Origin: Lytechinus pictus
Lineage: Eukaryota
Length of the DNA: 64,000 nucleotides
Direction: 5' to 3'
NCBI RefSeq assembly: GCF_037042905.1
Contig: NC_087247.1
Location: 63,123,097 to 63,187,096 of the forward strand
Shown here: positions 1 to 64,000 of the stretch, piece after piece
Layout of the letters: each line of letters starts with the position of its first letter
Numbering within the stretch: position 1 is the first letter of the stretch
Made by a program: the position numbers and the translations under genes
The notes under the pieces: model-generated
What the model was told of the DNA's origin: nothing
The model's database searches: none
Seen by the model: only the letters and a program-made list of their open reading frames with translations

Positions 1-3000
1 ATATTTCAATGATTTAATTGACATAAATTCATTGTTTATTGGCAATTAAGCTTAATATCATTGATTGAAAAGTTGCATTTTTAATACGGTAGAAAAACGG
101 GATTCAGGTGTATGTGCTGATTAATGCTTAAGTGATCACCGGTATCACGTGCGGATATACACATTGTGTAAACTGACTTCCTGAAGATTGAGAGAGCTAT
201 AAGGCTACAATAAATTAGCATGACAGATTGTCGTTTGCACTTGTCACTCTCAACTGGGTTAGTGTTTGTGTCGTGGCATCAGATCAGAATCTACTCGGCG
301 GTTGGATTATACAAGTTTGGAACTTGCGTGTGATATAAACTTGATGAATCTGTACCCGTCGTACTGTTGATCCTATGAAAGGTAAGTTTTCATTCTTTTG
401 TTTATCCATAAAAAAAAAATCACAGTGTAAATTAAAGGAAGATATCTAATATTATTTGACATGTTATATGATATTGTTGTTTGCAGTTATACCATCAAAA
501 TGAGGAATATAGACGTAAACATGCAGTAAATGAATATATGAATGTGTAATTACCAAGAATTATCGATAAGAGCAAGTATCAGTGATGATTCAATTTTTCT
601 TGCCAATGCGGCTGTAGCTAATCCAATTCAGTCATCGTGATGTTAAGTGGATTTTCTCGTTCATTCATGGAGTGTCAAATACAATTCTGAAATTCTGTTA
701 GACCTATAATTGGTTTCCACTTGACTGATATATTATTATCTTGCGGTCATCACTCAAAATATTAAATGTTTTGGCATTGTTATTATATTGTACACTATAA
801 TTTTGGTTGCCAATTTTTAAGCAACCACATTAATTTGTTTAAGCCTATATGAAATACAATTCGAATCCCCTTTCATACTTTAAGCTTGCTTAATTTTGTT
901 CAACGTCTCTATTTCTAGATGATATAAATCATGGCCAGTCCATCAAATACATGGAATGTATGAACCATAGTAACATTCAAACCATCAGGCCCTAACCTCT
1001 TTTCTGAATAATTTTCTTAATCTATATATGAAACAGTCTGAGAGGAAATAGTCGGGAAAATAAATGGAAATAATTTTCATGATCCTTTCACGTTTATGAT
1101 TTATTCAATCAAAATCGAAAAACTTGTAGTTTGGATTATAGTGATAAAGCATATATACGTACAGTGATATCAGGAATGCTTAACATATGCATGCTGTGAT
1201 TAGCCTAAATAACATCATGTCATTGTAGATTATGATGATACAGTGAACATTGACATTGACTTTTGCTATGCAATGCAAACCATACAGCGTGCCCCACAAA
1301 AATGGTAATGGTATTTTAGATGAGTATAATATTGAAATTACAATATAATATTCTTCATATCTTTACGCCCGTAAACTACAATTTGTTTTCTACAACTGGA
1401 TGAATATTTATGTATTATAGTCCACTAATCACAAGGATATGAGCATTTTTTCATTGCACATTACAAAACCTCTCCATCCAAGTTTTTGTATTAAAAGCAG
1501 TATATAATTATAGTCAGGACAAAATTGTCCGTCGAGCTTTCCTCCACATGACTGACGTATAGTGAGATCGTATCTCTGAGGACTGCAGACATGCCTGCGC
1601 ATCGACGGGCAAATCAGTAATGAAGTACAGAAAAAGAATCTTTTATTTCAACATTTAAATGCTTATAAAAACGAATGTAAAAAGATGTAAACACATGTGC
1701 AAACTAAAAGAACAAAAATACGCAACTTTTCAATGTGAGATCATGAAAAAAAAACCGTGTAATTCATTTCCTTGTAGTTATTAGAAAAGTATAATTTTTA
1801 TGTTTGATTAAAGATATGCCAATTTTCTTAAGCCTTTATTCTTAAATGTAAGCATGCCCGCAAGTTGTGAGCATAAACTCTCAAAACTGAAATAAAGTAA
1901 TGAATGAGGACATAATTGGACTACGTAATAACAAAACTTGGATTAATAGGTGATGAGTGCTGTAAGAACGCTCATATCTCTGTGTTCAATGGACCATATC
2001 GCATGAAATTTATGCCAGTTTATATAAAACAAATGCTAGTTTGCGATTATAAAATTATGTACAATATGATTTGGTAACTTTCACATTACACTCATTTAAA
2101 ATGTCATTAACATTTTTTTTGTGAGACACGCTGTATGTGCATCTGGTTGGCAGAGTGCGAGCTTTTAATTGATTTAACACAATGTACCGTATTGAACTCC
2201 AGTATAACTTAAATCAGTATGGTTAAACTATGGGCGGCCAAATGTAGTGCAAAAGATACACTTGATTTATCATCATTATTAATTCAAAGTTCAAATTTGT
2301 TTTGGCCCTCTCGAGGTTACAACATCACAGTTTTCCTGAGCAATGCATAAGATGAAAAAAATCACGACCGATCTCTAATCCGCAAATTCAACCACTGTTT
2401 ACATTCATAGAGTGTTGAGAATGCAAGCATGCAAGTCTTGCTTTAATCAAATTTTGTTCACAGATATCAATATTTCATAGCGGATAAGCACACGTGATAT
2501 TTATTTGAAGGAGGGGGGGGGGGGGTTCAGCTGACCATCAGTGGATTAATTTTCCAATAAGAATTGTAAAATGGAACAAAATGGATCAAATGGATTACAT
2601 GTAGACAATGCTCAAATCAAAATTGCCTTTCTACTTAATGCAATGTTTACTATTATGGTGCGCTTTTTGTATAAAACATTATTTATTAATATAAACTTGA
2701 TTTCAAAGAAAAGCAGTTTACAAAATGAACAAAGTAAAACTATGGAAAAGTAACAAACAAAACTAGGTCCATGAACCTATACTGGTTCAAGGCAGGTTGA
2801 AATGTATATAAAAAGTGAAGTTACAAAGACATTAAATATTGACAGCAAAAGAAAGCAATCACACAATAAGATTGAATAGGTAAAATTTGCATTAACATTA
2901 AAAGAATCGGCTTTACATTAACTCGCTTACATGAGCAGAGGTCAAGTACAGCAAGCATTCAGTACGTCCGTTATGGTAACAAAATTATACATAATAACGT

Positions 3001-3243
3001 AGTATTATACATTACAGGAAGGCAGGAAAGAGAACAAAAAATAATGTGGAACATAGTGTGGATATGGGTTTTCAAAGCAAAATATTAAATATTGAAAAAA
3101 AAAAGAATAATAACTTAAGATATTTCAATGTTGGCCCTACTGTAAAAAATAAAGCAAGATGATGAAAGCTAGGGCATAATTACTTTTCTAGACATTTGTT
3201 AAATTCCTTGGTCTAATGTCACAATTCATATCCGGATCACTGA

Positions 3244-3815
3244 CTTAAAGGTCAAGTCCACCCAAGAAAAATGTTGATTTGAATAAATAGAGAAAAATCA
3301 AACTAGCATAACGCTGAAAATTTCATCAAAATTGGATGTAAAATAAGAAAGTTATGACATTTTAAAGTTTCGCTTATTTTTCACAAAACAGTGATATGCA
3401 CAACTCGGTGACATGCAAATGAGACAGTCGATGATGTCCCTCACTCACTATTCCTTTTTTTTTTATTATTTGAATTATACAATATTTCATTTTTTACAGA
3501 TTTTGCAATAAGGATCAACTTGACTGAACCATATAGTATCATACAATACCGATTCCACATGTTCAGGGAGGAATTAATAGTTGTTTCACTTGACAATGCG
3601 GAGAAAATTAGAATATTTCATAATTCATATAATAAAATACAAAAGAAATAGTGAGTGGATGATGTCATTAGTCTCCTCATTTGCATATTGAACAGGATGT
3701 GCATATGACTGTTTTGTGAAATCAAGAGAAACTTTAAAATGTCATAACTTTCTTATTTTACATTCGATTTTGATGAAAATTTCAGTGTTATGCTTGTTGG
3801 ATTTTAAAGTCAATG
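3244..3815. mobile_element. Foldback MITE, family 'A', copy 1 (~590 bp, arms are inverted copies ending TTAAAGGTCAAGTCCACCC)
   Basis: The left arm 3244-3450 is the reverse complement of the right arm 3640-3815, with motifs CACTCACTATT / AATAGTGAGTG and CATCAAAATYGGATGT. Confidence 0.8.
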
Positions 3816-4344
3816 CAAAATTGAGTTTTCTCATCTTATTCATAAAGATATGATTATTTTTACTTTAAACAGCTGAAAGCAATTGATTTTAGCATAATTA
3901 TGGTTCAAAAAGGTTGTGCAAAAAATCTGGTGAAAAAAACAAAGAAAAACAAAAGGTTGAAAAACAAAGAAATACATAAGAAATTAATAAAACAATAGAA
4001 TACATAAGAAATTGATTTCCAAACTAAAGTTTTTTTAATTGCCATTGTTAAGAATGCTACAAAGAATATTTTTACCACAAATTAGCATTCTAGGAGCTTT
4101 ATTTAGTGAATTAGAGCAAAAAGTATGATTTATGCATGAATTAGCATAATTAATTCATATAAAATAAAATCTCATTATTTTGGAAAATTGTACCATACAG
4201 CCTTGTAGATTACATCGCACACTACCAGCGTGCAAATTTTTTGCGGCGCTCGCGCGATCGGCGGTCGAGATCTCAGGGGGGGGGGGGTGAATCAACCCCC
4301 CCCCCCCCGGCCACAGAAAAGCCAAAAAAGCCCGGCCTAATTAG

Positions 4345-4948
4345 GGTTAAAGGTCAAGTCCACCCCAGAAAATGTTGATTTGAACCAATAGAGAACAAGC
4401 ATAATGCTGAAAATTTCATCAAAATCGGATGTAGTATAAGAAAGTTGTGACATTTAAAAGTTTCGCTTATTTTTTTCAAAACAGTTATGTGCACAACTCA
4501 GTGATATGCAAATTAGAGAGTCGATGATGTCCATCACTCACTATTTTTTTTTTTTTTTTTTTTTAGTGATGAAATATTTCATTATTTTTTAGAATTGACA
4601 ATGTAAAACTTGACTCAACCACATAATGTTAAACAATCATGTTAAGTCCATATATTCAACGAGGAATAAAACTCGATTTAACATGGCAAGGGGGAGAAAA
4701 TCATAATATTTCATATTTCATATAGTAGAATACAAAAGAAATAGTGAGTGGGTGACGTCATCAGTCCCCTCATTTGCATACCGACCATGATGTGCATACG
4801 TATAACTGTTTTGTGAAATTAAGCGAAACTTTAAAAACCCATAACTTTCTTATTTTACATCCGATTTTGATGAAATCTTCAGTGTTATGCTTGTTGGATT
4901 TTTCTCTTGTTATTAAAATAAACTTTTTGTTGGGTTGGACTTGTCCAA
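4345..4948. mobile_element. Foldback MITE, family 'A', copy 2
   Basis: Same family as copy 1 with intact termini: GTTAAAGGTCAAGTCCACCCC at the left end and GGGTTGGACTTGTCC at the right end. Confidence 0.85.
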
Positions 4949-5273
4949 TAAGTCTTGCTTTATTCTCATTGGATGACCTCTTTCGACAGCTTCAAAAGAT
5001 GGTTTCATTAAGGTCCGATAACAAACCTTTGTATCGTTCGCACTTTTTTTCAAGCGCGTATTACAGAACATTAGTCTCGAACTGGACATATTAGCTTTAC
5101 CAAGAGCATTTTCTTTGTATCGTTCGCTTCTTCCAATGATCTCGTCATGAGCGGACTTGTTCACTCAGGCGCTCTTACAGGCCGATAAGATCGTTAACTT
5201 TGTTCGAAATAACGTGCATGTTTGGTGTATTAACTGCTTCGAAGTCCCTACTTTTACCTCTTCGATCTACACT

Positions 5274-5503
5274 CTAAATTACAGGGATTTAAAATAAGTC
5301 TAGATGGATTGTAGTTAGGGACCAATCGATTTCTGGATTTTGTTTTAATCCTAAAGACTTAAATTTAAATCTCAAATGATTTAAATTTAAATTAAATTTA
5401 AATCTTTCGAGATTTAAAAAAGGAATCTGAAGGATTCAATTAAATCCGGAATTCGATTGGTCCCTAACTACAGTCCATGTGGACTAATTTTAAATCCCTG
5501 TAA
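5274..5503. mobile_element. Palindromic MITE (~230 bp)
   Basis: TAAATTACAGGGATTTAAAATAAGTCTAGATGGATTGTAGTTAGGGACCAATCGATTTC pairs with its reverse complement at 5440-5503. Confidence 0.75.
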
Positions 5504-6263
5504 TCTGAGTATAGGGTCATCTCGATGTCATTTCTCTAATCACTAATTTTCAATAAATTGCGTAAATACGAACTGCCATTGTCATTCTTATTTTTTAGCT
5601 TATTATATGCAGCTGGTCGTATTCTTATATCAGTTTTGATTTTTGATTTTTTTTATGTAACTTTTTAACTTTTTCAGGACCTTGATGTGAAACAGTGTTT
5701 TTATACTGATCTTGTGTTTTTCCTGAATAAATATATTTCAATAAAAATCATATCCAGGCTCATCAAATCATTAACTTGGGCATGTTCAAAAGGACAAGAA
5801 ACATACAAAAATAAGTTTGATGATTGATAAGGGGAATCAGTGCACCAACTTGAAAGAAAATGTGAATGATGGATGAGTAAAATAAGCTGAAAAATAAAGG
5901 GGAATCCACACGGAATCACCCTTTGCAAAAAAGAAACTTTACCAGAGAAAAAATGTTTTTTCTTTTTCTTTTAAAAAGTTACATTGAATTAATTTGACCT
6001 CAGTAGCTTATTAACTAAAAAAATAATGAAAACAAAAAAGCAGTATTTTTGGAATTATATGCATGGAACAGACATGTCCCGTTGTCTCAATCATTGAGCA
6101 TCTTCCGTTATCAACATGAAATGATCCGTCAAATACTGTTTTGCCCTCTGAAAATGCTCAAGGTTGTGCTTTTGTGAGCCTGGATAGATCAAGGAGATTT
6201 CCATGGTCAGATTAGGGAATTCCTCGGTCAGAATGGTCAAAGGGGGTTGATATACTAGAAAGT

Positions 6264-6555
6264 GGGCGCGTCGTGGTCTAGTGGTTCTGACTCTTGCCTT
6301 TCAAACAGAGGGTCGTAGGTTCGAATCCTAGCCATGGCGTGTTTTCCTTCAGCAAGAAATTTATCCACACTGTGCTGCACTCAACCCAGGTGAGGTGAAT
6401 GGGTACCCGGCAGGATTAATTCCCTGAATGCTTTAGCGCCTAGGCAGCCCAGCTAAAGCCGGGATAATAATATCAGGGCCCACTGGGAGAACAGTTTCCG
6501 GAACTGACGTGGCTACCCTGGGTAAATATACCGCTATTATTATTATTATAAAGTG
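6264..6555 (+). mobile_element. tRNA-derived SINE
   Basis: tRNA-like head 6264-6342 with an A box TGGTCTAGTGG and a B box GGTTCGAATCC. A unique body follows, ending in a (TTA)n tail at 6533-6552. The acceptor stem does not pair, so this is not a functional tRNA. Confidence 0.7.
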
Positions 6556-7858
6556 CATGCCACACATCAGTGCTGCATGCATGCAAACTTGGAATGGGAT
6601 GAAAATCACCCATGTAGAGTGTGTATTCAAAATCACTGAAGCGAGACCAATGAAATTTTAATAGAAGTTAGAACAAGAGATGAGCTTTCTAAATTCATAC
6701 ATTTTATTGAGAATAATTTTGGTTTTCTGAAGTAATTTAGCCGCATATCAGAGGGACATTTTTGGGGGGACGCGCTGTAGTTTACCCAATGCGGGAAGCA
6801 TATTGTCCAGTAAGGTTAAAAAATAAGCAGCAATTACTAATAGAATGGGCAACATTTTCATCACACTGGATGAATAAAAATGCCCAAAAGTAATGCCCAA
6901 TGTTGGTTGGACACATAATTACCCTCATGGAGAATTTTTACCCAATATTTTTTAGAGTGTATTATTATTATTTTATTATAATTATAATCATATAATCAGT
7001 AATAATTATGATCATTATCATGATGATTATCATGGTGTTAGTGATGGTTATCTTATTTACACATAATGACCATTGATATCGTTTTGTTCATAAGTTTCTT
7101 ACGTTTATTGCTGTTGAATGAAACAATTTCTTTCGGAAACTGTATAGAGATGCATGAAGAAAGGAAAAAAAAATCTACGATAAAATAGAATTACATGTTC
7201 ATGATTATGCTTTTATACTTGACATTATCTTTTTGAAATTTACTCCTTCCCGTAACCAATCGCATGTGGTGTGCCTCCTTCAATAAAGTTATACATCATA
7301 CTTAAACTTCGGTCTTATAATAATTATACCCCTCCCCCATTGGCATACAGACGTGGGGGTTTGGAGGCCATTGACCCCAAGAAAGTTTCATGGCCAACAT
7401 AGAAGAAAAAGAAATGAAAGGGAAAAGATTGAAATAAGATATATATTTTAAAATATCATATCAAAATCTATCACAAAATTAGATTTTGTACCAAACTGGT
7501 CATATTTTTTTTTATCGCTCGCAGCTTTTTTTAAATTATACATTTTGCCTCATATGCCATGTCTGGCACCCTAAAAAATGTTAGAACCGTAATAATACTG
7601 ACCCCATCCCCTTCAAACTAAATGGAAAAAATCCCTAACAGAGAACAATATTTGTGTCAGTCATATCCCCCCCACCATGAACACAAATTGACACTCATGC
7701 TCATCGACTTGGTTTTGACCACTTATGTGATTGACTATTGGAAGGACACAATACCTCTAGCCAGCGATGACGACTCGTAGTTCGAAGCTACAAGCGGAAG
7801 ACCTCTTGAATCGATCTGAGCAGAGCCCTTGGGAGTGATACTTGTGATACAGTGATAC

Positions 7859-8444
7859 ATGAGAAAATTGGTGAATGAATTTAAAACAGCGCTTTTTAAT
7901 GAGATTACATCTTTGATCACTGAGAAAGTTACAGATAGTCTACATGAGTACATTGAATTTGACATGGAGGCAAGAGACACTCACACCAATGCCTTAGAAT
8001 CAAAGATTCAGTCGTTGTTAGACCAACGTGATGAGTCTGAACAGTACTCGCCCAGAAGTTGTCTGATTTTCAAAGAAATAAAGGAGAAATAGAACAAACA
8101 CACTGATGAAACCATCAGCAAACTCTGTGCAGATAAGCTTAATGTCGAGTTAGAATCAAGAGAAATAGATAGAAGCCATTGGGTCAGAGTAAAGAAAATA
8201 GAGAGAGGGGAACAATTGTGAAGTTCACGAACTACCATGTACGAGACAAATTCAACAAAAATAGGAGAAAATTGCTTAATCTACAGGATGAGGTAACTTA
8301 TATTCATGAGAGTCTCACAAGGAAACGAACTGATCTGTTCTCGAAGCTTAAAACCCATTACAAGGATTGTACGGAGGCGATATGAATCAAAGATGGCCGC
8401 ATCCTTGCCATATCCAAGCACACGAAAAAGCGAGTCACCATTAC
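7859..8444 (+). mobile_element. Degenerate LINE ORF1-like remnant (L1 ORF1 / Transposase_22 type)
   Basis: Coiled-coil ..SLLDQRDESEQYSPRSCLIFKEIKE.. followed after a frameshift by ..IDRSHWVRVKKIERGEQL / TIVKFTNYHVRDKFNKNRRKL. This matches the L1 ORF1p pattern (RRNNLRIxGxPE ... PRHIIVKFT). It is frameshifted, and the TIR element at 8445 interrupts it. Confidence 0.45.
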
Positions 8445-10707
8445 CATGGACCACTAGTAGGCATGGGCGGAAATCCCAGGGGGGACAGGGGGGACGTGTC
8501 CCCCCTACCCAAAATAGTAGGGGGGACACAATATCAAATGTCCCCCCTACTATTTTTGGTATTTTACGATGGAGAAAAATGCATCATTCACATTCGAAAT
8601 AATACATGTATTTTGGACTAAATGACCTTACATTTTGGGTGAAAACCTTCGTTTTTTTTTTTTGGGGGGGGGGGGCTTGTCAAATTTTCCAGAGTGACTA
8701 AAATAAGATGAGGGGAAGACTTGGAAAATAAAAAGAATCTTTCATGTCACTATATGAAATTTTCGCTCGCGCTTCGCGCTCGCATTGCCTGTCAGGTGAT
8801 TTTTCAATATGGAGTTTAAATATCAAGTTTGGAAGTCAATATACATTACACATTTCGGAAATCGAACTTTCATTATTTTGTGTGATTTACAAACTGATTT
8901 TTAAAAAGTGCTCTGTAAAAGTGAGAGCTTCATGGTCTGAATATTGACATTTTCTGCTCGCACTGAGCGCTCGCAAATTTCGATTTATTAAGTACCTATT
9001 ATTTTTGTGTATTCCATTTAGTTTGAAAAAATCAAGTCTGATAGTCAAAACGTATCAGATAGCGCTGGCTACTCGCTCGCATTTAATCGGCGATTTATGT
9101 ATGTCTCAATATTGATTTTCATGACAGTTTATCAAAGATTTTGGCTCGCGATTTGCGCTCGCATTAATGGTTAAAAAATATTTTGACCGATGCATTCTAT
9201 TTATAATCACAAAATTGCTTGAAATGTCCAGCCTTCAGGCCATAATATCATCAGATTTCTCGCCCTCATTAGGCATTAATAGATAAGATATTAATAATTT
9301 AACGATTAAATTGTCCCTTTTGTTTCATCTCGCACCTAGCAAGAGGAATAGGGAGATAGTCATCATTTTCATATGACATGTCCCAAGGATGTCCCGGTCC
9401 TATGTCAAAACTCAAATAACAATGAAAAATATCAGCTCTTTTAGTGCGATCCGTATCAACCTCACAATTTTCCTACAAAGTGCTTGAAATATATATAGCT
9501 GAGATGGACTCTTTTTCAGATTTTTCATGATAAAAGAGGTGTAGAATGCCTAGATTCTAGGTCTAAATCTGAAACACGCGCATGTTTATTCAGATATTCA
9601 ACTTGTTCTATATTTAAATCATTATCCAGTTTCAGATCACAATATCAAAAATTGTCTGCTCGCGCTTTGTGCTCGCATTATTAATGTAGAAAGATCCCCT
9701 ATTACTCATCCTTTTCATGATTTACAAAACATGAATAGAGTGTCCTGTTTTTAGGTCTAAATCTCGAATTTTTCTGCTCGCGCTTCGCTTGCATCAATTG
9801 GTTAGTTATATAGCTACCCTGTTCACGATTACGAAAATTGATTAAAATTTTCGATTCTTTTTGTAGAAATGTCAACAATTTTCAGCTCGCGATTCGCGCT
9901 AGCATTATTTGATTGTTGAAATATGTAACGTCTTTATGGCTAAGTGCACGCAGTCCTTAACAAGTACCTTTTCGATCAGTTCAAATTAAAAAAAACATTT
10001 TATGGCTGCACTTTGCACTCGCATTATTAATGTAAGGACCGGGTGTAAGGAAGGCCCCCAATTACTCATCTTTTCATGATTTACAAAACATGAATAGAGT
10101 GTGTCGTTCTTAGGTCTAAATCTCAAAATAGTTCCGCTCGCGCTTCGCGTTCGCATCAATTGTTTAGTTTTATACCTATCACATGTTTCAGTTACAAAAA
10201 GTGCTTAGAATTTCCATTCTTTAGGCAAAAATTTAAGCTCGCGCTTCGCGCTAGCATTATTTGATTGTTGAAATATGTAACGTATTCATAGCTAACCTTT
10301 TCCATCAGTAAACATCTGCTCGCACTTCGCGTTCGAAGTAATTATTTAGTTGCATATACATCTTTTTCAGGATAACAAACATTGCCCAGAATGTTCAAAT
10401 TTCAGGAAAAATACATAAAATTTCCCCCCCAAAAAAAAAAATTTGCTCGCGCTTCGCGCTCGCATTATAGATAAGGATTATGATATTATATATTTATGTT
10501 GAATTATAAGAATAAAGCTAAAAAGTGGCCATGAGGACTACTCCTTCAATGAAACAAACAAAAATCATCTTCGAGCGGCCGATCGGGGATTAACATACGG
10601 CTGAAAAAAAAAAATTCGCCCCCCCCCCCATTGGCGAAGGCTGGATCCGCCCCTGTTGTCCCCCCTACGTTTCGGGACAGATTTCCGCCCATGCTAGTAG
10701 GTCCATG
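8445..10707 (+). mobile_element. Non-autonomous TIR element carrying an internal ~135-bp satellite (family 'S')
   Basis: TIR CATGGACCACTAGTAGGCATGGGCGGAAATC at 8445 pairs with GATTTCCGCCCATGCTAGTAGGTCCATG at 10680-10707. The possible 7-bp TSD CCATTAC/CCATCAC has one mismatch. Between the TIRs are about 12 tandem units with the core GCTCGCGCTTCGCGCTCGCAT (8760-10460), plus G- and C-homopolymer runs. Confidence 0.75.
8760..10460 (+). repeat. Tandem satellite, ~135-bp unit, core GCTCGCGCTTCGCGCTCGCAT
   Basis: The core recurs at 8761, 8950, 9062, 9136, 9657, 9776, 9884, 10008, 10136, 10236, 10318 and 10443. Confidence 0.85.
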
Positions 10708-11199
10708 CCATCACAAAGGAAAGCAATTTGCAGAAATAGAGATAACCTTGAATTCTTCACAATTGATTTGATTATTTTAAAATCTTATAAGAAAGACCCA
10801 GTCTTGTCCATTGAATTCCTCATTATCGATCAATCTTACAAGAAAGACCCAGTCTCTTATATTAACCCTAATTCGAGACTTACAGAGCTGTTCTATTGTG
10901 GTATCTTGCCCCTCCTCTTGTGTTCGAGGAAAGCATTTCAATTGGCTCGAAGTACACTTATCGCCACTCCCTGTAAATACGTAATCCCTTTATTGACAGC
11001 TCAACTACCGATGCATGCATCAATGAAGGGGGAAAGCTCGACCTTTCGCCGATGAAGCAAGCACTACGTTTTTCAACCTTTTGTCGCAGCTCTCTATTTA
11101 TAAGCAGGATTAGCACTTAAACTATATTGAAACCAATAACTGCTATCATGTTCACATGGTTTATCATCCACCGTGAATTGCAAAATGGTTACAGACACG

Positions 11200-13716
11200 G
11201 TCGCCCGTATGGCAAGCCGTTTTAACATTTAATCCTATTTCTTGATATCAAGAATTCATTTCTTGATATCAAGAATTTGATTTGTTGATATCAAGAATTC
11301 GATTTCTTGATATCAAGAAATCAAATTGTTGATATTAAAAACTTGAATTATTGATATCTTGAAATAAATTCTTGATGTCTCTTGATTTCGAAAGTAAGTC
11401 TATTGCAAAAATTATTTGGATATCGAGCACAAAAGTATTACACAAATGTTTAATTCATTTCCAGCTCAAAAGTTGTGCAGAATTGAAATTCATAGTTGAT
11501 TTCCAGCGCACAAGTAATGCAGAAAATTTATTCTGATTTCGAACTCAAAACTTGTGCACGATTATATTTTGATTCGATTTCGAACTCAAACTTGTGCACG
11601 AATTCATCCCGTACCAAGCGGCCATCTAAGTTTACGTAAGCATTTTTTGTTTGGTCCGAAATCATATTGCCAGCTTGCAGTTCATTTACTGTCTTTGTGA
11701 TATTTCTTATATAATATTTTTATTTTATACTTTTTAAACATAAACCCTAGATTACTATTCCTAAAACGATTTTAACTTGATTTTGTCCCATCAAAATTAC
11801 TTGTAAGATATGAAAAGATGTGGTTAAAAAAACGTAAAACGGCAACATATCTAGAATTCATTTCATTATGTTGCCAAAAGACAATGCACACACCTGTATG
11901 AAAGATCACCCCGTGTTTTATATCATAGCCACGTTTTTACTGTACAATTCATTTTAGAAAATTATGGCTGCGTCAAATGAAATGTTATTGGTAGATTTGA
12001 TTATTTTTAGCAAAAAAAAAATCAAAATTAACTTACAAAGCACCCATTGGAAAAATAACAATTTGGCCTCATATCACGAACTCATGTGGAAACAATGAAT
12101 GTGTGCTATGTTGCCAAATTGTGCATTTACAATGCGTAATTTGTAAGTATTCTTGAAATTATTTTGCTTTTAAAATATCAGATCTGACGTCATTATTCAA
12201 AATAAAATACGAGTATGTTTTACATTTAACCATTCAGAAAAACGCTAAGACATATTTATTCCACAAGTGACAATTTTTACAACTGGTTTATCAACTGTTA
12301 TATTGGCAACATATCAAGAAATCATTTCGTGATATGTTGCCGTTTTATATTTTTTTAAAGATACATTTGTATTATGATTATTTGATTAGAATTAACTGAC
12401 CTAGAAACAAATATATATTTTTTTAAATTTTATAATGAACATGCACTATTTCTGATGCGCAGAGCTAACTAGCTACATGTATATTGGCATGCTCAGAACA
12501 AATTCTGCCAGTCGGACCGCGACAGCAATTTGTGTACAACACAAAGTTTTGAGTTCGAATTCCACTATTTTGAAGCAAAAACAACAACTTATTTTGAATT
12601 CTATTCGTCACAGTGGCTCCCGTATTTGGAATGCCATAAATTCTCATATTGCATCTACCATGTCTACTGGTAAATTATCAATATTAAAGGTAAAGTACAA
12701 GTCCTCCTTGCTAGCAGGATATGTACTGTAAATGTACTTTTCTACAACTTTTAATTAAACTGTACGTGTTCTTGTGTGTTTTGTTTATATGTCTCTCTGT
12801 CTTGCCTAAAATATTCTATATATTTTTTATGTATGTTTTAATTTCTCATGTTTTATTATTGCCTTTCTTAGTAGCTCATGTGCATGAATGCGCGTGTGCG
12901 CGTGTGTTTTTGTGAATTTAGGTACTTGCCGTACATTTGTAAGTTATTTCATTCTCATCTTCCTCTCTCTTTCTTCTCTAGGCTCCTCTCCTGTCTCCAC
13001 TTTCATTTTTTCGATATACCTCCTAGCTCTGCCTTCTTCTTTTAATTCTATTCCTTAATCTTCTGCCCTCTACACTTTCTTCTCTCCTATTCTGTTCGCT
13101 GATGTATAATATACATCAGCGAACAGAATAGGAGAGAAGTATCTTAGCACTGTATATTATGTTTTACAGGTGATCTATGTCTTACAAGCTGTGCTTTTTA
13201 ATAGATCACCTCAGTTCTGCATTTTAATTATTGTTAATTATTTATTGTTACTTCTTTGATGACATGTATAATGTTTTTGCAGAATTGAAATAAACTTGAA
13301 CTTGAGCACGTGGCGTAGGTAGTTTGCATGCGCACACCCAGGGGCTGAATGGGATTGTGCACAAATTTTGAGTTCGAAATCGATTCACAGTACAATCGTG
13401 CACAAGTTTTGAGTTCGAAATTGAATCACAGTATAAATCGTGTACAAGTTTTGAGTTCGAAATCAATTTCTGCATTAATTGTACGCTGGAAATCAACGAT
13501 GAATTTTAATTCTGCACAACTTTTGAGCTCGTTTGCATGTGCTCGATATCCAAATTGATTCTTGCAATGATTTTGTGCTCGAAATAAATCACGTAACAAT
13601 TCTTGATATCAAGAATTCGTATTCTTGATATCAAGAGATGAATAAATGATATCAAAAAATCGAATTCTTGATATCAAGAAATAGGATTAAATGTTAAAAC
13701 GGCTTGCCATACGCCC
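11200..13716. mobile_element. Long-TIR (~450-500 bp) non-autonomous DNA element
   Basis: 11200-11610 is the reverse complement of 13340-13716. The TIRs contain the subrepeats TTCTTGATATCAAGAAT and TCGAACTCAAAACTTGTGCAC, and the termini read CGTATGGCAAGCCGTTTTAACATTTAATCC. The interior includes a perfect 27-bp-arm palindrome at 13081-13137. No transposase ORF is present. Confidence 0.8.
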
Positions 13717-13864
13717 GTCGGCTGTATTTTTCCCTTTACCTCACTGACTGTAAATTTCCTGGAATATTCGAACTGATTAAAAAAAAAAAATTACTCCCCA
13801 ATATTCTATAAGCTTCCCTCGATGGAGTTTAGTATGTGCCTGTAAACCAGTTAAGAACAATCAG

Positions 13865-15150
13865 AAGGGATTGAAGTGCACTAAATGCAACCAATGGCAA
13901 AATATCATTTGTGCTGGTATTCCTGAAGAGATCTACAATGACAAGTCAGATAATTTTTTGGGGGGTTGGCAATGCAGCATTTATATTTATAAAGACATGG
14001 GAGACATGCCCTTCTATAATGAATCGGAAAATATCACGATCCCAGACTCAGTTAATGTACATCTCGGTACAAATACTACAAATCGGAACACTGCTTGTAT
14101 ACATGGTTTATACTACCAACATATTACGTGGTAATGGCCTTAAAGGTCAAGTCCAGCCCAGAAAATTTCATCAAAATCGGATGTAAAATAAGAAAGTTAT
14201 GACATTTTAAAGTTTCGCTTATTTTCACAAAACAGTTATATGCACAAATCGGTGACATGCAAATGAGAGAGTCAATGATGTCCATCACTCACTATTTCTT
14301 TTGTTTTTTATTGTTTGAATCATACAATATTTCAATTTTTACAGATTTGGCAATAAGGACCAACTTGACTGAACCATAAAATGTTAAAACAATGGTAATA
14401 CCACATGTTCAGGGAGGAATTAAACTTTGTTTCACAGGACAACAGGGAGAAAATTTGAATATTTCATATAATAAAATACAAAAGAAATAGTGATTGATTG
14501 ATGTCATCAGTCCCCTCATTTGCATACTGACCAGGATGTGAATATAACTGTTACTTAAAAATGTCATAACTTTCTTATTTTATATCCGATTTTGATGAAA
14601 TTTTCAGTGCTATGCTTGTTAGATTTTTCTCTTTTTATTCAAATCAACTTTTTGTTGAGGTGGATTTGTCCTTTGAGATTGCCCATTTAAATGTTAACAG
14701 CCTACTGAGACACATTGGAGAAGTGAGACCATTTGTTAAGTCAAACAAGGTTCAGGTTTTCGCAGTTAATGAAACCAAAATAGATGAATCTATCTGTGAT
14801 AAAGAAGTCTTGATTGACGATTAAAATTTGATTCGTAAAGACAGAGTTCGACAGGTTGGTGAAGTAGCCATTTATCGTAAACAAATCATTTAATTTTGAA
14901 AAAAAAAAAAAATCATGAAATCCTTGATGATTTAGAAGTACTTGTTATTAAGTTTTTCTCAAGTTTTCAAAGCCTCTCATCATGTCAATTTGATATAGAG
15001 CACCATCTTCTTTATGAAAGATTTCTTGGCGTTATTGACACAATGAATTGTGACATAGTTATAGCAGGTGACGTAAACTGTGATATCCTAACTAAACTAT
15101 TATCAAGCCTGACCAAGAAATATGTTGATCCTTTAATTATAAAAGCGCCA
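13865..15150 (+). mobile_element. LINE 5' fragment (zinc-finger-like motif plus APE-type endonuclease), split by a nested MITE
   Basis: CTKCNQWQNIICAGIPEE is a zinc-finger-like motif. HLNVNSLLRHIGEV...VFAVNETKIDE...DIVIAGDVNCDIL matches the N-terminal motifs of apurinic/apyrimidinic endonuclease (APE). The MITE copy at 14139-14676 separates the two parts. Confidence 0.6.
14139..14676. mobile_element. Foldback MITE, family 'A', copy 3 (nested in the LINE fragment)
   Basis: CCTTAAAGGTCAAGTCCAGCCC ... GGTGGATTTGTCCTTTGAG. The arms 14139-14300 and 14500-14676 are reverse complements of each other. Confidence 0.8.
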
Positions 15151-15587
15151 TGGCTTACCATTTCCTTCCTCCTCACATTAAATTATCCCCTAGTATTAAT
15201 GTTTTCAAATATAAAATTGTTGATATGTAGCTTATGGACTCCGGTACCCCCCCCCCCATTCCCTGTTAGGTTTACATCCTTCATATTTGTTTTTCTGATT
15301 TTCTGTTTTTTATCTAAATATGTTTTCTGTTGATTACTTCTATTTTTTAATCATTTATGTTCGTTACTGTTTCCGTTTATTTTCTGTTTCTCCTTTTTTT
15401 AGATCTGTTATTTTCATGTGGTTTTATTGTGTTCACCTTAGACATGTATATGCAATTGTTTTTTTTTTTGGACCCCACGGGAGACCAGCATGACTGTGCC
15501 AGTGAAGCTGAATGTGGGCAATCCACCCTATTTTGTTGTATACATGCTTTTAATACGAAAATAAATACTACTACTGCTACTACTACT

Positions 15588-17556
<1,969 letters not shown>

Positions 17557-18100
17557 CTACTACTAATACTACTACTTCATCTTCTTCTTCTTTGTATCCT
17601 CCCCAACCGCGACCATGTCAAGTCGTTGGCTTGTAACGAGGATATGGCATGGGGAGGGATGTGCCCCCTAATATCCACAAAATATCATTACTTTGATAGC
17701 ACAGTCACTTGTTTTGTATACCTGCGAGTTGAGTAGCTTTAGGGCTGTATTAAACAATTTCCAGTTCCAAGATGACTGTATTCGAGGCATATTTTTATAT
17801 TGTGAATTGTGTATAACATATTACTGTTATTTTGATATAGTGTACATTTTCTCGTATTTTTAAAGAACAGGAAACATGATAAAGATTAAATATATAGATT
17901 AGATAGAAGACTGTGTATTGAATGGATATTTCACTTAACCCATCTATCCACACATTGCGCTATCTCTCTCTCTCTAAATGTCATGATCTTTCTACGAATC
18001 GTTTTTTATGCATGTCTGTCCGTCTATCTTTTTATAATGTGTTAACTTTCTTTCTGTCTTCATTATATCTTCCATCCCTTTCATTTATCTCTTCATATAG

Positions 18101-18182
18101 GTTCAATATGAACGAAACAGATGGTGAAATTGATCAATTCGATGAAAGCCAATGCGAATTAGTAAAATATGTAATTTTACAA
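18101..18182 (+). CDS. PARP4: PARP4-like exon A (first recognised exon; the N-terminal BRCT exons were not found in the window)
   Basis: AG acceptor at 18099-18100, donor CAA|GTGAGT. Translation ..NETDGEIDQFDESQCELVKYVILQ resembles human PARP4 ..VEIPHLPQDFEVAKYNTLEK, compared from memory. Its phase-0 end matches the next exon. Confidence 0.55.
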
Positions 18183-19259
18183 GTGAGTATTATCAACAAT
18201 ATCCATATCTCTTAAAATAGTTGGGCATAAAATGCCCAACTTTTAACCAATCATGCTATGGGCAACATTCTGTCCACACAACTATTGGTTAAAATCTGCC
18301 CAAATTGGGTAATAAAAACTAATAATTGGGTAATAAATTTGCTCAATTTGATAAAAATTTAAAGAGTATCCTCTCTCAAGTAATCTAATACTTTATTATG
18401 TGTTAACGCTTGGATTATCAGGAGTTATTCAATTTTTTACTGGGATGTAAAGTTCGATTTGCGCCAATTATAGGCAAGGCTGCAATTAATTAATCCAGAT
18501 ACTAATGATTTCATAATACTTTATAATTAGTTAGTAAAAATATTTGCAAATCCCTTTTCAATGAAATTAACCTGAGAATTGATACTAAAAAGTATTTATT
18601 AAACAAATCTAATGTTAATGATTGAAAAGGTGTTTTGCAATGGATTTTAATGAAACCCTTGTAAGATTATGACATCATTGACATTCATTAATTTGGGTCA
18701 TGCCTTACTTTGATGCAAGTCAAAATTTAAATCACTATAAAGAATACCTACTAAGTATCTAAGTGTGAAGATATACCACATATATATGGTATCAAATTAT
18801 TTGGGAGAAGATAATCTTTCCGGTCATATATCTATTGAAAAACAGATAATGACAATTATTGACAATTAATGATTATGTGATCACGTCATATATTTACCTT
18901 GAAGTTAGGATTTGTGAGGTGTCAAGATTTGTTGTTGTACTCACACGGCATAACTTATCATACTTAATGTTCATTCAATGACTTATAAGAACTTTTTGGG
19001 ACACATCAATAAAAAACTACTTGTAAGTTAAGGCAGAAATTTGTAGTATAGGTCTATATATTTGTCTATCTGTCCATCATATTCGCACTTTAAAGTAATT
19101 CAGTGATCGGAGGTGAGTTGTTTCGGCAAATAGTGAAGGACTGGTGCTGCTTCACTATCCGAGACAACTGTAAATACAAATAGAAGCTCGGGTACATTAT
19201 ATTCATGTATTTCTACCGATCATTCAATATATTAATGATATTGGTATGCATACTTTCAG

Positions 19260-19418
19260 AAAGAAAAACTAGATGGAGATATACAATTTACATCTATTGA
19301 GTTGCATACAACAGTTGGGATTCCATTGGTTCTTCAGGGCCAATCAATCACAAGGTCAAAGGCCAGTCCTTATAGGTATAGAGTCTACACTCACCAAGGC
19401 ACCGTGTCTGATACAAAG
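19260..19418 (+). CDS. PARP4: PARP4-like exon B (WGR-like region)
   Basis: Acceptor tttcag|A, donor AAAG|GTATGT; 53 codons in phase 0 to 0. Translation is KEKLDGDIQFTSIELHTTVGIPLVLQGQSITRSKASPYRYRVYTHQGTVSDTK. Confidence 0.55.
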
Positions 19419-20036
19419 GTATGTACATTCATAGTATAGAGTGGTACAGAAGGGTGCCAATTTATTGGGTCGGTATCTTATACAATAAAACGTCATGAGA
19501 TGATATTTCAATTGCTATATGTATTTCATTTTGTTTATGTCAAGAATTGAAGTTAATATAAAATAAAAACCAATCAATAGAAAAAAACATACCAATTGCA
19601 AATTACAATAAACATAATAATATTATTATCATTATTGTAATTATTAATTTTTTTCGCACAAGTTTACAGATTATTTGATCATGTCTTAAAGATTATTTTC
19701 TTTTTGCATAATTCCAAAAAATTGTAATCTATGTTCTTTTCATAGCGCTCAGGGAAATATTTCAAACCACCATCGCCATTATTATCATGAGAAAGAGGAA
19801 GGGGGAGAGAGAAAAAGATGCAGGCAGAGACAGAAAAAAAAGACAGAGACAAAACAAACTACACAACCCTAATTGATAGTACGGAGGAGAGTGAAACGCT
19901 GACTGAATGAATGGATGATGACATTAGCATAGAAAGATAAAACTACATATAACGAATTTTTAAAATATGACATAAAGCTCTCTCTTCACCTCTCTACAAC
20001 TGTGTAAAATAATGCATCTCTCTTTCTGTTTGCCAG

Positions 20037-20198
20037 GATGAGAATTCAGGAATCAAGAAGAGTTATTTAGCAAAAACTGGTCCAGAGGCTTTGAAGATCT
20101 TCCAAGAGCAACATGATATATGGACATCTAAATCTCATAACATGACAAAAACTAAAGTAATGCTTTCGCGATGGCTGGGATCCAATGTTCTCACGAAG
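20037..20198 (+). CDS. PARP4: PARP4-like exon C
   Basis: Acceptor tgccag|GAT, donor GAAG|GTAAAG; 54 codons. Translation DENSGIKKSYLAKTGPEALKIFQEQHDIWTSKSHNMTKTKVMLSRWLGSNVLTK has a pattern resembling the PARP1 WGR segment ...AIEHFMKLYEEKTGNAWHS. Confidence 0.6.
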
Positions 20199-20506
20199 GT
20201 AAAGCTTTTGTTTCTTCAGAAAAACAATCTAATATGCATACAGAAATTTATGAATAATTCTACAGGTAATTGGTTTAAGAGTCTCATCTGCATCCCATTG
20301 TAATTGCTCTGCAAATTATACTACATTGTAGTATAATAGCATCCGAAGCATCAACAAATAGTGTGCTCTCTCAATATATCCTCTTTTTATCTTCTCCATT
20401 CATGTCAATCACCAATTCCCTGATCTCTTTTAACATTAGCTCTTCCGTTTTTCTTTAACTTTATTTCAATTCAAATATTAATTGTGTGAATATTTTCTTT
20501 AATCAG

Positions 20507-20644
20507 CGCCTACTTGAGTCTCAAGCATCCAAAGGAGAAGTTTCTTCTGAAGTAGCCCACCTTGCTGATAATCTATGGAAGGAATCGATGGGAGAACTTT
20601 CTCAAGTTCTTACAGTTCCTGTGAAATCTATTCCTATAGGGAAG
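20507..20644 (+). CDS. PARP4: PARP4-like exon D (start of the PARP regulatory/helical domain)
   Basis: Acceptor aatcag|CGC, donor GGGAAG|GTAATA; 46 codons. Translation RLLESQASKGEVSSEVAHLADNLWKESMGELSQVLTVPVKSIPIGK resembles human PARP4 LLEEVMNSSTLSQEVSDLVEMIWAEALGHLEHMLLKPVNRISLNDVSK. Confidence 0.75.
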
Positions 20645-20953
20645 GTAATATATCGCTTTCTAAAATTTAGGCGAGTGGTGCCAAAACAATCAAATCTTTA
20701 TAGTTTATCATACGGTTAATTGAATTCCTAGTAAGTATAATTGTATTTTATATTTAAACTACACAAAAACTAGCTTATCACAAAAAACAAAACATTTTGA
20801 CTTGAATTCAGGTCAGAAACATCATGTGTTTTTTTATTAGTACATGTATATAACAGCTTACATTCATTTAATTGGAATAAACAACTCAATAAAATTTAAC
20901 TAATGAAACAAACTTACTGAATATTTTTTTTTTCATTTCATCTCACTGTTTAG

Positions 20954-21136
20954 GTCGAGAAAGCCGAGTCTGTTCTTTTACAGATCAAGCGCGCCCTCCT
21001 CGACAAGGAAAGCAAGGATGAATCTGTCATCCATGGACTGAGTGAGCAGTTTCATGAACTAATACCACACAAGGCTGAGTGCAGAAATGATCTTACTAAT
21101 ATGAAAATGGTTGCCATCAAACAGGACCTCTGCCAG
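20954..21136 (+). CDS. PARP4: PARP4-like exon E (PARP regulatory domain)
   Basis: Acceptor tgtttag|GTC, donor TGCCAG|GTAGAA; 61 codons. The segment ..LSEQFHELIPHKAECRNDLTNMKMVAIKQDLCQ resembles human PARP4 ..TEFYRLIPHKGTMPKEVNLGLLAKKADLCQ and PARP1 SNRFYTLIPHDFG. Confidence 0.85.
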
Positions 21137-21764
21137 GTAGAAACTCTTACATATAACGTTTTAATAATTTTATGGGGACACTCTATTCTTTACTTTCCCC
21201 ACAAAATGTACAGATAAATTTTTAAATGATTACTAACAAAAGAAATTCCATGTCAAAATAGCAAAGGAGAAATATAGGTAAGGATCTGAAATGTTTGCCA
21301 TCTACGAAATTGGGAAATACATTTTTAAACTATTGTGATTATCACACTAGTCGACAAACGCCATTGATATGTTGATTTCCAATGTACATCCTCGTTCAAT
21401 CATTTCCATTTTAAAATGTAATTAAAGATAATGAAATGTTGTCTTTAAAACTTTCAAACCATTTTGCATTTTCAACGTTGATGAGTAGAAAATGAATGTA
21501 TTAAACTCAACAATGTTATTATATGAAATAGACATTTTATTCACAGTCATCTGGGATTCAATAAAATACAATGAATTAATGTACCTTTCATCGATAACTC
21601 TTGGTAGTTTATATTACTCAAAGACAAATGATTCAGTAATTAGCTTTTTAAAAGTACGGGAACTGTTTAATTTTAAAGGTAGGTTAAAATCGAAAAGATT
21701 TTCGATAATTTTCTACCCATATATCTAATGATTTATATTTTGTGATAATTTAATCTTGTATTAG

Positions 21765-21928
21765 CTAATCCAAGACGTGATTAATGTGAATGAAGCACTG
21801 GGATGGAAGAAGCAACCCTCATCTAAGTCTAAGTACCGGGCAATGAGGTGTTACATTGAGAGCTTAGATACAGATCATCCTGAATACAAGAAGGCTGAAG
21901 AACTCGTCATGAGCAGCTCACAACCAAT
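21765..21928 (+). CDS. PARP4: PARP4-like exon F (PARP regulatory domain)
   Basis: Acceptor tattag|CTA, donor CCAAT|GTAAGC, ending in phase 2. Translation LIQDVINVNEALGWKKQPSSKSKYRAMRCYIESLDTDHPEYKKAEELVMSSSQP resembles human LIRDMVNVCETNLSKPNPPSLAKYRALRCKIEHVEQNTEEFLRVRKEVLQNHHSKSP. Confidence 0.85.
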
Positions 21929-22380
21929 GTAAGCATCCTCTTTTTATTTAAGTTTGAACTTTGTATAAAGAGTTTATATAAACACGAAATACATACTTTG
22001 ATGGTTTATACATAATTGCACGGTGAAACGTATTTATAAAGAATGTAATTTATGTTGTCATTCATCTTTGCGATGCAGTAGTTTTGATTGATAATTCACA
22101 CACTGTCACGTGAAGCTTGAACATCTATATAAATTACGCAGGAATGTTTTTCTAAGGGCTAAGAATACACAAGATGTTCGAAACTATATTTCGATTCGAT
22201 AACAAATGTTTATTCATTTTTAAAATTATTCATTCATAAAATGAATTAAAATGGTCTGTTATACGTTTTATATACGTTCTGCAAGGAGTTTTGAAAAACG
22301 CCTTTTGAGTCTGCTTTCCATGATCTTATCTATTAGAGTTTCAACTTTATGACATGACCTTCTTTTCTATTACACGTTCT

Positions 22381-24112
22381 ACAGTGCGTCTAAAAAAAAC
22401 TATACACTTTTGAAAGGGCTACCAAACAAAAAATATGTCACTTTGGGGGGAAATATCTATATATATGGAAAGCCAATAAAGTCAACTTTCAGATGACATA
22501 AAGAAGTTGGAAAACTATTCATGCTTGAGTGAGCACTACCCACTAAAACAAAGGGTATGAAAATTAGGGAGGGCAGGAATTAGCCTTCTGATTTCTCTCA
22601 GTTTTTGAGAGGCGAGTCCCTTGGAACTTGCAAACTCGAGGGTGTTGTGATAAATTAATGGTCATTCATTATCAATTTAAATTGTTAGAGCAAACTTCAT
22701 GAATTATCAAATTGAACTTACATGCGTGAGTGAGCGTGAATTGCAATCTTTAGTGCAGCATTTTAACTTTACAATGTGGATCTCAGCAGTGTGTTCACTG
22801 GAGTCAGGAGAATAGGGGTAAGATAGGACTTCAGTGGGTGACGTAAGCTGATGGGAAAAGGGTCAACAGAACGTTTAGCCTCCCTCCTACAGGTCCGCCC
22901 CCCTCCTGTTTAGATCGAGACTGATTGCTATTACATGTACGCATGAAGTCTTAGCGGACTGTCAATTAGATAATAAATTCTGAATATTAGGTCATCAACT
23001 TTTACCATCAATCATTCAATCAGCAATTTGTTAGTAAATCAACTCAATCAATGTGAACAATCAAACATTAATCTTTTTCAATAAATTATTAATCAAAAAT
23101 TCAGCTTTCTCAATAAATTATTTCATAAATCACCATAATTAGTCAAGTTTTTAATAATCATTCAACGAGAAGAAAGACCCATCAACCATTAGCCACTTGG
23201 CATTTAAGTTTTAATACCATTCGGGAGAAAGAAAGGGGGTGGAGGGCGGGGGTGAGGACATGATTTGTAATTTGTAAGAGAACACAAAGAAGAATGCCCC
23301 TTTAACCCAGTCTTACCCTATCTCACCCCCTTGCATGTAACAGGTACATGTACCATCACATTTCTCTGACTCTCACAAGCACAGTTGCTAAAATCCACAT
23401 AATAAACTAAAAATGCAACGCCAAAATTATAATTCTTGTTTACTCATACATTATATTTCAATTTAGTAACTAAAATTTGCTTAAGAAACCAAAACTGATC
23501 TCAATTCATCAGTAACTTAGCATCCTCAACCTTGCAAGTTCCAAAGGACTCACCTAAAAAAAAACTAGAAGGCTAATTCCTGCTCACCCTAGCAAAGGCT
23601 AGTCTATCAGGAGGGGAGAAAGGGGTAGAGGGGGGGGGGGTTAAGTGTTTTGTTGACCCTTATCCCATCAACCTACTTCCCCCACCTAAGTCCAATCTCA
23701 CCCCTGTTCTGACTTCCATGAACGCATTGCTGAGATCCACTAGAAAAAGTTAAAATTGTATTTCATGTTCAGTCATGCATTAAATTTCAATTGAATAATT
23801 CTTGAAATTTGCTCTAAAAACCTAAATTGATAATGCTTGATCATTGATTTATCACAACACCATCAAGTTTGCAAGTTCCAAGGGACTCGCATCTCAAAAA
23901 CTGAAAGAAATTGGAAGGCTAATTCCTGCCCAGCCTAATTTCCATACCCTTTGTTTAAGTGGGTAGTGCTCACTAAAGCATGAACAATTTCCCAACTTTT
24001 TGGTGTCATCTGAAAGTTGACTTTATTGGCTTATAGGTATTTTTCCCCAAAGTGACATAATTTTTTTATTGGTAGCCATTTCAATAGTGTATAGTTTTTT
24101 TGAGACGCACTG
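22381..24112. mobile_element. Long-TIR DNA element (~1.7 kb) in PARP4 intron F-G
   Basis: 22381-22830 is the reverse complement of 23670-24112 (ACAGTGCGTCTAAAAAAAACTATACAC ... GTGTATAGTTTTTTTGAGACGCACTGT). The internal sequence GGAAGGCTAATTCCTGC occurs at 23560 and 23915 and in reverse complement at 22570. Confidence 0.75.
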
Positions 24113-24303
24113 TATACTCACTACCTAAGAAACTTCTTTGTTTTATTTCAATTGACAATGGATAAAAGTTTATATACCCTCTTTTTATTTGAAGAAAAAT
24201 GGATTTAGCAGTAATAGCTCTTTTGACGTTTTGAAGTAAGCCGATAATATTTAGCCTTTCCAAGTAGCATACCATTGCGATGACCAATATTTTTTGCACT
24301 TAG

Positions 24304-24441
24304 CGATCACATGGTTTCGATTCAACGAATCTTTGCAATCAATCGAGCCCTCGATGAATTCAAATTCAATCGAACGATTGGGAATGAAAGACTGCTCTTC
24401 CATGCATCGAAAGCTTGCAACTTCCTCGGAATCCTCTCACG
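24304..24441 (+). CDS. PARP4: PARP4-like exon G (start of the PARP catalytic domain, containing the NAD-site His)
   Basis: Acceptor cacttag|C, donor CACG|GTAAAT. Joining with exon F gives ..SQP-I-DHMVSIQRIFAINRALDEFKFNRTIGNERLLFHASKACNFLGILSR, which resembles human VDVLQIFRVGRVNETTEFLSKLGNVRPLLHGSPVQNIVGILCRG. Confidence 0.85.
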
Positions 24442-24828
24442 GTAAATAATATTAACGATTCCCTACTTGGATTTTTAAAAATCTTTTTCATGTAAATGCA
24501 TATGTAATCGTTATAATCAAGAGATTTGGCTAAAATGATGCCTGTGATTGCAGTAAGCGACGTGATCAGTATTAAAATAAAAACAACTCCAAGTACGTAA
24601 ATAATTATATGCTGCAGTTTTGGTGTAAAATTGACTTTAAATACATTATATTTTTAAGTGTGGTGAAAAATGCAACAGTTATTGACAATTTTAAAACATT
24701 TCTTCGTGGCAGCCCCTCAGCTTATGGTCCATCAATAAAAAACTTTCCTAATCTGAGCTAAAATATTCCCAGCTTAATTTTTAAACACGTCAACAAGGTC
24801 AATGCTGTCTTTTATTATCCTTTCACAG

Positions 24829-24927
24829 TGGTATTCTGCTACCAAAGATCGTGGTCGAGATGTTTGGTATCGATCGTTGGGATGCAGGGATGCTTGGGAG
24901 TGGAATCTATTTCGGAGATTGTATGAG
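24829..24927 (+). CDS. PARP4: PARP4-like exon H (catalytic domain, GSGIYF motif)
   Basis: Acceptor tttcacag|T, donor ATGAG|GTAATC. Translation (R)GILLPKIVVEMFGIDRWDAGMLGSGIYFGDCM resembles human LLLPKVVEDRGVQRTDVGNLGSGIYFSDSL. Confidence 0.85.
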
Positions 24928-25673
24928 GTAATCCTGATATATCCATATCACCATTATGATATTATAAAATACAGTCATGAACAGCTACTCTAAAAAACGT
25001 ACTGCAACCTTTACAGAAACTGAAATACAATCGGCGACATGTTCATAATTTCGATTGATACATTGGCAGAATATTTACGAAACGGAGTGAAAAGAATGAC
25101 ATTTCCATCAAAGTCTTTGATATACAGTAGATCTATCGAAATTCTTATATATCGATGGATGGAATCTTAATATGGCATTCCGAAAATTATTATAGCAGTT
25201 AACGTATTTTACGAGTTTATCCTTTTGGGCTTTCAAATGAAATAATTATATTGGTTACTATGGATGATTCTCCAACTACATTGACTAACCTGTATGATGA
25301 TAATAGTTCGTTTAAATATCTATGTTCGATTCATCCTAGATTACCTTCTGTGCTATACGTAACGACGCCTTCATGAATCATACACAAACTTATACCTCAA
25401 CTCCCCTCATTTGCGGTGTCTTTCTCTCAACGTGCTTAGAGAAGGCAAATTATGTCCTATGGGATTATAAAAAGGTTTAATTATTAGGCCCTACGTTTAT
25501 TTTTATTATCGTTATTATTCTGATTTTGAATTATGAATTGAAAATAGTTCAACTGATACTTTAAATAATGACACATTTTAGAAGTTTGACATAAAGAATT
25601 CTTTTTGTTTAATTCAAAATTGTATATAGGAATCATTTTCAATTAAAAATATGTTTACCTTTTTTATTTTTAG

Positions 25674-25857
25674 TACTTGTTCAAAGTACTCCACACCTGG
25701 TAAGTTTACAGGAACACGCTTCTTAGCAATCAACAACGTAGCCCTTGGGAAAATGAAGGATATCTATGAGAAGAGGACAGATATTGAGTGTGCACCTGAA
25801 GGATTTGAAAGCGTTCATGGTGTTAGGAAGACTGAGCAAAATGAATCCTTCTTTGTG
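25674..25857 (+). CDS. PARP4: PARP4-like exon I (catalytic domain)
   Basis: Acceptor ttttag|T, donor TTTGTG|GTATGA. Translation STCSKYSTPGKFTGTRFLAINNVALGKMKDIYEKRTDIECAPEGFESVHGVRKTEQNESFFV resembles human STSIKYSHPGETDGTRLLLICDVALGKCMDLHEKDFSLTEAPPGYDSVHGVSQTASVTTDF. Confidence 0.9.
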
Positions 25858-26330
25858 GTATGATTGATTAAAATTCATATTTTTACAAACGCACCCTCAC
25901 TCCCTCTCCTAACGCACCACATATTCATACTCACTCCCACCTACATACGCTCTCCTCTACACACCATAAGTTATAAACCTCTCTCTCTATCTCACACATA
26001 CCCCACACCCAACCACCAACCCAAACACTAACACCCCACATACCCTCATCACCCACTATCATTCTAACTTACATACACCCATTCGCTCTTGCACTCCAAC
26101 AAATTAGCGAATTAACACACTATGACTGTTTAGAAAAAGCTTAATTCCGTTGGAGAAAATCCATGTATTTCAAGACAGTTTAGCCAAAATATTTTAATTA
26201 TTCTACGTTCTCTGTAAAATATAAAATCGTATATATTTCACAAAATATGTTGCAGATTATGCAGTAAGTAATTTTATCTTGCACAAAATTTTAACCAAAG
26301 TTAGGATTTTGTTTATGTAAATGATTTTAG

Positions 26331-26514
26331 GACGATGAGTATGTGGTTTACCAAGCCAACCGACACTGTCTTCGCTACCTCGTTGAGTTCAAGTTGATAG
26401 AAAGAAATTCAGATGATACAGACAATCAGTCTGCTTCAGCATCCCAAGTCTCAATCAGTGATGACAGTAGCGGTGATGATACGGACTCTGATGATAACAA
26501 TGATGACGAAATAG
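26331..26514 (+). CDS. PARP4: PARP4-like exon J (end of catalytic domain with the catalytic Glu, followed by an acidic linker)
   Basis: Acceptor gattttag|GAC, donor AATAG|GTATAC, ending in phase 1. The segment DDEYVVYQANRHCLRYLVEFK resembles human DDEFVVYKTNQVKMKYIIKFS and PARP1 NEYIVYD. It is followed by a D/S-rich acidic stretch. Confidence 0.8.
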
Positions 26515-26827
26515 GTATACTAAGTACATACACTTCCACACTTATTGAACATGTGTGGATGACTTTATCATTAAGTTTTCTATGTCTATTCATATTAGAT
26601 TTAATTACGAAAGTCAAATTTAAGTGCGTCGTAGAGTATTGTACTTGATACTCAAGAAACTCAGATATTGTGTTATATTCAACCAAACCTACAGAGTCAG
26701 TTATTACACAAAGTAATGATTGCTCTTTTGCTATGTTTCTTTGTCCCAGTGTTATCTTTTTTGACAGCTGTCAGAAACATACATCTTTCATTTCAAGATA
26801 ATTATTTCAAACTGTTTCTCAATATTA

Positions 26828-26958
26828 GACATCCTTGATGTGCAAGGAATGGTGTATCCTGAAGCCAAGGTCAAGGCAGGTCTTAATACAACAGGTGAAG
26901 GTCAAGTTGAATTAGAAGCTGTTCATGTCAGGGCATCAATCATTGACCTGGCAGCAGA
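26828..26958 (+). CDS. PARP4: PARP4-like exon K (start of VIT domain)
   Basis: Acceptor aatattag|AC, donor GCAGAG|GTAATT. Translation DILDVQGMVYPEAKVKAGLNTTGEGQVELEAVHVRASIIDLAAE resembles human ..LPDAKTSSSTKAGLQDASGNLVPLEDVHIKGRIIDTVAQ. Confidence 0.8.
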
Positions 26959-27561
26959 GGTAATTTTCAATCCATAATACTGCACTTATGTCAACTCTCA
27001 TCTAATATCAATGGTGTTATTATTCATATCTGGTGTTATTGACACAAAATCATTGAAAACATACAAAATTGAAAGTAAACTACTGCATTATGCGTTATCC
27101 AACCGTTCTTTGGTATTACACATTTTCACACTGGTTGTCTTCTATGACATATTGACTTTATGTTTATTTACATTTTTTTTTCAAAAGAGATATATTTGTT
27201 ATAATGATAAAGACAGTATGTGAACTGTAAATCTACAACACAGTTTTCATATGATTGCCTACGTGTGATTAAATAATAAAATTTATTTCTTTTTATGTGA
27301 ATTCGGCTCATGAATAAAATTCTTTTAAAACGTTTGAACCGCAAACGTCTTTACGGAGTTGAATGGCAGAAATTGAGAGCTACATGTATATAATTCGGAT
27401 AAGCATTGAAGCTATGAAATAGATGACGAGGATCTGTGAAATTTATTTTTTTTGTCTATAATCCTATCACCAATGTCAGTGACAATGAAGTGACTTTGGG
27501 TTCATTCGCTACCAGTGAAACTATGGAACATATTTTTACTTATCAATTACATTTTTCCAAG

Positions 27562-27780
27562 GTAATTGTTCTGCAGAAGTACCGAAACATTGGTGAGCAG
27601 ACTGCGGAAACCCGTTACGTCTTTCCTCTTGATGAGCGAGCAGCTGTTTGTGGATTCGATGCCTATATCAATGGCAAACACGTCATCGGGATAGTAGAGG
27701 AGAAAGAACAAGCGCGGAAGTCATATGACAAAGCTAAAGAACAAGGACATGGGGCTTACCTCATGGAAGAAGAGGCAGCG
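27562..27780 (+). CDS. PARP4: PARP4-like exon L (VIT domain)
   Basis: Acceptor tttttccaag|GTA, donor GCAGCG|GTTAGT; 73 codons. Translation VIVLQKYRNIGEQTAETRYVFPLDERAAVCGFDAYINGKHVIGIVEEKEQARKSYDKAKEQGHGAYLMEEEAA resembles human VIVFQTYTNKSHVPIEAKYIFPLDDKAAVCGFEAFINGKHIVGEIKEKEEAQQEYLEAVTQGHGAYLM. Confidence 0.9.
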
Positions 27781-28140
27781 GTTAGTGATGAAACAAAGTC
27801 CCATGATATCAAAGAAAATAACACTAATAGTATTTACTTATTTACGTATTTTCAAAAGTGTACATATACATTATTAAAGATACTGTGCATGATATATGAA
27901 AAGAGAGAGATAGTGAGAGAAGCAGAGGGAGGCATTTAATAAGTTTCATTTTCTTTTTATTTGACTGGTGTTTTCAAAATAATTATCTCGATTTATCTGT
28001 TCTCGTTCTTCCATAGTCGGAATAAAAACACCATGGACATGGTGTTGCCTTGCAAATTTGCAAGATAAAAGCTTACGTGCTTGAGAAAGGGCTTGAAAGA
28101 TAAGTTTCAACAAAGATTAGGAATTTCATAACCTTTAAGG

Positions 28141-30104
<1,964 letters not shown>

Positions 30105-30167
30105 CTTTAAGGTTTGTATTATATTAAATGATTCTAAGCTTGAACTGTGATTACTTTTGTTCTAAAG

Positions 30168-30379
30168 AATGTCTTTGCAATCACCGTTGGGAATCTACCT
30201 CCTGGCTCATGCGTTGTCATCTCGGTTCGATACGTTACTGAGCTGGTAGTCGAGGGTGACCGTATTGCATTCAATCTACTTGGAAGTGTAGCGCCATGGA
30301 AGAAGAAAGAAATTCTGATGGGCTCTGTTGATGAAAAGGGTGACGCAGTAGATGGCGTCGTCGAAAACAAGCAAAATAG
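30168..30379 (+). CDS. PARP4: PARP4-like exon M (VIT domain)
   Basis: Acceptor ttgttctaaag|AAT, donor AATAG|GTTAGA, ending in phase 2. Translation NVFAITVGNLPPGSCVVISVRYVTELVVEGDRIAFNLLGSVAPWKKKEIL.. resembles human DVFTVSVGNLPPKAKVLIKITYITELSILGTVGVFFMPATVAPWQQDKAL. Confidence 0.85.
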
Positions 30380-31400
30380 GTTAGATCGACAAGAGATTTT
30401 TTTTCTTAATTGATTTATTTTTAAATATTCACCTTTTCCTCTTTATTACTATTAGGAAATTCATAGGGGAAGTGGGTAGTCTCTCCCTACGTTTTTCCAA
30501 TTAATCCCCTGGATGGACAGTAGGACATTATTTTCATGTATAGCCCCCTAAGCGGATGATTTTGTATTATGCAGTCATCTAGTCAGTGGATAGCAATATG
30601 AGGTGCGATATGTATATGAAAAAGGTTAAAAAGATAATCATGATCCTTGCTTTTGAGGAGTTCAATGTAAATCCGATATAGGAGGGGGGGGGGGGGTCTC
30701 CTCCCTTTCGACCTTTAGTGCAATACTTTTGCCTGAATGGGCATATGTGTTAGGCGATTATTTTTTTTCTCGTGCATCTTTTTAGATCAAAGTCGTGACG
30801 TCCACTTAGAAATTCTTGAACCAGGTTTGAAAGTACGCAACCATTTGTATCTGCATTTCGGACCAAAATTTGCTCTGAAGCATGATTTCGTGTACAAAAC
30901 AATGCAGGCATTCTTGTGCATAGAGGACCTAAATAATGAACTCTGCTCGAGTCGCCAAATGGATATAAAGCACTCGGTCCTGCGGACCTCGGTGCGGTAT
31001 ATCCATTGGCTCTTTGGCCCCGCATGCATGAGCTTACGTGCATTATTTGTATACTATACCATGTATACCGTTACGCTCAAAAGTTAGTGAACCCCACCAC
31101 AAAATGCACTATTTCATGCTGAGTGTTGCATGTAGACAACACTACAATGTTTGGCGAGCCCAGAGAAACAAACTTATTATTACATCACTCGACTTCACAA
31201 TTAACATGATTAAATATATAAAACATAGCAGAACTTTAACACTTTATATACATGTATGTTCATTTTCTGGTGGAATTCACTAACTTTTGAGCACCACTGT
31301 ATATTTGTAATTGTTTGGGGTGATTTTTTTTTTGGAAAGACTGGTAGTTTTATTCGCTATCTTCAATAATGTTCAATGACGTTATTGAATTATTCTTCAG

Positions 31401-31482
31401 GAGTGAATCTTTCATGGCCAAGGTTGAAATGCCCTCTAGGATTAGAAGCATCCACTGTCCTACTCACTCAATTAAGGTTCAG
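31401..31482 (+). CDS. PARP4: PARP4-like exon N (end of VIT domain)
   Basis: Acceptor tattcttcag|G, donor GTTCAG|GTAAGC. Translation (R)SESFMAKVEMPSRIRSIHCPTHSIKVQ resembles human KQSFSLTMSIEMPYVIEFIFSDTHELKQ. Confidence 0.75.
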
Positions 31483-31800
31483 GTAAGCATTTTCAGTGAT
31501 GTTACAAACTTAGATACTCTATTTTCTGAGAGAAATCTCAGGTAGAGTTGAAAGAAGCTCTTGGTACAATGTTAGTGTTTAAATTAATAACCTATCATGG
31601 TTTATGAAGACATTGAATCCCTTTAACCGACTTTGCGCAGGTAAGGGCCCATGGTATTTATCTTTGGTCAGAAGCCAAATACTTCTTACTTACACATCGA
31701 GTCAAGTCACAACGATGTCAGATTGATTTGCAAAAATATATTATGCATGTACAATTAATTACTACCAAGTGACTTACATTTTATTCATTTTTTCGTAAAG

Positions 31801-31941
31801 AAAAAGGATGAGAAACTTCTCGAGATAGCTATGTGTGATGGTGATAAACTGGTGGATGGTCTGCAGCTATTGGTTGAGATGGATAACGCACATAAACCAC
31901 GAATTTGGCGGGAAACACTTCCTGATGATCATAGCAGACAG
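31801..31941 (+). CDS. PARP4: PARP4-like exon O (VIT-VWA linker)
   Basis: Acceptor tttcgtaaag|AAA, donor AGACAG|GTGAGT; 47 codons. The segment ..NAHKPRIWRETLPDDHSRQ resembles human ..AAYLPRMWVEKHPEKESE. Confidence 0.75.
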
Positions 31942-32143
31942 GTGAGTGGTGGGAGAGCATGAAATAATTTTGGATGAAATATTTTATATTTCTAATACAT
32001 TTACCGTTAGTTTACATAAAACTTAAAATTGCATCAAAATGGGAATATTCAAACTTGTTAATTATCAAGGGTAATTTACGTTCTTTGTCATCAGAAAAAT
32101 AATGTTCAAAGTTTGCTCGGTTGTCTTTGAAATTAAACTTTAG

Positions 32144-32330
32144 GCGTGCATGGTGGTATTTTATCCGGAGTTTCCTGTGACAACTATAGAGAACCCTGAA
32201 GTAGTCATCATGTTAGATCGTTCGACATCCATGAAAGGACAACCAATGAATGATGCTAAGAAGTTGGTGCATATGGTATTAGAAAGCCTTCCTCCACAGA
32301 GCCGTTATAACCTTGTCGTTTTTGGAAATG
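32144..32330 (+). CDS. PARP4: PARP4-like exon P (VWA domain with the metal-ion-dependent adhesion site, MIDAS, motif DxSxS)
   Basis: Acceptor aaactttag|GCG, donor AAATG|GTATGT, ending in phase 1. Translation ACMVVFYPEFPVTTIENPEVVIMLDRSTSMKGQPMNDAKKLVHMVLESLPPQSRYNLVVFGNG resembles human ACMLVFQPDLDVDLPDLASESEVIICLDCSSSMEGVTFLQAKQIALHALSLVGEKQKVNIIQFGTG. Confidence 0.9.
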
Positions 32331-32846
32331 GTATGTATTCGGAAGCAAACTGAATGAGTGATAACAAGTCAATTCAGCAAACATTCAAAATAGACTGATG
32401 GTTCAGCAGTCTTTTTCAGTATCTAAAAATGAGATTAGAATATTCTAGAACGATCAGACATGGAGCTGGAATCAGATAAAAGGTGCGATCAATATATTAC
32501 CATGCAAAGAATCCACCCAGAATACTCTATACTATAAGCCATTCTTCTCTAATAACTTTACCACTTGAAATGTGTTTAATAACAGGTATTCATGCGATGG
32601 CTTTTTTAAATCAAGGACATTCCAGAAATAGTATTTTAATGTGGCTAATATCATACCAGATGGGGATTTGGGCTTGGTTTTATTGAATTCATAGGGTACG
32701 GTAATCGAGAACTGTAGTTCAGTCTCTGTGCAATTCAGCGTGGAATAGTTGTAACCAACTCATGCGACGTGCGTATAACCATTTAAGTTAAACACCTACA
32801 GATTTTCATTTTCGTTATAGATTTAATCGTTATCATTTTCACTTAG

Positions 32847-33114
32847 ATTTCGATGAGTTATACCCAACTAGCGTCTTAGCAACTGATGAGAACATCAAAC
32901 ACACTGAATCGTTTTTGATGACGGTAACTTGGGAGCGTGGAGCTACAGAGGTTTGGAGGCCATTGAGAGCTATGTCTCTTCTCTCATCTAGCGATGTTCG
33001 TCTTACCAGCAACGGATTTCTTATCTCTGATGGCCACGTGACAAATGAACAAGATACGCTCTTAGAAGTAGCGAGTAATCGCCAAATCAATCGCCTCTTC
33101 ACATTCGGAGTCAG
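32847..33114 (+). CDS. PARP4: PARP4-like exon Q (VWA domain)
   Basis: Acceptor ttcacttag|AT, donor GTCAG|GTAACT. The segment ..WERGATEVWRPLRAMSLLSSSDVRLTSNGFLISDGHVTNEQDTLLEVASNRQINRLFTFGV resembles human ..MGNTDFWKTLRYLSLLYPARGSRNILLVSDGHLQDESLTLQLVKRSRPHTRLFACGIG. Confidence 0.9.
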
Positions 33115-33555
33115 GTAACTACGTAACTTTAATTTGATTAGATTTTATGTACTTATGAATTATATGATGCTGTATAGTTTTGCAATGTAATGTGTCTGTG
33201 TGACTGGTGTTAGCTGGTCAGTGACGTCACATGCTAAGTGTTTGGTTTGTCAGGTTTAGTGTTATATTGTGTAATGTGATGTTGTGTGGTTTGTTTCTAT
33301 GCTAAGTGATGTGGTTTGATGTGATGTAATGTGATGTCTTTGATGGTGATATTTAGTGTGAGGTGATTTGCACTGATTTTTTTTTTAGGTTTGGTTTGGC
33401 GTAGGTGTTTATTGTTGCTGAGATGTTACATGATGCAATAATTGTGATACATTCGAAATCGATGTTCATCCATTGTTATGCGGAAAGTGAAGTGTGAAGT
33501 GATAACTTTTGAATTAAGTGGTTTTGAACATGAAATTTATTTTGTATTATTTCAG

Positions 33556-33655
33556 TTCTGAATCAAACCGTCACGTTTTACGTACTCTAGCTGATACAGG
33601 AGGTGGAGCTTATGAACAATTCGATCCCAGGAGCAAATCTACTTGGGAAGCAAAG
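33556..33655 (+). CDS. PARP4: PARP4-like exon R (end of VWA domain)
   Basis: Acceptor tatttcag|T, donor GCAAAG|GTAACA. Translation SESNRHVLRTLADTGGGAYEQFDPRSKSTWEAK resembles human STANRHVLRILSQCGAGVFEYFNAKSKHSWRKQ. Confidence 0.85.
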
Positions 33656-33972
33656 GTAACACTCTAGTTGCAGTTGTGTGGGAGCGTCGTAATGGTCATG
33701 GCAAATTATTCTCGCAGAGGGTCATGCGTTCGTATATATCTGAGAAATTTCATTATGCAAGAAATTGATCAAAAATGTGCTGCACTCAACCATCGTGTAT
33801 TCAATGGGTTTCTGGCAAGAATATAAATTACTTGAAACGTACGTGTGCCTCGACGGTGTTCGGTTACAACCATTATAGTAGTGACTTTATGTGAGGACCA
33901 CACCCACACCTGCTCAATCTCAAATATCCCCATTACTAAATGTATCACCATTCTCCCTCCAGACATTCATAT

Positions 33973-34142
33973 ACACTGTAAAAAAATGAAGTGCTAATTT
34001 AGCACTTAAAGTGCTTGTATAGTGACTGCACTTCGAGTGCTGATTTTCTAGTTTAAATTTGAACAAGAAAATCAGCACTGGTAGTGCAGTCACTATACAA
34101 CACTGGAAGCGCTAAGTTAGCACTTCATTTTTTTACAGTGTA
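33973..34142. mobile_element. Palindromic MITE, family 'C' (170 bp), copy 1
   Basis: A perfect hairpin: ACACTGTAAAAAAATGAAGTGCTAATTTAGCACTTAAAGTGCTTGTATAGTGACTGCACTTCGAGTGCTGATTTTC pairs with its reverse complement. Confidence 0.8.
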
Positions 34143-34476
34143 TACCAACACAATCACACCCACAATATCCACCTCAAACATATTGTCCAGTGGGCCCAAC
34201 GTGTATGGTTATGAATAATATAGTCACATTTGCATCCTCCACATTGTCGACTTGAGACTTCCTTAAGAAAATATAGCTAATACAATTTGATCTATTTGAA
34301 GAAAAAAAAAAGGAAAAAAAGTCACATCCTCAAACTTTTCAACAAAATGTTTAATCCAGTGTTTCCATCATTAAGTCAATTGTTCTAAAAACATAACCTC
34401 CTGCGTGTTACTGTAGCTTTATCACATCAACCTATTTCAACCCTATAACTGAATATTCTACCATTTATTAAACAAG

Positions 34477-34665
34477 GTTCAATCACAAGTGAGGCGTTCT
34501 TGTCAGCCTGCAGCCACGTCAATCAAAGTCAACTGGATCTCAACAAAGGGTGATGCACCAATACATTTGACAAGGAAGGAGATAGTTCAAGCCCCTTCCC
34601 AGAATGCATCACTATTCACAGGAACGCGATTGGTCCTTTATGCCATGGGTCCAGAGGTTTCCAAG
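34477..34665 (+). CDS. PARP4: PARP4-like exon S
   Basis: Acceptor aacaag|GTT, donor TCCAAG|GTGTGT; 63 codons. Translation VQSQVRRSCQPAATSIKVNWISTKGDAPIHLTRKEIVQAPSQNASLFTGTRLVLYAMGPEVSK resembles human IEDQMTRLCSPSCHSVSVKWQQLNPDVPEALQAPAQVPSLFLNDRLLVYGFIPHCTQ. Confidence 0.8.
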
Positions 34666-35096
34666 GTGTGTTTCCATTCTATGTATATGTAAAGGCCAAT
34701 GTCGCAAATATACTTTTCACAAGAGTAATGAACACAATTATTTCAGGTAATCAGCATTAGATATGAACAGAAACGAACGTTCAAATTTTCAGAACAAATT
34801 ATAGGAGACCTTAGTTCACAGCTTTGAGTTTACACCATTACGTTATGTCAATTTTGAACATAACTCCAAATAATGAGGTAATTGCTAACCACTATGAAGT
34901 TTTGATATATCTTGTTAATTTGCCACTTTTGGTGCAAATATTACTGTTGAAATCAAGAAATATCTTTTGTTTCGTGTTATATTAAAATAAATTAAGGTGA
35001 TCAATTATTTAGAAAAAAAAATGCATGCTCACCCTGCAATCAATGAAAACTATGATGGGTTTTTTCTTGTAAACATTTCTGATGTTTATGATTAAG

Positions 35097-35177
35097 GTGG
35101 AACTAGAAGCAGAGATTGAAGGAAGAACTGAATGTTTTGAAGTATCAGCCGACGAAACATCTTCAGCGAAAGGGTTG
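35097..35177 (+). CDS. PARP4: PARP4-like exon T
   Basis: Acceptor gattaag|GTG, donor GGGTTG|GTAAGT; 27 codons. Translation is VELEAEIEGRTECFEVSADETSSAKGL. Confidence 0.65.
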
Positions 35178-35224
35178 GTAAGTATAATGAATCTAATCCC
35201 CATTGGCAAAGTATACACCATGTA

Positions 35225-35520
35225 CTAGGTGCAGTGGCGTACCGTGAGTCGCGCTCAATCGCCAGGTATACTGACCTAATAGAAACATTTTAAGGACAGT
35301 GCTTTAAACGGAAATGTATCTCACTGATCAAATAATGCATACCTGTCTCGCTAAACAAACATTGCGATTATAATATAACATTATAATGAACAGTGATTTC
35401 TTCTTTCCCACTACGTTTCTCTTTCTTTCTCCCTCCCACTTTTTCTCCTCCCCCTTTTTTTCCAGCCGATGGGGGGGGGGGGGGGGGGGCACGTGCCCCC
35501 CATGCCCCCCGTAGTTACGC
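35225..35520 (+). mobile_element. Fragment of the S-family / hAT-like element (terminal region)
   Basis: GTGGCGTACCGTGAGTCGCGCTCAATCGCCAGGTATACTGACCTAATAGAAAC is homologous to 15990-16110. It ends with G23-CACGTG-C6 and the TAGTTACGCCACT terminus. Confidence 0.6.
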
Positions 35521-35783
35521 CACTAACTAGGTGAAATGTTATCTTGTATTTATCTCACACAACTGCGTGTTATACACAAATCGACCAGATAATGTTTTAT
35601 TGTAACTCCTATATCAATTTTAACTGTCTGTCAATATTGGTGGCAATGAGGATCAAAACTATTGTTATGATATTTCTATACTTACGATACATTTCATATC
35701 GCGATCTCCGCGTAGCGAGACATACATAGAAACCTGGTATTCTAACTTATATGTGAATTCCTTTCTTATTTGGTTTAATCTAG

Positions 35784-35966
35784 ACTCTACATCGTTTGGC
35801 CACTCGAGGAATCGTTAGAGACTGGGAGCTTGGTTCTGTCCATGCAAACAGACTGGAGAATGATGCCATGATGGATGATGTAAGAATACATCTTGTTAAA
35901 CTAGGAGTTGAGTTTAACATCGTATCTCCTCTCACCAGCTTTATCGCCATAGAGAAGAGAGATGAG
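35784..35966 (+). CDS. PARP4: PARP4-like exon U (conserved TSF[IV]A[IV]EKRDE segment)
   Basis: Acceptor taatctag|ACT, donor GATGAG|GTAAGC; 61 codons. Translation TLHRLATRGIVRDWELGSVHANRLENDAMMDDVRIHLVKLGVEFNIVSPLTSFIAIEKRDE resembles human KLAARALIRDYEDG...SLITQFTSFVAVEKRDE. Confidence 0.85.
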
Positions 35967-36488
35967 GTAAGCTATGATAGGTCTGAAAACGAAATCATGC
36001 TAGTTAAAAATTAGAAAGGTGAGGAGTATCAGTTCACTTGCAGTAAAAATCTAGTGGCGATATTATGTATCTTTATTGCTTTGTTTAATATATCATGACA
36101 TTTATTTCCAAGTTTTGGATATCACATTGAAAAAAGGCATTTGACCATACAGCTTTGTTATATTCAGGTGGCATTTTGTAAGTTGCAGATTAGGGGAGCG
36201 TTTCATCAAGTTGCATTAACATTTTATCCACCAAGTTGTTAGACTTGACAATTTATCTTGGTTTTATTTTACTGAGAGCTATTAATATGGTAACCGTTGG
36301 ATAAAACGTCACTCAATAAACCGCAAGACTAGTCCTTTCATGTAAAAATCCCCTAAAATATTGTCGTTTACAAGCATCTTAATTGCACATTTTTTTTTCT
36401 TTTATTACAAAATGTGATCATGAATAAAGTCTCACTTTGTTTTGAAAAAAGCCCTTGAATCATTTGGGTAGGCCTATCACTCTTCTAC

Positions 36489-37002
36489 GGAGCCTTTAAA
36501 GTGCCATCGACTTGACGACTTGGCGAGATACTTTATCTTGCCATGTCGATATAATAAACTTACTATGTCGACATGGCGAGATACGTTATTTCGCCAAGTC
36601 GACTTACAAAAAAATAAATGTCGACATGGCGAGATACGTTATCTCGCCAAGTCGACTTATAAAAGGTTATATATCGACATGGCGAGATACGTTATCTTGC
36701 CAAGTTGACTTATAAAAAGTTATATGTCAACATGGCGAGATATCTCATCTTGCCAAGTCGACTAATAAAAAGTTATATGTCAACTTGGAGAGATATTTGG
36801 ACTCTCGCCGGGCCTTGGACACTTCATATCTTGTCATGTCGACATAAGTTTTATAAGTCAACTTACAAGATCAAATATCTCGCTATGTTGACATATAACG
36901 TATATAACTTTTTATAAGTCGACTTGGCGAGATAACGTATCTCGCCATGTCGACATAAAGTATCTCGCCAAGTCGTCAAGTCGATGGCACTTTAAAGGCT
37001 CC
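36489..37002. repeat. 514-bp perfect foldback (inverted-repeat) element built from palindromic ~45-bp subunits
   Basis: 36489 GGAGCCTTTAAAGTGCCATCGACTTGACGACTTGGCGAGATA is the reverse complement of 36961-37002. The internal units have the form GTCGACATGGCGAGATACGTTATCTCGCCAAGTCGAC. Confidence 0.9.
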
Positions 37003-37201
37003 GTACTGTTAGCACAAGAACATGTACCATTTGTTCCTAAAGTCATGTTACTAACACATTTTTAGATCATCTGTGATGTTGCCACTTTAAATGAAATATA
37101 AACAGCAAACAGAGATAAAGGGTACTCGCTAAGTATCTTCATATCTACCGCTGATTATAAAGTGTAAACAACAGTCTTTTCCTTATTCCTCTATTTGAAA
37201 G

Positions 37202-37324
37202 GAGGACGAGAATATGGATACCGACGGACCGTCGCTGACTACTATCTTAGAAGGATTGTGGCCAACGTCTTACAACACGAGCTCACCTTGGATAATACAG
37301 GATGCATCAACAGGAATAGAAACG
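37202..37324 (+). CDS. PARP4: PARP4-like exon V (acidic linker)
   Basis: Acceptor tttgaaag|GAG, donor AAACG|GTATGC. Only the frame EDENMDTDGPSLTTILEGLWPTSYNTSSPWIIQDASTGIET is phase-compatible with both neighbouring exons; the alternative frame runs into a stop at the next exon. Confidence 0.55.
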
Positions 37325-37619
37325 GTATGCTTAATACCATGATTTCCGCTCTTTCTAATGCTCATACTATATTGTGTTGGTAGTGGTAACAAAAATGTAT
37401 TATAATAATACGAAATTATAATGTAAATAATATTTTGTTAATAGAAGACATATTTGTTTTAACATGATGGTATATAATTAAATGATTTTAAATAACACGA
37501 AAGTATGATATAAGTATATAATAATGATTTTTAAAAATAATAGCTTTCTTATTTATTACCTGTTGCAGCTTTTTTAAAATATAGTTTGTTACAGTTAAAT
37601 TCGTATGTTGTATTTATAG

Positions 37620-37769
37620 AGCTGCAGTATGACCCAAGTGAATGAGACATTGACCCGTGCGAGCAGTGCGCAAAGTTCATTCTCCTTTGTTACTGCTGAA
37701 CATCAATACAAACAAGCTTGGAAACTTGCTACTGATTCCTTTGAACCACTTCATCCAGCCGTTCAGAAG
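37620..37769 (+). CDS. PARP4: PARP4-like exon W
   Basis: Acceptor tatttatag|AGC, donor CAGAAG|GTCAGT; 50 codons. Translation is SCSMTQVNETLTRASSAQSSFSFVTAEHQYKQAWKLATDSFEPLHPAVQK. It is phase-consistent with both flanking exons. Confidence 0.55.
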
Positions 37770-38907
37770 GTCAGTATAACTGTATCTTTCAAAATATCTA
37801 CATTTGAAAGTTGAGTCCATCATTCCACATGTACGTCATTAGGAAGAAGAAGAAGTTTGTGTTTTTATTCTCCTTACCAAGGCCATGCTAGTTCATAGTC
37901 CAGTGATTTTTTCAAGACCAAGAAAAAGAAAGGAGAGGATAGAAAAGGAAAGTGGGGATGAATCAAATTCTTTCTGAACATTATGTCAAAATCTATCACA
38001 AATTTGGATTTTTGTAATAAAAATGTTGAAATGCTGGCTTCCTCACTTCGCTCGCTCACAAATATATATATTTTTTTTTCGCGATATCCCATACCAAGAC
38101 CCCTCAAAATTTTTGGCTCATTATGCCTCTGGCATCGTCTGAATGATATTTTCCATACTGGAAATACTGAAATGTGATGATGCTATTTTTTTTCGCAATT
38201 TCTTTTCTGATAATTGTAAACCACTCATTTTGTAGAGTGCACTCTGATTTGTTAGGTAGACATTTACATTTCATATAAGAAAACTGTCGACAATATTTTG
38301 TTAATGCTTTGAGCTATGTATTATGTCAATTAGGAATTTAAACTTTGTATATTTCCAAGCTGTTGAACTTTAACCTGTTTTACATTGTTGAATCATACTG
38401 TTACCATTTATTTTTACAATGATCTAGTATCATCTCTATTCTTTGCTATACATTATTATTCTTTTTTGAAATATTTGTATTGAATTTAGTATATTAAAAA
38501 TAGGACACATCAGAATGTTAATTGATGAAGATCGACATGAATATGCGTATTTGTCAGAAAATAAATTAAAACATTGTACAAGTTCATCAGATGCATATAT
38601 TAATATTAGCTTCTTTACTGCAAGCAGATAAATGCTTGAGAATTTTCTAATCATCTTTTATACCTGTTTTCTCAATGCAATGTATTTCATCAATTTTCCT
38701 ACAAACATACACATCATAAAATGAACACTTTATCACCGAACAGTCAAATAAATTTGATAATTTTTTTTCTCATTTCCAAGGCAAAACTAACTTGATATTA
38801 TTGTGTTTGCAATAAATTGATTAACATAATTATTTTATTGAAAATTGATTAGTAGTTGCAGTAGTTGCAAGTTTTTGATAAAATTTCCCGAATTGGTAAT
38901 TTTATAG

Positions 38908-39050
38908 GCGTGTCTTGCTTTAGCACAATTTCATCTTCGAGTAAAGGGCGAAGTACAAGAGGCACACAAGGTGTTATTTGATTGTATGCACGAGAGCGAT
39001 GGACTACCCAATACTGATCTCGACCGGAAACTAACTAACATGGCAAAGAT
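38908..39050 (+). CDS. PARP4: PARP4-like exon X
   Basis: Acceptor aattttatag|GCG, donor AAAGAT|GTAAGA, ending in phase 2. Translation is ACLALAQFHLRVKGEVQEAHKVLFDCMHESDGLPNTDLDRKLTNMAK. Its phase 2 end joins the 1-base start of exon Y. Confidence 0.55.
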
Positions 39051-39794
39051 GTAAGAGTGACTTTCAATACATTTCCTGATGATTTTAATCTCTTTTGTCA
39101 AATAAACATCAAAATACTCTGATGAAGCATTTTGAATTAAGGCATTTTCTCACTCATTTAATTGATTTAAATTGCAATGATATGTTACATCATGTGATTC
39201 TTTTATGTAATCTTATGTAATCTAGTGTAAATAGGGCATGGTGCTGATATGACTTGAAATGCCTTTTTTATGACGATTTGTATTGTACATGCTATAATAT
39301 CATGTAAAATGATGATAACGTAAACGTTTTTACATCACGGTTGTCTTTATCTGATTACAAACATTTCGTTAAAATTGTGGGACAATCTGTTTCGTTAAAT
39401 GCTTCATAAATTACAAATTCGCAGATTTAGGAAAAATTGTTCTTGACCAAAATCAGCAGAGAGTAAAAAGCTTTCGAATTTAATTGAGAATAAATTGAAA
39501 TCGAAAGTCGCTATTGATACTCCTCGAAAATTAATGACAAAGTGTCCCCTCTACTTGATTCGACCATTGATAAGTAAAACCATGATGCAAATGATAAAAG
39601 CACTGTCCATGTTATTTTGTTTTGTTCAACTAAATTGCTCAAAAAAACAACAACTGAATTTTATCCCTTTGTATTTATGAAATTGGGTAAGCAAGTGCGG
39701 TGTCGATTCTGGCTATATATCGATAACCGTGTTACTGTCCTATCGATATCTCTTCATCAATGAACTATCTTCATGCTCATACTTTATGCTGCAG

Positions 39795-41703
39795 ATGCAA
39801 AAATCTACTAAACAAGGAAGACCTTAAGACGTGGAAAGACCAAAAGCAAGCGGTGGAAATGGGAACTTCTATCAGCACATGTGATGAATTAGAATCTGAG
39901 TCTCTGGTTCTCGAAGAAGAAATAATTGTTCCTGAGGAAGAGACTGTTGTCATGAGTTCCCCTCCTATAGATCAAGGTTTAGAAGTCATAGCCGTGGAGG
40001 AGGTGAAATCTATGCCATTATTTCTCGAGGAAGAAACATACTACGAAGCTTCATGTGATGTCTACGAGACGGTGGAGGAAATAACAGTTTATCATCCAGT
40101 ATTATTGAAAGCAGCTCCAGAGCAGGCAGCCCAAGAGTTACCCATCATGCATGAAATTAAATCAGTCAGTAAAGAATCTTACATTGCAGAACATGCTGAG
40201 ATAATCGAATGTATCGAGCCATCAGAAAAAATGGAGTTACGAGCTGAGTCACCCGTGATGTTGGAGGCAAGACGAGCTCCTTCACCAGTGATGTTGGAGG
40301 CAAGACGAGCTCCTTCACCAGTGATGTTGGAGGCAAGACAAGAGCTATCACCAGTGATGTTGGTGGCAAGACGAGAGCTATCACCAGTGATGTTGGAGGC
40401 AAGACGAGAGCCATCACCAGTGATGTTGGAGGCAAGACGAGCTCCTTCACCAGTGATGTTGGAGGCAAGACGAGCTCCTTCACCAGTGATGTTGGAGGCA
40501 AGACGAGAGCTATCACCGGTGATGATGGAGGCAAGACGAGAGCCATCACCAGTGATGTTGGAGGCAAGACGGGAGCCATCACCGGTGATGTTGGAGGCAA
40601 GACGAGCTCCTTCACCAGTGATGTTACAGCGTGATGAATCTCCCGTGCTCATGATGCGCGAATCAGCCAAACTTTCATACGCATTGGCAGAACATGACGA
40701 GAGAGTCCAATTACAGCGTATTGAGCCAGTAGAAATGGAGTTACGAGCTGAGTCACCCGTGATGTTGGAGGCAAGACGAGCTCCTTCACCCGTGATGATG
40801 GAGGTAAGACGAGAGCCATCACCAGTGATGTTGGAGGCAAGACGAGAGCCATCACCAGTGATGTTGGAGGCAAGACGAGAGCCATCACCAGTGATGTTGG
40901 AGGTAAGACGAGCTCCTTCACCCGTGATGATGGAGGTAAGACGAGCTCCTTCACCAGTGATGTTACAGCGTGATGAATCTCCCGTGCTCATGATGCGTGA
41001 GGTTCAATCAGTCCAGCTCTCATACGCAACAGCCGTGGCAGAACCTGTTGAGACAGTCCAACTAGAGCTGGAACTACGAGCCAAATCACCCGTGATGTTG
41101 GACGAAATACGAACGCCGTCACCGGTGATGTTACAGCGTGCTGAATCTCCTGTGTTAATGATGCGTGATGCTCAATCAGCACAGCTTTCATATGAAATGG
41201 CAAAACCTGTTAAGACAGTCCAATTAGAGCCTATTGAGTCAGAAGAACTGGAACTACGAGCCGAATCACCCATGATTTTGGATGCGGTACGACCTGTGTC
41301 ACCGTTGTTGTTGGAGGCAAGAAGAGCCCCGTCACCAGTGATGTTGGAAGCAGTCCAAGAAGTGAAAATGTCACTAGCAAGTGCTGTTGCGGAACCCATT
41401 GAACGACTACATGTTGAAAGCAGAGATGAGGAGTTAGAAGAGATTGAGGTCCGTGCTTCATTACTTGATCAGATATTTGAGACGGTTCGATCGACCAAGT
41501 TACATGATGACGTTCAAGATCATGTTGAGAAGCTACGACGGATGCCTGATGCCTGTGCTCCCTACAAATCGTATCTGGCGACTTCTCCCAAAGACAAAAA
41601 AGATGAGAGTGTGAACGACGAGAAGAAGGTTGATGGGGTTGTGAATGATCAAGATAAACCAGGAATTGAAACAATGAGGCGTTTGCTAAAGATATCACAA
41701 GAG
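39795..41703 (+). CDS. PARP4: PARP4-like exon Y: 636-codon tandem-repeat exon (about 25 copies of SPVMLEARR[AE][PL], separated by QRDESPVLMMR. spacers)
   Basis: Acceptor tgctgcag|A, donor CACAAGAG|GTGAGT. A single long ORF sits in the same frame as exons X and Z. It lies where human PARP4 has its S/P-rich low-complexity region, and it ends ..DKPGIETMRRLLKISQE. Confidence 0.65.
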
Positions 41704-42399
41704 GTGAGTTTAAAATGTACCTCTTATAAACATAAACAATTGATCGTCATCTTTTGGTCATTCATCGATTTGCTCAAAATGTTCTTACTTTTTTATTCTT
41801 CCCTTTACCTGTTGAAACACTTAACACATAAGTGAACTGCTTAGTACATCTACTTTCTGACGTGTGCAGTTAAGTTTCAGTATATTTATTTTGATATCGA
41901 ACTTTTTTGTATTAAACTTAAGTAATACATGAATATAATGGTAACGATACCAGCCTAAAGATAGGAATTCAGTAGCTAATAGGTCACAATAAATGCACCA
42001 TATCACAATGCAACTTAATTTTGTAAAGTAATCCATATACTAATAATTTGGTGTACCTGGTTCATTCGATTCATTCATACTTTTTAATAATTTATCTACA
42101 TGTTTATTTTGCACGGCCACTCTGTTTCATCATACCTATAACCATAATAAATCTTATATTTTGATGAAAGATGTCCCTCCTCAACAGTTTCCGGACACTT
42201 GCCCCTGTGACAATTGCTCCTAATGAAAATGTACACGTTAAGCCAAAGATAGACCTGGGCTTCAAACCTTACCTTAATCCTTATCCTCACTTGATTCTGA
42301 ACTAAAAAACCCTATCACAACCCTAAATCTCCCATCTTCAGAAAAATTAACAAGGGGTGATTGTGTCGAGAGAGCGCAACTAGCAGGCGCTGATCCAAG

Positions 42400-43680
42400 G
42401 GGGGGGGGGGGGCGAGCCGGCCCGCCCCCCCCCTATTTTTTGGCAACCCCAACAAAAAAAACTTGAGAGAAACGCTAAAAACAGAAAGAAAAGTTCGAAG
42501 GGGGTATTATACCCATGTTTAATTTACGGCCTCGTAACTGCCGGCCCGATCCCCACAGAGGCCTACTCGCAGTGGCACCGCACTCTGCATTGATTCACAT
42601 GCAGGGAAACCACGCTACCGCAACTGCGCATCAAGACATTGTCCTGCACATTGGGTTTCCTGCACTCCATCAAAGGCCGATTAGCTCAGCATAGGACGAT
42701 TACCTTATGCGCACAAGTAGGCCGTAAAACATTAAAAAATGCCTACAATGTCCCGTTTCCAGGCCTTAATATCAGATTTCGAGCTCTCATTAATATTAGA
42801 TGATAAAAGAAATGTATTAAGAATGCCCAGAGTCTATGGCCCGTATTCTGAAGTCAGGTTTAAGTTAAACCTGACTTCAGAATACGGACCTATAGGTCTA
42901 AATCTCAAAAACACGTGCACACAATAGATACGCAGTTTTTTTCTCAAAAGGTGCTTGAATTATCCAGTTTCATATCAGAATATCACAAATTTTCATCTCG
43001 AGCTTCGCGCTTGCATTTTGTAGGAAGATACCCAATTTGTCATCCTTTTCGGGATTTACGAAACATGAATAGTGTGTCCCGTTGTTAGGTCTATATCTCA
43101 TTTTTGTTCGCTCGCGCTTCGCGCTCGCATGAAATGTTTAGTTATATACTTATCCTATCTATGATTATAAAAAGTGCTTAGAATGTCAAATTTTTAGGTC
43201 AAAATATCAAAAAATTTCAGCTCGCGCTTCGCGCTCGCATTATTTGATCATTGAAATATGTATCGTTTTCATGGGTAACTGCAAACAGTTCTGTTTTCCA
43301 TCAGGCCAGATCGTATATTAAAAATACCTGCTCGCGATTCGCGCTTGCAGTAGTTATTTAGTTACATACACATCTTGTTCACGATCACAATCATTGCTCA
43401 ATATGTTCAATTTTCAGGACAAAAAAAGAAGACATTTCCTAAAAAAAAAAGCTTGCGCTTCGCGCTTCTACTATTCAATTAGGGCTTATATGAGAATATT
43501 ATTTATTAATTTATGTTTTGTTAGAATAAAGCTAAGAAGTGACTACCACTTCAAAGAAAAAAATACAAATCAACTTTGAGCTGCCGATCGGGGAAAATAT
43601 GAGTAATTTTTATTTTCGGCCCCCCTATTAGCGAAAGCTGGATCCACCCCTGACTAGCGAGGTAACTCTTTGACAATGGT
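42400..43680 (+). mobile_element. S-family satellite-bearing element copy
   Basis: GCTCGCGCTTCGCGCTCGCAT units at 42990-43480. The right end GAGCTGCCGATCGGGG...AGCTGGATCCACCCCTG is homologous to 10560-10660. A perfect 26-bp hairpin lies at 42838-42895. G12/C9 runs sit at the left end. Confidence 0.65.
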
Positions 43681-43721
43681 ACATCACCTAGTTTCATGAC
43701 TTCAAATTATAATAAATATAG

Positions 43722-43854
43722 GATAATGACGGATGGTGGACATGGAACCTCAACGATTTGGAGACAGAATTCGGAGTTGATTGCAGAGCTATTACTGCAG
43801 CTCTTCATAACCCTAAAGACAGCTTCTGCTTGGTTGACAGTTTAGTGGACAAAT
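43722..43854 (+). CDS. PARP4: PARP4-like exon Z (C-terminal region similar to the MVP-interaction domain)
   Basis: Acceptor aaatatag|GAT, donor AAAT|GTAAGT, ending in phase 1. Translation DNDGWWTWNLNDLETEFGVDCRAITAALHNPKDSFCLVDSLVDK resembles human EDGFWKLTPELGLILNLNTNGLHSFLKQKGIQSLGVKGRECLLDLIAT. Confidence 0.7.
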
Positions 43855-44401
43855 GTAAGTATGTGTTATTATCACATAGATTTCACGTAAGGGAATGTTC
43901 TTCTCATTTACGTGATTACAGTAGATTTTTACGCGACACCATCCTGCATCTATTAGATTGATGATGCACCTAAATTTGAGATGGCTTTCATTAACAATCA
44001 AGGGATGGAAATGGAATACGATTCTAAAACTGGTTTAGTTATTAGGGATACCGATGTGACCAGTCATTTAACTTCTATCCCGTTACACCAACGATCAGTA
44101 ATACTGGATAAACCATAACCAGATACTTAGCAATACCCATACTCCATGGCCAAATATTATTACGTGCGGAGTTGATATGTGGATTCTTTACTAATAATGG
44201 ATAGCGGTCATGATGTATTTCTTGAGTTAAAAATTATTTAAATGCAGATTGTTCATGATTCAAATCTTCTTTCCTTTTATCAACGCTTTGCCTAAAGTAT
44301 TATACTTTTCAACTGTTGCTATAAATTATAGCCGATAATCGATATTGGTATTTGTTTTGAGCGTAAAAAGAATGGTATACAATCGTATCTCCTTCTTGCA
44401 G

Positions 44402-44709
44402 GGATGTCATCGATGGATGAAATCAAGACGATTGTAGCATCGGCTCTAGTGCTGTCTATTTTTGATACATGGGTATCACGGGTAGAATTCATGGTTTCTA
44501 TACTGATGAAAGATGACCCTGAAATTCTCTTTATTCCTGCTCAAATACAAGAGTGGTTTAAGCATTGCTTACCCATTGATGTCATTCAGTTACACACTAT
44601 GGCCTTTGGCGAATCATCCACCTGGTCTTCAATCCTGGAGCGATTTCCACCTGATGTCATCGAGGATGTTATACGGCCTATCAGGAATTGCATGATCAAT
44701 ACTCGTTAA
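44402..44709 (+). CDS. PARP4: PARP4-like terminal exon AA (stop codon at 44707-44709)
   Basis: Acceptor ccttcttgcag|GG. Translation (W)MSSMDEIKTIVASALVLSIFDTWVSRVEFMVSILMKDDPEILFIPAQIQEWFKHC...NTR* resembles human ..DLIATMLVLQFIRTRLEKEGIVFKSLMKMDD. Confidence 0.7.
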
Positions 44710-45627
44710 AACGGAAAACCGGCATCATCTTCAATGTTAAAAAAAAGTTGGTTTTATTTTAAAGAAATATACGACTACCTCTCGCCATTTTCGATACACA
44801 GTGGTAAATTTTGACGTTATAGATATATCTTTCTATGTGAATATGGTGCCTTCATTGAATCCAATTAATCGTGAAATGAAAATGATCAACCAATTCCCCA
44901 ACTATATTATGTACATGAGAATACATGAGCCCGAGGAAAGGGTTGTGTCAGAGGTTTTTTTTCCCCTGTTTGTGAGTAGCTCACGGTGCCCTCTAAAATA
45001 CCTTAGTTTGTAAATTTCACTCGATTCGATTGTACGTGTTTATTTTATGATTCTGCAACATAGCTTCATGATTTCATGTATGAATATCTACAATCCAGAA
45101 TGTGACATGCCATTATTCGTAAAATATTACCAGTATTGATATAATGTACACGTTTATAATCATAATGTTAAACAAAGGTAATTGAGATGGATCTTGTTTA
45201 TATATAATTAAAAAATATAAATTTGTAAGAGTTACATATCTTATCTCCAAGTAAAGTAAAAAAGATATTGACAGGTTTTTTTAATATCTAAATTTTATAT
45301 ACCCTCACTTGCCATATGTATTTTCCCATTTAGATAATGAATAACGTTTTACACATTTTATTGCATATGTAAAGAAGTGAGTTTTATCTGCTATGTGGTA
45401 CATGATGTGATGTCTTTTCATCACGTACAACTCATTAACGTGTCAAGAAAGATTTTTTCATACCGAAATTACGGCCACACTGTATTTGATTGTAGAGAAA
45501 ACAACAACACCGCAGCAATAAAGAAAGTTAATTTACCCCAAAAATAAAAGATTCGTGTAAATGGTACGATATATTTTTGGCAAATGAGGGTATATTGTTT
45601 GTTAAGAGGAACCATGTCAGTTACACA

Positions 45628-45800
45628 GCAAAAAACCAAGAGCTAATTTAGCTCTTAAAGAGCGTATATAGTGACTACACTTCGGAGTGCTGATTTGTCT
45701 AGTTCAAATTTGAACGAGAAAAATCAGCACTCCGAAGTGCAGTCACTATACACGCTCTTTAAGAGCTAAATTAGCTCTTCGTAGCTCTTCGTTTTTTAGA
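45628..45800. mobile_element. Palindromic MITE, family 'C', copy 2
   Basis: AGCTAATTTAGCTCTTAAAGAGCGTATATAGTGACTACACTTCGGAGTGCTGATTT is a hairpin homologous to the copy at 33973-34142. Confidence 0.75.
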
Positions 45801-46924
45801 GTATATGCAGGAAAAAATGAAATATGCTCACCGTCAAGGATAGAGATAATCAACAAAATAAACGAAGAATATTCCACTTTTACTAGTTTCTTTTGATCTT
45901 CAGAAAGTGAAATAAAAATATAAATATATATACATATATATATATATAATGTATATAATAGATTTTAAAAAAATGTAGTAAGAACCTTTTCAGTTACATA
46001 AGAATCTGTTCACTATCATTGTCATTGAATATTGATCCCCAAACCTGAATGTTTGCACATATTACAGATGAAGAAAGAGGACACCAATGACAATGTCATG
46101 AGAACATCCAGTAATCCACAGAATCGCAGAATTAAGAATGCGATCATATTCTTATGTAATTTCGTAAAATGTCCTCTTTACAAGATGGCATTTACATAAT
46201 TAAATTCAATATTAACATTTTTGAATAATTTTGTGATATCACAATCTTTTCTATTACATTACTAGGCAATGATTGAAATATCGAAATTATAAAGCATTAT
46301 CAGAGAAACTGAAATTATTCAAAACAATGTTATGATGATTCCAACAATTATCATATACATTTTATCACAACTATAGACTGTATCCAAGAACATCTATAAA
46401 TTTTGTTACTTACCTTTTTCCAGACGATAGTATTAAATGAATATTTTGTAGATTTTTAATCCGTAGTTTTGAATTGTGTTAAATGATGCTGATATTAAGA
46501 TTTCAGATTTCAATTCATTATTTGATATAAGGTAAAAGTATACAAAAAAGAAATGATTCACGATCAAAAATTAATCTACATGTATACACGCATACATACA
46601 CACCCTCACGCACACACACATGTATGTATGTGTGTATGTATGTATGTATATATAAACCCCTCAAAAAAGTTTGTATATCTGAGTTTGGCCATTTATTTAT
46701 CCCAACTCCCAATTTTACACAATGCAAATTTGATATCAATCAAAAGATCATTCAATTCTATTTAAAATGATACCATGCTTGTTATGATCATCATCACGAA
46801 AAGAGCAGGATTCAAAAGTGTTGGATGAGGTCTGAATTGAAAAGCTGCAAAACGAGCAGAAATTGTCATGGAGGGTCAATAAAGAACATGATTTTGTCTG
46901 TGTAAAAAAAGATGAAAATCCATT

Positions 46925-48326
46925 CAAATCAAGCCTCTGGCCCTTCTTTGTCTCACCTGCGAAGCAGAGTGAGACTGTAGGCACCGCACAGTGGGCCAGA
47001 ATGAACCCAAAGTGCGCCAAAACCCATAATTCACACATTTGTACGATTAAATTTGGTAGTTAGGGGTAATTTCACCCGTAGAATTCAATAAAAGCATTTT
47101 CAAATATTGATGACGTCGTTAAAATACTGTTTTCTGATTGGCTGTTAACAAATGAGAAGAAATTACATATTTCTAATTCTACAATAAGTTTCAAATTTTC
47201 AGAAACTAGTTTTAGAGAAATTTCAGCAATAATTAGGCATATTAGCAAACAGCAAACACACAAACAGGCAAACAAACAAGAAAAATCTGTGCTCGGGGTA
47301 CAAATAATTCAATTGGTGACTTGAGTATCGTTTAAAGAGGGCGCCCTACCATGAATCCGGAATTGTAAAATTCAAAGTGAAATTGAAAAAAAAAATGGAA
47401 AGGAGTATTTTCATTCCCTGGGTACAATGATTAACCACACCTACATGAATTAAAATGGATTGATACCGGAAGTGGACAGTGAAATCTTTAAAATAATGAT
47501 TCCAGTTATAAATAATAGAGGCCGGGTCCTCTGCATGTTAATCAGTACAAGGCCCTACAAGGCCTACCTATTTCACCAAGAACGGCGGATACATAGTTAT
47601 TCCGAATCAGAGTCTCTCTATCTCACCAACTATTATGTCTTTGGTGAGTGGATCTTTTAGCATACTTTGAACATCAGAGGGAAGAGGGTGTGATTGTTGT
47701 ACTCTTAAAAACTTGCTACTAATCACAATGTCACCTGTTACCATTAGTCTGTGGAATACATATAAAGTCAATGAGAGTCATAAACCAAACAATCCTTGAA
47801 ATGATAATATACACTACCTTCTTGATCGATACTAACAATTATAGCAAATTTAGAGTGAGCCAAGAGATAAACGAATTCATACGTGTATGTGAAATTACAA
47901 ACCTTTTTTTTTGGGGGGGGGGGCGGATAAATACTGATAATGATAAGGCAACTTATGCATGTAATAGAGCCCACGTATATCCCATCTCTGCCCTATACAT
48001 ATTTTCATATTTTGTCAGAAAACTGCGTGAGACCTATCACATCCCTAGTCATGTGTGTTATATGGATATACAGTAGCCCCTACTTGGTTTATGAACAACA
48101 AAACAAATATATAATCTTACCCGGGAATCTTGCCTTAAGAATTAATCTTCTCAGGATGACAGCATATCAGATATGGAACACGGGGTGGAACAGTTTGGCA
48201 TCAAAATGAAGTTGTGTTACATGTATTATTATATAGTTAGTGGAATTGGACATGAAAGCTTGCCTTTACGTATGTTTAACGAAAATATTTTAAAGGCAGA
48301 CACCAGTCACAAGAGCCAGACATCCC

Positions 48327-48362
<36 letters not shown>

Positions 48363-50600
48363 CCCAGCACGCGACGGGGAGTTTGTTTAATGTCACCCGC
48401 AACGTTCGGCACGCGCATAATGGGACACTAACTTGGAACGATTTTTGTGATAAATACGGCGAACATGTGGTTGGAAAATTGGTTATATCTCCAGAAAATG
48501 CACGTATATGCAGCTAAATTTGGTATCAGTGTAAAGCATGAACTATAACAAAGACCGTCATGGTATTTACAGAGCAGCAATCGGCAGCAATTTGTAAAAG
48601 AAATGCTCATGAAAAAACCAATTTCCAAAAACCCCCATTGTCAAATGGTTTCGTCCAAAATTGCCTCTGAAGGGATTATCATTTTATCTTGAAAATCTTT
48701 GATCACTGAAAACAATCATTTATCAAAGAGCACAGTGAATTAGAAATAAATTAAGCAATCCGTTTTGTTAAAACAGTGAAATATCTAAAACGTGTCATTT
48801 ACACATGCGGTAGCCGTAAAGAGTCATTTTCCGGTAATATTGAATAAAAATGAGCAACTAATAATCAATGTAATGGAGAAATATTGTATGGAGGCATTAT
48901 ACAGGTTATTATCTTTGATTAGAACATGAAAAAAAAACAAAATTTGGTTCATGACCAAAAACCAGTTTTGGCGCACTTTTGCTCTCTCCTGGCCCACTGT
49001 GCGCCGGTTTTCCGACGGCGGCGTCAACACCAAATCTTAACCGAAGGTTAAGTTTTTGAAATGATAGCATAACTTAGAAAGTATATGGACCTACTGTAGT
49101 TCATGAAACTTGGCCACAAGGTTAATCAAGTATTACTAAAGACCCTGCTTGAGTTTCAGGTCACATGATCAAGGTCAAAGGTCATTTAGGGTCAATGAAC
49201 TTAGATCATGTTGTTGGAATCAACATCAAAATCTTAACCTAAGGTTACGTTTTTTGAAATGTCATCATAACTTAAAAAACATATAAACCTAGTTCATGAA
49301 ACTTTGACATAAGGTCAATCAAGTATCACTGAACATCCTTCAGCTTACATGATCAAGGTCAAATGCCATTTAAGGTCAATGAACTTTGGCCACGTTGGGG
49401 GTATTTGTTGAATTACCATCATAACTTTGAAAGTTTATTGGTCTAGTTCATAAAATTTGGATATAAGAGTAATCAAGTATCACTGAACATCCTTCAGCTC
49501 ACATGATCAAGGTCAAATGTCATTTAAGGTCAATTAACTTTGGCCACGTTGGGGGTATTTGTTGAATTACCATCATAACTTTGAAAGTTTATTGGTCTAG
49601 TTCATAAAATTTGGATATAAGAGTAATCAAGTATTTCTTAACATCATGTGCGAGTTTCAGGTCACATGACCAAGGTCAAAGGTCAATGAACTTTCGCCAT
49701 GTTGGGGGCATCTGTTGAATTACCATCATAACTTTGAATGTTTATGGATGTGATTCATGAAACTTGGACATAAGATTGTAATCAAGTATCACTGAACATC
49801 CTTCAGCTCACATGATCAAGGTCAAATGTCATTTAAGGTCAATTAACTTTGGCCACGTTGGGGGTATTTGTTGAATTACCATCATAACTTTGAAAGTTTA
49901 TTGGTCTAGTTCATAAAATTTGGATATAAGAGTAATCAAGTATCACTTAACATCATGTGCGAGTTTTAGGTCACATGACTAAGGTCAAAGGTCGTTTATG
50001 GTCAATAAACTTTAACTATGTTGGGGTTATTTGTTGAATTACCATTATAACTCTGTAAGTGTATTGGTCTAGTTCATAAAACTTGGACATAAGAGTAATC
50101 AAGTAACACCGAACATCATGTGCGAGTTTCAGGTCACATGACTAAAGTCAACGGACTTTGGCCATGTTGGGGTTATTTGTTGAATAACCATCATAACTCT
50201 AAAAGTGTATGTATCTAGTTCATGAAACTTAGACATAAGAGTAATCAAGTATAACTGAACATCTCATGCGAGTTTCTTGTCACATGATCAAAGTCAAATG
50301 TCATTTAAGGTCATCGAACTGTGGCCATTTTGGAGGTAATTATTAGATTGCTGTCATAAATTTCAAAGTTTATAATAAAGTTTATAAAATGTGGATATAG
50401 AGGTAATCAAGTATCACTGACAAGTCTTAGGTCGCATGATCAAGGTCAAATGTCATTTATTGTCAATGAACGAAGTATTTTATCATTATATGAATGGTGT
50501 TTTTTGTGAATAATTATTTTATGGTAGTTTTCAAAGTCAGCACTGCTGCTATATTGAATCGCGCGATGCAGGTGAGACTGCCAGAGGCGCTCCACTTGTT
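46925..50600 (+). mobile_element. TIR element carrying a ~175-bp satellite, with a nested ~1.95-kb insertion in its 5' end
   Basis: The 5' end TCTCACCTGCGAAGCAGAGTGAGACTGTAGGC and the 3' end ATGCAGGTGAGACTGCCAGAGGCGCTCCACTTG at 50560-50600 are homologous to the short copy at 57765-58255. The inverted 35-bp pair 46985-47020 and 48955-48990 brackets the inserted segment. The satellite spans 49030-50480. Confidence 0.6.
49030..50480 (+). repeat. Tandem satellite, ~175-bp unit x ~8, each unit containing AGGTCAAAGGTCA-type direct repeats
   Basis: Units recur with TAACTTTGAAAGTTTATTGGTCTAGTTCATAAAATTTGGATATAAGAGTAATCAAGTATCACTGAACATCCTTCAGCTCACATGATCAAGGTCAAATGTCATTTAAGGTCAAT. Confidence 0.9.
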
Positions 50601-50949
50601 GATGTTTTGTTGTGGTTTATGTAGTGATGGTTCTGTGAGATAACATGGTTTGAGTCGTGGTTTAAAATCAAATGCCCATGCATGTTTGTTTGTTATGTGT
50701 TTGCTTGTGCAGAGTTGTGTTTGATTCCATGTTAATGTTGATGTTAAGGTGCATGAAACAAAAGAAACCGCTGAGAAACTCGCTCATCACCATGGAAAAA
50801 AAGGACAGTGACTTTCAACATTGTGTAATTTTGCAACTTTTGAATTTTGACCTTGCCCCACATTTCAAGGCACTGCATCTCCATGTGAACCATAACCATA
50901 TCATGGAGGAAACCATTTTAAAGAAAATTAGATGATCTATTATTGGTAC

Positions 50950-53360
50950 CAATCACACATTAATATTCTCTAAAACTGAGGAGGGATTATCGATCAAAGA
51001 CAGATTTCTAAACTTTTTTGAGGAGTTTATATATATATATATATATATAAACACATAAGGGTGTGTGTGTGCGTGCGTGTGTGTGTGAGTGTATGTATCA
51101 CAAAGGCAGGGAGTGATTACACTATTAGAAAAGGAAGGCAAAAACCCTTTATACATTCAAAACTATAGACCAATCACGCTTTTAAATGTTGATTACAAGA
51201 TCTTATCAAAGGTATTAGCAAAAAGATTGAAAAAGGTTCTGAATGAGATAATTCATATTGATCAAATAGGGTATGTTGAAAATAGGAACATTGGAGATGG
51301 TGTGAGATTAATCGATGATATTTTATTTCAGTCCTCTTTTGGAAATATTGGATATTTGATCACGGTGGACTTTAAAAAGGCTTTTGATTCTGTTTCCCAT
51401 GATTTTCTTTTTCAGACTCTTAAATTATTTGGATTTGGCCAGTCTTTCTGTTCTTGGGTTCGTGTTTTATATACAGATATAACTAGTTGTATTATGAATG
51501 GAGGTTATTCCACTGGTTATTTTGATATAAAACGAGGGGTAAGACAGGGGGACCTCCTTTCTCCTTATATGTTTTTGCTGTGTATAGAAACACTAGCTTT
51601 GGCAATAAGAAGAGACGCTCTAGTTGAAGGAATTCAGTTTGGATCTCATGAAATTAAGCAAATATTGTATGCCGATGATATCACTCTGTTTGTTAAAAAT
51701 AGCAATTCTGTTAAACGGCTTAAATATCTTTTGGAAGAATTCGAAAAAGTGAGCGGTCTGAAGATAAACAAAGGGAAAACTAACTTTTTTTGGATGGGAA
51801 AAGATCAAGACAGACCTCAAACTCCGCTATTTGGAAATTTGGTTCAGCAAATTAAAATCTTAGGCGTTTATTTCTCTCTAAATGTAATAATAAAAGAAGA
51901 TCTCAACTTCAAAGAGATACTTAGCAAAATAAAAAGACTTTTGGGATGGTGGAAACAAAGGGATCTAACCCTAATGGGTAAAATACATTTGTTGAAAAGT
52001 TATGCATTATCAAAATTAAATTACGTCTCGTCACTTTTAGTTGTTCCTAACTGGTTGTTCGTTGAGGTGGAACGGATCACTTTTGAGTTTTTATGGTCAG
52101 GTAAAGACCGTATAAAGAGAAACATTATGTATCAGGATTACTCACACGGTGGGTTAAGAATGATGAATTTTAAGTTGTTCATAAAGGCCCAACGTCTAAT
52201 GTGGCTGAAACGTCTATTATACGGGGAACGCAATGCTGGGTGGAAATTGTATTTTGATTTCTGTTTTAGATCACTCGGTGGGAGACTGTTATTTCTATGC
52301 GATTTTGATAATTACAAATTAACACAGACAATGCCACAATTTTATTCTGAAATGCTGAAGGCTTGGCAAGATATGAGAAAATATAGATATACAAAAGAGG
52401 AAGTAAACCCGATTATATTTAATAATAAGAATGTATGTGTAAGAGGTAAAATGATTTTTGATATTGATCTTTATAATAAGGGAATATACACTGTAGATCA
52501 TATTTTTGATAACGGGGTTGTGAGACCTGTGGCTTATTTTCAAAATCTTGGGGTAACCGCAGATGAACTGCTCCACATTATTGATATAGTACATGCTATT
52601 CCAACTACTTGGAAAAATGCCTATAGCTCTATTAAATTTATAAAGATTGACGATGAGAACTTCAATGTTAATTGGAATATCAGTAAGCTGGAAACTACTT
52701 TTGAGGTGATTAAATAAAAAACGATTTATAGTTGTTTTGTTGAAAATTTACGGGAAACTTATAATTTAACATTGAAAGATAAAAACATTAATTTGAATTT
52801 TACAGATGTTGAAATGTGTAATAGGCTTGCCCAAACCAGGAGCATAACTTTGATTAGGAAACAAAGAGAATTCCAGTTCTTACTTTTACACGGGGCGATT
52901 TATACCAAAGAACAGTTATTGAGATTTGGGTATGTTAAAGACAGTTTATGCTCTTTTTGTGGCAGAGAAACCGAATCATACATTCATATTTTTCTAAATT
53001 GTTCCAAGGTAAAACCTTTATGGGAATTTTTTATTAAATATTTCTGTATGTCTGAATTAAGAGATTTAGAATGGAGAGATATACATTTGGGATTATCTGG
53101 AAGTACGAATAAAAATAATTGTGTAAACTGTATAATCTTTTTCATCAAATATGCCATTTTCCAATCCAGAACTAATGGTCAGGTTCCTTCCTGCCATAAA
53201 ATACAAAAATATATTGCGGAACGTAGAGAGGAAGAAAAATGCTTAGCTATAAAATCGGGCAAATTGAGTTTGCATGTAAGGAAATGGGAAGAACTGAAGG
53301 TGAATGAGGCAGTGAATGCAAACAGGTGTGAAGCGTCTGCTGGTGCTGTGAGTATGTAAT
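50950..53360 (+). mobile_element. 5'-truncated CR1/L2-like LINE (reverse transcriptase plus C-terminal zinc-finger region) with one in-frame stop
   Basis: ORF 51089-52717 has the RT motifs NYRPITLLNVDYKILSKVLAKRL, KAFDSVSHDFL and YADDITLF. ORF 52772-53359 is in the same frame after a single TAA and contains CSFCGRETESYIHIFLNCSKVKPLWEFF. No endonuclease domain is present. (AT)n(GT)n lies at 51011-51095. Confidence 0.8.
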
Positions 53361-53384
53361 GGTATGTCCGCGTGTGAATGCGAG

Positions 53385-56300
53385 TGTGCAATGGTATATG
53401 TCCGCGTGTGAATTAGTCTAGTTCTAGACGATTTTGAGCGGATCTGTTTGCACCGCGATATATGCGTTCTGTTCCGTGCGTGCGCCCGGTGTACCGGCGG
53501 ATCCTGCGCCTGGCAGTTACTGTTCTAGGCACCAAATCCGCCGGCGGATCGTGTTCTACTCTGGCGGATTCAGTACCACTCTCTTCGGAAGATATCGTTC
53601 TTGCGCTATCGCGATATCCTTCATTCACATACGTCACGTGGTACGAGAAAACTAGTCAAAAGCGGTAGATTTCATCAATTAAAGCTTGCAGAAAAAGATA
53701 TTTATGTTATCTCTATGTGATATGAGTGAAAAAATAAAATGCGTAATCTGTAAGGGGAAAATAACGCATTTTCTTGTTACAACTCTATGGAATTACACCA
53801 CTTCTAACATTGCGAGGCCGGTGAAAGCATTTTCGAAACCCGATATATTCAGCTGTAAGCGATGACTGCATGAAACTTGCATTTCTGTTTTTAGTTTAAA
53901 TTAATAGCTTTGGATTTGTCTGATTTGTCAATTAAATTTTGGGGTCTGGTCTGGGTCTTTAAATAGTCCACACTTAGTCTTCATTCAACTGTCAATGTCT
54001 GCTGCACTACTAGTATACAAAGAATTTTCCCCCAAGATAATGCTTGTATTCAAATAACATGCATTTGTTAATTTATTTCATACCTATTAATTTATTGCAG
54101 TATGAAAAATCCTTCTTATCACAATTTTAGGGATAAATTGGGCACAATATGCATCGATTAATACAGAGTATTAAATGAAGGCAAACAATGGCAGTTTCGA
54201 TGATTAAAATCGGTATTTTGTATTAAAGGGATGGTCCGGGCTGAAAATATTCATATCTTAATACATAGAGTAGAATTCACTGAGCAAAATGCTGAAAATT
54301 TCATCAAAATCGGATAACAAATAATAAAGTTATTGAAGTTTAAAGTTTAGCAATATTTTGTGAAAACAGTCGTCATGAATATTCATTAGATGGGCTGATG
54401 ATGTCACATCTCCACTTTCCGTTTTCTTATGTTATTACATAAAATCATATTTTTTTCATTATTTCATACTTGTGTGAATAATATGTCTCTTTTATAATGA
54501 AATAAGTTGCAGCAATAAATATCTAATGCACTAAATCAATTGTCAATTCAATTTTTCTAGTTCTTAGAGGAAAAAATTTGAATAAACCTAATTTCATATG
54601 ATAAAATACAAAAGAACAAGTGGAGATGTGACATCATCAGCCCACCTAATGAATATTCATGACGACTTTTTTTACAAAATATTGCTAAACTTTAAAATTA
54701 ATTCAATAACTTTGTTATTTGTTATCCGATTTTGATGAAATTTTCGGCATTTTGCTCAGTGAATTCTACTCTATTTGTTAAGCTATAAATACTTTCAGCC
54801 CGGACCATCCCTTTAAGCTTTCTAAAGGGAAGTATAAATAATGATCACTGCAAATGAAATTCTTGATTTACGAAATTCCAATGTATTACTATTATTTCCT
54901 CCACATTTTCTCGTATATATATTTTTTTTCTCCCTCCCCTTCCTCTTTCTGTTTCTTCTTTTTGGTGCTATATTACCCACGCGTATACGCCCCAGATATA
55001 TTATTCATAATGTGCCAGAAAGGTTACGAAACTGGAAAAGATGCAAAAGGGGCGAAATGAGCAGGGATAGAAAGAAAGGCAAAACAAATAAAGAAATGAA
55101 AACCAGGAGGGGTATAGTGAGAAACAAAAGATATAAAGGAGAAATTATATTTCACTAAAGATCCCATATTGATCTTAAAATTAGATGACTGAGAGGTAAA
55201 TTAGGGAGCACCAAACGGTACGTGGCGTATCTAACTTTTGTCCGGGTGAACTTCCGGTCCCCTTTAATTAATTCAGATTCCTTAACATTGAAAAAAAAAG
55301 AATGTTTTTTTTAATTCTTTTTTTAAATACATGAAAAATTAAAAATAGGCTTACAATTAACTACATAAGAAGTTGATCGCGTTTTGACATTCTTTTTTTA
55401 TGTTTGTTAGAAATATCAAATTTATGTTTTTACCAAAAATTAGCATTCTACAAGCAATAATATTATGAGCAAACAGCAAAACATAATTATTTTCATACAT
55501 AATTTGCATCATTTATTTTGAAATATGAAGTTTTAACTTGTTGAAATTTTTCTAAACATTTGTAGTTTAAAAAACCTATAGGCCTATATGGGGTGCAAAT
55601 TTTCGCCAAACAGTCTGGCAAACTGACACTAAACATGGTGTGAAAAAGCACAGTTAAAGAGGTCGATGCATACTGCGGACTGAAAAAAGTATAAAAATTC
55701 ACAAAATAGAATGATGAAAATTTCATCAAAATCTTATAATAAATAGCATAGTTTTGGCGTATGTGCCAGGTCTATGTAATACATGAAATATCGATACATC
55801 ATTTCTCCTATTAATCCTCATCCCCATCGAGCCCTTTGTCAAAAGCTGTATGGATCCGCCCCTGAATAAGAATTCACTAAAGGCGGACGAACCCCCCCCC
55901 CCCCATTGCGATCGAGCTGCAGAGCCGCGCATGCGCGCGCTGCCGAGGTTGTCTGTCCAAATCAACATTAAACGTATAGTCAATAGAACCAAATCCGCCG
56001 AGGAACCAAATCTGCAAACATCAAGCCGCGTCAAACCCGGCGGATATGGTTCCGATTAAAAACGATATCGGCCATTTAGAACCATATCTGCCGGCGGATA
56101 CGGTATCCGCCGGTGGAACCAAATCCGCCGCTACACCGGCCGGGTGTGCGCACAGAACCGAGAACCTGTTTCCTCGGAGTACAGGTTCTCGGTTTTGCGC
56201 GCGCACTCGGCTGGGCGTGCGCGCGGAGTGGAGCGTGTGTATCGCGGTGCAAATGGATTCGTTTGGGATCGTCTAGAACTAGACTACGTGTGAATGTGAG
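53385..56300. mobile_element. DNA element with ~250-bp TIRs rich in CCGGCGGAT motifs, containing MITE-A copy 4
   Basis: 53400-53680 is roughly the reverse complement of 55990-56298 (GTGTGAATTAGTCTAGTTCTAGACGAT...TTGCACCGCGATA / TATCGCGGTGCAAATGG...ATCGTCTAGAACTAGACTACGTGTGAATG), at about 75% identity. Confidence 0.6.
54225..54817. mobile_element. Foldback MITE, family 'A', copy 4 (divergent subfamily)
   Basis: Termini TAAAGGGATGGTCCGGGCTGAAAAT ... CAGCCCGGACCATCCCTTTAAG. The internal CATCAAAATCGGATAACAAAT and AGTGGAGATGTGACATCATCAGCCCA arms are reverse complements. Confidence 0.8.
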
Positions 56301-57764
56301 TGCTTGCTGCCAGGGATGGGGGGGGGGGGGGGGGGGGAGGGGGTCTTCCTATCTCCATGGTTAGCAAAATATATGTTTGAGTAGATCCAAAAAGAAAGAA
56401 TATTTTGTTTGGGGTGTGGAAAAGGTTTTGTTTGTTTCATTTTGTTGATGTTGTGTTTTGTTTTGTTTTCGTGTGTGCTTTATATATAAAATCTTTATTC
56501 AGATTATTGTATACTTTCTAAGAATAAACATAGAGACTTTTTTTTTCTGTATTGTCTTACAAAAGTTGGAGGAATGAATATACATGTATAAGTACTTTTT
56601 TTTTATTATGGGATAACCTCTTCACTTAAAAAAGTCTGTACTTTTGATTTTTCATCATACAATACGGTATTATTATACAGTAAATACATGTGAAATTACG
56701 AGGTTTTTGTTATTGGTATTATGGGTTATGATAATATTTGTTCGAAAAATTTGTATCAAGATGTATATTATTTCATTTGTTATATTGCTGTATAAGTGTA
56801 CTTCACTTTAATTTGCATACATGTATTTGATTTATTACCCTTGTACATGAAAAATGTAAGAGTATCTGAATAAAGGCTAAAAAAGCAAGGAAAAAAAAAA
56901 TGTATGAATATAGTTTATATTCATGCTTAATGGAAGAACTTATCATGCAATAATGCTAATACTATGGGACATGATAATGATGGTGCATGTTATGATGATG
57001 CTGATGAAATAAGAGGAAAAACAACAATACTACTATTAGTAATGAAGATAATATGTACTATTGTTTCAAAATCCACGGGTGCATATATTCTACCAGATTT
57101 AAAGGGTAGACAAAAGTGTCAATAACATCTGATTTTTTTTTCTCCCCATTCATTCCTTTCTTTACGATCTACATTATTGTTTTGTAAATTCTCATTTTCT
57201 TTCTTCACATTTCAATACGAAGCTATACACTGAGCACTTTACATTTATGCCCCCTCTCTCTCTCTCTTTCTCTTCCGTCGTTCTTTCTCTATCTCTTTCT
57301 TTCCTACATGTGTTCTCATAATGCACTTTCATAATTTTACGACTCGTTAATATTCTATCAGTTTCTTATCTCTTTATTTTGTCCTTTTCTTTTCTCCTAT
57401 ATATTTCTTGATTTTGCTCTATTCCCTCAGTAACTCATTCAATTTTCGTCCACCAAACCCACGATATTGGGTGCAAGATCTTGAACAGTGGCGACAAAAC
57501 AAGCTGTGTCAACTGGCTTTGTGACGTCATGAAGAAAACCCTGATACTAGGTGTTAGATTTGACAATGAGACGACGAGTCATAAGTTGCGGTCTGCCTTA
57601 TAAGACTTATTGAAACGGTTGCATAAAGTATGTTAAAATGCTTCACCATAGAAAAGGTGAAAAGAGACGAAAAACTGCCCACTTTAATGAAGTTACATGC
57701 AAGTTTGTTATGAAGACTATGACGAAGGTGAAGATGATGATCATTCTCATTAACATTTTTCATA

Positions 57765-58255
57765 TTTGTCTCGCCTGCATAGCAGAGCGAGACTATAGGC
57801 GCCGCTTTTCCGACGTCGACGGTGGCGTCGTCAACATTGAAGTCTTTTAAGTTTTTGAAATGTCATCATAACTTAGAGAGCATATGGACCTAGTTCATGA
57901 AACTTGGACATAGGGGTAATAAAGTATTACTGAACATTCTGCCTGAGTTTCGGGTCACATGGTCAAGATCAAAGGTCAATGAACTGTGGCCATGTTGGGA
58001 GTATGTGTTGAATTGGCATGGATCTTGCTCATGAAACATGAAGTATGAATGATTGGTTGCACATGTCTTACGATGTAGGTCACATAATCATAGTCAAAGG
58101 TTATTTTGGGTCAATGGACATATTTTGTTATCATATTAGTGTTTTCGTCTGTAAATAACTATTCATTAACTGTTTTCAAAGGCAGTACTGCTGCTATATC
58201 GAATTGCGTAATGCAGGCGAGACTGCCAGAGGCGTTCCACTTGTTATTTTTCTAA
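57765..58255 (+). mobile_element. Short copy of the 175-bp-satellite TIR element (~1.5 units)
   Basis: 5' TCTCGCCTGCATAGCAGAGCGAGACTATAGGCGCCGCTTTTCCGACG, 3' GCAGTACTGCTGCTATATCGAATTGCGTAATGCAGGCGAGACTGCCAGAGGCGTTCCACTTG. The terminal inverted motif is CTCGCCTGCAT / ATGCAGGCGAG. Confidence 0.7.
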
Positions 58256-58761
58256 TTTATTATTTTTCATCACAATGAAGAACACATTTACTTGCTTTTA
58301 AAACGTCCAACCACTACTATATCAGAAGGATTTACGTTTTATGACATTGTATTAACTCAAATATTCATTTTGTGTGCCCGCATTAGAACAAAGTTAACTT
58401 TATTGATTATTAATGTAACCAAACTTCTTCTTGCAGGTATATTTCAAAGTCAATATATCACGATACCCATGTTATAAGGATCTTGTATGAAATTCGTTGC
58501 AATTGAAACATACATATTAAATATTTATTTTAAGAAACGTACCATTAAAGCGGTATTTTTTCTTAATCACTTCCTCAATCACCTACCTGAAAAACCTAGA
58601 TTATCAATTTTGAACTCGATTGTTGAGGGGATTCCAAAGGTCATTCATGCTTTACGATTTATATTGACTGTATATTAATTTGATAAGATATCTTCTCATC
58701 TTTTAGTACATTATATATATATATATATATCTCTTTAACATAATACATACATATACATATA

Positions 58762-58802
<41 letters not shown>

Positions 58803-59239
58803 CAATGTCTAATTCATATGATTTCTGGATGATTTGTTTTATTAATGTATAAATGGAAATATTTTTATACAATCTTAACTTCCTCAATGATAACTGCAAT
58901 GTTTTCAAAATGTTGCGTAATGACATAAAATTAAGTAGCAATATTATGGACAAAAAAAATTGAACAAGATTCCTCGCATGTAGATGAATAACCAATGTGG
59001 GTATTGTCAAATGCTAATGCCGATTGAAAAGATTATTTTCTATCGATATTTACTTCTTTGAATTTTAATTTGCACTTGCCATCTTCCATAGTGTAATTGA
59101 AGGTTTCATTCTTGGAATACGCCATGAGTCACACATACCGGCAAAAGGTTCGCGTTACTATAAACGTCAATATACCTCGAGGGAAAGGAAGTTTGCTCGA
59201 TATTTCTATGAAATGCATTTTTAAACAAGGCATAAGCGA

Positions 59240-59900
59240 TTTTGTGTCTCGCCCACTTATGAAAATAACCCGAAATATCGTGATTTGCGAGGGCACGCAG
59301 CAGAATTGTATCAAAACTTCATTGTGAAATGACTGGGATGGAATAACACTTGTCATAAGAGTCTTGCCCATAAACTTTAATGTTAACCTCAAAATGAACT
59401 TTGACCATTGTGACATCCGAACACAATAACATGCAGGTCTCCTAAGCACACCTACAATCCAAGTTTAATCGAAAAGTGATTTACGGTTGCAGAGTTATGT
59501 GTCATAAGAGAGTCTTGCATGTAAAATTTAACGTTGACCTGAAAATGACCTTTGACCTTACCATGTGACCTCCGATTGCAGCATGACATGCAGGTCTCCT
59601 AACTACATCTACAATCCAAGTTTGGGTGAAAAGTGACTTGCAGTTGCGGAGTTAGGTGTCAAAAGAAAGTCTTGCATGTAAACTTTAACGTTGACCTGGA
59701 AATGACCTTTTACCTTACCATGTGACCTCCGATTGCAGCATGACATGCAGGTCTCCTTACTACATCTACAATCCAAGTTTGGGTGAAAAGTGTCTTACGG
59801 TTGCGGAGTTATGTGTCATAAGGTTTCTGACGGACTGACGACATTTGGATCCCTAAGTCATGTAAGTCTCGCCTTCACCTCCGGTGGGCGAGACAAAAAG
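59240..59900 (-). mobile_element. Related satellite-bearing TIR element, opposite orientation (~120-bp unit x 4)
   Basis: The termini GTGTCTCGCCCAC at 59245 and GTGGGCGAGACA at 59880 are inverted. The units at 59330-59820 contain TGACCTTTGACCTTACCATGTGACCT, which is the reverse complement of AGGTCACATGGTAAGGTCAAAGGTCA. Confidence 0.7.
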
Positions 59901-62355
59901 TCAATGACGTCTAGTGTTTTAGTATTCATATTCATTAAAAAAAATCATAAACGATCAAACAAGTTTCAAGCAACTTACTTTTTTTGTTCAAATTAGTATT
60001 TCTACTTCCTCAATATTTAAAGAATACATTTTTATAGCGTGATTTTAAAAAGTTATTTACAGAGGGAACATAGATTGATGTATTGGTGGTGGTGATGATG
60101 ATGGAAGGACGAATGGTGGTGATCTTCGAGAATAATAATAAAAAAGATACGAAGAAATATTGTTTGAACATTACCAAGTGGGTGGGCCGGGTCGCGACTT
60201 TATATCCTTCTACTTTGAAAATAATTGCAAGATTAAAATCTTAAAACCATGATAATTGTATTAATCATTTTTGGCACATGATAATCGAGTACTTTATCTT
60301 TTTAAATCAGCAAAACAATACAAGTCTCAATCAGTAGAAAATCATCATTTCAAACAAACTGAAGGTATAAATTGATGTAGAGGTTCGAGCCCTGGTCATG
60401 TATTTCGGATGGTGATTTTTCTCTAAAGGTCGGTCCCAGACGTAAATAATCACAGCTGACTGATAAACGTCTGTAAAAAACTAAAGTACACGCACACGCA
60501 TACCGAATGTTGTAAAACAAGATGAAGATATATTTATTTAAAAAAATATAAATTGTCAGTATTTTTTATAGTTTATGCTATTAATGATATTACTAATTGT
60601 TATGATAATTAGCCTGTTGTCATGGATTCTTATTCCTATGCGAATCACATAAAGTTTGACGGACAGACGAGTGAGGAATCAATAATTGTGTGACTTTTGA
60701 GTTCTTATTTGTTATTTCTATTCCCATGATTTAACCTCATCGAGTGACAGTGTTTTTTTTTTTGTGTGTTTTTTGTTTTATTATTTTTACACCACCTAAT
60801 ATTTACGTAAAAACTGCATACATTGTCATACAATTTACAGCCAGGGAAGTGGCACTCAATAAAGATCTAATCTTAGCAATTTTGCCATTACTTCTTCGTT
60901 CTCTATACATTCCTCCTCTATTACTTGATCTTTATTCAACGATACAAAACTGTTTCACGGTCAGCAATTTTCGCCAAAAGGTTTTTTTTTTTCATTTTCA
61001 AATACCCCTACTTTGAATGATTTGCTGCAAGGATTTCACCGTATCATAACTCTTGAGGAACCATTAATCAATTACGTAATCAAAATTACTTTCGGTGAAG
61101 TCTCCCGTCGTGGGATATATAGTACTATGGTCTCATGTCAGACAAATTGCACTCTCTCGATTAGCCAGGCTTTGAAATAAACATCGCAAATAGGCATAAA
61201 TGATACTTTTGAAAATACTTGTCATTGGCTATAAAAAAATATTGCTGAATGGAGTTATGATATTGGTAATTTTATTAGGATTGTGTGCCTGCAAAACCTT
61301 TCCTTTTCTTCCTGACTCTGCATGAACATATACTGCATGACTAGGTTTTGCATAACACGTTGGATGATTTCCACCTGCTAATACACCTACACGTATCGAT
61401 CGCTTCACCAAATGCTAATACAAAGAATTACACTGCTAAGCAAATTGAGTTGGGTACCGTGGGGGGGGGGGGGGGGGGGTGAAAATTTACATTCATGGGG
61501 GTTATGACTACATTATCAAATTAGAACCCTTTAAAATGTTGAAAGTCACAAAACGAAGTGTTTCAAGTTATCAAACATATAAAATATTGTTTTTATCAAT
61601 TACCGAAGACAAACAAATATATATTCTAATTTTGATAAAGATCAACGATTATGATAATCTCTGTCATTTCGGTTGCCTTCCTCTCTCATTTCTCTTTTGT
61701 GAAGTCTATCTTTCTCTCCGACCTATCTGCCTACAGTATCTTATCCATCATAACCTCAGTTTATTTTATATTAAAATGCATGACAGTATTCTTAAAATGT
61801 TGGTACGTTTAGCGAAACAGTTGTTTTTATAAAAAACACTAGTTTTGCTCATGGAAGCAAAAGTCAATATCAACGAATAAACTACTTAAAATAAAATTAA
61901 AAAAAAAATATTGATGAGCGAATAAATAGCAATTGATTGAATTAAATTGATTGGTAATTAAACAAATCAATATCAATGAACATTAAAATAAATTAATATA
62001 AGAATATGAATAAATCATTATCACGCCTAATATAACAAGATCATAAATTGTTCTTTCTTATTGAAGTTCTGATAATACAAGAAAATGATGTTTCGCTTTG
62101 CACTGTAATCTAATACCTAAGCTCAACCTCAGCAGTCAAGTGATGATTAAAATACCAAATTGTTTGGGTTTAATAAAGGGACAAAATGGGTATTTTCATT
62201 TCATTTTCAGTGACGAAACTAATACATTATCTTCGGAGACAAACATTTATTTCCTACATTAGTTGATTCCGAACACACACTCGCCCTCGAACACACCCAC
62301 ACACACAATGTTTGAAATAATATAGACATGCGTCCTCAATGTGGATAGATATATG

Positions 62356-62891
62356 CCCGGGGGGGGGCACTCAGTATATAATGCATAGTGGGTATGTGCC
62401 GCGGAGGGGACCCCCATTTTCACACTCAAATTTTCGTTCCGAGGCATAGCATTTTTGTTTTATCGAGACAAAAAACAAAGAAAGCCGCTCCAAGGCATAG
62501 CACTTTGTTCTTATCGAGAGAAAAAAAGAAAGAAATCCGCTCCAAAGCTTCGCATATTTTTCGTTACGCCGTTCCGGTCGCATTGATCTGCTGCAATTTT
62601 GGTGAAAAGCGGCCGCCGAGCGCTGTCCGACCATCGTCTCTGCGCTAGCGCACCCAGCGGAGGCCGCGTATAGCTGCATCAGCATGCACGCATGCCCGTT
62701 CCATAGGGGTACATACGCACATACTCGCACGCTGGCGATCCGTTCCAAGGACCCCCGTTTTCACAAAATTGTAGTTCCGAAGCCCGTTCCGAGGACCCTC
62801 CTTTTTACAATAAGCCCGCTCCAAGGCCCCCGTTTTTTGTCTCGCCCGCGGCACACCCCTACCACTTTTTTGGTCGAGTGCCCCCCCCGGG
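62356..62891. mobile_element. MITE (~536 bp) with a perfect 8-bp TSD
   Basis: The TIR CCCGGGGGGGGGCACTC pairs with GAGTGCCCCCCCCGGGG. The TSD GATATATG lies at 62348-62355 and 62892-62899. The interior has CCGCTCCAAGGC subrepeats. Confidence 0.75.
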
Positions 62892-63104
62892 GATATATGT
62901 CAGTTATAGCCAAATGCTGACCAATTTTGAGGAGATCAATGCCCCTCCTTTTATCTTGGTGTCTGGTGTTGCGCTCGAGTCGCTGGTGCTGCGTGTTCAG
63001 GGCGATGGAAACTGAATTGAACTGCGCAAACTCGGAAGTGGCCTTTCCAATGACATGATTGGTCGATGAAGTAACGCCTCGGCTGAACTCCGTACACTCC
63101 CGTA

Positions 63105-63140
63105 CTCGGAGCTATAAAAACCCCCCAGTATAAATCTTTC
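63105..63140 (+). promoter_or_regulatory. Putative TATA-box core promoter (two TATAAA elements) downstream of a CpG-rich block
   Basis: GCTATAAAAACCCCCCAGTATAAATCTTTC lies about 620 bp upstream of a Kozak-context ATG at 63756. The CpG-rich block 62930-63110 precedes it. Confidence 0.4.
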
Positions 63141-63755
63141 TCCTAGTGAATGGAGCCAACTATTCTGCTACATTTACAACTAATAGAGCAAGGTGAACTA
63201 GTAAAAAATAGGAGTAGTTCAACGTCAGAGCAAATCTATGACAGACATCGACGCCGGTTGTAGCATAGTAATCAAGTGATTGAAAATTGCATCTATGTCT
63301 TCCATTTAGAAACGCTAAATCTTTGCACCGACTCTAACATTCCATATCAAATTTGATTACAAGGTCGACCACTATCTCCTTGCATCTTCTTCTTTCTTTA
63401 CTCTTCAAAGAAAGAGACGTGCATTGAAGCATCTTCAATAATTGTATATTTTGTTTCTCGAGCCATTACGATAATTGAAAGCCTGTCAGATTGCTCGGAG
63501 CAAACAGGAACTGCAACGATGAACGGGAGAAGCACTGTACAGTAATCTACAGGGTTTAGACTATCATATTTGAACATTACCTATGTGACATTGAAAAAGA
63601 ACACTGCTCTGATTCGACAAATCAAACCGAAATCAAAAGAACATATACGTTTGTTGACAGTTTACTTTTTTAAGAGGACTCTTCACAAGAGTAGATGAGG
63701 CGACAGTGATAGCAGAGTATTCTCATGTAATTCACAGTGCATATTTATCTCAACA

Positions 63756-63783
63756 ATGGATGTTGAGGAATACCGCAGAAGGG
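63756..63783 (+). CDS. Possible first coding exon of an aromatic-L-amino-acid/histidine decarboxylase-like gene (MDVEEYRRRG-)
   Basis: The context caacaATGg fits the Kozak consensus. MDVEEYRRRG resembles the N-termini of DDC (MNASEFRRRGKEMVDY) and HDC (MMEPEEYRERGREMVDY). The donor is AGGG|GTAAGT. Only 9-10 codons are visible. Confidence 0.35.
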
Positions 63784-64000
63784 GTAAGTTAACATCAATT
63801 ACCAATAATGCATTTTCAAATTTATTATTTCCTTCATTAAATAGTTACAGCTGATTCCGTTTTAATTTGCATGATCACAGAGGTTCAATGATAAACGTCT
63901 TTATCCACGATTTTCATAGAGTGGTCGGGCAGAAAATAAGAAAGCACGATCGGCTAGGAAATTTTTCGAGTTATCACGATCGGAGCGAATCCCTCAAATA

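Follow-up and report, generated by a model that had tools for sequence, protein, structure and literature searches.

Non-autonomous hAT-type transposons carrying tandem units with a conserved 21-bp core, a candidate transposase-binding site

Elements of the window and their classification

The 64-kb window (the whole stretch of DNA analysed here) harbours five transposon-type elements of 0.3-2.2 kb, designated A, B', B, D and C in the order of their occurrence and bounded by inverted repeats and 8-bp target-site duplications, within which lie all the matches, at three or fewer mismatches, to the 21-bp core described below. The duplications are exact in four of the five elements (A, B, B' and D) and form the basis of the corrected boundaries listed here; that of C is imperfect (GCAACTAG / ACTAGCGA), with ACTAG common to both copies but offset.

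8462-10693, + strand: element A, 2232 bp, non-autonomous element of the hAT type delimited by an exact duplication and by inverted-repeat pairing; terminal inverted repeat CATGGGCGGAAATC, 14/14 paired
8454-8461 and 10694-10701: target-site duplication of A, CTAGTAGG
15588-17556, - strand: element B', 1969 bp, reverse-oriented copy of B
15580-15587 and 17557-17564: target-site duplication of B', AGTAGTAG on the - strand, equal to CTACTACT on the + strand
28141-30104, + strand: element B, 1964 bp, non-autonomous element of the hAT type; terminal inverted repeats CAGGGCCGTAGCTAGA / CAGGGCCGTAGCCAGA
28133-28140 and 30105-30112: target-site duplication of B, CTTTAAGG
28208-28833, + strand: five copies of the motif AGTYGGCAAA in B, with a sixth at 30048-30057
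35232-35525, - strand: element D, 294-bp miniature element; terminal inverted repeats CAGTGGCGTACC / TAGTGGCGTAAC
35224-35231 and 35526-35533: target-site duplication of D, ACTAGGTG
42384-43652, + strand: element C, 1269 bp; terminal inverted repeats CAGGCGCTGATCCA / CAGGGGTGGATCCA

The original prediction had placed the repeat inside at least five elements bounded by terminal inverted repeats. Five such elements were indeed recovered, with D devoid of the core and with shifted boundaries for A (now 8462-10693) and C (now 42384-43652).

The terminal inverted repeats are short, mostly with a CAG-type start, and are followed by hairpins of G and C runs, which confirms the long G and C homopolymer runs noticed earlier near the element ends. 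The YARNG start of hAT elements is seen in B (CAGGG), C (CAGGC / CAGGG) and D (CAGTG, with TAGTG at the other end); the outer inverted repeat of A starts with CATGG and departs from this pattern at position 3. CTAG occurs in three of the five target sites (CTAGTAGG, ACTAGGTG and ACTAGCGA) and none of the five fits cleanly to nTnnnnAn, the consensus of Ac/Buster-type target-site preference. Repeated short subterminal motifs, which serve as a criterion for hAT elements, are present in B and B', in the ends of A (motifs of the GTAGGGGGGACA type) and, in the form of GCTCGC cores, beside the C-type and D-type termini. The subterminal motif proper to B is AGTYGGCAAA, found 12 times in the window against 0.37 expected, with all the copies in B or B' (six in each).

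No transposase was revealed in the window when all six frames were scanned for the hATC signature and the open reading frames were compared with Pfam, MACPF and PHD being the sole, weak matches. The elements must be mobilised in trans by a transposase encoded outside the window. Judged by their sequence features, the five elements are classified as non-autonomous, non-coding cut-and-paste DNA transposons of the hAT type. Assignment to the Helitron or foldback class is ruled out by the 8-bp duplications and the short inverted repeats. Element B is located within an intron of a PARP4-like (VIT/VWA) gene, and D likewise occupies an intron of a PARP4-like gene. The VIT exons of this gene had their best database matches at 52-65% identity; for a LINE reverse transcriptase, marine (TARA/SOLA) metagenome contigs matched best, at 65-88% identity, and among named sequences the maximum was 43%, in a coral.

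The tandem units and the 21-bp core

The arrays and a representative core are located as follows.

8736-10473, + strand: array in A, 12 core-bearing units and 2 core-less partial units
8765-8785, + strand: perfect core, GCTCGC-GCTTCGC-GCTCGC-AT
16026-16666, - strand: array in B', 6 units
29024-29664, + strand: array in B, 6 units, 3 with perfect cores
42930-43485, + strand: array in C, 5 units spaced 110-121 bp, 2 with perfect cores

The unit measures about 110 bp, and not about 135 bp as originally proposed, with a core-to-core spacing of 81-132 bp and outliers of 191 and 514 bp. A profile of the unit gave 36 unit-like matches in the 64 kb, all of them inside the five elements and none elsewhere, which upholds the earlier claim that the units are confined to transposons with inverted repeats and duplications at their ends; units without associated inverted repeats were not encountered within the window. 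The arrays hold 5-14 units, all in one orientation, and are situated towards the right end of the elements. The array in A is interrupted by about 500 bp (9165-9657) and contains a duplicated block of three units (9632-9943 versus 9976-10295, 75% identity), while D retains a core-less remnant without any intact core.

Outside the core, similarity between the units is near background: flank identity among those seven units whose cores are perfect ranges over 48-75%, shuffled sequence giving 50%. No ~110-bp array was called by TRF at scores of 50 and 30, and neither of the hallmarks of a satellite, namely long arrays detectable by TRF and free-standing arrays outside mobile elements, was observed within the window. 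The term 'satellite' used in the original prediction thus overstates the repeat. A search of the whole window against Rfam at gathering thresholds returned no match, so that nothing indicates a derivation of the unit from a tRNA or a SINE.

Conservation is instead concentrated in the core, GCTCGCGCTTCGCGCTCGCAT, for which 19 matches were found in the 64-kb window at three or fewer mismatches (0.00 expected) and 25 at five or fewer, in four blocks at 8765-10465 (+), 16145-16605 (-), 29085-29545 (+) and 42996-43350 (+). Ten copies are exact, with starts at 8765, 10445, 16145, 16253, 16585, 29085, 29417, 29525, 43110 and 43220. The core has a mean information content of 1.62 bits as compared to 0.41-0.49 bits for the flanks, and pairwise identity among the cores is 85%. 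The core consists of three direct GCTCGC-like hexamers (two perfect GCTCGC 13 bp apart and a GCTTCGC variant) and is itself reported by TRF as a 6-bp unit in 3.2 copies. GCTCGC is enriched in the window (43 occurrences versus 5.5 expected, 36 of the 43 inside elements). The core had been described as palindromic; its DNA hairpin (-4.8 kcal/mol) is no better than those of shuffled sequences (z = -0.3), and direct hexamers are found in place of a palindrome. A literature search found no paper giving the core sequence.

Several explanations may be considered for this pattern. The view underlying the original prediction is that of a passive cargo, in which the elements picked up a ~110-bp tandem repeat of an ordinary kind in a single event and have carried it along, the core having no role for them and being simply its slowest-decaying or latest-homogenised part. 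Variation of array copy number through block duplication agrees with such an origin, and tandem repeats in non-autonomous transposons are well documented (PMC9659126; hAT MITEs of cod, PMC12368964). However, a 21-mer rich in CpG would be expected to erode no more slowly than the AT-rich sequence on either side; in seven units with flanks near background similarity it is nevertheless 100% identical, and not a single unit lies outside the elements in the window; passive carriage is considered rather doubtful.

The uniformity of the core could also be an artefact of GC-biased gene conversion or hairpin-driven slippage, a possibility raised by the presence of a GC-rich core inside AT-rich units. 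The unremarkable hairpin speaks against slippage, conversion within arrays cannot account for the identity seen between elements or between unrelated contigs (see below), and such an artefact is regarded as highly improbable.

A third alternative is that the core is a site for a host factor, either a ZBED-like or DREF-like BED protein or an E2F-like factor, or that it acts as a CpG-methylation switch. The element might thereby gain open chromatin or replication coupling, or the host might co-opt the arrays as regulatory or boundary elements. The core contains five CpGs, GCTCGC (the ZBED6 motif) and, as read from the sequence, the near-E2F heptamer TTCGCGC, and the location of B and D in introns of a PARP4-like gene would suit such a role. 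The Ac transposase binds its CpG-containing subterminal sites in a methylation-dependent manner, which is counted here in favour of the same alternative. The cores in the older copies A and C, on the other hand, have decayed (35 substitutions over 12 cores, 9 of them CpG transitions) and give no indication that the host has kept them under purifying selection since they inserted; a host-factor site, in any of these variants, is judged unlikely.

Probable composite organisation and recent mobility

At least four terminus types are present among the elements (CATGGGCGGAAATC, CAGGGCCGTAGC, CAGGSGYKGATCC and CAGTGGCGTACC), and the grouping of the elements into a single transposon family, as originally proposed, is not sustained. 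Two of the elements contain a further right terminus in their interior.

10639-10655, - strand: internal C-type right terminus in A (reverse complement CAGGGGCGGATCCAGCC), 38 bp inside the right end of A
29687-29702, - strand: internal D-type right terminus in B (reverse complement CAGTGGCATACCGTGG), located 57 bp beyond the last degenerate core and 402 bp inwards from the right end of B

Element C aligns colinearly with the right half of A (71-78% identity), and the alignment of the two stops exactly at the internal C-type terminus of A. Similarly, the alignment of B with D ends at the internal D-type terminus of B, and D is 88% identical over 90 bp to the right arm of the inner element of B, of which it is taken to be a deletion derivative. 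Each of the two elements A and B has, next to its array, a right terminus in addition to its own, and on the basis of these stacked right termini both are inferred to be composites. Maize Ac/Ds macrotransposons and alternative-end transposition provide a precedent for composites that are moved by their outer termini and retain unused internal ones, and A and B, as far as two stacked right termini indicate, resemble the macrotransposons in this respect. It is only in the composite B that the array looks like a passenger: it adjoins an internal, apparently unused terminus in an element with a different subterminal motif, both of which favour the passive-cargo explanation.

Over 1556 nt the elements B and B' are 100% identical; they lie inverted relative to each other, about 10.6 kb apart. 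They differ only in the lengths of homopolymers and microsatellites, while their flanks and 8-bp duplications are different. Near-identity combined with different duplications shows that mobilisation was recent: B has inserted twice, very recently, and the original prediction is supported in so far as at least one carrier of the arrays has moved. Perfect identity of inverted copies over 1556 nt might also reflect a segmental inverted duplication or an assembly artefact. This possibility is rejected on account of the differing flanks and exact 8-bp duplications; together with the homopolymer lengths, which differ as well, these largely refute the part of the artefact explanation that concerns the pair. 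The pair implies that a hAT system is currently active in this genome or was so very recently, and identical inverted copies at such a distance constitute a substrate for inversion.

The core as a candidate transposase-binding site

The exact 21-mer was also found in nine low-GC metagenome contigs, a search that needed the exact 21-mer and is biased accordingly, with contigs that could derive from close relatives of this organism. In seven of the nine, a CAGKGGCG-type terminus lies 36-200 bp away in the same polarity. These seven contigs have nothing else in common with the window, and five of them represent independent insertions of one family; comparison of the motif-bearing contigs with the window by tblastx gave no match. 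No mention of the accession JAAUYG was found in the literature. In 596 Gb of prokaryote genomes, just 10 matches to the core were obtained; matches in prokaryote genomes and viral contigs are single only and belong to high-GC bacteria or to a genuine phage. Recurrence of the core beside a similar terminus, with similar polarity, in otherwise unrelated contigs resembles the behaviour of a cis-element of the transposon itself. The idea of a satellite carried as cargo fits poorly with this recurrence, with the conservation of the 21-bp core alone and with the lack of any TRF-called array.

As far as can be judged from sequence, the 21-bp GCTCGC-rich motif is less likely to represent a true satellite than a site at which a protein (transposase) docks, and the earlier guess of a protein-binding CGCG core coincides with the explanation favoured here, in which the core is a candidate site. 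According to this explanation, to which about an even chance is assigned, the core would be a cis-acting, transposase-binding subterminal repeat that has been tandemly duplicated in non-autonomous hAT elements, with A and B as composites. The core would serve as the docking site for the BED-finger DNA-binding domain of the cognate hAT transposase. Ancestrally, one or two cores may have been present some tens of base pairs inwards from the right terminus, and slippage or unequal exchange would have duplicated this subterminal segment in tandem, multiplying the cores. Selection among the non-autonomous copies for recruitment of the transposase would then preserve the core while the rest of the unit drifts. 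Enclosure of an array-bearing C-type or D-type element by a second pair of related termini, or its fusion to them, could have produced the internal right terminus, and the array in B may now move partly as a passenger.

Constraint on the core, its association with the terminus and the precedents of ZBED6 and Hermes count in favour of a transposase-binding role. Against it, B has a distinct motif of its own and its cores may be dispensable; the arrays in A and C reach 200-1900 bp from the nearest end, beyond the known cis-requirements of hAT elements; D has a perfect duplication yet no intact core; and the inverted repeat of A starts with CATGG, while the match to ZBED6 is a 6-mer only.

The subterminal repeats of Ac have the sequence AAACGG. 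In Hermes, the BED domains bind subterminal repeats, which are required in cis, and transposition in cells depends on about 220 bp at either end (PMC10368747). The present elements share with Hermes and Ac short motifs multiplied inside the ends and an asymmetry between left and right. The known hAT repeats, however, are 4-6-bp motifs scattered up to about 250 bp from the ends, whereas here the motif is embedded in ~110-bp tandem units spanning more than 1 kb. ZBED6, a domesticated hAT transposase with two BED domains, has the ChIP-seq consensus 5'-GCTCGC-3', of which each core carries two perfect copies and a GCTTCGC variant (PMC2780926). ZBED6 is a gene of placental mammals, and the likeness is limited to a 6-mer, which is weak evidence when taken alone; the chance of such a match against a handful of known BED motifs is estimated at about 5%.

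A wider and distinctly tentative proposal is that the GCTCGC triplet is the ancestral BED-finger site of a widespread hAT clade, the arrays being amplified 'landing pads' that spread BED sites. Such a clade would be characterised by CAGKGGCGKA termini and G/C-run hairpins and might be the lineage that yielded ZBED6-like host factors. Its non-autonomous members would compete for transposase by amplifying the core, and clusters of BED-protein sites would spread through introns. This would provide a concrete route from the cis-sites of transposons to host ZBED regulatory networks. If the core binds transposase, the elements would illustrate how non-autonomous transposons can evolve by multiplying their own cis-sites, and how these persist as near-invariant 21-mers across diverged element lineages; if it is passive, the elements are simply one more instance of transposons with internal repeats. 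The link to ZBED6 further raises the question whether domesticated BED-finger factors inherit both a motif and pre-seeded targets from the parent transposon.

The elements belong to an already known kind, with the core as a docking site providing one testable lead. In their inverted repeats, duplications, non-coding nature, units of about 100-200 bp and varying copy number, they fit the description of tandem-repeat-containing non-autonomous transposons, on sequence grounds. Known examples include Xmix/Xstir and miDNA4 of Xenopus, pearl/CvA of bivalves, DINE-1 with its central tandem repeats and Tetris (PMC9659126), which are likewise non-coding, have internal 100-200-bp units of varying copy number and are spread by transposition. 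Their arrays are usually homogeneous enough to count as satellite DNA and also occur free-standing, whereas no array is detected by TRF here and the 21-bp core alone is conserved; they are Tc1/mariner, Helitron or foldback elements, as against hAT-type elements with an 8-bp duplication in the present case. The gadMor-hAT-1784 and -8043 MITEs of Atlantic cod are hAT-derived, consist mostly of 167-169-bp tandem repeats and include chimeric and nested copies, and a conserved short core is not among their reported features (PMC12368964). Compared by description, they are similar in being non-autonomous, of hAT type and rich in tandem repeats, but their repeats form inverted arms of about 600 bp, unlike the one-sided array in a single orientation observed here. 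A search of the literature on hAT-N satDNA found no match.

The termini of the 'Pegasus-like' silkworm elements BmMITE-13 to -16, which have 8-bp duplications and the termini CAAGGGCGGATCCAG and CAGTGGCGTACCTA (PMC2997013), nearly match the C-type and D-type termini, the likeness covering the termini and the duplication length only; it is counted in favour of the hAT assignment. These silkworm elements are possibly linked to Tip-group hATs such as hAT-4_BM (PMC3942097).

The small hairpin reported earlier near 42838-42895 was confirmed as a near-perfect palindrome of 53 bp at 42838-42890 (no strand assigned), with 26-nt arms, 96% complementarity and z = -12.9. It is present in C and missing from the homologous site in A, and is probably a nested micro-insertion that lies outside the repeat system.

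Core and repeat units

A 21-bp core, GCTCGCGCTTCGCGCTCGCAT, was found to match 19 sites in the window with ≤3 mismatches (expectation from dinucleotide shuffles, 0.00) and 25 sites with 5 mismatches allowed; the repeat with a shared core put forward in the original prediction is thus real. The core blocks lie in four hAT-type elements (A, B, B' and C) that carry arrays of units, and a fifth element (D) is a core-less miniature.

hAT-type elements in the window, with their target-site duplications, terminal inverted repeats (TIRs) and core blocks
A, 8462-10693; duplication CTAGTAGG; TIR CATGGGCGGAAATC; core block 1, 8765-10465, + strand
B', 15588-17556, reverse; duplication AGTAGTAG (own strand); TIR as in B; core block 2, 16145-16605, - strand
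B, 28141-30104; duplication CTTTAAGG; TIR CAGGGCCGTAGC; core block 3, 29085-29545, + strand
D, 35232-35525; duplication ACTAGGTG; TIRs CAGTGGCGTACC / TAGTGGCGTAAC
C, 42384-43652; imperfect duplication GCAACTAG / ACTAGCGA; TIRs CAGGCGCTGATCCA / CAGGGGTGGATCCA; core block 4, 42996-43350, + strand

In a core-anchored alignment the homology among units spans ~110 bp (consensus ...GATTACAAAA.GTGCTTAGAATGTCC.TTTTTAGGTCTAAATATCAAAAATTTTCA-core-TTATTTGATTAGTGAAATATGTATC), and the core-to-core spacings are 191, 106, 82, 514, 118, 109, 119, 132, 101, 81 and 127 in A, 102, 113, 117, 108 and 100 in B and 114, 110, 110 and 121 in C, giving a unit of ~110 bp instead of the ~135 bp predicted. A profile derived from this alignment identified 36 unit-like matches in the whole 64 kb, all within the five elements and none outside them. 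The units do not constitute a satellite in the usual sense, since TRF called no ~110-bp array in the window at score 50 or 30 and the flanks are near the shuffled baseline (48-75% identity among seven perfect-core units; baseline 50%). The core averages 1.62 bits of information content and the flanks 0.41-0.49 bits, and good conservation within the unit is limited to the core. The window is AT-rich eukaryotic DNA (~35% GC) with a CpG observed/expected ratio of 0.78, and GCTCGC occurs in it 43 times against 5.5 expected, with 36 of the 43 within elements.

The core has the structure GCTCGC-GCTTCGC-GCTCGC-AT and is scored by TRF as 3.2 copies of a 6-bp unit. Its best DNA hairpin (-4.8 kcal/mol) is no better than those of shuffles (z = -0.3), and the core, originally described as palindromic, is not a useful palindrome. 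This folding control and the distinct duplications of B and B' also count against gene conversion, structure or artefact as the explanation, which is very unlikely.

Carrier elements and probable composites

Short CAG-type inverted repeats accompanied by 8-bp duplications are the hallmark of the hAT superfamily. Boundaries were set by exact 8-bp target-site duplications (imperfect in C), so that those of the TIR-bounded carriers predicted earlier had to be redrawn; the five elements hold all the unit matches. They are not one family, and A and B are probable composites. All five are non-autonomous, as transposase domains and hATC signatures are absent from all ORFs in the window. CTAG is present in three of the five duplications, CTAGTAGG (8454-8461), ACTAGGTG (35224-35231) and ACTAGCGA (43653-43660), and may represent a target-site preference outside the usual hAT nTnnnnAn consensus. 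The long G and C runs noted near element ends correspond to G-run/C-run hairpins directly inside the left ends of every element type. The hairpin assigned to 42838-42895 also exists (42838-42890 in C, 26-nt arms, z = -12.9); this 53-bp near-perfect palindrome, flanked by TAT/TA and missing at the homologous site of A (~9555), has the appearance of a tiny palindromic MITE nested in C. Silkworm MITEs with 8-bp duplications have termini (CAAGGGCGGATCCAG and CAGTGGCGTACCTA) nearly identical to those of the present elements (PMC2997013).

The right 1.0 kb of A, which also carries a 3-unit block duplication, is colinear with C at 71-78% identity, the alignment stopping exactly at the right terminus of C, which in A falls at 10655, 38 bp inside its right inverted repeat. 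B has only the units in common with A and C, and contains an internal right terminus of the D type (as found on element D) ending at 29702, 57 bp past the last degenerate core and 402 bp inside the end of B. D is 88% identical to this region with a 53-bp gap and is its deletion derivative. The A/C and B/D alignments and the internal right termini thus point to the array and its adjoining right terminus as the unit of inheritance, a module apparently native to C-type and D-type elements and enclosed in A and B within another, related pair of termini. Such composites may have arisen when one element inserted into another and the inner left end was then lost, or by alternative-end use as in maize macrotransposons.

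B and B' are 100% identical over 1556 nt, the only differences being in the lengths of homopolymers and of the (AAAG)n tract. The (AAAG)n microsatellite (~200 bp; 28256-28452 in B, 17238-17449 in B') is unequal in length between the otherwise identical copies. Because near-identity is combined with unlike flanks and unlike exact duplications, B and B' represent two independent, very recent insertions, and a segmental duplication or assembly artefact is excluded. The two copies are oppositely oriented, ~10.6 kb from each other, and lie within or beside a PARP4-like VIT/VWA gene that has exons in the window; linked-site insertion is typical of hAT elements. Ectopic recombination within this inverted pair could produce an inversion, or the intervening interval could be mobilized by macrotransposition.

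Distribution and putative role of the core

A search of JGI metagenomes requiring an exact 21-mer match returned 32 contigs. Of these, 23 show a high-GC bacterial context with a single core match each, consistent with only 10 hits, all single, in 596 Gb of prokaryote genomes; one hit lies in a genuine phage. In about ten soil bacterial contigs (L003, L004, L005, L014, L018, L025-L028 and L032; GC 0.67-0.73) the 21-mer is embedded in conserved high-GC sequence, ...cgctcgggGCTCGCGCTTCGCGCTCGCATtggttgg...gagctctgcttcg, which is a bacterial repeat or conserved non-coding element with no relation to the elements of the window.

The other nine contigs are low-GC and eukaryotic-looking, and in seven the core lies 36-200 bp inside a CAGKGGCG-type terminus, preceded by a G/C-run hairpin, with polarity as in the window. 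Five of the seven are independent insertions of a single family (ends ...CCCCAGTTACGCCCCTG), one ends ...GGGACCGCCACTG and one is a complete MITE of ~480 bp that has two cores and CAGTGGCGTAGCTA inverted repeats. Their common sequence with the window is confined to the core and ≤~10 bp of A/T-rich upstream sequence. With the link recurring in seven exactly matching contigs, whose sources could include close relatives of the present organism, the core regularly accompanies this class of terminus and is no accident of this locus. In the low-GC contigs L016 (1529-1549) and L023 (reverse complement, ~position 2346) no hAT-like terminus was seen near the core, and short inverted repeats enclose it as their loop, caacacacttact[core]aagtgtgttg and aataattggcac[core]cccaattatt, respectively.

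That the repeats are simply carried inside transposons as passive cargo agrees with the architecture of B and with the literature on transposon-borne repeats (PMC9659126; PMC12368964), but is rather unlikely, leaving both the core/flank contrast and the core-terminus link unexplained. A CpG-rich 21-mer that is 100% identical amid near-random flanks cannot be neutral. A host-factor or methylation site is quite improbable, as core decay in old copies (35 substitutions across 12 cores, including nine CpG transitions) speaks against host selection, with no hint that cores are constrained by the host once inserted; constraint seems instead to act on the lineage of active elements, most simply as a cis-requirement for transposition. 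The N-terminal BED finger of hAT transposases binds short subterminal repeats, and Hermes in cells requires ~220 bp of each end (PMC10368747). ZBED6, a domesticated hAT transposase with two BED fingers, has the consensus 5'-GCTCGC-3' (PMC2780926); the core contains two perfect copies 13 bp apart and one variant, the match being to the 6-mer only. On the core/flank contrast, the BED-finger precedent and the ZBED6 consensus, the core is proposed as a putative transposase (BED) docking site, which would have been multiplied by tandem duplication of a subterminal segment and kept intact by competition of non-autonomous copies for transposase. Counting against this proposal, D is without an intact core and B apparently carries a motif of its own; AGTYGGCAAA occurs six times per B element, and its 12 copies in the window (0.37 expected) are confined to B and B'.

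Transposons with internal tandem repeats are already well known, as in the cod hAT-derived MITEs built of 167-169-bp repeats (PMC12368964), and the present elements join that class. Seemingly undescribed are the GCTCGC-triplet core itself, which is nearly invariant, its constant pairing with CAGKGGCG-type termini in several lineages, and the stacking of termini in the composites; a literature search found no report of the core sequence. The class is ordinary, and the specific testable lead is that of transposon cis-sites linked to a BED-finger motif.

Other features of the window

A LINE ORF2 (51089-53359; RT and zf-RVT) has its closest relatives in TARA and SOLA marine metagenome scaffolds (L001 and L002), with 84% nucleotide identity to L001, which points to a marine eukaryote as the source. 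A 691-aa ORF at 39760-41835 contains ~20 copies of the 11-aa (33-bp) repeat PSPVMLEARRA (TRF period 33/99, 91% matches). Separate ~155-163-bp tandem arrays rich in AAGGTCAAAGGTCA / TGACCTTTGACC, detected by TRF at 49289-50471, 57852-58119 and 59351-59822, bear no relation to the GCTCGC units. Two arrays of a 22-bp palindromic unit, TTCTTGATATCAAGAA, ~2.3 kb apart (11237-11370 and 13598-13682), possibly mark the two ends of a foldback-like element. Transposon-like features include a 281-nt inverted repeat pair of 86% identity (22470-22750 / 23752-24032) and a CAG + G13/C13 hairpin (4274-4312). A terminus pair, CAGTGGGCCAG...GTGCGCCAAAAC, lies 2 kb apart at 46989 / 48999, and a solo CAGGGGCGGATCC terminus without cores is present at 55848-55864.

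Follow-up and report, generated by a model that had tools for sequence, protein, structure and literature searches.

The 64-kb window, i.e. the whole stretch of DNA analysed here, very likely carries an intact gene for PARP4 (vault PARP, clade 5A), an ADP-ribosyltransferase of vault particles, with 27 exons and a predicted product of about 1975 residues; orthology was assigned by best match. We identify the gene as PARP4 because a catalytic domain is fused to VIT and vWA domains, and because the database relatives, the best match among PDB sequences, and the Pfam assignments agree with this identity.

Exon chain of the predicted gene

The exon chain was rebuilt on the forward strand from the acceptor at 18101 to 44709 and comprises 27 exons and 26 introns. 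The predicted gene spans 26.6 kb, with an ATG at 18108 and the stop codon TAA at 44707-44709. All 26 introns are bounded by GT-AG, the phase is unbroken across the chain, and no internal stop occurs. The spliced coding sequence of 5928 nt translates into 1975 residues, and its GC content is 45% versus 34% for the introns. An earlier note on this DNA had described 27 phase-consistent GT-AG exons from 18101 to a stop at 44707-44709. The rebuilt chain has the same ends and count; since that note gave no exon coordinates, the comparison is limited to ends, exon count, and rules. The note had also stated that a six-frame ORF track splits the gene, and this is borne out by the ORF list, which gives mere fragments of the gene in this AT-rich eukaryotic DNA. 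As predicted from its sequence, the locus is an intact multi-exon gene with the following features:

18101-18182, + strand: exon 1, ab initio; AG acceptor before 18101; ATG at 18108; encodes MNETDGEIDQFDESQCELVKYVILQ
19338-19418, + strand: exon 2 (weak), ab initio, phase 0 at both ends; encodes GQSITRSKASPYRYRVYTHQGTVSDTK, putative core of the WGR-like region
20037-20198, + strand: exon 3, ab initio; remainder of the putative WGR-like region
20507-20644, 20954-21136, 21765-21928, + strand: exons 4-6, helical/regulatory domain (HD, PARP_reg); tblastn with PARP4 homologs, human alignment from residue 237
24304-24441, 24829-24927, 25674-25857, 26331-26514, + strand: exons 7-10, ADP-ribosyltransferase (ART) fold followed by an acidic Ser/Asp linker; Pfam PARP, human alignment
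26829-26959, 27562-27780, 30168-30379, 31401-31482, 31801-31941, + strand: exons 11-15, VIT and subsequent beta-rich region; Pfam, tblastn, human collinearity
32144-32330, 32847-33114, 33556-33655, 34477-34665, 35097-35177, 35784-35966, + strand: exons 16-21, vWA and post-vWA region ending in TSFIAIEKRDE; Pfam, human alignment to residue 1183
37202-37324, 37620-37769 (weak), 38947 or 38908-39050, + strand: exons 22-24, start of the non-conserved linker; ab initio only
39795-41703, + strand: exon 25, 1909 nt, ab initio; acidic N-flank, repeat array, and C-flank running into the MINT-like domain
43722-43854, 44402-44709, + strand: exons 26-27, C-terminal helical domain, candidate MVP-interaction (MINT) domain; weak human PARP4 similarity; TAA at 44707-44709

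Exons 1-3 and 22-25 were modelled ab initio, with coding and splice scores as the only basis, and 1605 decoy intervals drawn from introns served as the control for exon scoring. Exons 3, 22, 24, 25, and 26 score higher than every decoy. Exon 1 has a strong acceptor and the donor CAAGTGAGT, and an equally high score was found in only 3 of the 1605 decoys. The weak exons are exon 2 and exon 23, which are equalled or exceeded by 10 and 15 decoys, respectively. Three boundaries are ambiguous: the exon 10 donor (26472, 26514, or 26523), the one at 31801 or 31807, and the one at 38947 or 38908.

Conserved catalytic, VIT, and vWA core

Exons 4-21 (20507-35966), encoding residues 96-1067, are collinear with residues 237-1183 of human PARP4 at an E-value of 3.5e-189 (634 bits), so the motif matches go far beyond chance. 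The HD precedes the ART fold and aligns with the HD of human PARP4 and with the 8sx1 chain. Pfam PARP_reg scores 25.3 bits at residues 139-230, just below the cut-off of 26.8; in other PARP4 sequences it scores 24.1 bits in a mammalian fragment, also sub-threshold, and 29.7 bits in coral. The PARP catalytic domain scores 90 bits (cut-off 26.7) at residues 253-425 of 1975, and its exons 7-10 also align with the crystal chains of the PARP4 catalytic domain, 8sx1 and 8swy. LLFHAS, GSGIYF, and DDEYVVY, aligned to human LLHGS, GSGIYF, and DDEFVVY, respectively, provide an H-Y-E triad for putative catalysis. VIT lies directly C-terminal to the catalytic domain (Pfam VIT 113.5 bits at residues 498-608; VIT_2 44 bits), and the VIT exon is 47-62% identical to PARP4 homologs in tblastn. 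It is followed by vWA at residues 750-903 (VWA_3 57.6, VWA 36.6, and VWA_2 30 bits), where the MIDAS-type motif DRSTS (DxSxS) aligns to human DCSSS. Exons 16-21 match snail and oyster PARP4 as well.

The earlier note had inferred a vPARP ortholog from the fusion of PARP, VIT, and VWA and from matches to human motifs. Both observations hold: the three domains are recovered by Pfam with PARP4 as the best match, and LIPHK, GSGIYF, DDEYVVY, YVFPLDERAAVCGF, DRSTSMKG, and TSFIAIEKRDE are present in exact or variant form. Of its wider domain list, PARP, VIT, and VWA are borne out by Pfam and the regulatory domain by alignment with human PARP4, although PARP_reg falls below threshold; the list is weaker than claimed for the WGR-like region (no Pfam match) and the C-terminal domain (weak MINT similarity). 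The gene had also been called complete, which may be too strong relative to vertebrate PARP4, as no BRCT is detectable in the window.

Terminal regions, linker, and inverted repeat

Exon 1 opens at an acceptor, which implies an upstream 5' exon, either UTR or coding; none was found upstream of exon 1 in the window. The N-terminal 105 residues from ab initio exons 1-3 were compared with an HMM of 12 PARP4 WGR regions, giving an E-value of 0.69 and rank 3 among 1000 sequences (self and 999 shuffles). Pfam WGR has no match in the window protein, and exon 2, judged by eye, resembles coral PARP4 'GSRYRIFTQLGNL'. For BRCT, tblastn of the window with eight PARP4 N-termini returned nothing convincing, and an HMM of 11 PARP4 BRCT regions run against all stop-free segments on both strands of the window gave a best E-value of 0.39, at irrelevant sites. 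In human PARP4, vault-RNA binding maps to the BRCT. Because no BRCT exon was found, this binding is perhaps absent here or encoded outside the window. Animal PARP4 has been described with an N-terminal BRCT (PMC4245714, PMC10711553), and any BRCT exons of this gene may lie upstream, beyond the window.

The region between the vWA and the C-terminal domain is a linker that is probably disordered. No homologs of exons 22-25 were found. Exon 25 lies within a 702-codon open frame amid 34%-GC DNA, and its coding score exceeds those of the decoys by a wide margin. It contains a tandem array of about 27 units of 11 residues with the consensus EARRAPSPVML; 27 SP[VML]xx units were counted, and TRF reports a period of 33 nt with 91% matches. 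A higher-order unit of about 0.5 kb is present in three copies (repeat families D1 and D4). This repeat-filled linker is species-specific.

Separately, exons 1-12 are flanked by a near-identical 1.95-kb inverted repeat. Its left arm (15588-17540) ends 560 bp upstream of exon 1, and its right arm (28164-30104) lies between exons 12 and 13. The arms differ by one mismatch and three indels in simple runs. We flag it because, placed as it is around the gene's 5' half, it may reflect a problem of the assembly or act as a substrate for inversion.

Taken further, these features might describe a remodelled vault PARP, a reading that we regard as rather unlikely. Such a protein would be BRCT-less and devoid of human-style vault-RNA binding, its vWA-to-MINT tether would have given way to about 27 Ser-Pro units in an array that is young and still homogenising, and recombination between the inverted repeats could flip the gene's 5' half. 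Under this remodelled reading, the 11-residue array would possibly be a phospho-regulated or length-variable spacer. In human F8, int22h repeats mediate inversion by homologous recombination, and by analogy the promoter together with exons 1-12 could be inverted in the same manner.

The C-terminus is weakly similar in sequence to the human MINT domain (residues 1562-1724). Its Smith-Waterman score against human PARP4 1521-1724 is 61, as compared with 32.9 +/- 5.4 for shuffles (z = 5.2), and none of 500 shuffles reaches it. The alignment is collinear over the joins of exons 25, 26, and 27, with the end of exon 25 aligning to the stretch just before MINT and extending into it. Opposite the human MVP-contact residues S1614 and K1618, the window protein has Asp and Ser, respectively, in a part where the alignment is weak. 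The last exon has a single 94-residue relative among 1.84 billion representatives, with 64% identity (63% in the MAFFT alignment). The C-terminal 590 residues minus repeats have no homolog at E <= 0.01, and human PARP4 was not reached by phmmer with the C-terminus. The AF2 model of the last exon is all-helical with a pLDDT of 49, too poor for fold comparison.

The marginal resemblance to MINT, the non-conserved MVP-contact residues, and the missing BRCT exon would also suit a clade 5 PARP4-like paralog that kept the PARP-VIT-vWA core, lost BRCT, and has a C-terminus unspecialised for MVP, with a non-vault role elsewhere in the cell. PARP4 is reported to have duplicated independently, and to vary in architecture, in sea urchin, frog, Trichoplax, and lancelet (PMC4245714). 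However, the similarity to human PARP4 spans the whole 950-residue core, the C-terminal similarity is weak yet collinear and at the right place, a single copy is visible in the window, and a coral PARP4 fragment likewise lacks BRCT. We consider such a paralog quite improbable.

It is very unlikely that the chain joins two genes, a PARP-VIT-vWA gene ending near exons 21-24 and a downstream gene made of exons 25-27. Exons 22-25 lack homologs and join the rest only by splice-site and phase compatibility, and the repeat exon has an in-frame ATG of its own at 39760. Against this, the GT-AG joins are phase-compatible along the entire chain, the end of exon 25 and exons 26-27 are collinear with the C-terminal part of human PARP4, human and oyster PARP4 share a long low-complexity linker at the same position, and downstream of exon 21 neither a stop nor a polyadenylation-type break was seen. 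A disabled or misassembled recent copy, with the inverted repeat as an assembly artefact or rearrangement and the 5' end including BRCT exons misplaced, is hardly credible: near-identical arms so close to exon 1 and the lack of a BRCT or 5' exon ahead of its acceptor in the window would fit, but the order and orientation of exons 12 and 13 across the right arm are exactly collinear with human PARP4, every exon is open with canonical sites, and the sequence itself reveals no error.

Comparison with relatives and proposed function

The best database relatives of the window protein are annotated PARP4 proteins of coral, birds, mammals, fish, snail, and oyster. Among PDB sequences, no other match comes near that of human PARP4, whose E-value of 3.5e-189 compares with 3e-18 for PARP1. 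Human PARP4/vPARP (1724 residues; PDB 11jf, 9bw6, and 9bw7, catalytic region 8sx1 and 8swy) and the window protein (1975 residues) share the order HD-ART-VIT-vWA-linker-C-terminal helical domain, as well as the H-Y-E triad, DxSxS, LIPHK, GSGIYF, FPLD..AAVCGF, and EKRDE. In both proteins PARP_reg stays below the Pfam cut-off and a long low-complexity linker precedes the last domain. Different from human PARP4, the window protein has no detected BRCT, its WGR region is much shorter and without significant similarity, its linker is a regular 11-residue tandem array instead of an irregular Pro/Ser-rich stretch, and its MINT-like domain is only marginally similar, with S1614/K1618 not conserved.

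Three invertebrate PARP4 predictions are the best database relatives overall and have the same domain set as the window protein. Identity is 39% over 100% of a 497-residue core query for Desmophyllum pertusum (P0001), 50% over VIT for Magallana/Crassostrea gigas (K1QKB6, P0124), and 37% for Candidula unifasciata (P0004); none of the three is near enough to come from the same species or genus. Beyond vWA, they have no detectable similarity to exons 22-25. The coral PARP4 fragment that starts without BRCT also has a short WGR-like stretch. PARP1, PARP2, and PARP3 (clade 1) share HD and ART with H-Y-E. Their E-values of 1e-13 to 1e-18 trail that of PARP4 by some 170 orders of magnitude, VIT and vWA are missing from them, and in these enzymes the catalytic domain stands at the C-terminal end. 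The VIT and vWA tandem recurs in inter-alpha-trypsin inhibitor heavy chains (ITIH; ITIH4 at 5.8e-13) and in bacterial VIT-vWA proteins (many VIT/VWA matches), but both have no PARP domain and their match is restricted to the middle third of the window protein.

From its N-terminus, the predicted protein consists of a putative, divergent short WGR-like region, HD, ART with H-Y-E, vWA with DxSxS preceded by VIT, the long repeat linker, and a small helical domain weakly similar to MINT. By analogy with human PARP4, this last domain may dock the protein onto the inside of the wall that the major vault protein forms (PMC12280208, PMC10711553), and the long linker would give the enzymatic and VIT/vWA modules the reach to extend into the vault lumen. 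The catalytic domain would mono-ADP-ribosylate itself, MVP, or cargo using NAD+. All these functional steps are transferred through orthology. The MVP gene does not lie in this 64-kb window.

PARP4 has been reported from all animals except insects and nematodes, and orthologs are to be expected in almost every other animal genome. The result is thus mostly routine annotation: the gene is well known, and this ortholog of it is ordinary. The modest value of the work lies in a hand-checked exon model of a long gene that is otherwise fragmented in ORF-based views. It also adds an invertebrate data point on the conservation of PARP4 modules, in which HD-ART-VIT-vWA is strongly conserved, MINT barely so, and BRCT is not detected. 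Such a pattern is relevant to the question of which vault PARP functions are ancestral.

Homology to PARP4 and the gene model

The window is intron-rich, AT-rich eukaryotic DNA with a GC content of about 32–38% in most 2-kb windows. Between 18.1 and 44.7 kb, its + strand has numerous short stop-free stretches encoding recognisable PARP, VIT, and vWA peptides. The clearest pieces were concatenated into a 497-aa query, for which the database search yielded 132 relatives, the best named ones being PARP4 (vault PARP, vPARP) without exception. Desmophyllum (coral) PARP4 matches the entire query with 39% identity, Crassostrea PARP4 matches the VIT part with 50% identity, and further PARP4 relatives are from many birds and mammals, fish, and the snail Candidula. 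Weaker matches are bacterial VIT-vWA proteins and WGR-PARPs. A tblastn search of 14 relatives against the window gave a strictly collinear match series from 20.5 to 36.0 kb.

Splice sites were sought around every homology block. Exons 4–21 (20507–35966), the core of the gene, join in consistent phase across GT-AG introns to give an open frame. The three gaps in the exon chain were then filled by means of splice-site weight matrices and a codon log-odds model, for which the 18 exons of the core together with exons 26 and 27, 20 homology-anchored exons in all, served as training set. For calibration, 1605 decoys were drawn from introns shown by homology to be exon-free, each decoy being an open interval between AG and GT. 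None of the decoys reaches the exons at 20037–20198, 37202–37324, 38947–39050, 39795–41703, and 43722–43854, the last of which, exon 26, was among the training exons of the scoring model that it was judged by. Exon 1 (18101–18182) is equalled or surpassed by three of the 1605 decoys, exon 19338–19418 by 10, and exon 37620–37769 by 15. Tiny exons of 12–30 nt from the dynamic-programming gap filler were dropped as over-fitting. The open frame 27427–27561, directly 5' of exon 12, was rejected as a degenerate duplicate or alternative of exon 11, with an alignment score of 14 versus a shuffle mean of 16.7.

The final model has 27 exons and 26 introns, all of them GT-AG, with a 5928-nt CDS encoding 1975 aa. 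It starts at ATG 18108, just within the exon whose acceptor is at 18101, and stops at TAA 44707–44709. The GC content is 45% in the CDS versus 34% in the introns. Alternative boundaries are 31801 or 31807, 38947 or 38908, and, for the exon 10 donor, 26472, 26514, or 26523. The model is to be read with the caveat that seven of its 27 exons (1–3 and 22–25) are ab initio predictions. The rebuilt chain has the same gene ends, exon count, and splicing rules as the earlier note described, confirming that observation as real.

In a search of all PDB chain sequences, residues 96–1067 of the product align with residues 237–1183 of human PARP4 without interruption (E = 3.5e-189, 634 bits). The second-ranked matches are crystal chains of the PARP4 catalytic region (4.5e-71), PARP1, 2, and 3 reach only 1e-13 to 1e-18, and the match of ITIH proteins is confined to the VIT-vWA part. 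Pfam domains above the cut-off are PARP (90 bits), VIT (113.5 bits), and VWA (VWA_3, 57.6 bits; VWA, 36.6 bits; VWA_2, 30 bits). The helical regulatory domain (PARP_reg) scores 25.3 bits, under the cut-off of 26.8; as a mammalian PARP4 fragment is also sub-threshold (24.1) and coral PARP4 just above it (29.7), such a score is usual within the family. Of the catalytic residues, the alignment has H in LLFHAS, Y in GSGIYF, and E in DDEYVVY; it also has the vWA DxSxS motif, as DRSTS. Clade 5A/vPARP is defined by the PARP-VIT-vWA order with the catalytic domain in mid-protein (PMC2964712). These results support the central claim of the earlier note, namely a PARP4 ortholog with PARP, VIT, and VWA domains. 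The gene adds one more, unexceptional member to a family that is well known.

N-terminus, linker, and C-terminus of the product

The domain order of human PARP4 is BRCT-WGR-HD-ART-VIT-vWA-MINT (PMC10711553, PMC12280208), where HD is the helical regulatory domain, ART the ADP-ribosyltransferase fold, and MINT the domain interacting with the major vault protein (MVP). BRCT was found neither by tblastn of eight PARP4 N-termini against the window nor by an HMM of 11 PARP4 BRCT regions against all stop-free segments of both strands (best E = 0.39, at unrelated sites), and the 18 kb 5' of PARP4 (1–18100) contains no BRCT-like exon or other recognisable cellular gene. The coral PARP4 fragment likewise begins without BRCT. 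As exon 1 opens at a good splice acceptor (18101), an undetected 5' exon is implied, and PARP4 may have additional 5' exons, possibly outside the window. The 105 aa encoded by exons 1–3 resemble the PARP4 WGR region by eye, for example in PYRYRVYTHQG versus coral SRYRIFTQLG. Against an HMM of 12 PARP4 WGR regions, they rank third of 1000 (self plus 999 shuffles) with a non-significant E of 0.69, and Pfam WGR has no match in them. The W-G-R residues are unconserved in human PARP4 too (PMC10711553). The WGR assignment is weak and is treated as unproven.

All detectable homology ends after the conserved TSFIAIEKRDE. With repeats removed, 590 aa comprising the post-vWA region, linker flanks, and C-terminal domain have no database match at E ≤ 0.01, and the vertebrate/oyster post-vWA motif 'EDVD..Y.SW' is absent from the gap between exons 21 and 25. 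Exon 25 (1909 nt) lies within a 702-codon open frame. Its centre (40183–41100) is a 33-nt tandem repeat with 91% matches, grouped in three copies of a ~0.5-kb higher-order unit, and encodes about 27 'EARRAPSPVML'-type units with 29 Ser-Pro dipeptides. No homologs of the repeat flanks were found. At the position of the array, PARP4 of human and oyster is likewise of low complexity but irregular, so the property is conserved, whereas the sequence is specific to the lineage. Matches to Pfam 'Mucin-like' and Phd_YefM on exon 25 were taken as low-complexity repeat artefacts. The repeat alone accounts for an open stretch of 270 codons on the opposite strand.

Residues 1521–1724 of human PARP4, their sequence checked against the PDB chain, were aligned with the C-terminal 230 aa of the model, giving a local score of 61 that none of 500 shuffles reaches (32.9 ± 5.4). 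The alignment is collinear across the end of exon 25, exon 26, and exon 27, and is the only, and weak, homology evidence tying these parts to PARP4. A phmmer search of PDB sequences with the C-terminus does not reach PARP4, and the human MVP-contacting residues S1614 and K1618 (PMC12280208) align with D and S. When the last exon (44402–44709) was searched exhaustively against 1.84 billion representatives, only one real relative emerged: a 94-aa fragment, 64% identical (63% in the MAFFT alignment), which comes from an ENA contig of 655 bp and does not suffice for a profile. For the last exon, AF2 gives an all-helical model, in this respect like MINT, with a pLDDT of 49; at this pLDDT, the Foldseek search against PDB, with all matches meaningless at E > 5, is uninformative. 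The MINT assignment of the C-terminal domain is weak.

By orthology, the C-terminal domain would dock the protein on MVP in the vault interior; the window itself contains no MVP gene. Through a long flexible linker, both the mono-ADP-ribosyltransferase module and the VIT-vWA module, which serves interaction, would be tethered in the lumen, and NAD+ would be spent on modifying the enzyme itself, MVP, or cargo.

Repeats and other elements in the window

Outside PARP4, the repeat-rich window has no other convincing cellular gene, and its tRNA and Rfam scans gave no match. The other elements are as follows.

8732–10261, 16100–16650, 29040–29580, 35250–35338, 42864–43318, both strands: copies of the 'SARASRSH' element
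13781–14131, + strand: PHD-finger-like ORF (21.7 bits, under the Pfam cut-off)
14570–15330, + strand: retroelement apurinic-endonuclease-like ORFs, seen by eye ('LNVNSLLRHIGE...FAVNETKID'), with no Pfam match
49315–50344: tandem satellite, units of about 154–163 bp, 5–6 copies, with one more copy at 57852
51089–53356, + strand: non-LTR retrotransposon fragment, reverse transcriptase (RVT_1, 133 bits; zf-RVT, 38 bits)
59426–59739: tandem satellite, 157-bp unit, 2 copies

The non-LTR fragment is composed of a 542-codon stop-free stretch (RVT_1) followed by a 213-codon one (the zinc-binding domain zf-RVT), and a different retroelement probably has its 5' part at 13781–15330. Related repeats of ~170 nt are located at 3301–3705, 4394–4798, and 14145–14544. 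The short interspersed element, recurrent in translation as 'SARASRSH', has many diverged copies on both strands, several of them within PARP4 introns and inverted-repeat arms. Intron 6 of PARP4 contains inverted 281-nt arms (22470–22750 and 23752–24032), 86% complementary and 1 kb apart, which look like a foldback or MITE-type element.

A 1.95-kb inverted repeat (15588–17540 versus 28164–30104) has one mismatch and three indels over 1956 alignment columns, the indels all being in simple (homopolymer or microsatellite) runs. The left arm ends 560 bp 5' of exon 1 and the right arm lies in intron 12; the 10.6 kb between them contain the putative promoter and exons 1–12. Each arm is a composite of SINE-like ~200-bp units and a purine-rich GAAA/GGAA-type microsatellite, a structure that speaks less for a single transposon than for an assembly artefact or a recent inverted segmental duplication. 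A pair of young elements may also be the origin. In the present orientation between the arms, the PARP4 gene is collinear. Comparable to the int22h repeats of F8, the arms would be a substrate for inverting the 5' half of PARP4.

Follow-up and report, generated by a model that had tools for sequence, protein, structure and literature searches.

A probable hypervariable linker exon of sea-urchin PARP4 centred on a nested, in-frame coding minisatellite

An unusually large exon of the sea urchin Lytechinus pictus is, with a probability that we put at roughly 70%, the hypervariable linker exon of the PARP4 (vPARP) gene, with a nested in-frame coding minisatellite at its centre that was expanded in different ways in the two urchin lineages compared. 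The exon lies in a window of 64,000 nt, the whole stretch of DNA that was analysed. It is an invertebrate counterpart of the hypervariable exon 30 of vertebrate PARP4, a kind of element that is already known. Its exon status, its orthology, the nested architecture and the lineage-specific expansion were all demonstrated by the analysis.

The gene was analysed from about 18.1 kb of the window onward. Pfam matches to PARP, VIT and VWA domains were found in that order on the plus strand, upstream of the repeat exon. The following exons are relevant here.

25672..25857 (exon 25651-25863 in the Pfam search), plus strand: PARP catalytic-domain exon (Pfam PF00644; tblastn)
27556..27777, plus strand: VIT-domain exon (Pfam PF08487); together with the next exon it aligns to human PARP4 641-758
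32144..32335, plus strand: vWA-domain exon (Pfam VWA families); aligns to human PARP4 859-920
38908..39053, plus strand: preceding exon X; ends with two bases of a split codon, AT/A (Ile)
39795..41703, plus strand: hypervariable linker exon, the largest of the PARP4-like gene (AG acceptor, GT donor, open frame, orthologous exon in S. purpuratus)
43722..43854, plus strand: following exon Z (DNDGWWTW...); starts in phase 0 and ends with one base of a split codon, T/GG (Trp)
44402..44709, plus strand: last coding exon, with the stop codon TAA at 44707-44709; together with exon Z it encodes a C-terminal region of 146 aa

The gene thus combines a PARP catalytic (ART) domain of the PARP1-4 type with a VIT and then a vWA domain downstream, and the best match among PDB sequences was human PARP4. 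For comparison we used two predicted S. purpuratus models, XP_011683810.1 (P0027), which its source names PARP4, and UniParc UPI000222B9BA (P0131), as well as the ENA contig L001. The S. purpuratus orthologue matched the human PARP4 catalytic chains 8sx1/8swy with E-values of 1e-71 and 3e-48, and S. purpuratus PARP4 is collinear with the window over at least 26 exons. Counted along human PARP4, the S. purpuratus models begin near residue 205. The part homologous to the human protein covers residues 205 to about 1208-1227, and the repeat exon begins just after its end. Judged from its sequence, the gene is a PARP4 orthologue. The initial sequence-only reading had assigned the exon to a PARP4-type gene and had placed it at the variable segment of human PARP4. 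Both assignments held up: the diagnostic domains lie upstream, the S. purpuratus PARP4 models are spliced identically, and human homology stops before the exon with 146 residues following it. Among the classical sources of vaults are sea-urchin eggs. Sea-urchin vaults were described with bands at about 200 kDa, and a VPARP homologue was mentioned in the genome as 'data not shown' (PMC550661).

The repeat exon consists of 1909 nt, i.e. one base plus 636 codons without a single stop, whereas the other mapped exons are at most about 280 nt long. The sequence tgcag stands directly before position 39795 and gtgagt directly after 41703. Exon X ends in ...AT/gt, to which the repeat exon contributes the A, and the repeat exon and exon Z meet at full codons. 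The proposal of one reading frame in phase between exons X and Z was therefore confirmed at both junctions. In the S. purpuratus models the junctions of the orthologous exon are identical (...TNMAKI/CKNLLN... and ...KISHE/DNDGWW...), and the splice layout is common to the window, L001, P0027 and P0131.

Within the exon, a repeat zone at 40234-41364 is flanked by non-repetitive parts, a 146-aa acidic N-part and a 113-aa C-part. The exon is laid out as follows.

39796..40233, plus strand: acidic, non-repetitive N-part, aa 1-146 (20% Glu, net charge -0.17 per residue)
40234..40737, plus strand: super-unit 1, 168 aa (ELRAE head, 11-mer array, SPVMLQRDE-SPVLMMRE closer, spacer)
40249..40611, plus strand: array 1, 11 tandem 33-nt units (SPVMLEARRAP and variants)
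40738..41070, plus strand: super-unit 2, 111 aa, laid out as super-unit 1
40753..40950, plus strand: array 2, 6 tandem 33-nt units
41071..41250, plus strand: super-unit 3, 60 aa, unexpanded (one 11-mer, then two closer motifs)
41251..41418, plus strand: super-unit 4, about 56 aa, degenerate, with three SPx motifs and lacking the QRxESPVLMMR closer
41419..41703, plus strand: conserved non-repetitive tail (..CAPYKSYLATS..GIETMRRLLKISQE), matched to L001 by tblastx, its end predicted to be helical

Tandem Repeats Finder (TRF) detected a period of 33 with 11.4 and 6.4 copies at 91% matches. A search for the unit at up to 3 mismatches returned 17 matches, where 0 were expected, and every one of them lies within the exon. 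These 17 near-identical units form the arrays of 11 and 6 and have a mean pairwise nucleotide identity of 0.90. Ten further SPV-motifs are diverged, some in contexts of 9 residues or longer, which brings the total to 27. The first estimate of about 25 near-identical units was thus too high, and the impression that the exon is made almost entirely of repeats has to be corrected as well, because the repeat zone covers 1131 of the 1909 nt (59%) and the pure arrays together only 561 nt (29% of the exon). The four reported unit variants were recovered (RRAP in 8 units, RREP in 6, RREL in 2 and RQEL in 1), as was the S-P dipeptide in each unit, present in all 27 motif instances. An A>V variant (GAGGTAAGA) occurs in 3 of the 6 units of array 2 and is private to that array.

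Above the level of the 33-nt unit, array 1 has a higher-order period of 5 units (165 nt). Two super-repeats of about 150 residues had been proposed; we found instead four super-units, whose lengths are 168, 111, 60 and about 56 aa. ELRA[EK]SP serves as the anchor of each. Super-units 1 and 2 are closed by QRDESPVLMMRE and super-unit 3 by QRAESPVLMMRD, while super-unit 4 has no closer. All repeat periods (33, 165, 504, 333 and 180 nt) are divisible by 3. Head-to-tail, frame-keeping units of 33 nt, within the usual range of about 10-100 nt, place the arrays among the coding minisatellites.

The orthologous exon of S. purpuratus encodes 798 aa, compared with 636 aa in the window. Amino acid identity between the two species is about 40% for the repeat exon versus 63-98% for the other exons, and the N-part aligns in short stretches only. 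The two exons have in common a super-unit of about 60-64 aa, the SPVML core, the conserved tail and the exon junctions. They differ in what was amplified. In S. purpuratus it is the 192-nt unit (TRF on L001: period 192, 7.0 copies, 95% matches), giving seven copies of a super-unit of about 64 aa with 2 + 1 motifs each, whereas the window amplifies the inner 33-nt unit within its four super-units. No 11-mer arrays are present in the orthologous S. purpuratus exon. The unexpanded super-unit 3 resembles the 64-aa S. purpuratus unit in motif layout and is nearest to it in length. Super-unit identity is 79-96% within S. purpuratus and 65-82% within the window, but 53-69% between the species. Since the units group by species, the expansions are lineage-specific, and this, together with the lack of 11-mer arrays in S. 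purpuratus, agrees with the recent expansion suggested at the outset. Two sequences of the S. purpuratus lineage have 7 units each in a differing order of variants (L001 being a 4x assembly), which is the sole hint at the copy-number polymorphism that the initial reading had thought likely. A second copy of the window allele was not found, and the JGI metagenome contigs did not contain the 28-nt unit core.

Introns are unalignable between the window and S. purpuratus. The alignable flanks of the repeat exon gave a Ka of 0.22-0.52, versus 0.07-0.21 for other exons, and a Ka/Ks of 0.2-0.6, which is a rough value because Ks between the species (about 0.7-0.9) is near saturation. The repeat zone cannot be aligned position by position, and exon X entered this run with L001 coordinates shifted by one. 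The units themselves allow another comparison. Their sole conserved part is the core S-P-V-M-[LM]. Its Ser is kept in 27 of 27 motifs in the window and in 23 of 27 in S. purpuratus, its Pro in 27 of 27 in both, and its Val in 25 and 26 of 27, respectively. At the same time the core codons vary synonymously (TCA/TCT, CCA/CCC/CCG/CCT, GTG/GTA/GTC, TTG/TTA). At the level of codon comparison this demonstrates constraint on the core of the encoded protein. As a separate observation, a protein of 834 aa without any Pfam family (P0002) contains RAESPVM repeats and is a possible second carrier of the motif.

These data bear on the reading that the region has no function in the protein, being an intronic or otherwise non-coding minisatellite with an accidental open frame, an exon normally spliced out internally, or an array inflated by the assembly. 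The tandem unit is indeed stop-free in 4 of 6 frames, the arrays contain donor-like AG/GTAAG (3 sites) and acceptor-like CTCCTTCACCAG (8 sites), and if short reads underlie the assembly, its count of repeats may be incorrect. Yet only the sense frame remains open across the 259 non-repeat codons of the exon, and the long antisense frames are a by-product of the repeat, as had been proposed. Splice sites, phases and tail are conserved at a Ks of about 0.8 although the introns are unalignable, and the core residues are held through synonymous changes. Splicing from an internal donor to an internal acceptor would remove 22+33k nt and thereby shift the frame. Finally, there are 10 positions at which the units vary, in an ordered way that does not resemble a collapse or duplication in the assembly. 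We consider this reading very improbable.

As to how the linker exon arose, we propose that the common ancestor with S. purpuratus already carried tandem copies of a unit of about 60-64 aa (ELRAxSPVML..SPVMLQxxRAxSPVxM..QSxQxSY..AEPVE..). In the lineage of the window, replication slippage or unequal exchange would then most likely have raised the inner 33-nt (11-codon) sub-unit to 11 and 6 copies; a 5-unit block and an entire super-unit would have been duplicated in the course of this expansion. In S. purpuratus it would have been the whole 192-nt unit that multiplied, to 7 homogeneous copies.

The comparison with vertebrates is close in several respects. In human PARP4, a disordered segment joins the ITIH-like region to the MVP-interacting domain (PMC10450202, PMC12280208); it is encoded by the largest exon, which is variable in sequence and length (PMC4038475). 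Across vertebrates this exon shows dN/dS > 1 and length variation, and an interface with pathogens was proposed (PMC4038475). The urchin exon resembles it in gene family, position, rank as the largest exon, high divergence and variable length, and probably, at least in its N-part, also in predicted disorder. It is longer (about 636-798 aa, against about 360 aa for the human segment), and it varies mainly through the turnover of nested tandem repeats, of which the literature searched makes no mention for vertebrate PARP4. As to selection, the dN/dS > 1 of vertebrates compares with a rough ratio of 0.2-0.6 in the alignable urchin flanks.

The exon also resembles known coding minisatellites and exonic VNTRs such as the central exons of mucins (PMC6269512, PMC2065792), with which it has in common the in-frame head-to-tail units within one very large exon, the higher-order periodicity, concerted evolution and an expected instability in copy number. 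However, mucin exons encode a secreted, Ser/Thr-rich, O-glycosylated domain, whereas here the product is the linker of an intracellular enzyme with about 1% Thr and 9% Ser. A Pfam match to PF16058 (Mucin-like, 48 bits) was rejected as an artefact of periodicity and composition, as the pure 11-mer array alone gives 31 bits; there was no PF16058 match on the super-unit, the flanks or S. purpuratus PARP4. An exhaustive search gave about 100 weak matches, nearly all of them unrelated 11-residue proline repeats that reflect periodicity and composition rather than homology. Examples from unrelated animal proteins are CKAVSPISIVA (P0029), ELSPEPLPVAR (P0033), RRRRFPEPVAL (P0036) and STRGPSPAMKE (P0040). 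Like the arrays of the window, they repeat every 11 residues and have an xSP or xEP turn; units and proteins differ and there are no common flanks.

We then considered the physical nature of the exon product. AlphaFold2 (AF2) gave a pLDDT of about 29 for the N-part and helices in the tail at exon residues 547-564, 570-581 and 618-635. The repeat zone contains 13% Pro, less than 1% aromatic and 30% charged residues, and by charge-hydropathy the arrays were not classified as disordered. In the best AF2 single-sequence model each 11-mer formed one beta-strand with a pLDDT of 65-80 over array 1. Taken at face value, this model would suggest that the 11-mer arrays fold into a repeat domain of regular beta-structure, made up of an amphipathic VMLEA strand per unit and RRAPSP turns, and the alternation of V/L/A and M/E/R along the strand fits such a structure. 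However, strands appeared in one of five models, the other four averaging 31-35, and every 11 residues contain two prolines. AF2 tends toward regular beta arrangements on perfect repeats. As S. purpuratus has no long 11-mer array, such a domain would moreover be lineage-specific. Altogether we regard a folded domain as decidedly improbable.

The exon is followed by 146 residues in the window and by exactly 146 aa in S. purpuratus as well, and this region is conserved between the urchins. In human PARP4, the MVP-interacting domain (MINT/MVPID) comprises residues 1562/1570-1724 (PMC10450202, PMC12280208). It was not detected in the 146-aa C-terminus by phmmer or with a two-sequence profile, and hhalign produced a collinear alignment to the MINT domain with an E-value of only 0.29. 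AF2 modelling of the C-terminus of the S. purpuratus orthologue from a 4-row alignment resulted in an all-helical structure of low confidence (pLDDT 46), for which Foldseek gave no meaningful match in the PDB. A further homologue search for a deeper alignment of the C-terminus returned a single fragment. By position, the exon product lies between the ITIH-like body (VIT + vWA) and this region of about 146 residues, the putative counterpart of the human vault-docking MINT/MVPID. It is likely that the product forms a long, flexible and fast-evolving tether inside the vault, with its length set by repeat number. This tether may display many SPVML short linear motifs for a putative partner or modifying enzyme.

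One such enzyme could be a kinase. The exon might encode a phospho-regulated module in which proline-directed kinases act on the S-P sites, so that expansion would multiply switches for vault association or PARP4 conformation. The whole exon contains 29 SP dipeptides, every unit having one, and the retention of Ser in both species despite synonymous codon changes is consistent with this. The unit sequence RRxPSPVML also has basic residues, a spacer of 2-4 residues and a hydrophobic-x-hydrophobic element, in which we take it to resemble the MAPK docking motif (ELM D-motif). Low-information motifs of this kind, however, often match by chance. Pro replaces Ser in three S. purpuratus units, so Ser is not strictly required; position +3 is Met, whereas CDKs favour Lys/Arg; and S. 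purpuratus does not retain the basic pair (EAELAS, QAQRAQ). We therefore think a phospho-regulated module unlikely, if the least so of the alternatives.

Compatible with the tether model is the possibility that the segment contacts pathogen factors and diversifies by repeat turnover, the SPVML array serving as multivalent bait or decoy. This idea draws on analogy with the dN/dS > 1 and length variation of the vertebrate exon (PMC4038475), and would accord with the radical, lineage-specific restructuring of the orthologous exon and with the differing order of unit variants in the two S. purpuratus-lineage sequences. On the other hand, Ka/Ks in the alignable flanks does not exceed 1, the motif core is conserved rather than diversifying, and relaxed constraint combined with slippage explains the same pattern. 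We know of no pathogen partner of the PARP4 segment, and a role as host-pathogen interface appears rather more doubtful than phospho-regulation.

The one rapidly evolving PARP4 segment has so far been analysed in vertebrates only, and our data suggest that the same exon is hypervariable in sea urchins, too. Here its mechanism is readable, as nested in-frame expansion at different hierarchical levels in two lineages. In practice, the exon is likely a VNTR and likely a trouble spot for assembly and annotation. The survival of SPVML through the turnover of the exon makes it a concrete candidate motif for a partner of the linker. More speculatively, and with little probability at present, the vault PARP linker could be a deuterostome-wide, rapidly restructuring interface, in which nested repeat turnover around SPVML in echinoderms would create, in the lumen of the vault, a multivalent surface that binds or baits cargo, a kinase or pathogen factors. 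If this were true, repeat number would be a tunable and possibly polymorphic determinant of vault content or immunity.

The base composition of the window is that of AT-rich eukaryotic DNA. Upstream exon-like ORFs on the plus strand matched the Pfam families PARP, then VIT, then VWA, and upstream exons aligned with human PARP4 (PDB chain 11jf_P, 1724 aa) at residues 641-758 and 859-920. Among 5.8 billion clustered proteins, only two relatives of the repeat exon product were found. P0001 is encoded on a 14-kb ENA contig (L001), whose exons follow the same order as those of the window and share 75-88% nucleotide identity with them; the introns are unalignable. In addition, an exhaustive HMMER search recovered P0027 (E 8e-81). 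Its source name is XP_011683810.1, PREDICTED poly [ADP-ribose] polymerase 4, Strongylocentrotus purpuratus, so that PARP4 of this species with the orthologous exon is already public as a predicted protein; a fuller model of 2043 aa (P0131) lies in the same cluster. Over the non-repeat exon start, L001 is ~96% identical to the S. purpuratus models (read by eye), so its source is S. purpuratus itself or a species very close to it. The window therefore belongs to a different echinoid, with Ks against L001 of ~0.7-0.9. Using these models, tblastn mapped at least 26 exons between ~18.1 kb and 44.7 kb of the window. The repeat exon (1909 nt) was ~40% identical, and the other exons measured at most ~280 nt and were 63-98% identical. 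Highest was 26825-26965 (97.9%), followed by a vWA exon at 32849-33124 (+) with 95.7% protein identity to P0027 residues 843-934. From residue 937, P0027 carries a diverged second copy of the same vWA segment (…DGHVTNEQDTLLEVASNRQINRLFTFGVS / …DGHVTNEQVTLLDVASNRQIIRLFTFGVS), which would fit an exon duplication, or a haplotig, in the gene model.

The exons at the 3' end of the gene were delimited as follows.
38908-39053, plus strand: exon X, before the repeat exon, ending …AAG AT|gtaag; an A from the repeat exon completes the Ile codon
39795-41703, plus strand: repeat exon, 1909 nt, acceptor …tgctgcag|ATGC, donor CAAGAG|gtgagt
43722-43854, plus strand: exon Z, after the repeat exon, starting GAT AAT GAC (DNDGWWTW…) and ending …AAA T|gtaagt
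44402-44709, plus strand: last exon, starting with GG, which completes a Trp codon, and ending with TAA

The repeat exon reads as 1 base plus 636 stop-free codons, the last being a complete GAG, and all of its repeat periods are divisible by three. The sequence-only reading had placed it in correct phase between exons X and Z. This was borne out, since codons join at both junctions and the predicted S. purpuratus models have identical junctions (TNMAKI|CKNLLN, KISHE|DNDGWW, LADK|W|MSSM). Antisense ORFs of 149-270 aa occur in the exon and had rightly been regarded as a by-product. Of the six frames of the tandem unit, four are stop-free, and through the non-repeat flanks the sense frame alone is open. 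Ka/Ks between the window and L001 was 0.2-0.6 for the alignable flanks of the exon and 0.1-0.3 for other exons, rough values because Ks (~0.7-0.9) is near saturation. Judged from the sequence, the coding repeat is genuine and lies where it had been placed. Splice-like sites were also detected inside it.
40802, 40901, 40934: donor-like sites AG|GTAAG, created by an A>V unit variant
40277, 40310, 40442, 40475, 40607, 40781, 40913, 40946: acceptor-like sites, CTCCTTCACCAG in RRAP units

The remaining 14 units have AG|GCAAG instead of the strong 5' splice-site look-alike AG|GTAAG. If the predicted internal donors were joined to internal acceptors in a possible cryptic splicing, 22+33k nt would be lost and the reading frame would change.

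TRF detected a period-33 array at 40249-40625 (11.4 copies, 91% matches) and a second one at 40753-40964 (6.4 copies), with overlapping 66- and 99-nt periods. The 28-nt unit core had 17 matches at ≤3 mismatches, all within the exon, compared to 0 expected from shuffles, which establishes a genuine repeat rather than a dispersed element. Two pure arrays were defined.
40249-40611, plus strand: pure array 1, 11 near-identical 33-nt units
40753-40950, plus strand: pure array 2, 6 near-identical 33-nt units

Thus only 17 units (mean pairwise nucleotide identity 0.90) are near-identical, not about 25 as first counted; 10 further, diverged SPx motifs bring the exon to 27. The variants named at that time were all recovered (RRAP 8, RREP 6, RREL 2, RQEL 1). 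The exon had also been described as almost entirely repeat, and this had to be corrected: the repeat zone (40234-41364) makes up 59%, and an acidic N-part of 146 aa and a C-part of 113 aa are non-repetitive. A higher order does exist, not as two super-repeats of ~150 residues but as four super-units, anchored on ELRA[EK]SP and starting at 40234, 40738, 41071 and 41251 (168, 111, 60 and ~56 aa). The first two are closed by QRDESPVLMMRE and the third by QRAESPVLMMRD; the fourth has no closer. Array 1 shows in addition a 5-unit (165-nt) period, AP AP EL EL EP | AP AP EL EP EP | AP.

The S. purpuratus exon encodes 798 aa compared to 636 aa in the window, and exactly 146 aa follow in both. It contains a 192-nt (64-aa) unit in 7.0 copies (95% matches), then two to three degenerate units. 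Each unit contains SPVMLEAE[RL]AS, SPVMLQA[QR]RAQ and SPVQMVHAVQSAQRSY…. After collapse of the inner arrays of the window, the super-units of both species aligned to one shared pattern. Identities were 79-96% among S. purpuratus units S1-S7, 65-82% among window units W1-W3 and 53-69% between species, thus units cluster by species. As read from this alignment, an array of ~60-aa units is ancestral to both lineages; after the split, the inner 11-codon unit expanded in the window lineage and the whole unit was amplified or homogenised in S. purpuratus. The clustering and the inner growth after the split support the recent expansion proposed initially. Two versions from the S. purpuratus lineage, P0131 and P0001, have seven units each in different variant order, which hints at ongoing exchange, with the caveat that L001 was assembled at 4x and loses the frame near 7440-7650. 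Relative to P0131, this break follows the seventh 192-nt unit of the orthologous exon, and it is probably an error of the low-coverage assembly or an allelic difference.

The core S-P-V-M-[LM] hardly varies over all 27 instances of the window and 27 of S. purpuratus: Ser in 27/27 and 23/27, Pro in 27/27 and 27/27, Val in 25/27 and 26/27, respectively. Its codons vary synonymously (TCA/TCT, all four CCN, GTG/GTA/GTC, TTG/TTA), and outside the core the unit differs by species, EARRAP in the window versus EAELAS or QAQRAQ in S. purpuratus. Together, this is the signature expected if selection acts on the protein to keep a short linear motif while the scaffold around it changes fast. The exon tail CAPYK[ST]YLATS…GIETMRRLLKIS[QH]E, predicted helical, is also conserved.

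In human PARP4, a disordered segment connects the ITIH-like region and the helical MVP-interacting domain, 1570-1724 (PMC10450202), alternatively bounded as MINT 1562-1724 (PMC12280208, PMC2169495). Daugherty et al. showed that exon 30, the largest of the gene (~360 aa), codes for this linker, and reported it as almost wholly disordered, evolving with dN/dS > 1 and 'highly variable' in sequence and length between vertebrates (PMC4038475). The repeat exon resembles exon 30 in position, largest-exon status, excess divergence and variable length. With phmmer, the alignment of the S. purpuratus protein covered residues 205-1208 of human PARP4 (envelope to 1227) and did not extend further. The positional match to the variable human segment claimed earlier therefore stands, as homology stops at 1208-1227 and 146 aa follow the exon. 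Sequence searches of these 146 residues for the human MINT domain gave no match; hhalign against human 1584-1724 was collinear over 71 columns, although weak (E = 0.29). AF2 predicted them as all-helical at low confidence (pLDDT 46), and Foldseek with this model gave no match. For sea urchins, both vaults and a VPARP homologue in the genome are on record (PMC550661).

In the repeat zone, Pro makes up 13%, aromatics <1% and charged residues 30%, the net charge being close to zero; charge-hydropathy did not class it as disordered. Single-sequence AF2 gave pLDDT ~29 over residues 1-128. On the arrays, one of five AF2 models, the best, placed one beta-strand per 11-mer (pLDDT 65-80); the remaining four averaged 31-35. 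AF2 tends to find regular beta solutions on perfect repeats, and S. purpuratus is without long 11-mer arrays; for these two reasons we favour a flexible linker.

Several other matches and loci were noted. A Pfam Mucin-like match was rejected, as it came from the pure array alone and was missing in the orthologue. About 100 weak matches of the exhaustive HMMER search were likewise discarded, being proteins of no relation that carry 11-residue proline repeats of other sequence. Four large unrelated animal proteins have long arrays of proline-containing 11-residue units (P0029 CKAVSPISIVA, P0033 ELSPEPLPVAR, P0036 RRRRFPEPVAL, P0040 STRGPSPAMKE), and coding tandem repeats seem to arrive repeatedly at this period with a turn at S/E-P. 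P0002 is an ORF of 834 aa without introns, located on 'metagenome' contigs of 3.3 kb (loci L002, L003; GCA_013332995.1 JAAUXV010000423.1; ENA ERZ23486772). Its [LA]RAESPVM repeats resemble the super-unit head ELRAESPVML; it also has an extended region rich in proline and a sequence judged WH2-like by eye, LLDSIQKGVVLKK, and had no Pfam match. Two further elements of the window were recorded.
28152-28543, both strands: long intronic purine/pyrimidine microsatellite with spurious ORFs ERKKERKK… and FFLSFFLS…
51089-53359, plus strand: remnant of a non-LTR retrotransposon, downstream of PARP4, with RVT_1 in a 542-aa ORF (Pfam, E 1e-38) and zf-RVT in a 195-aa ORF that follows

Comparable simple repeats lie near 17250-17420 and 48337-48363, and simple repeats of the window cross-match L001 14042-14134.

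Because the architecture is nested and units cluster by species, the array would most likely have arisen from in-frame units through slippage or unequal exchange. Its product probably acts as a length-variable tether from the enzymatic/ITIH-like body to the putative vault-docking end, and would display multiple SPVML motifs. The S-P sites may be phosphorylated and the segment may act at a pathogen interface; these options are not exclusive. Exonic minisatellites are common; in the literature searched, we found no report that this PARP4 exon carries tandem repeats, or of its analysis in invertebrates. The finding is of value mainly as comparative evidence for a conserved SPVML core around which nested repeats expanded in a lineage-specific manner.
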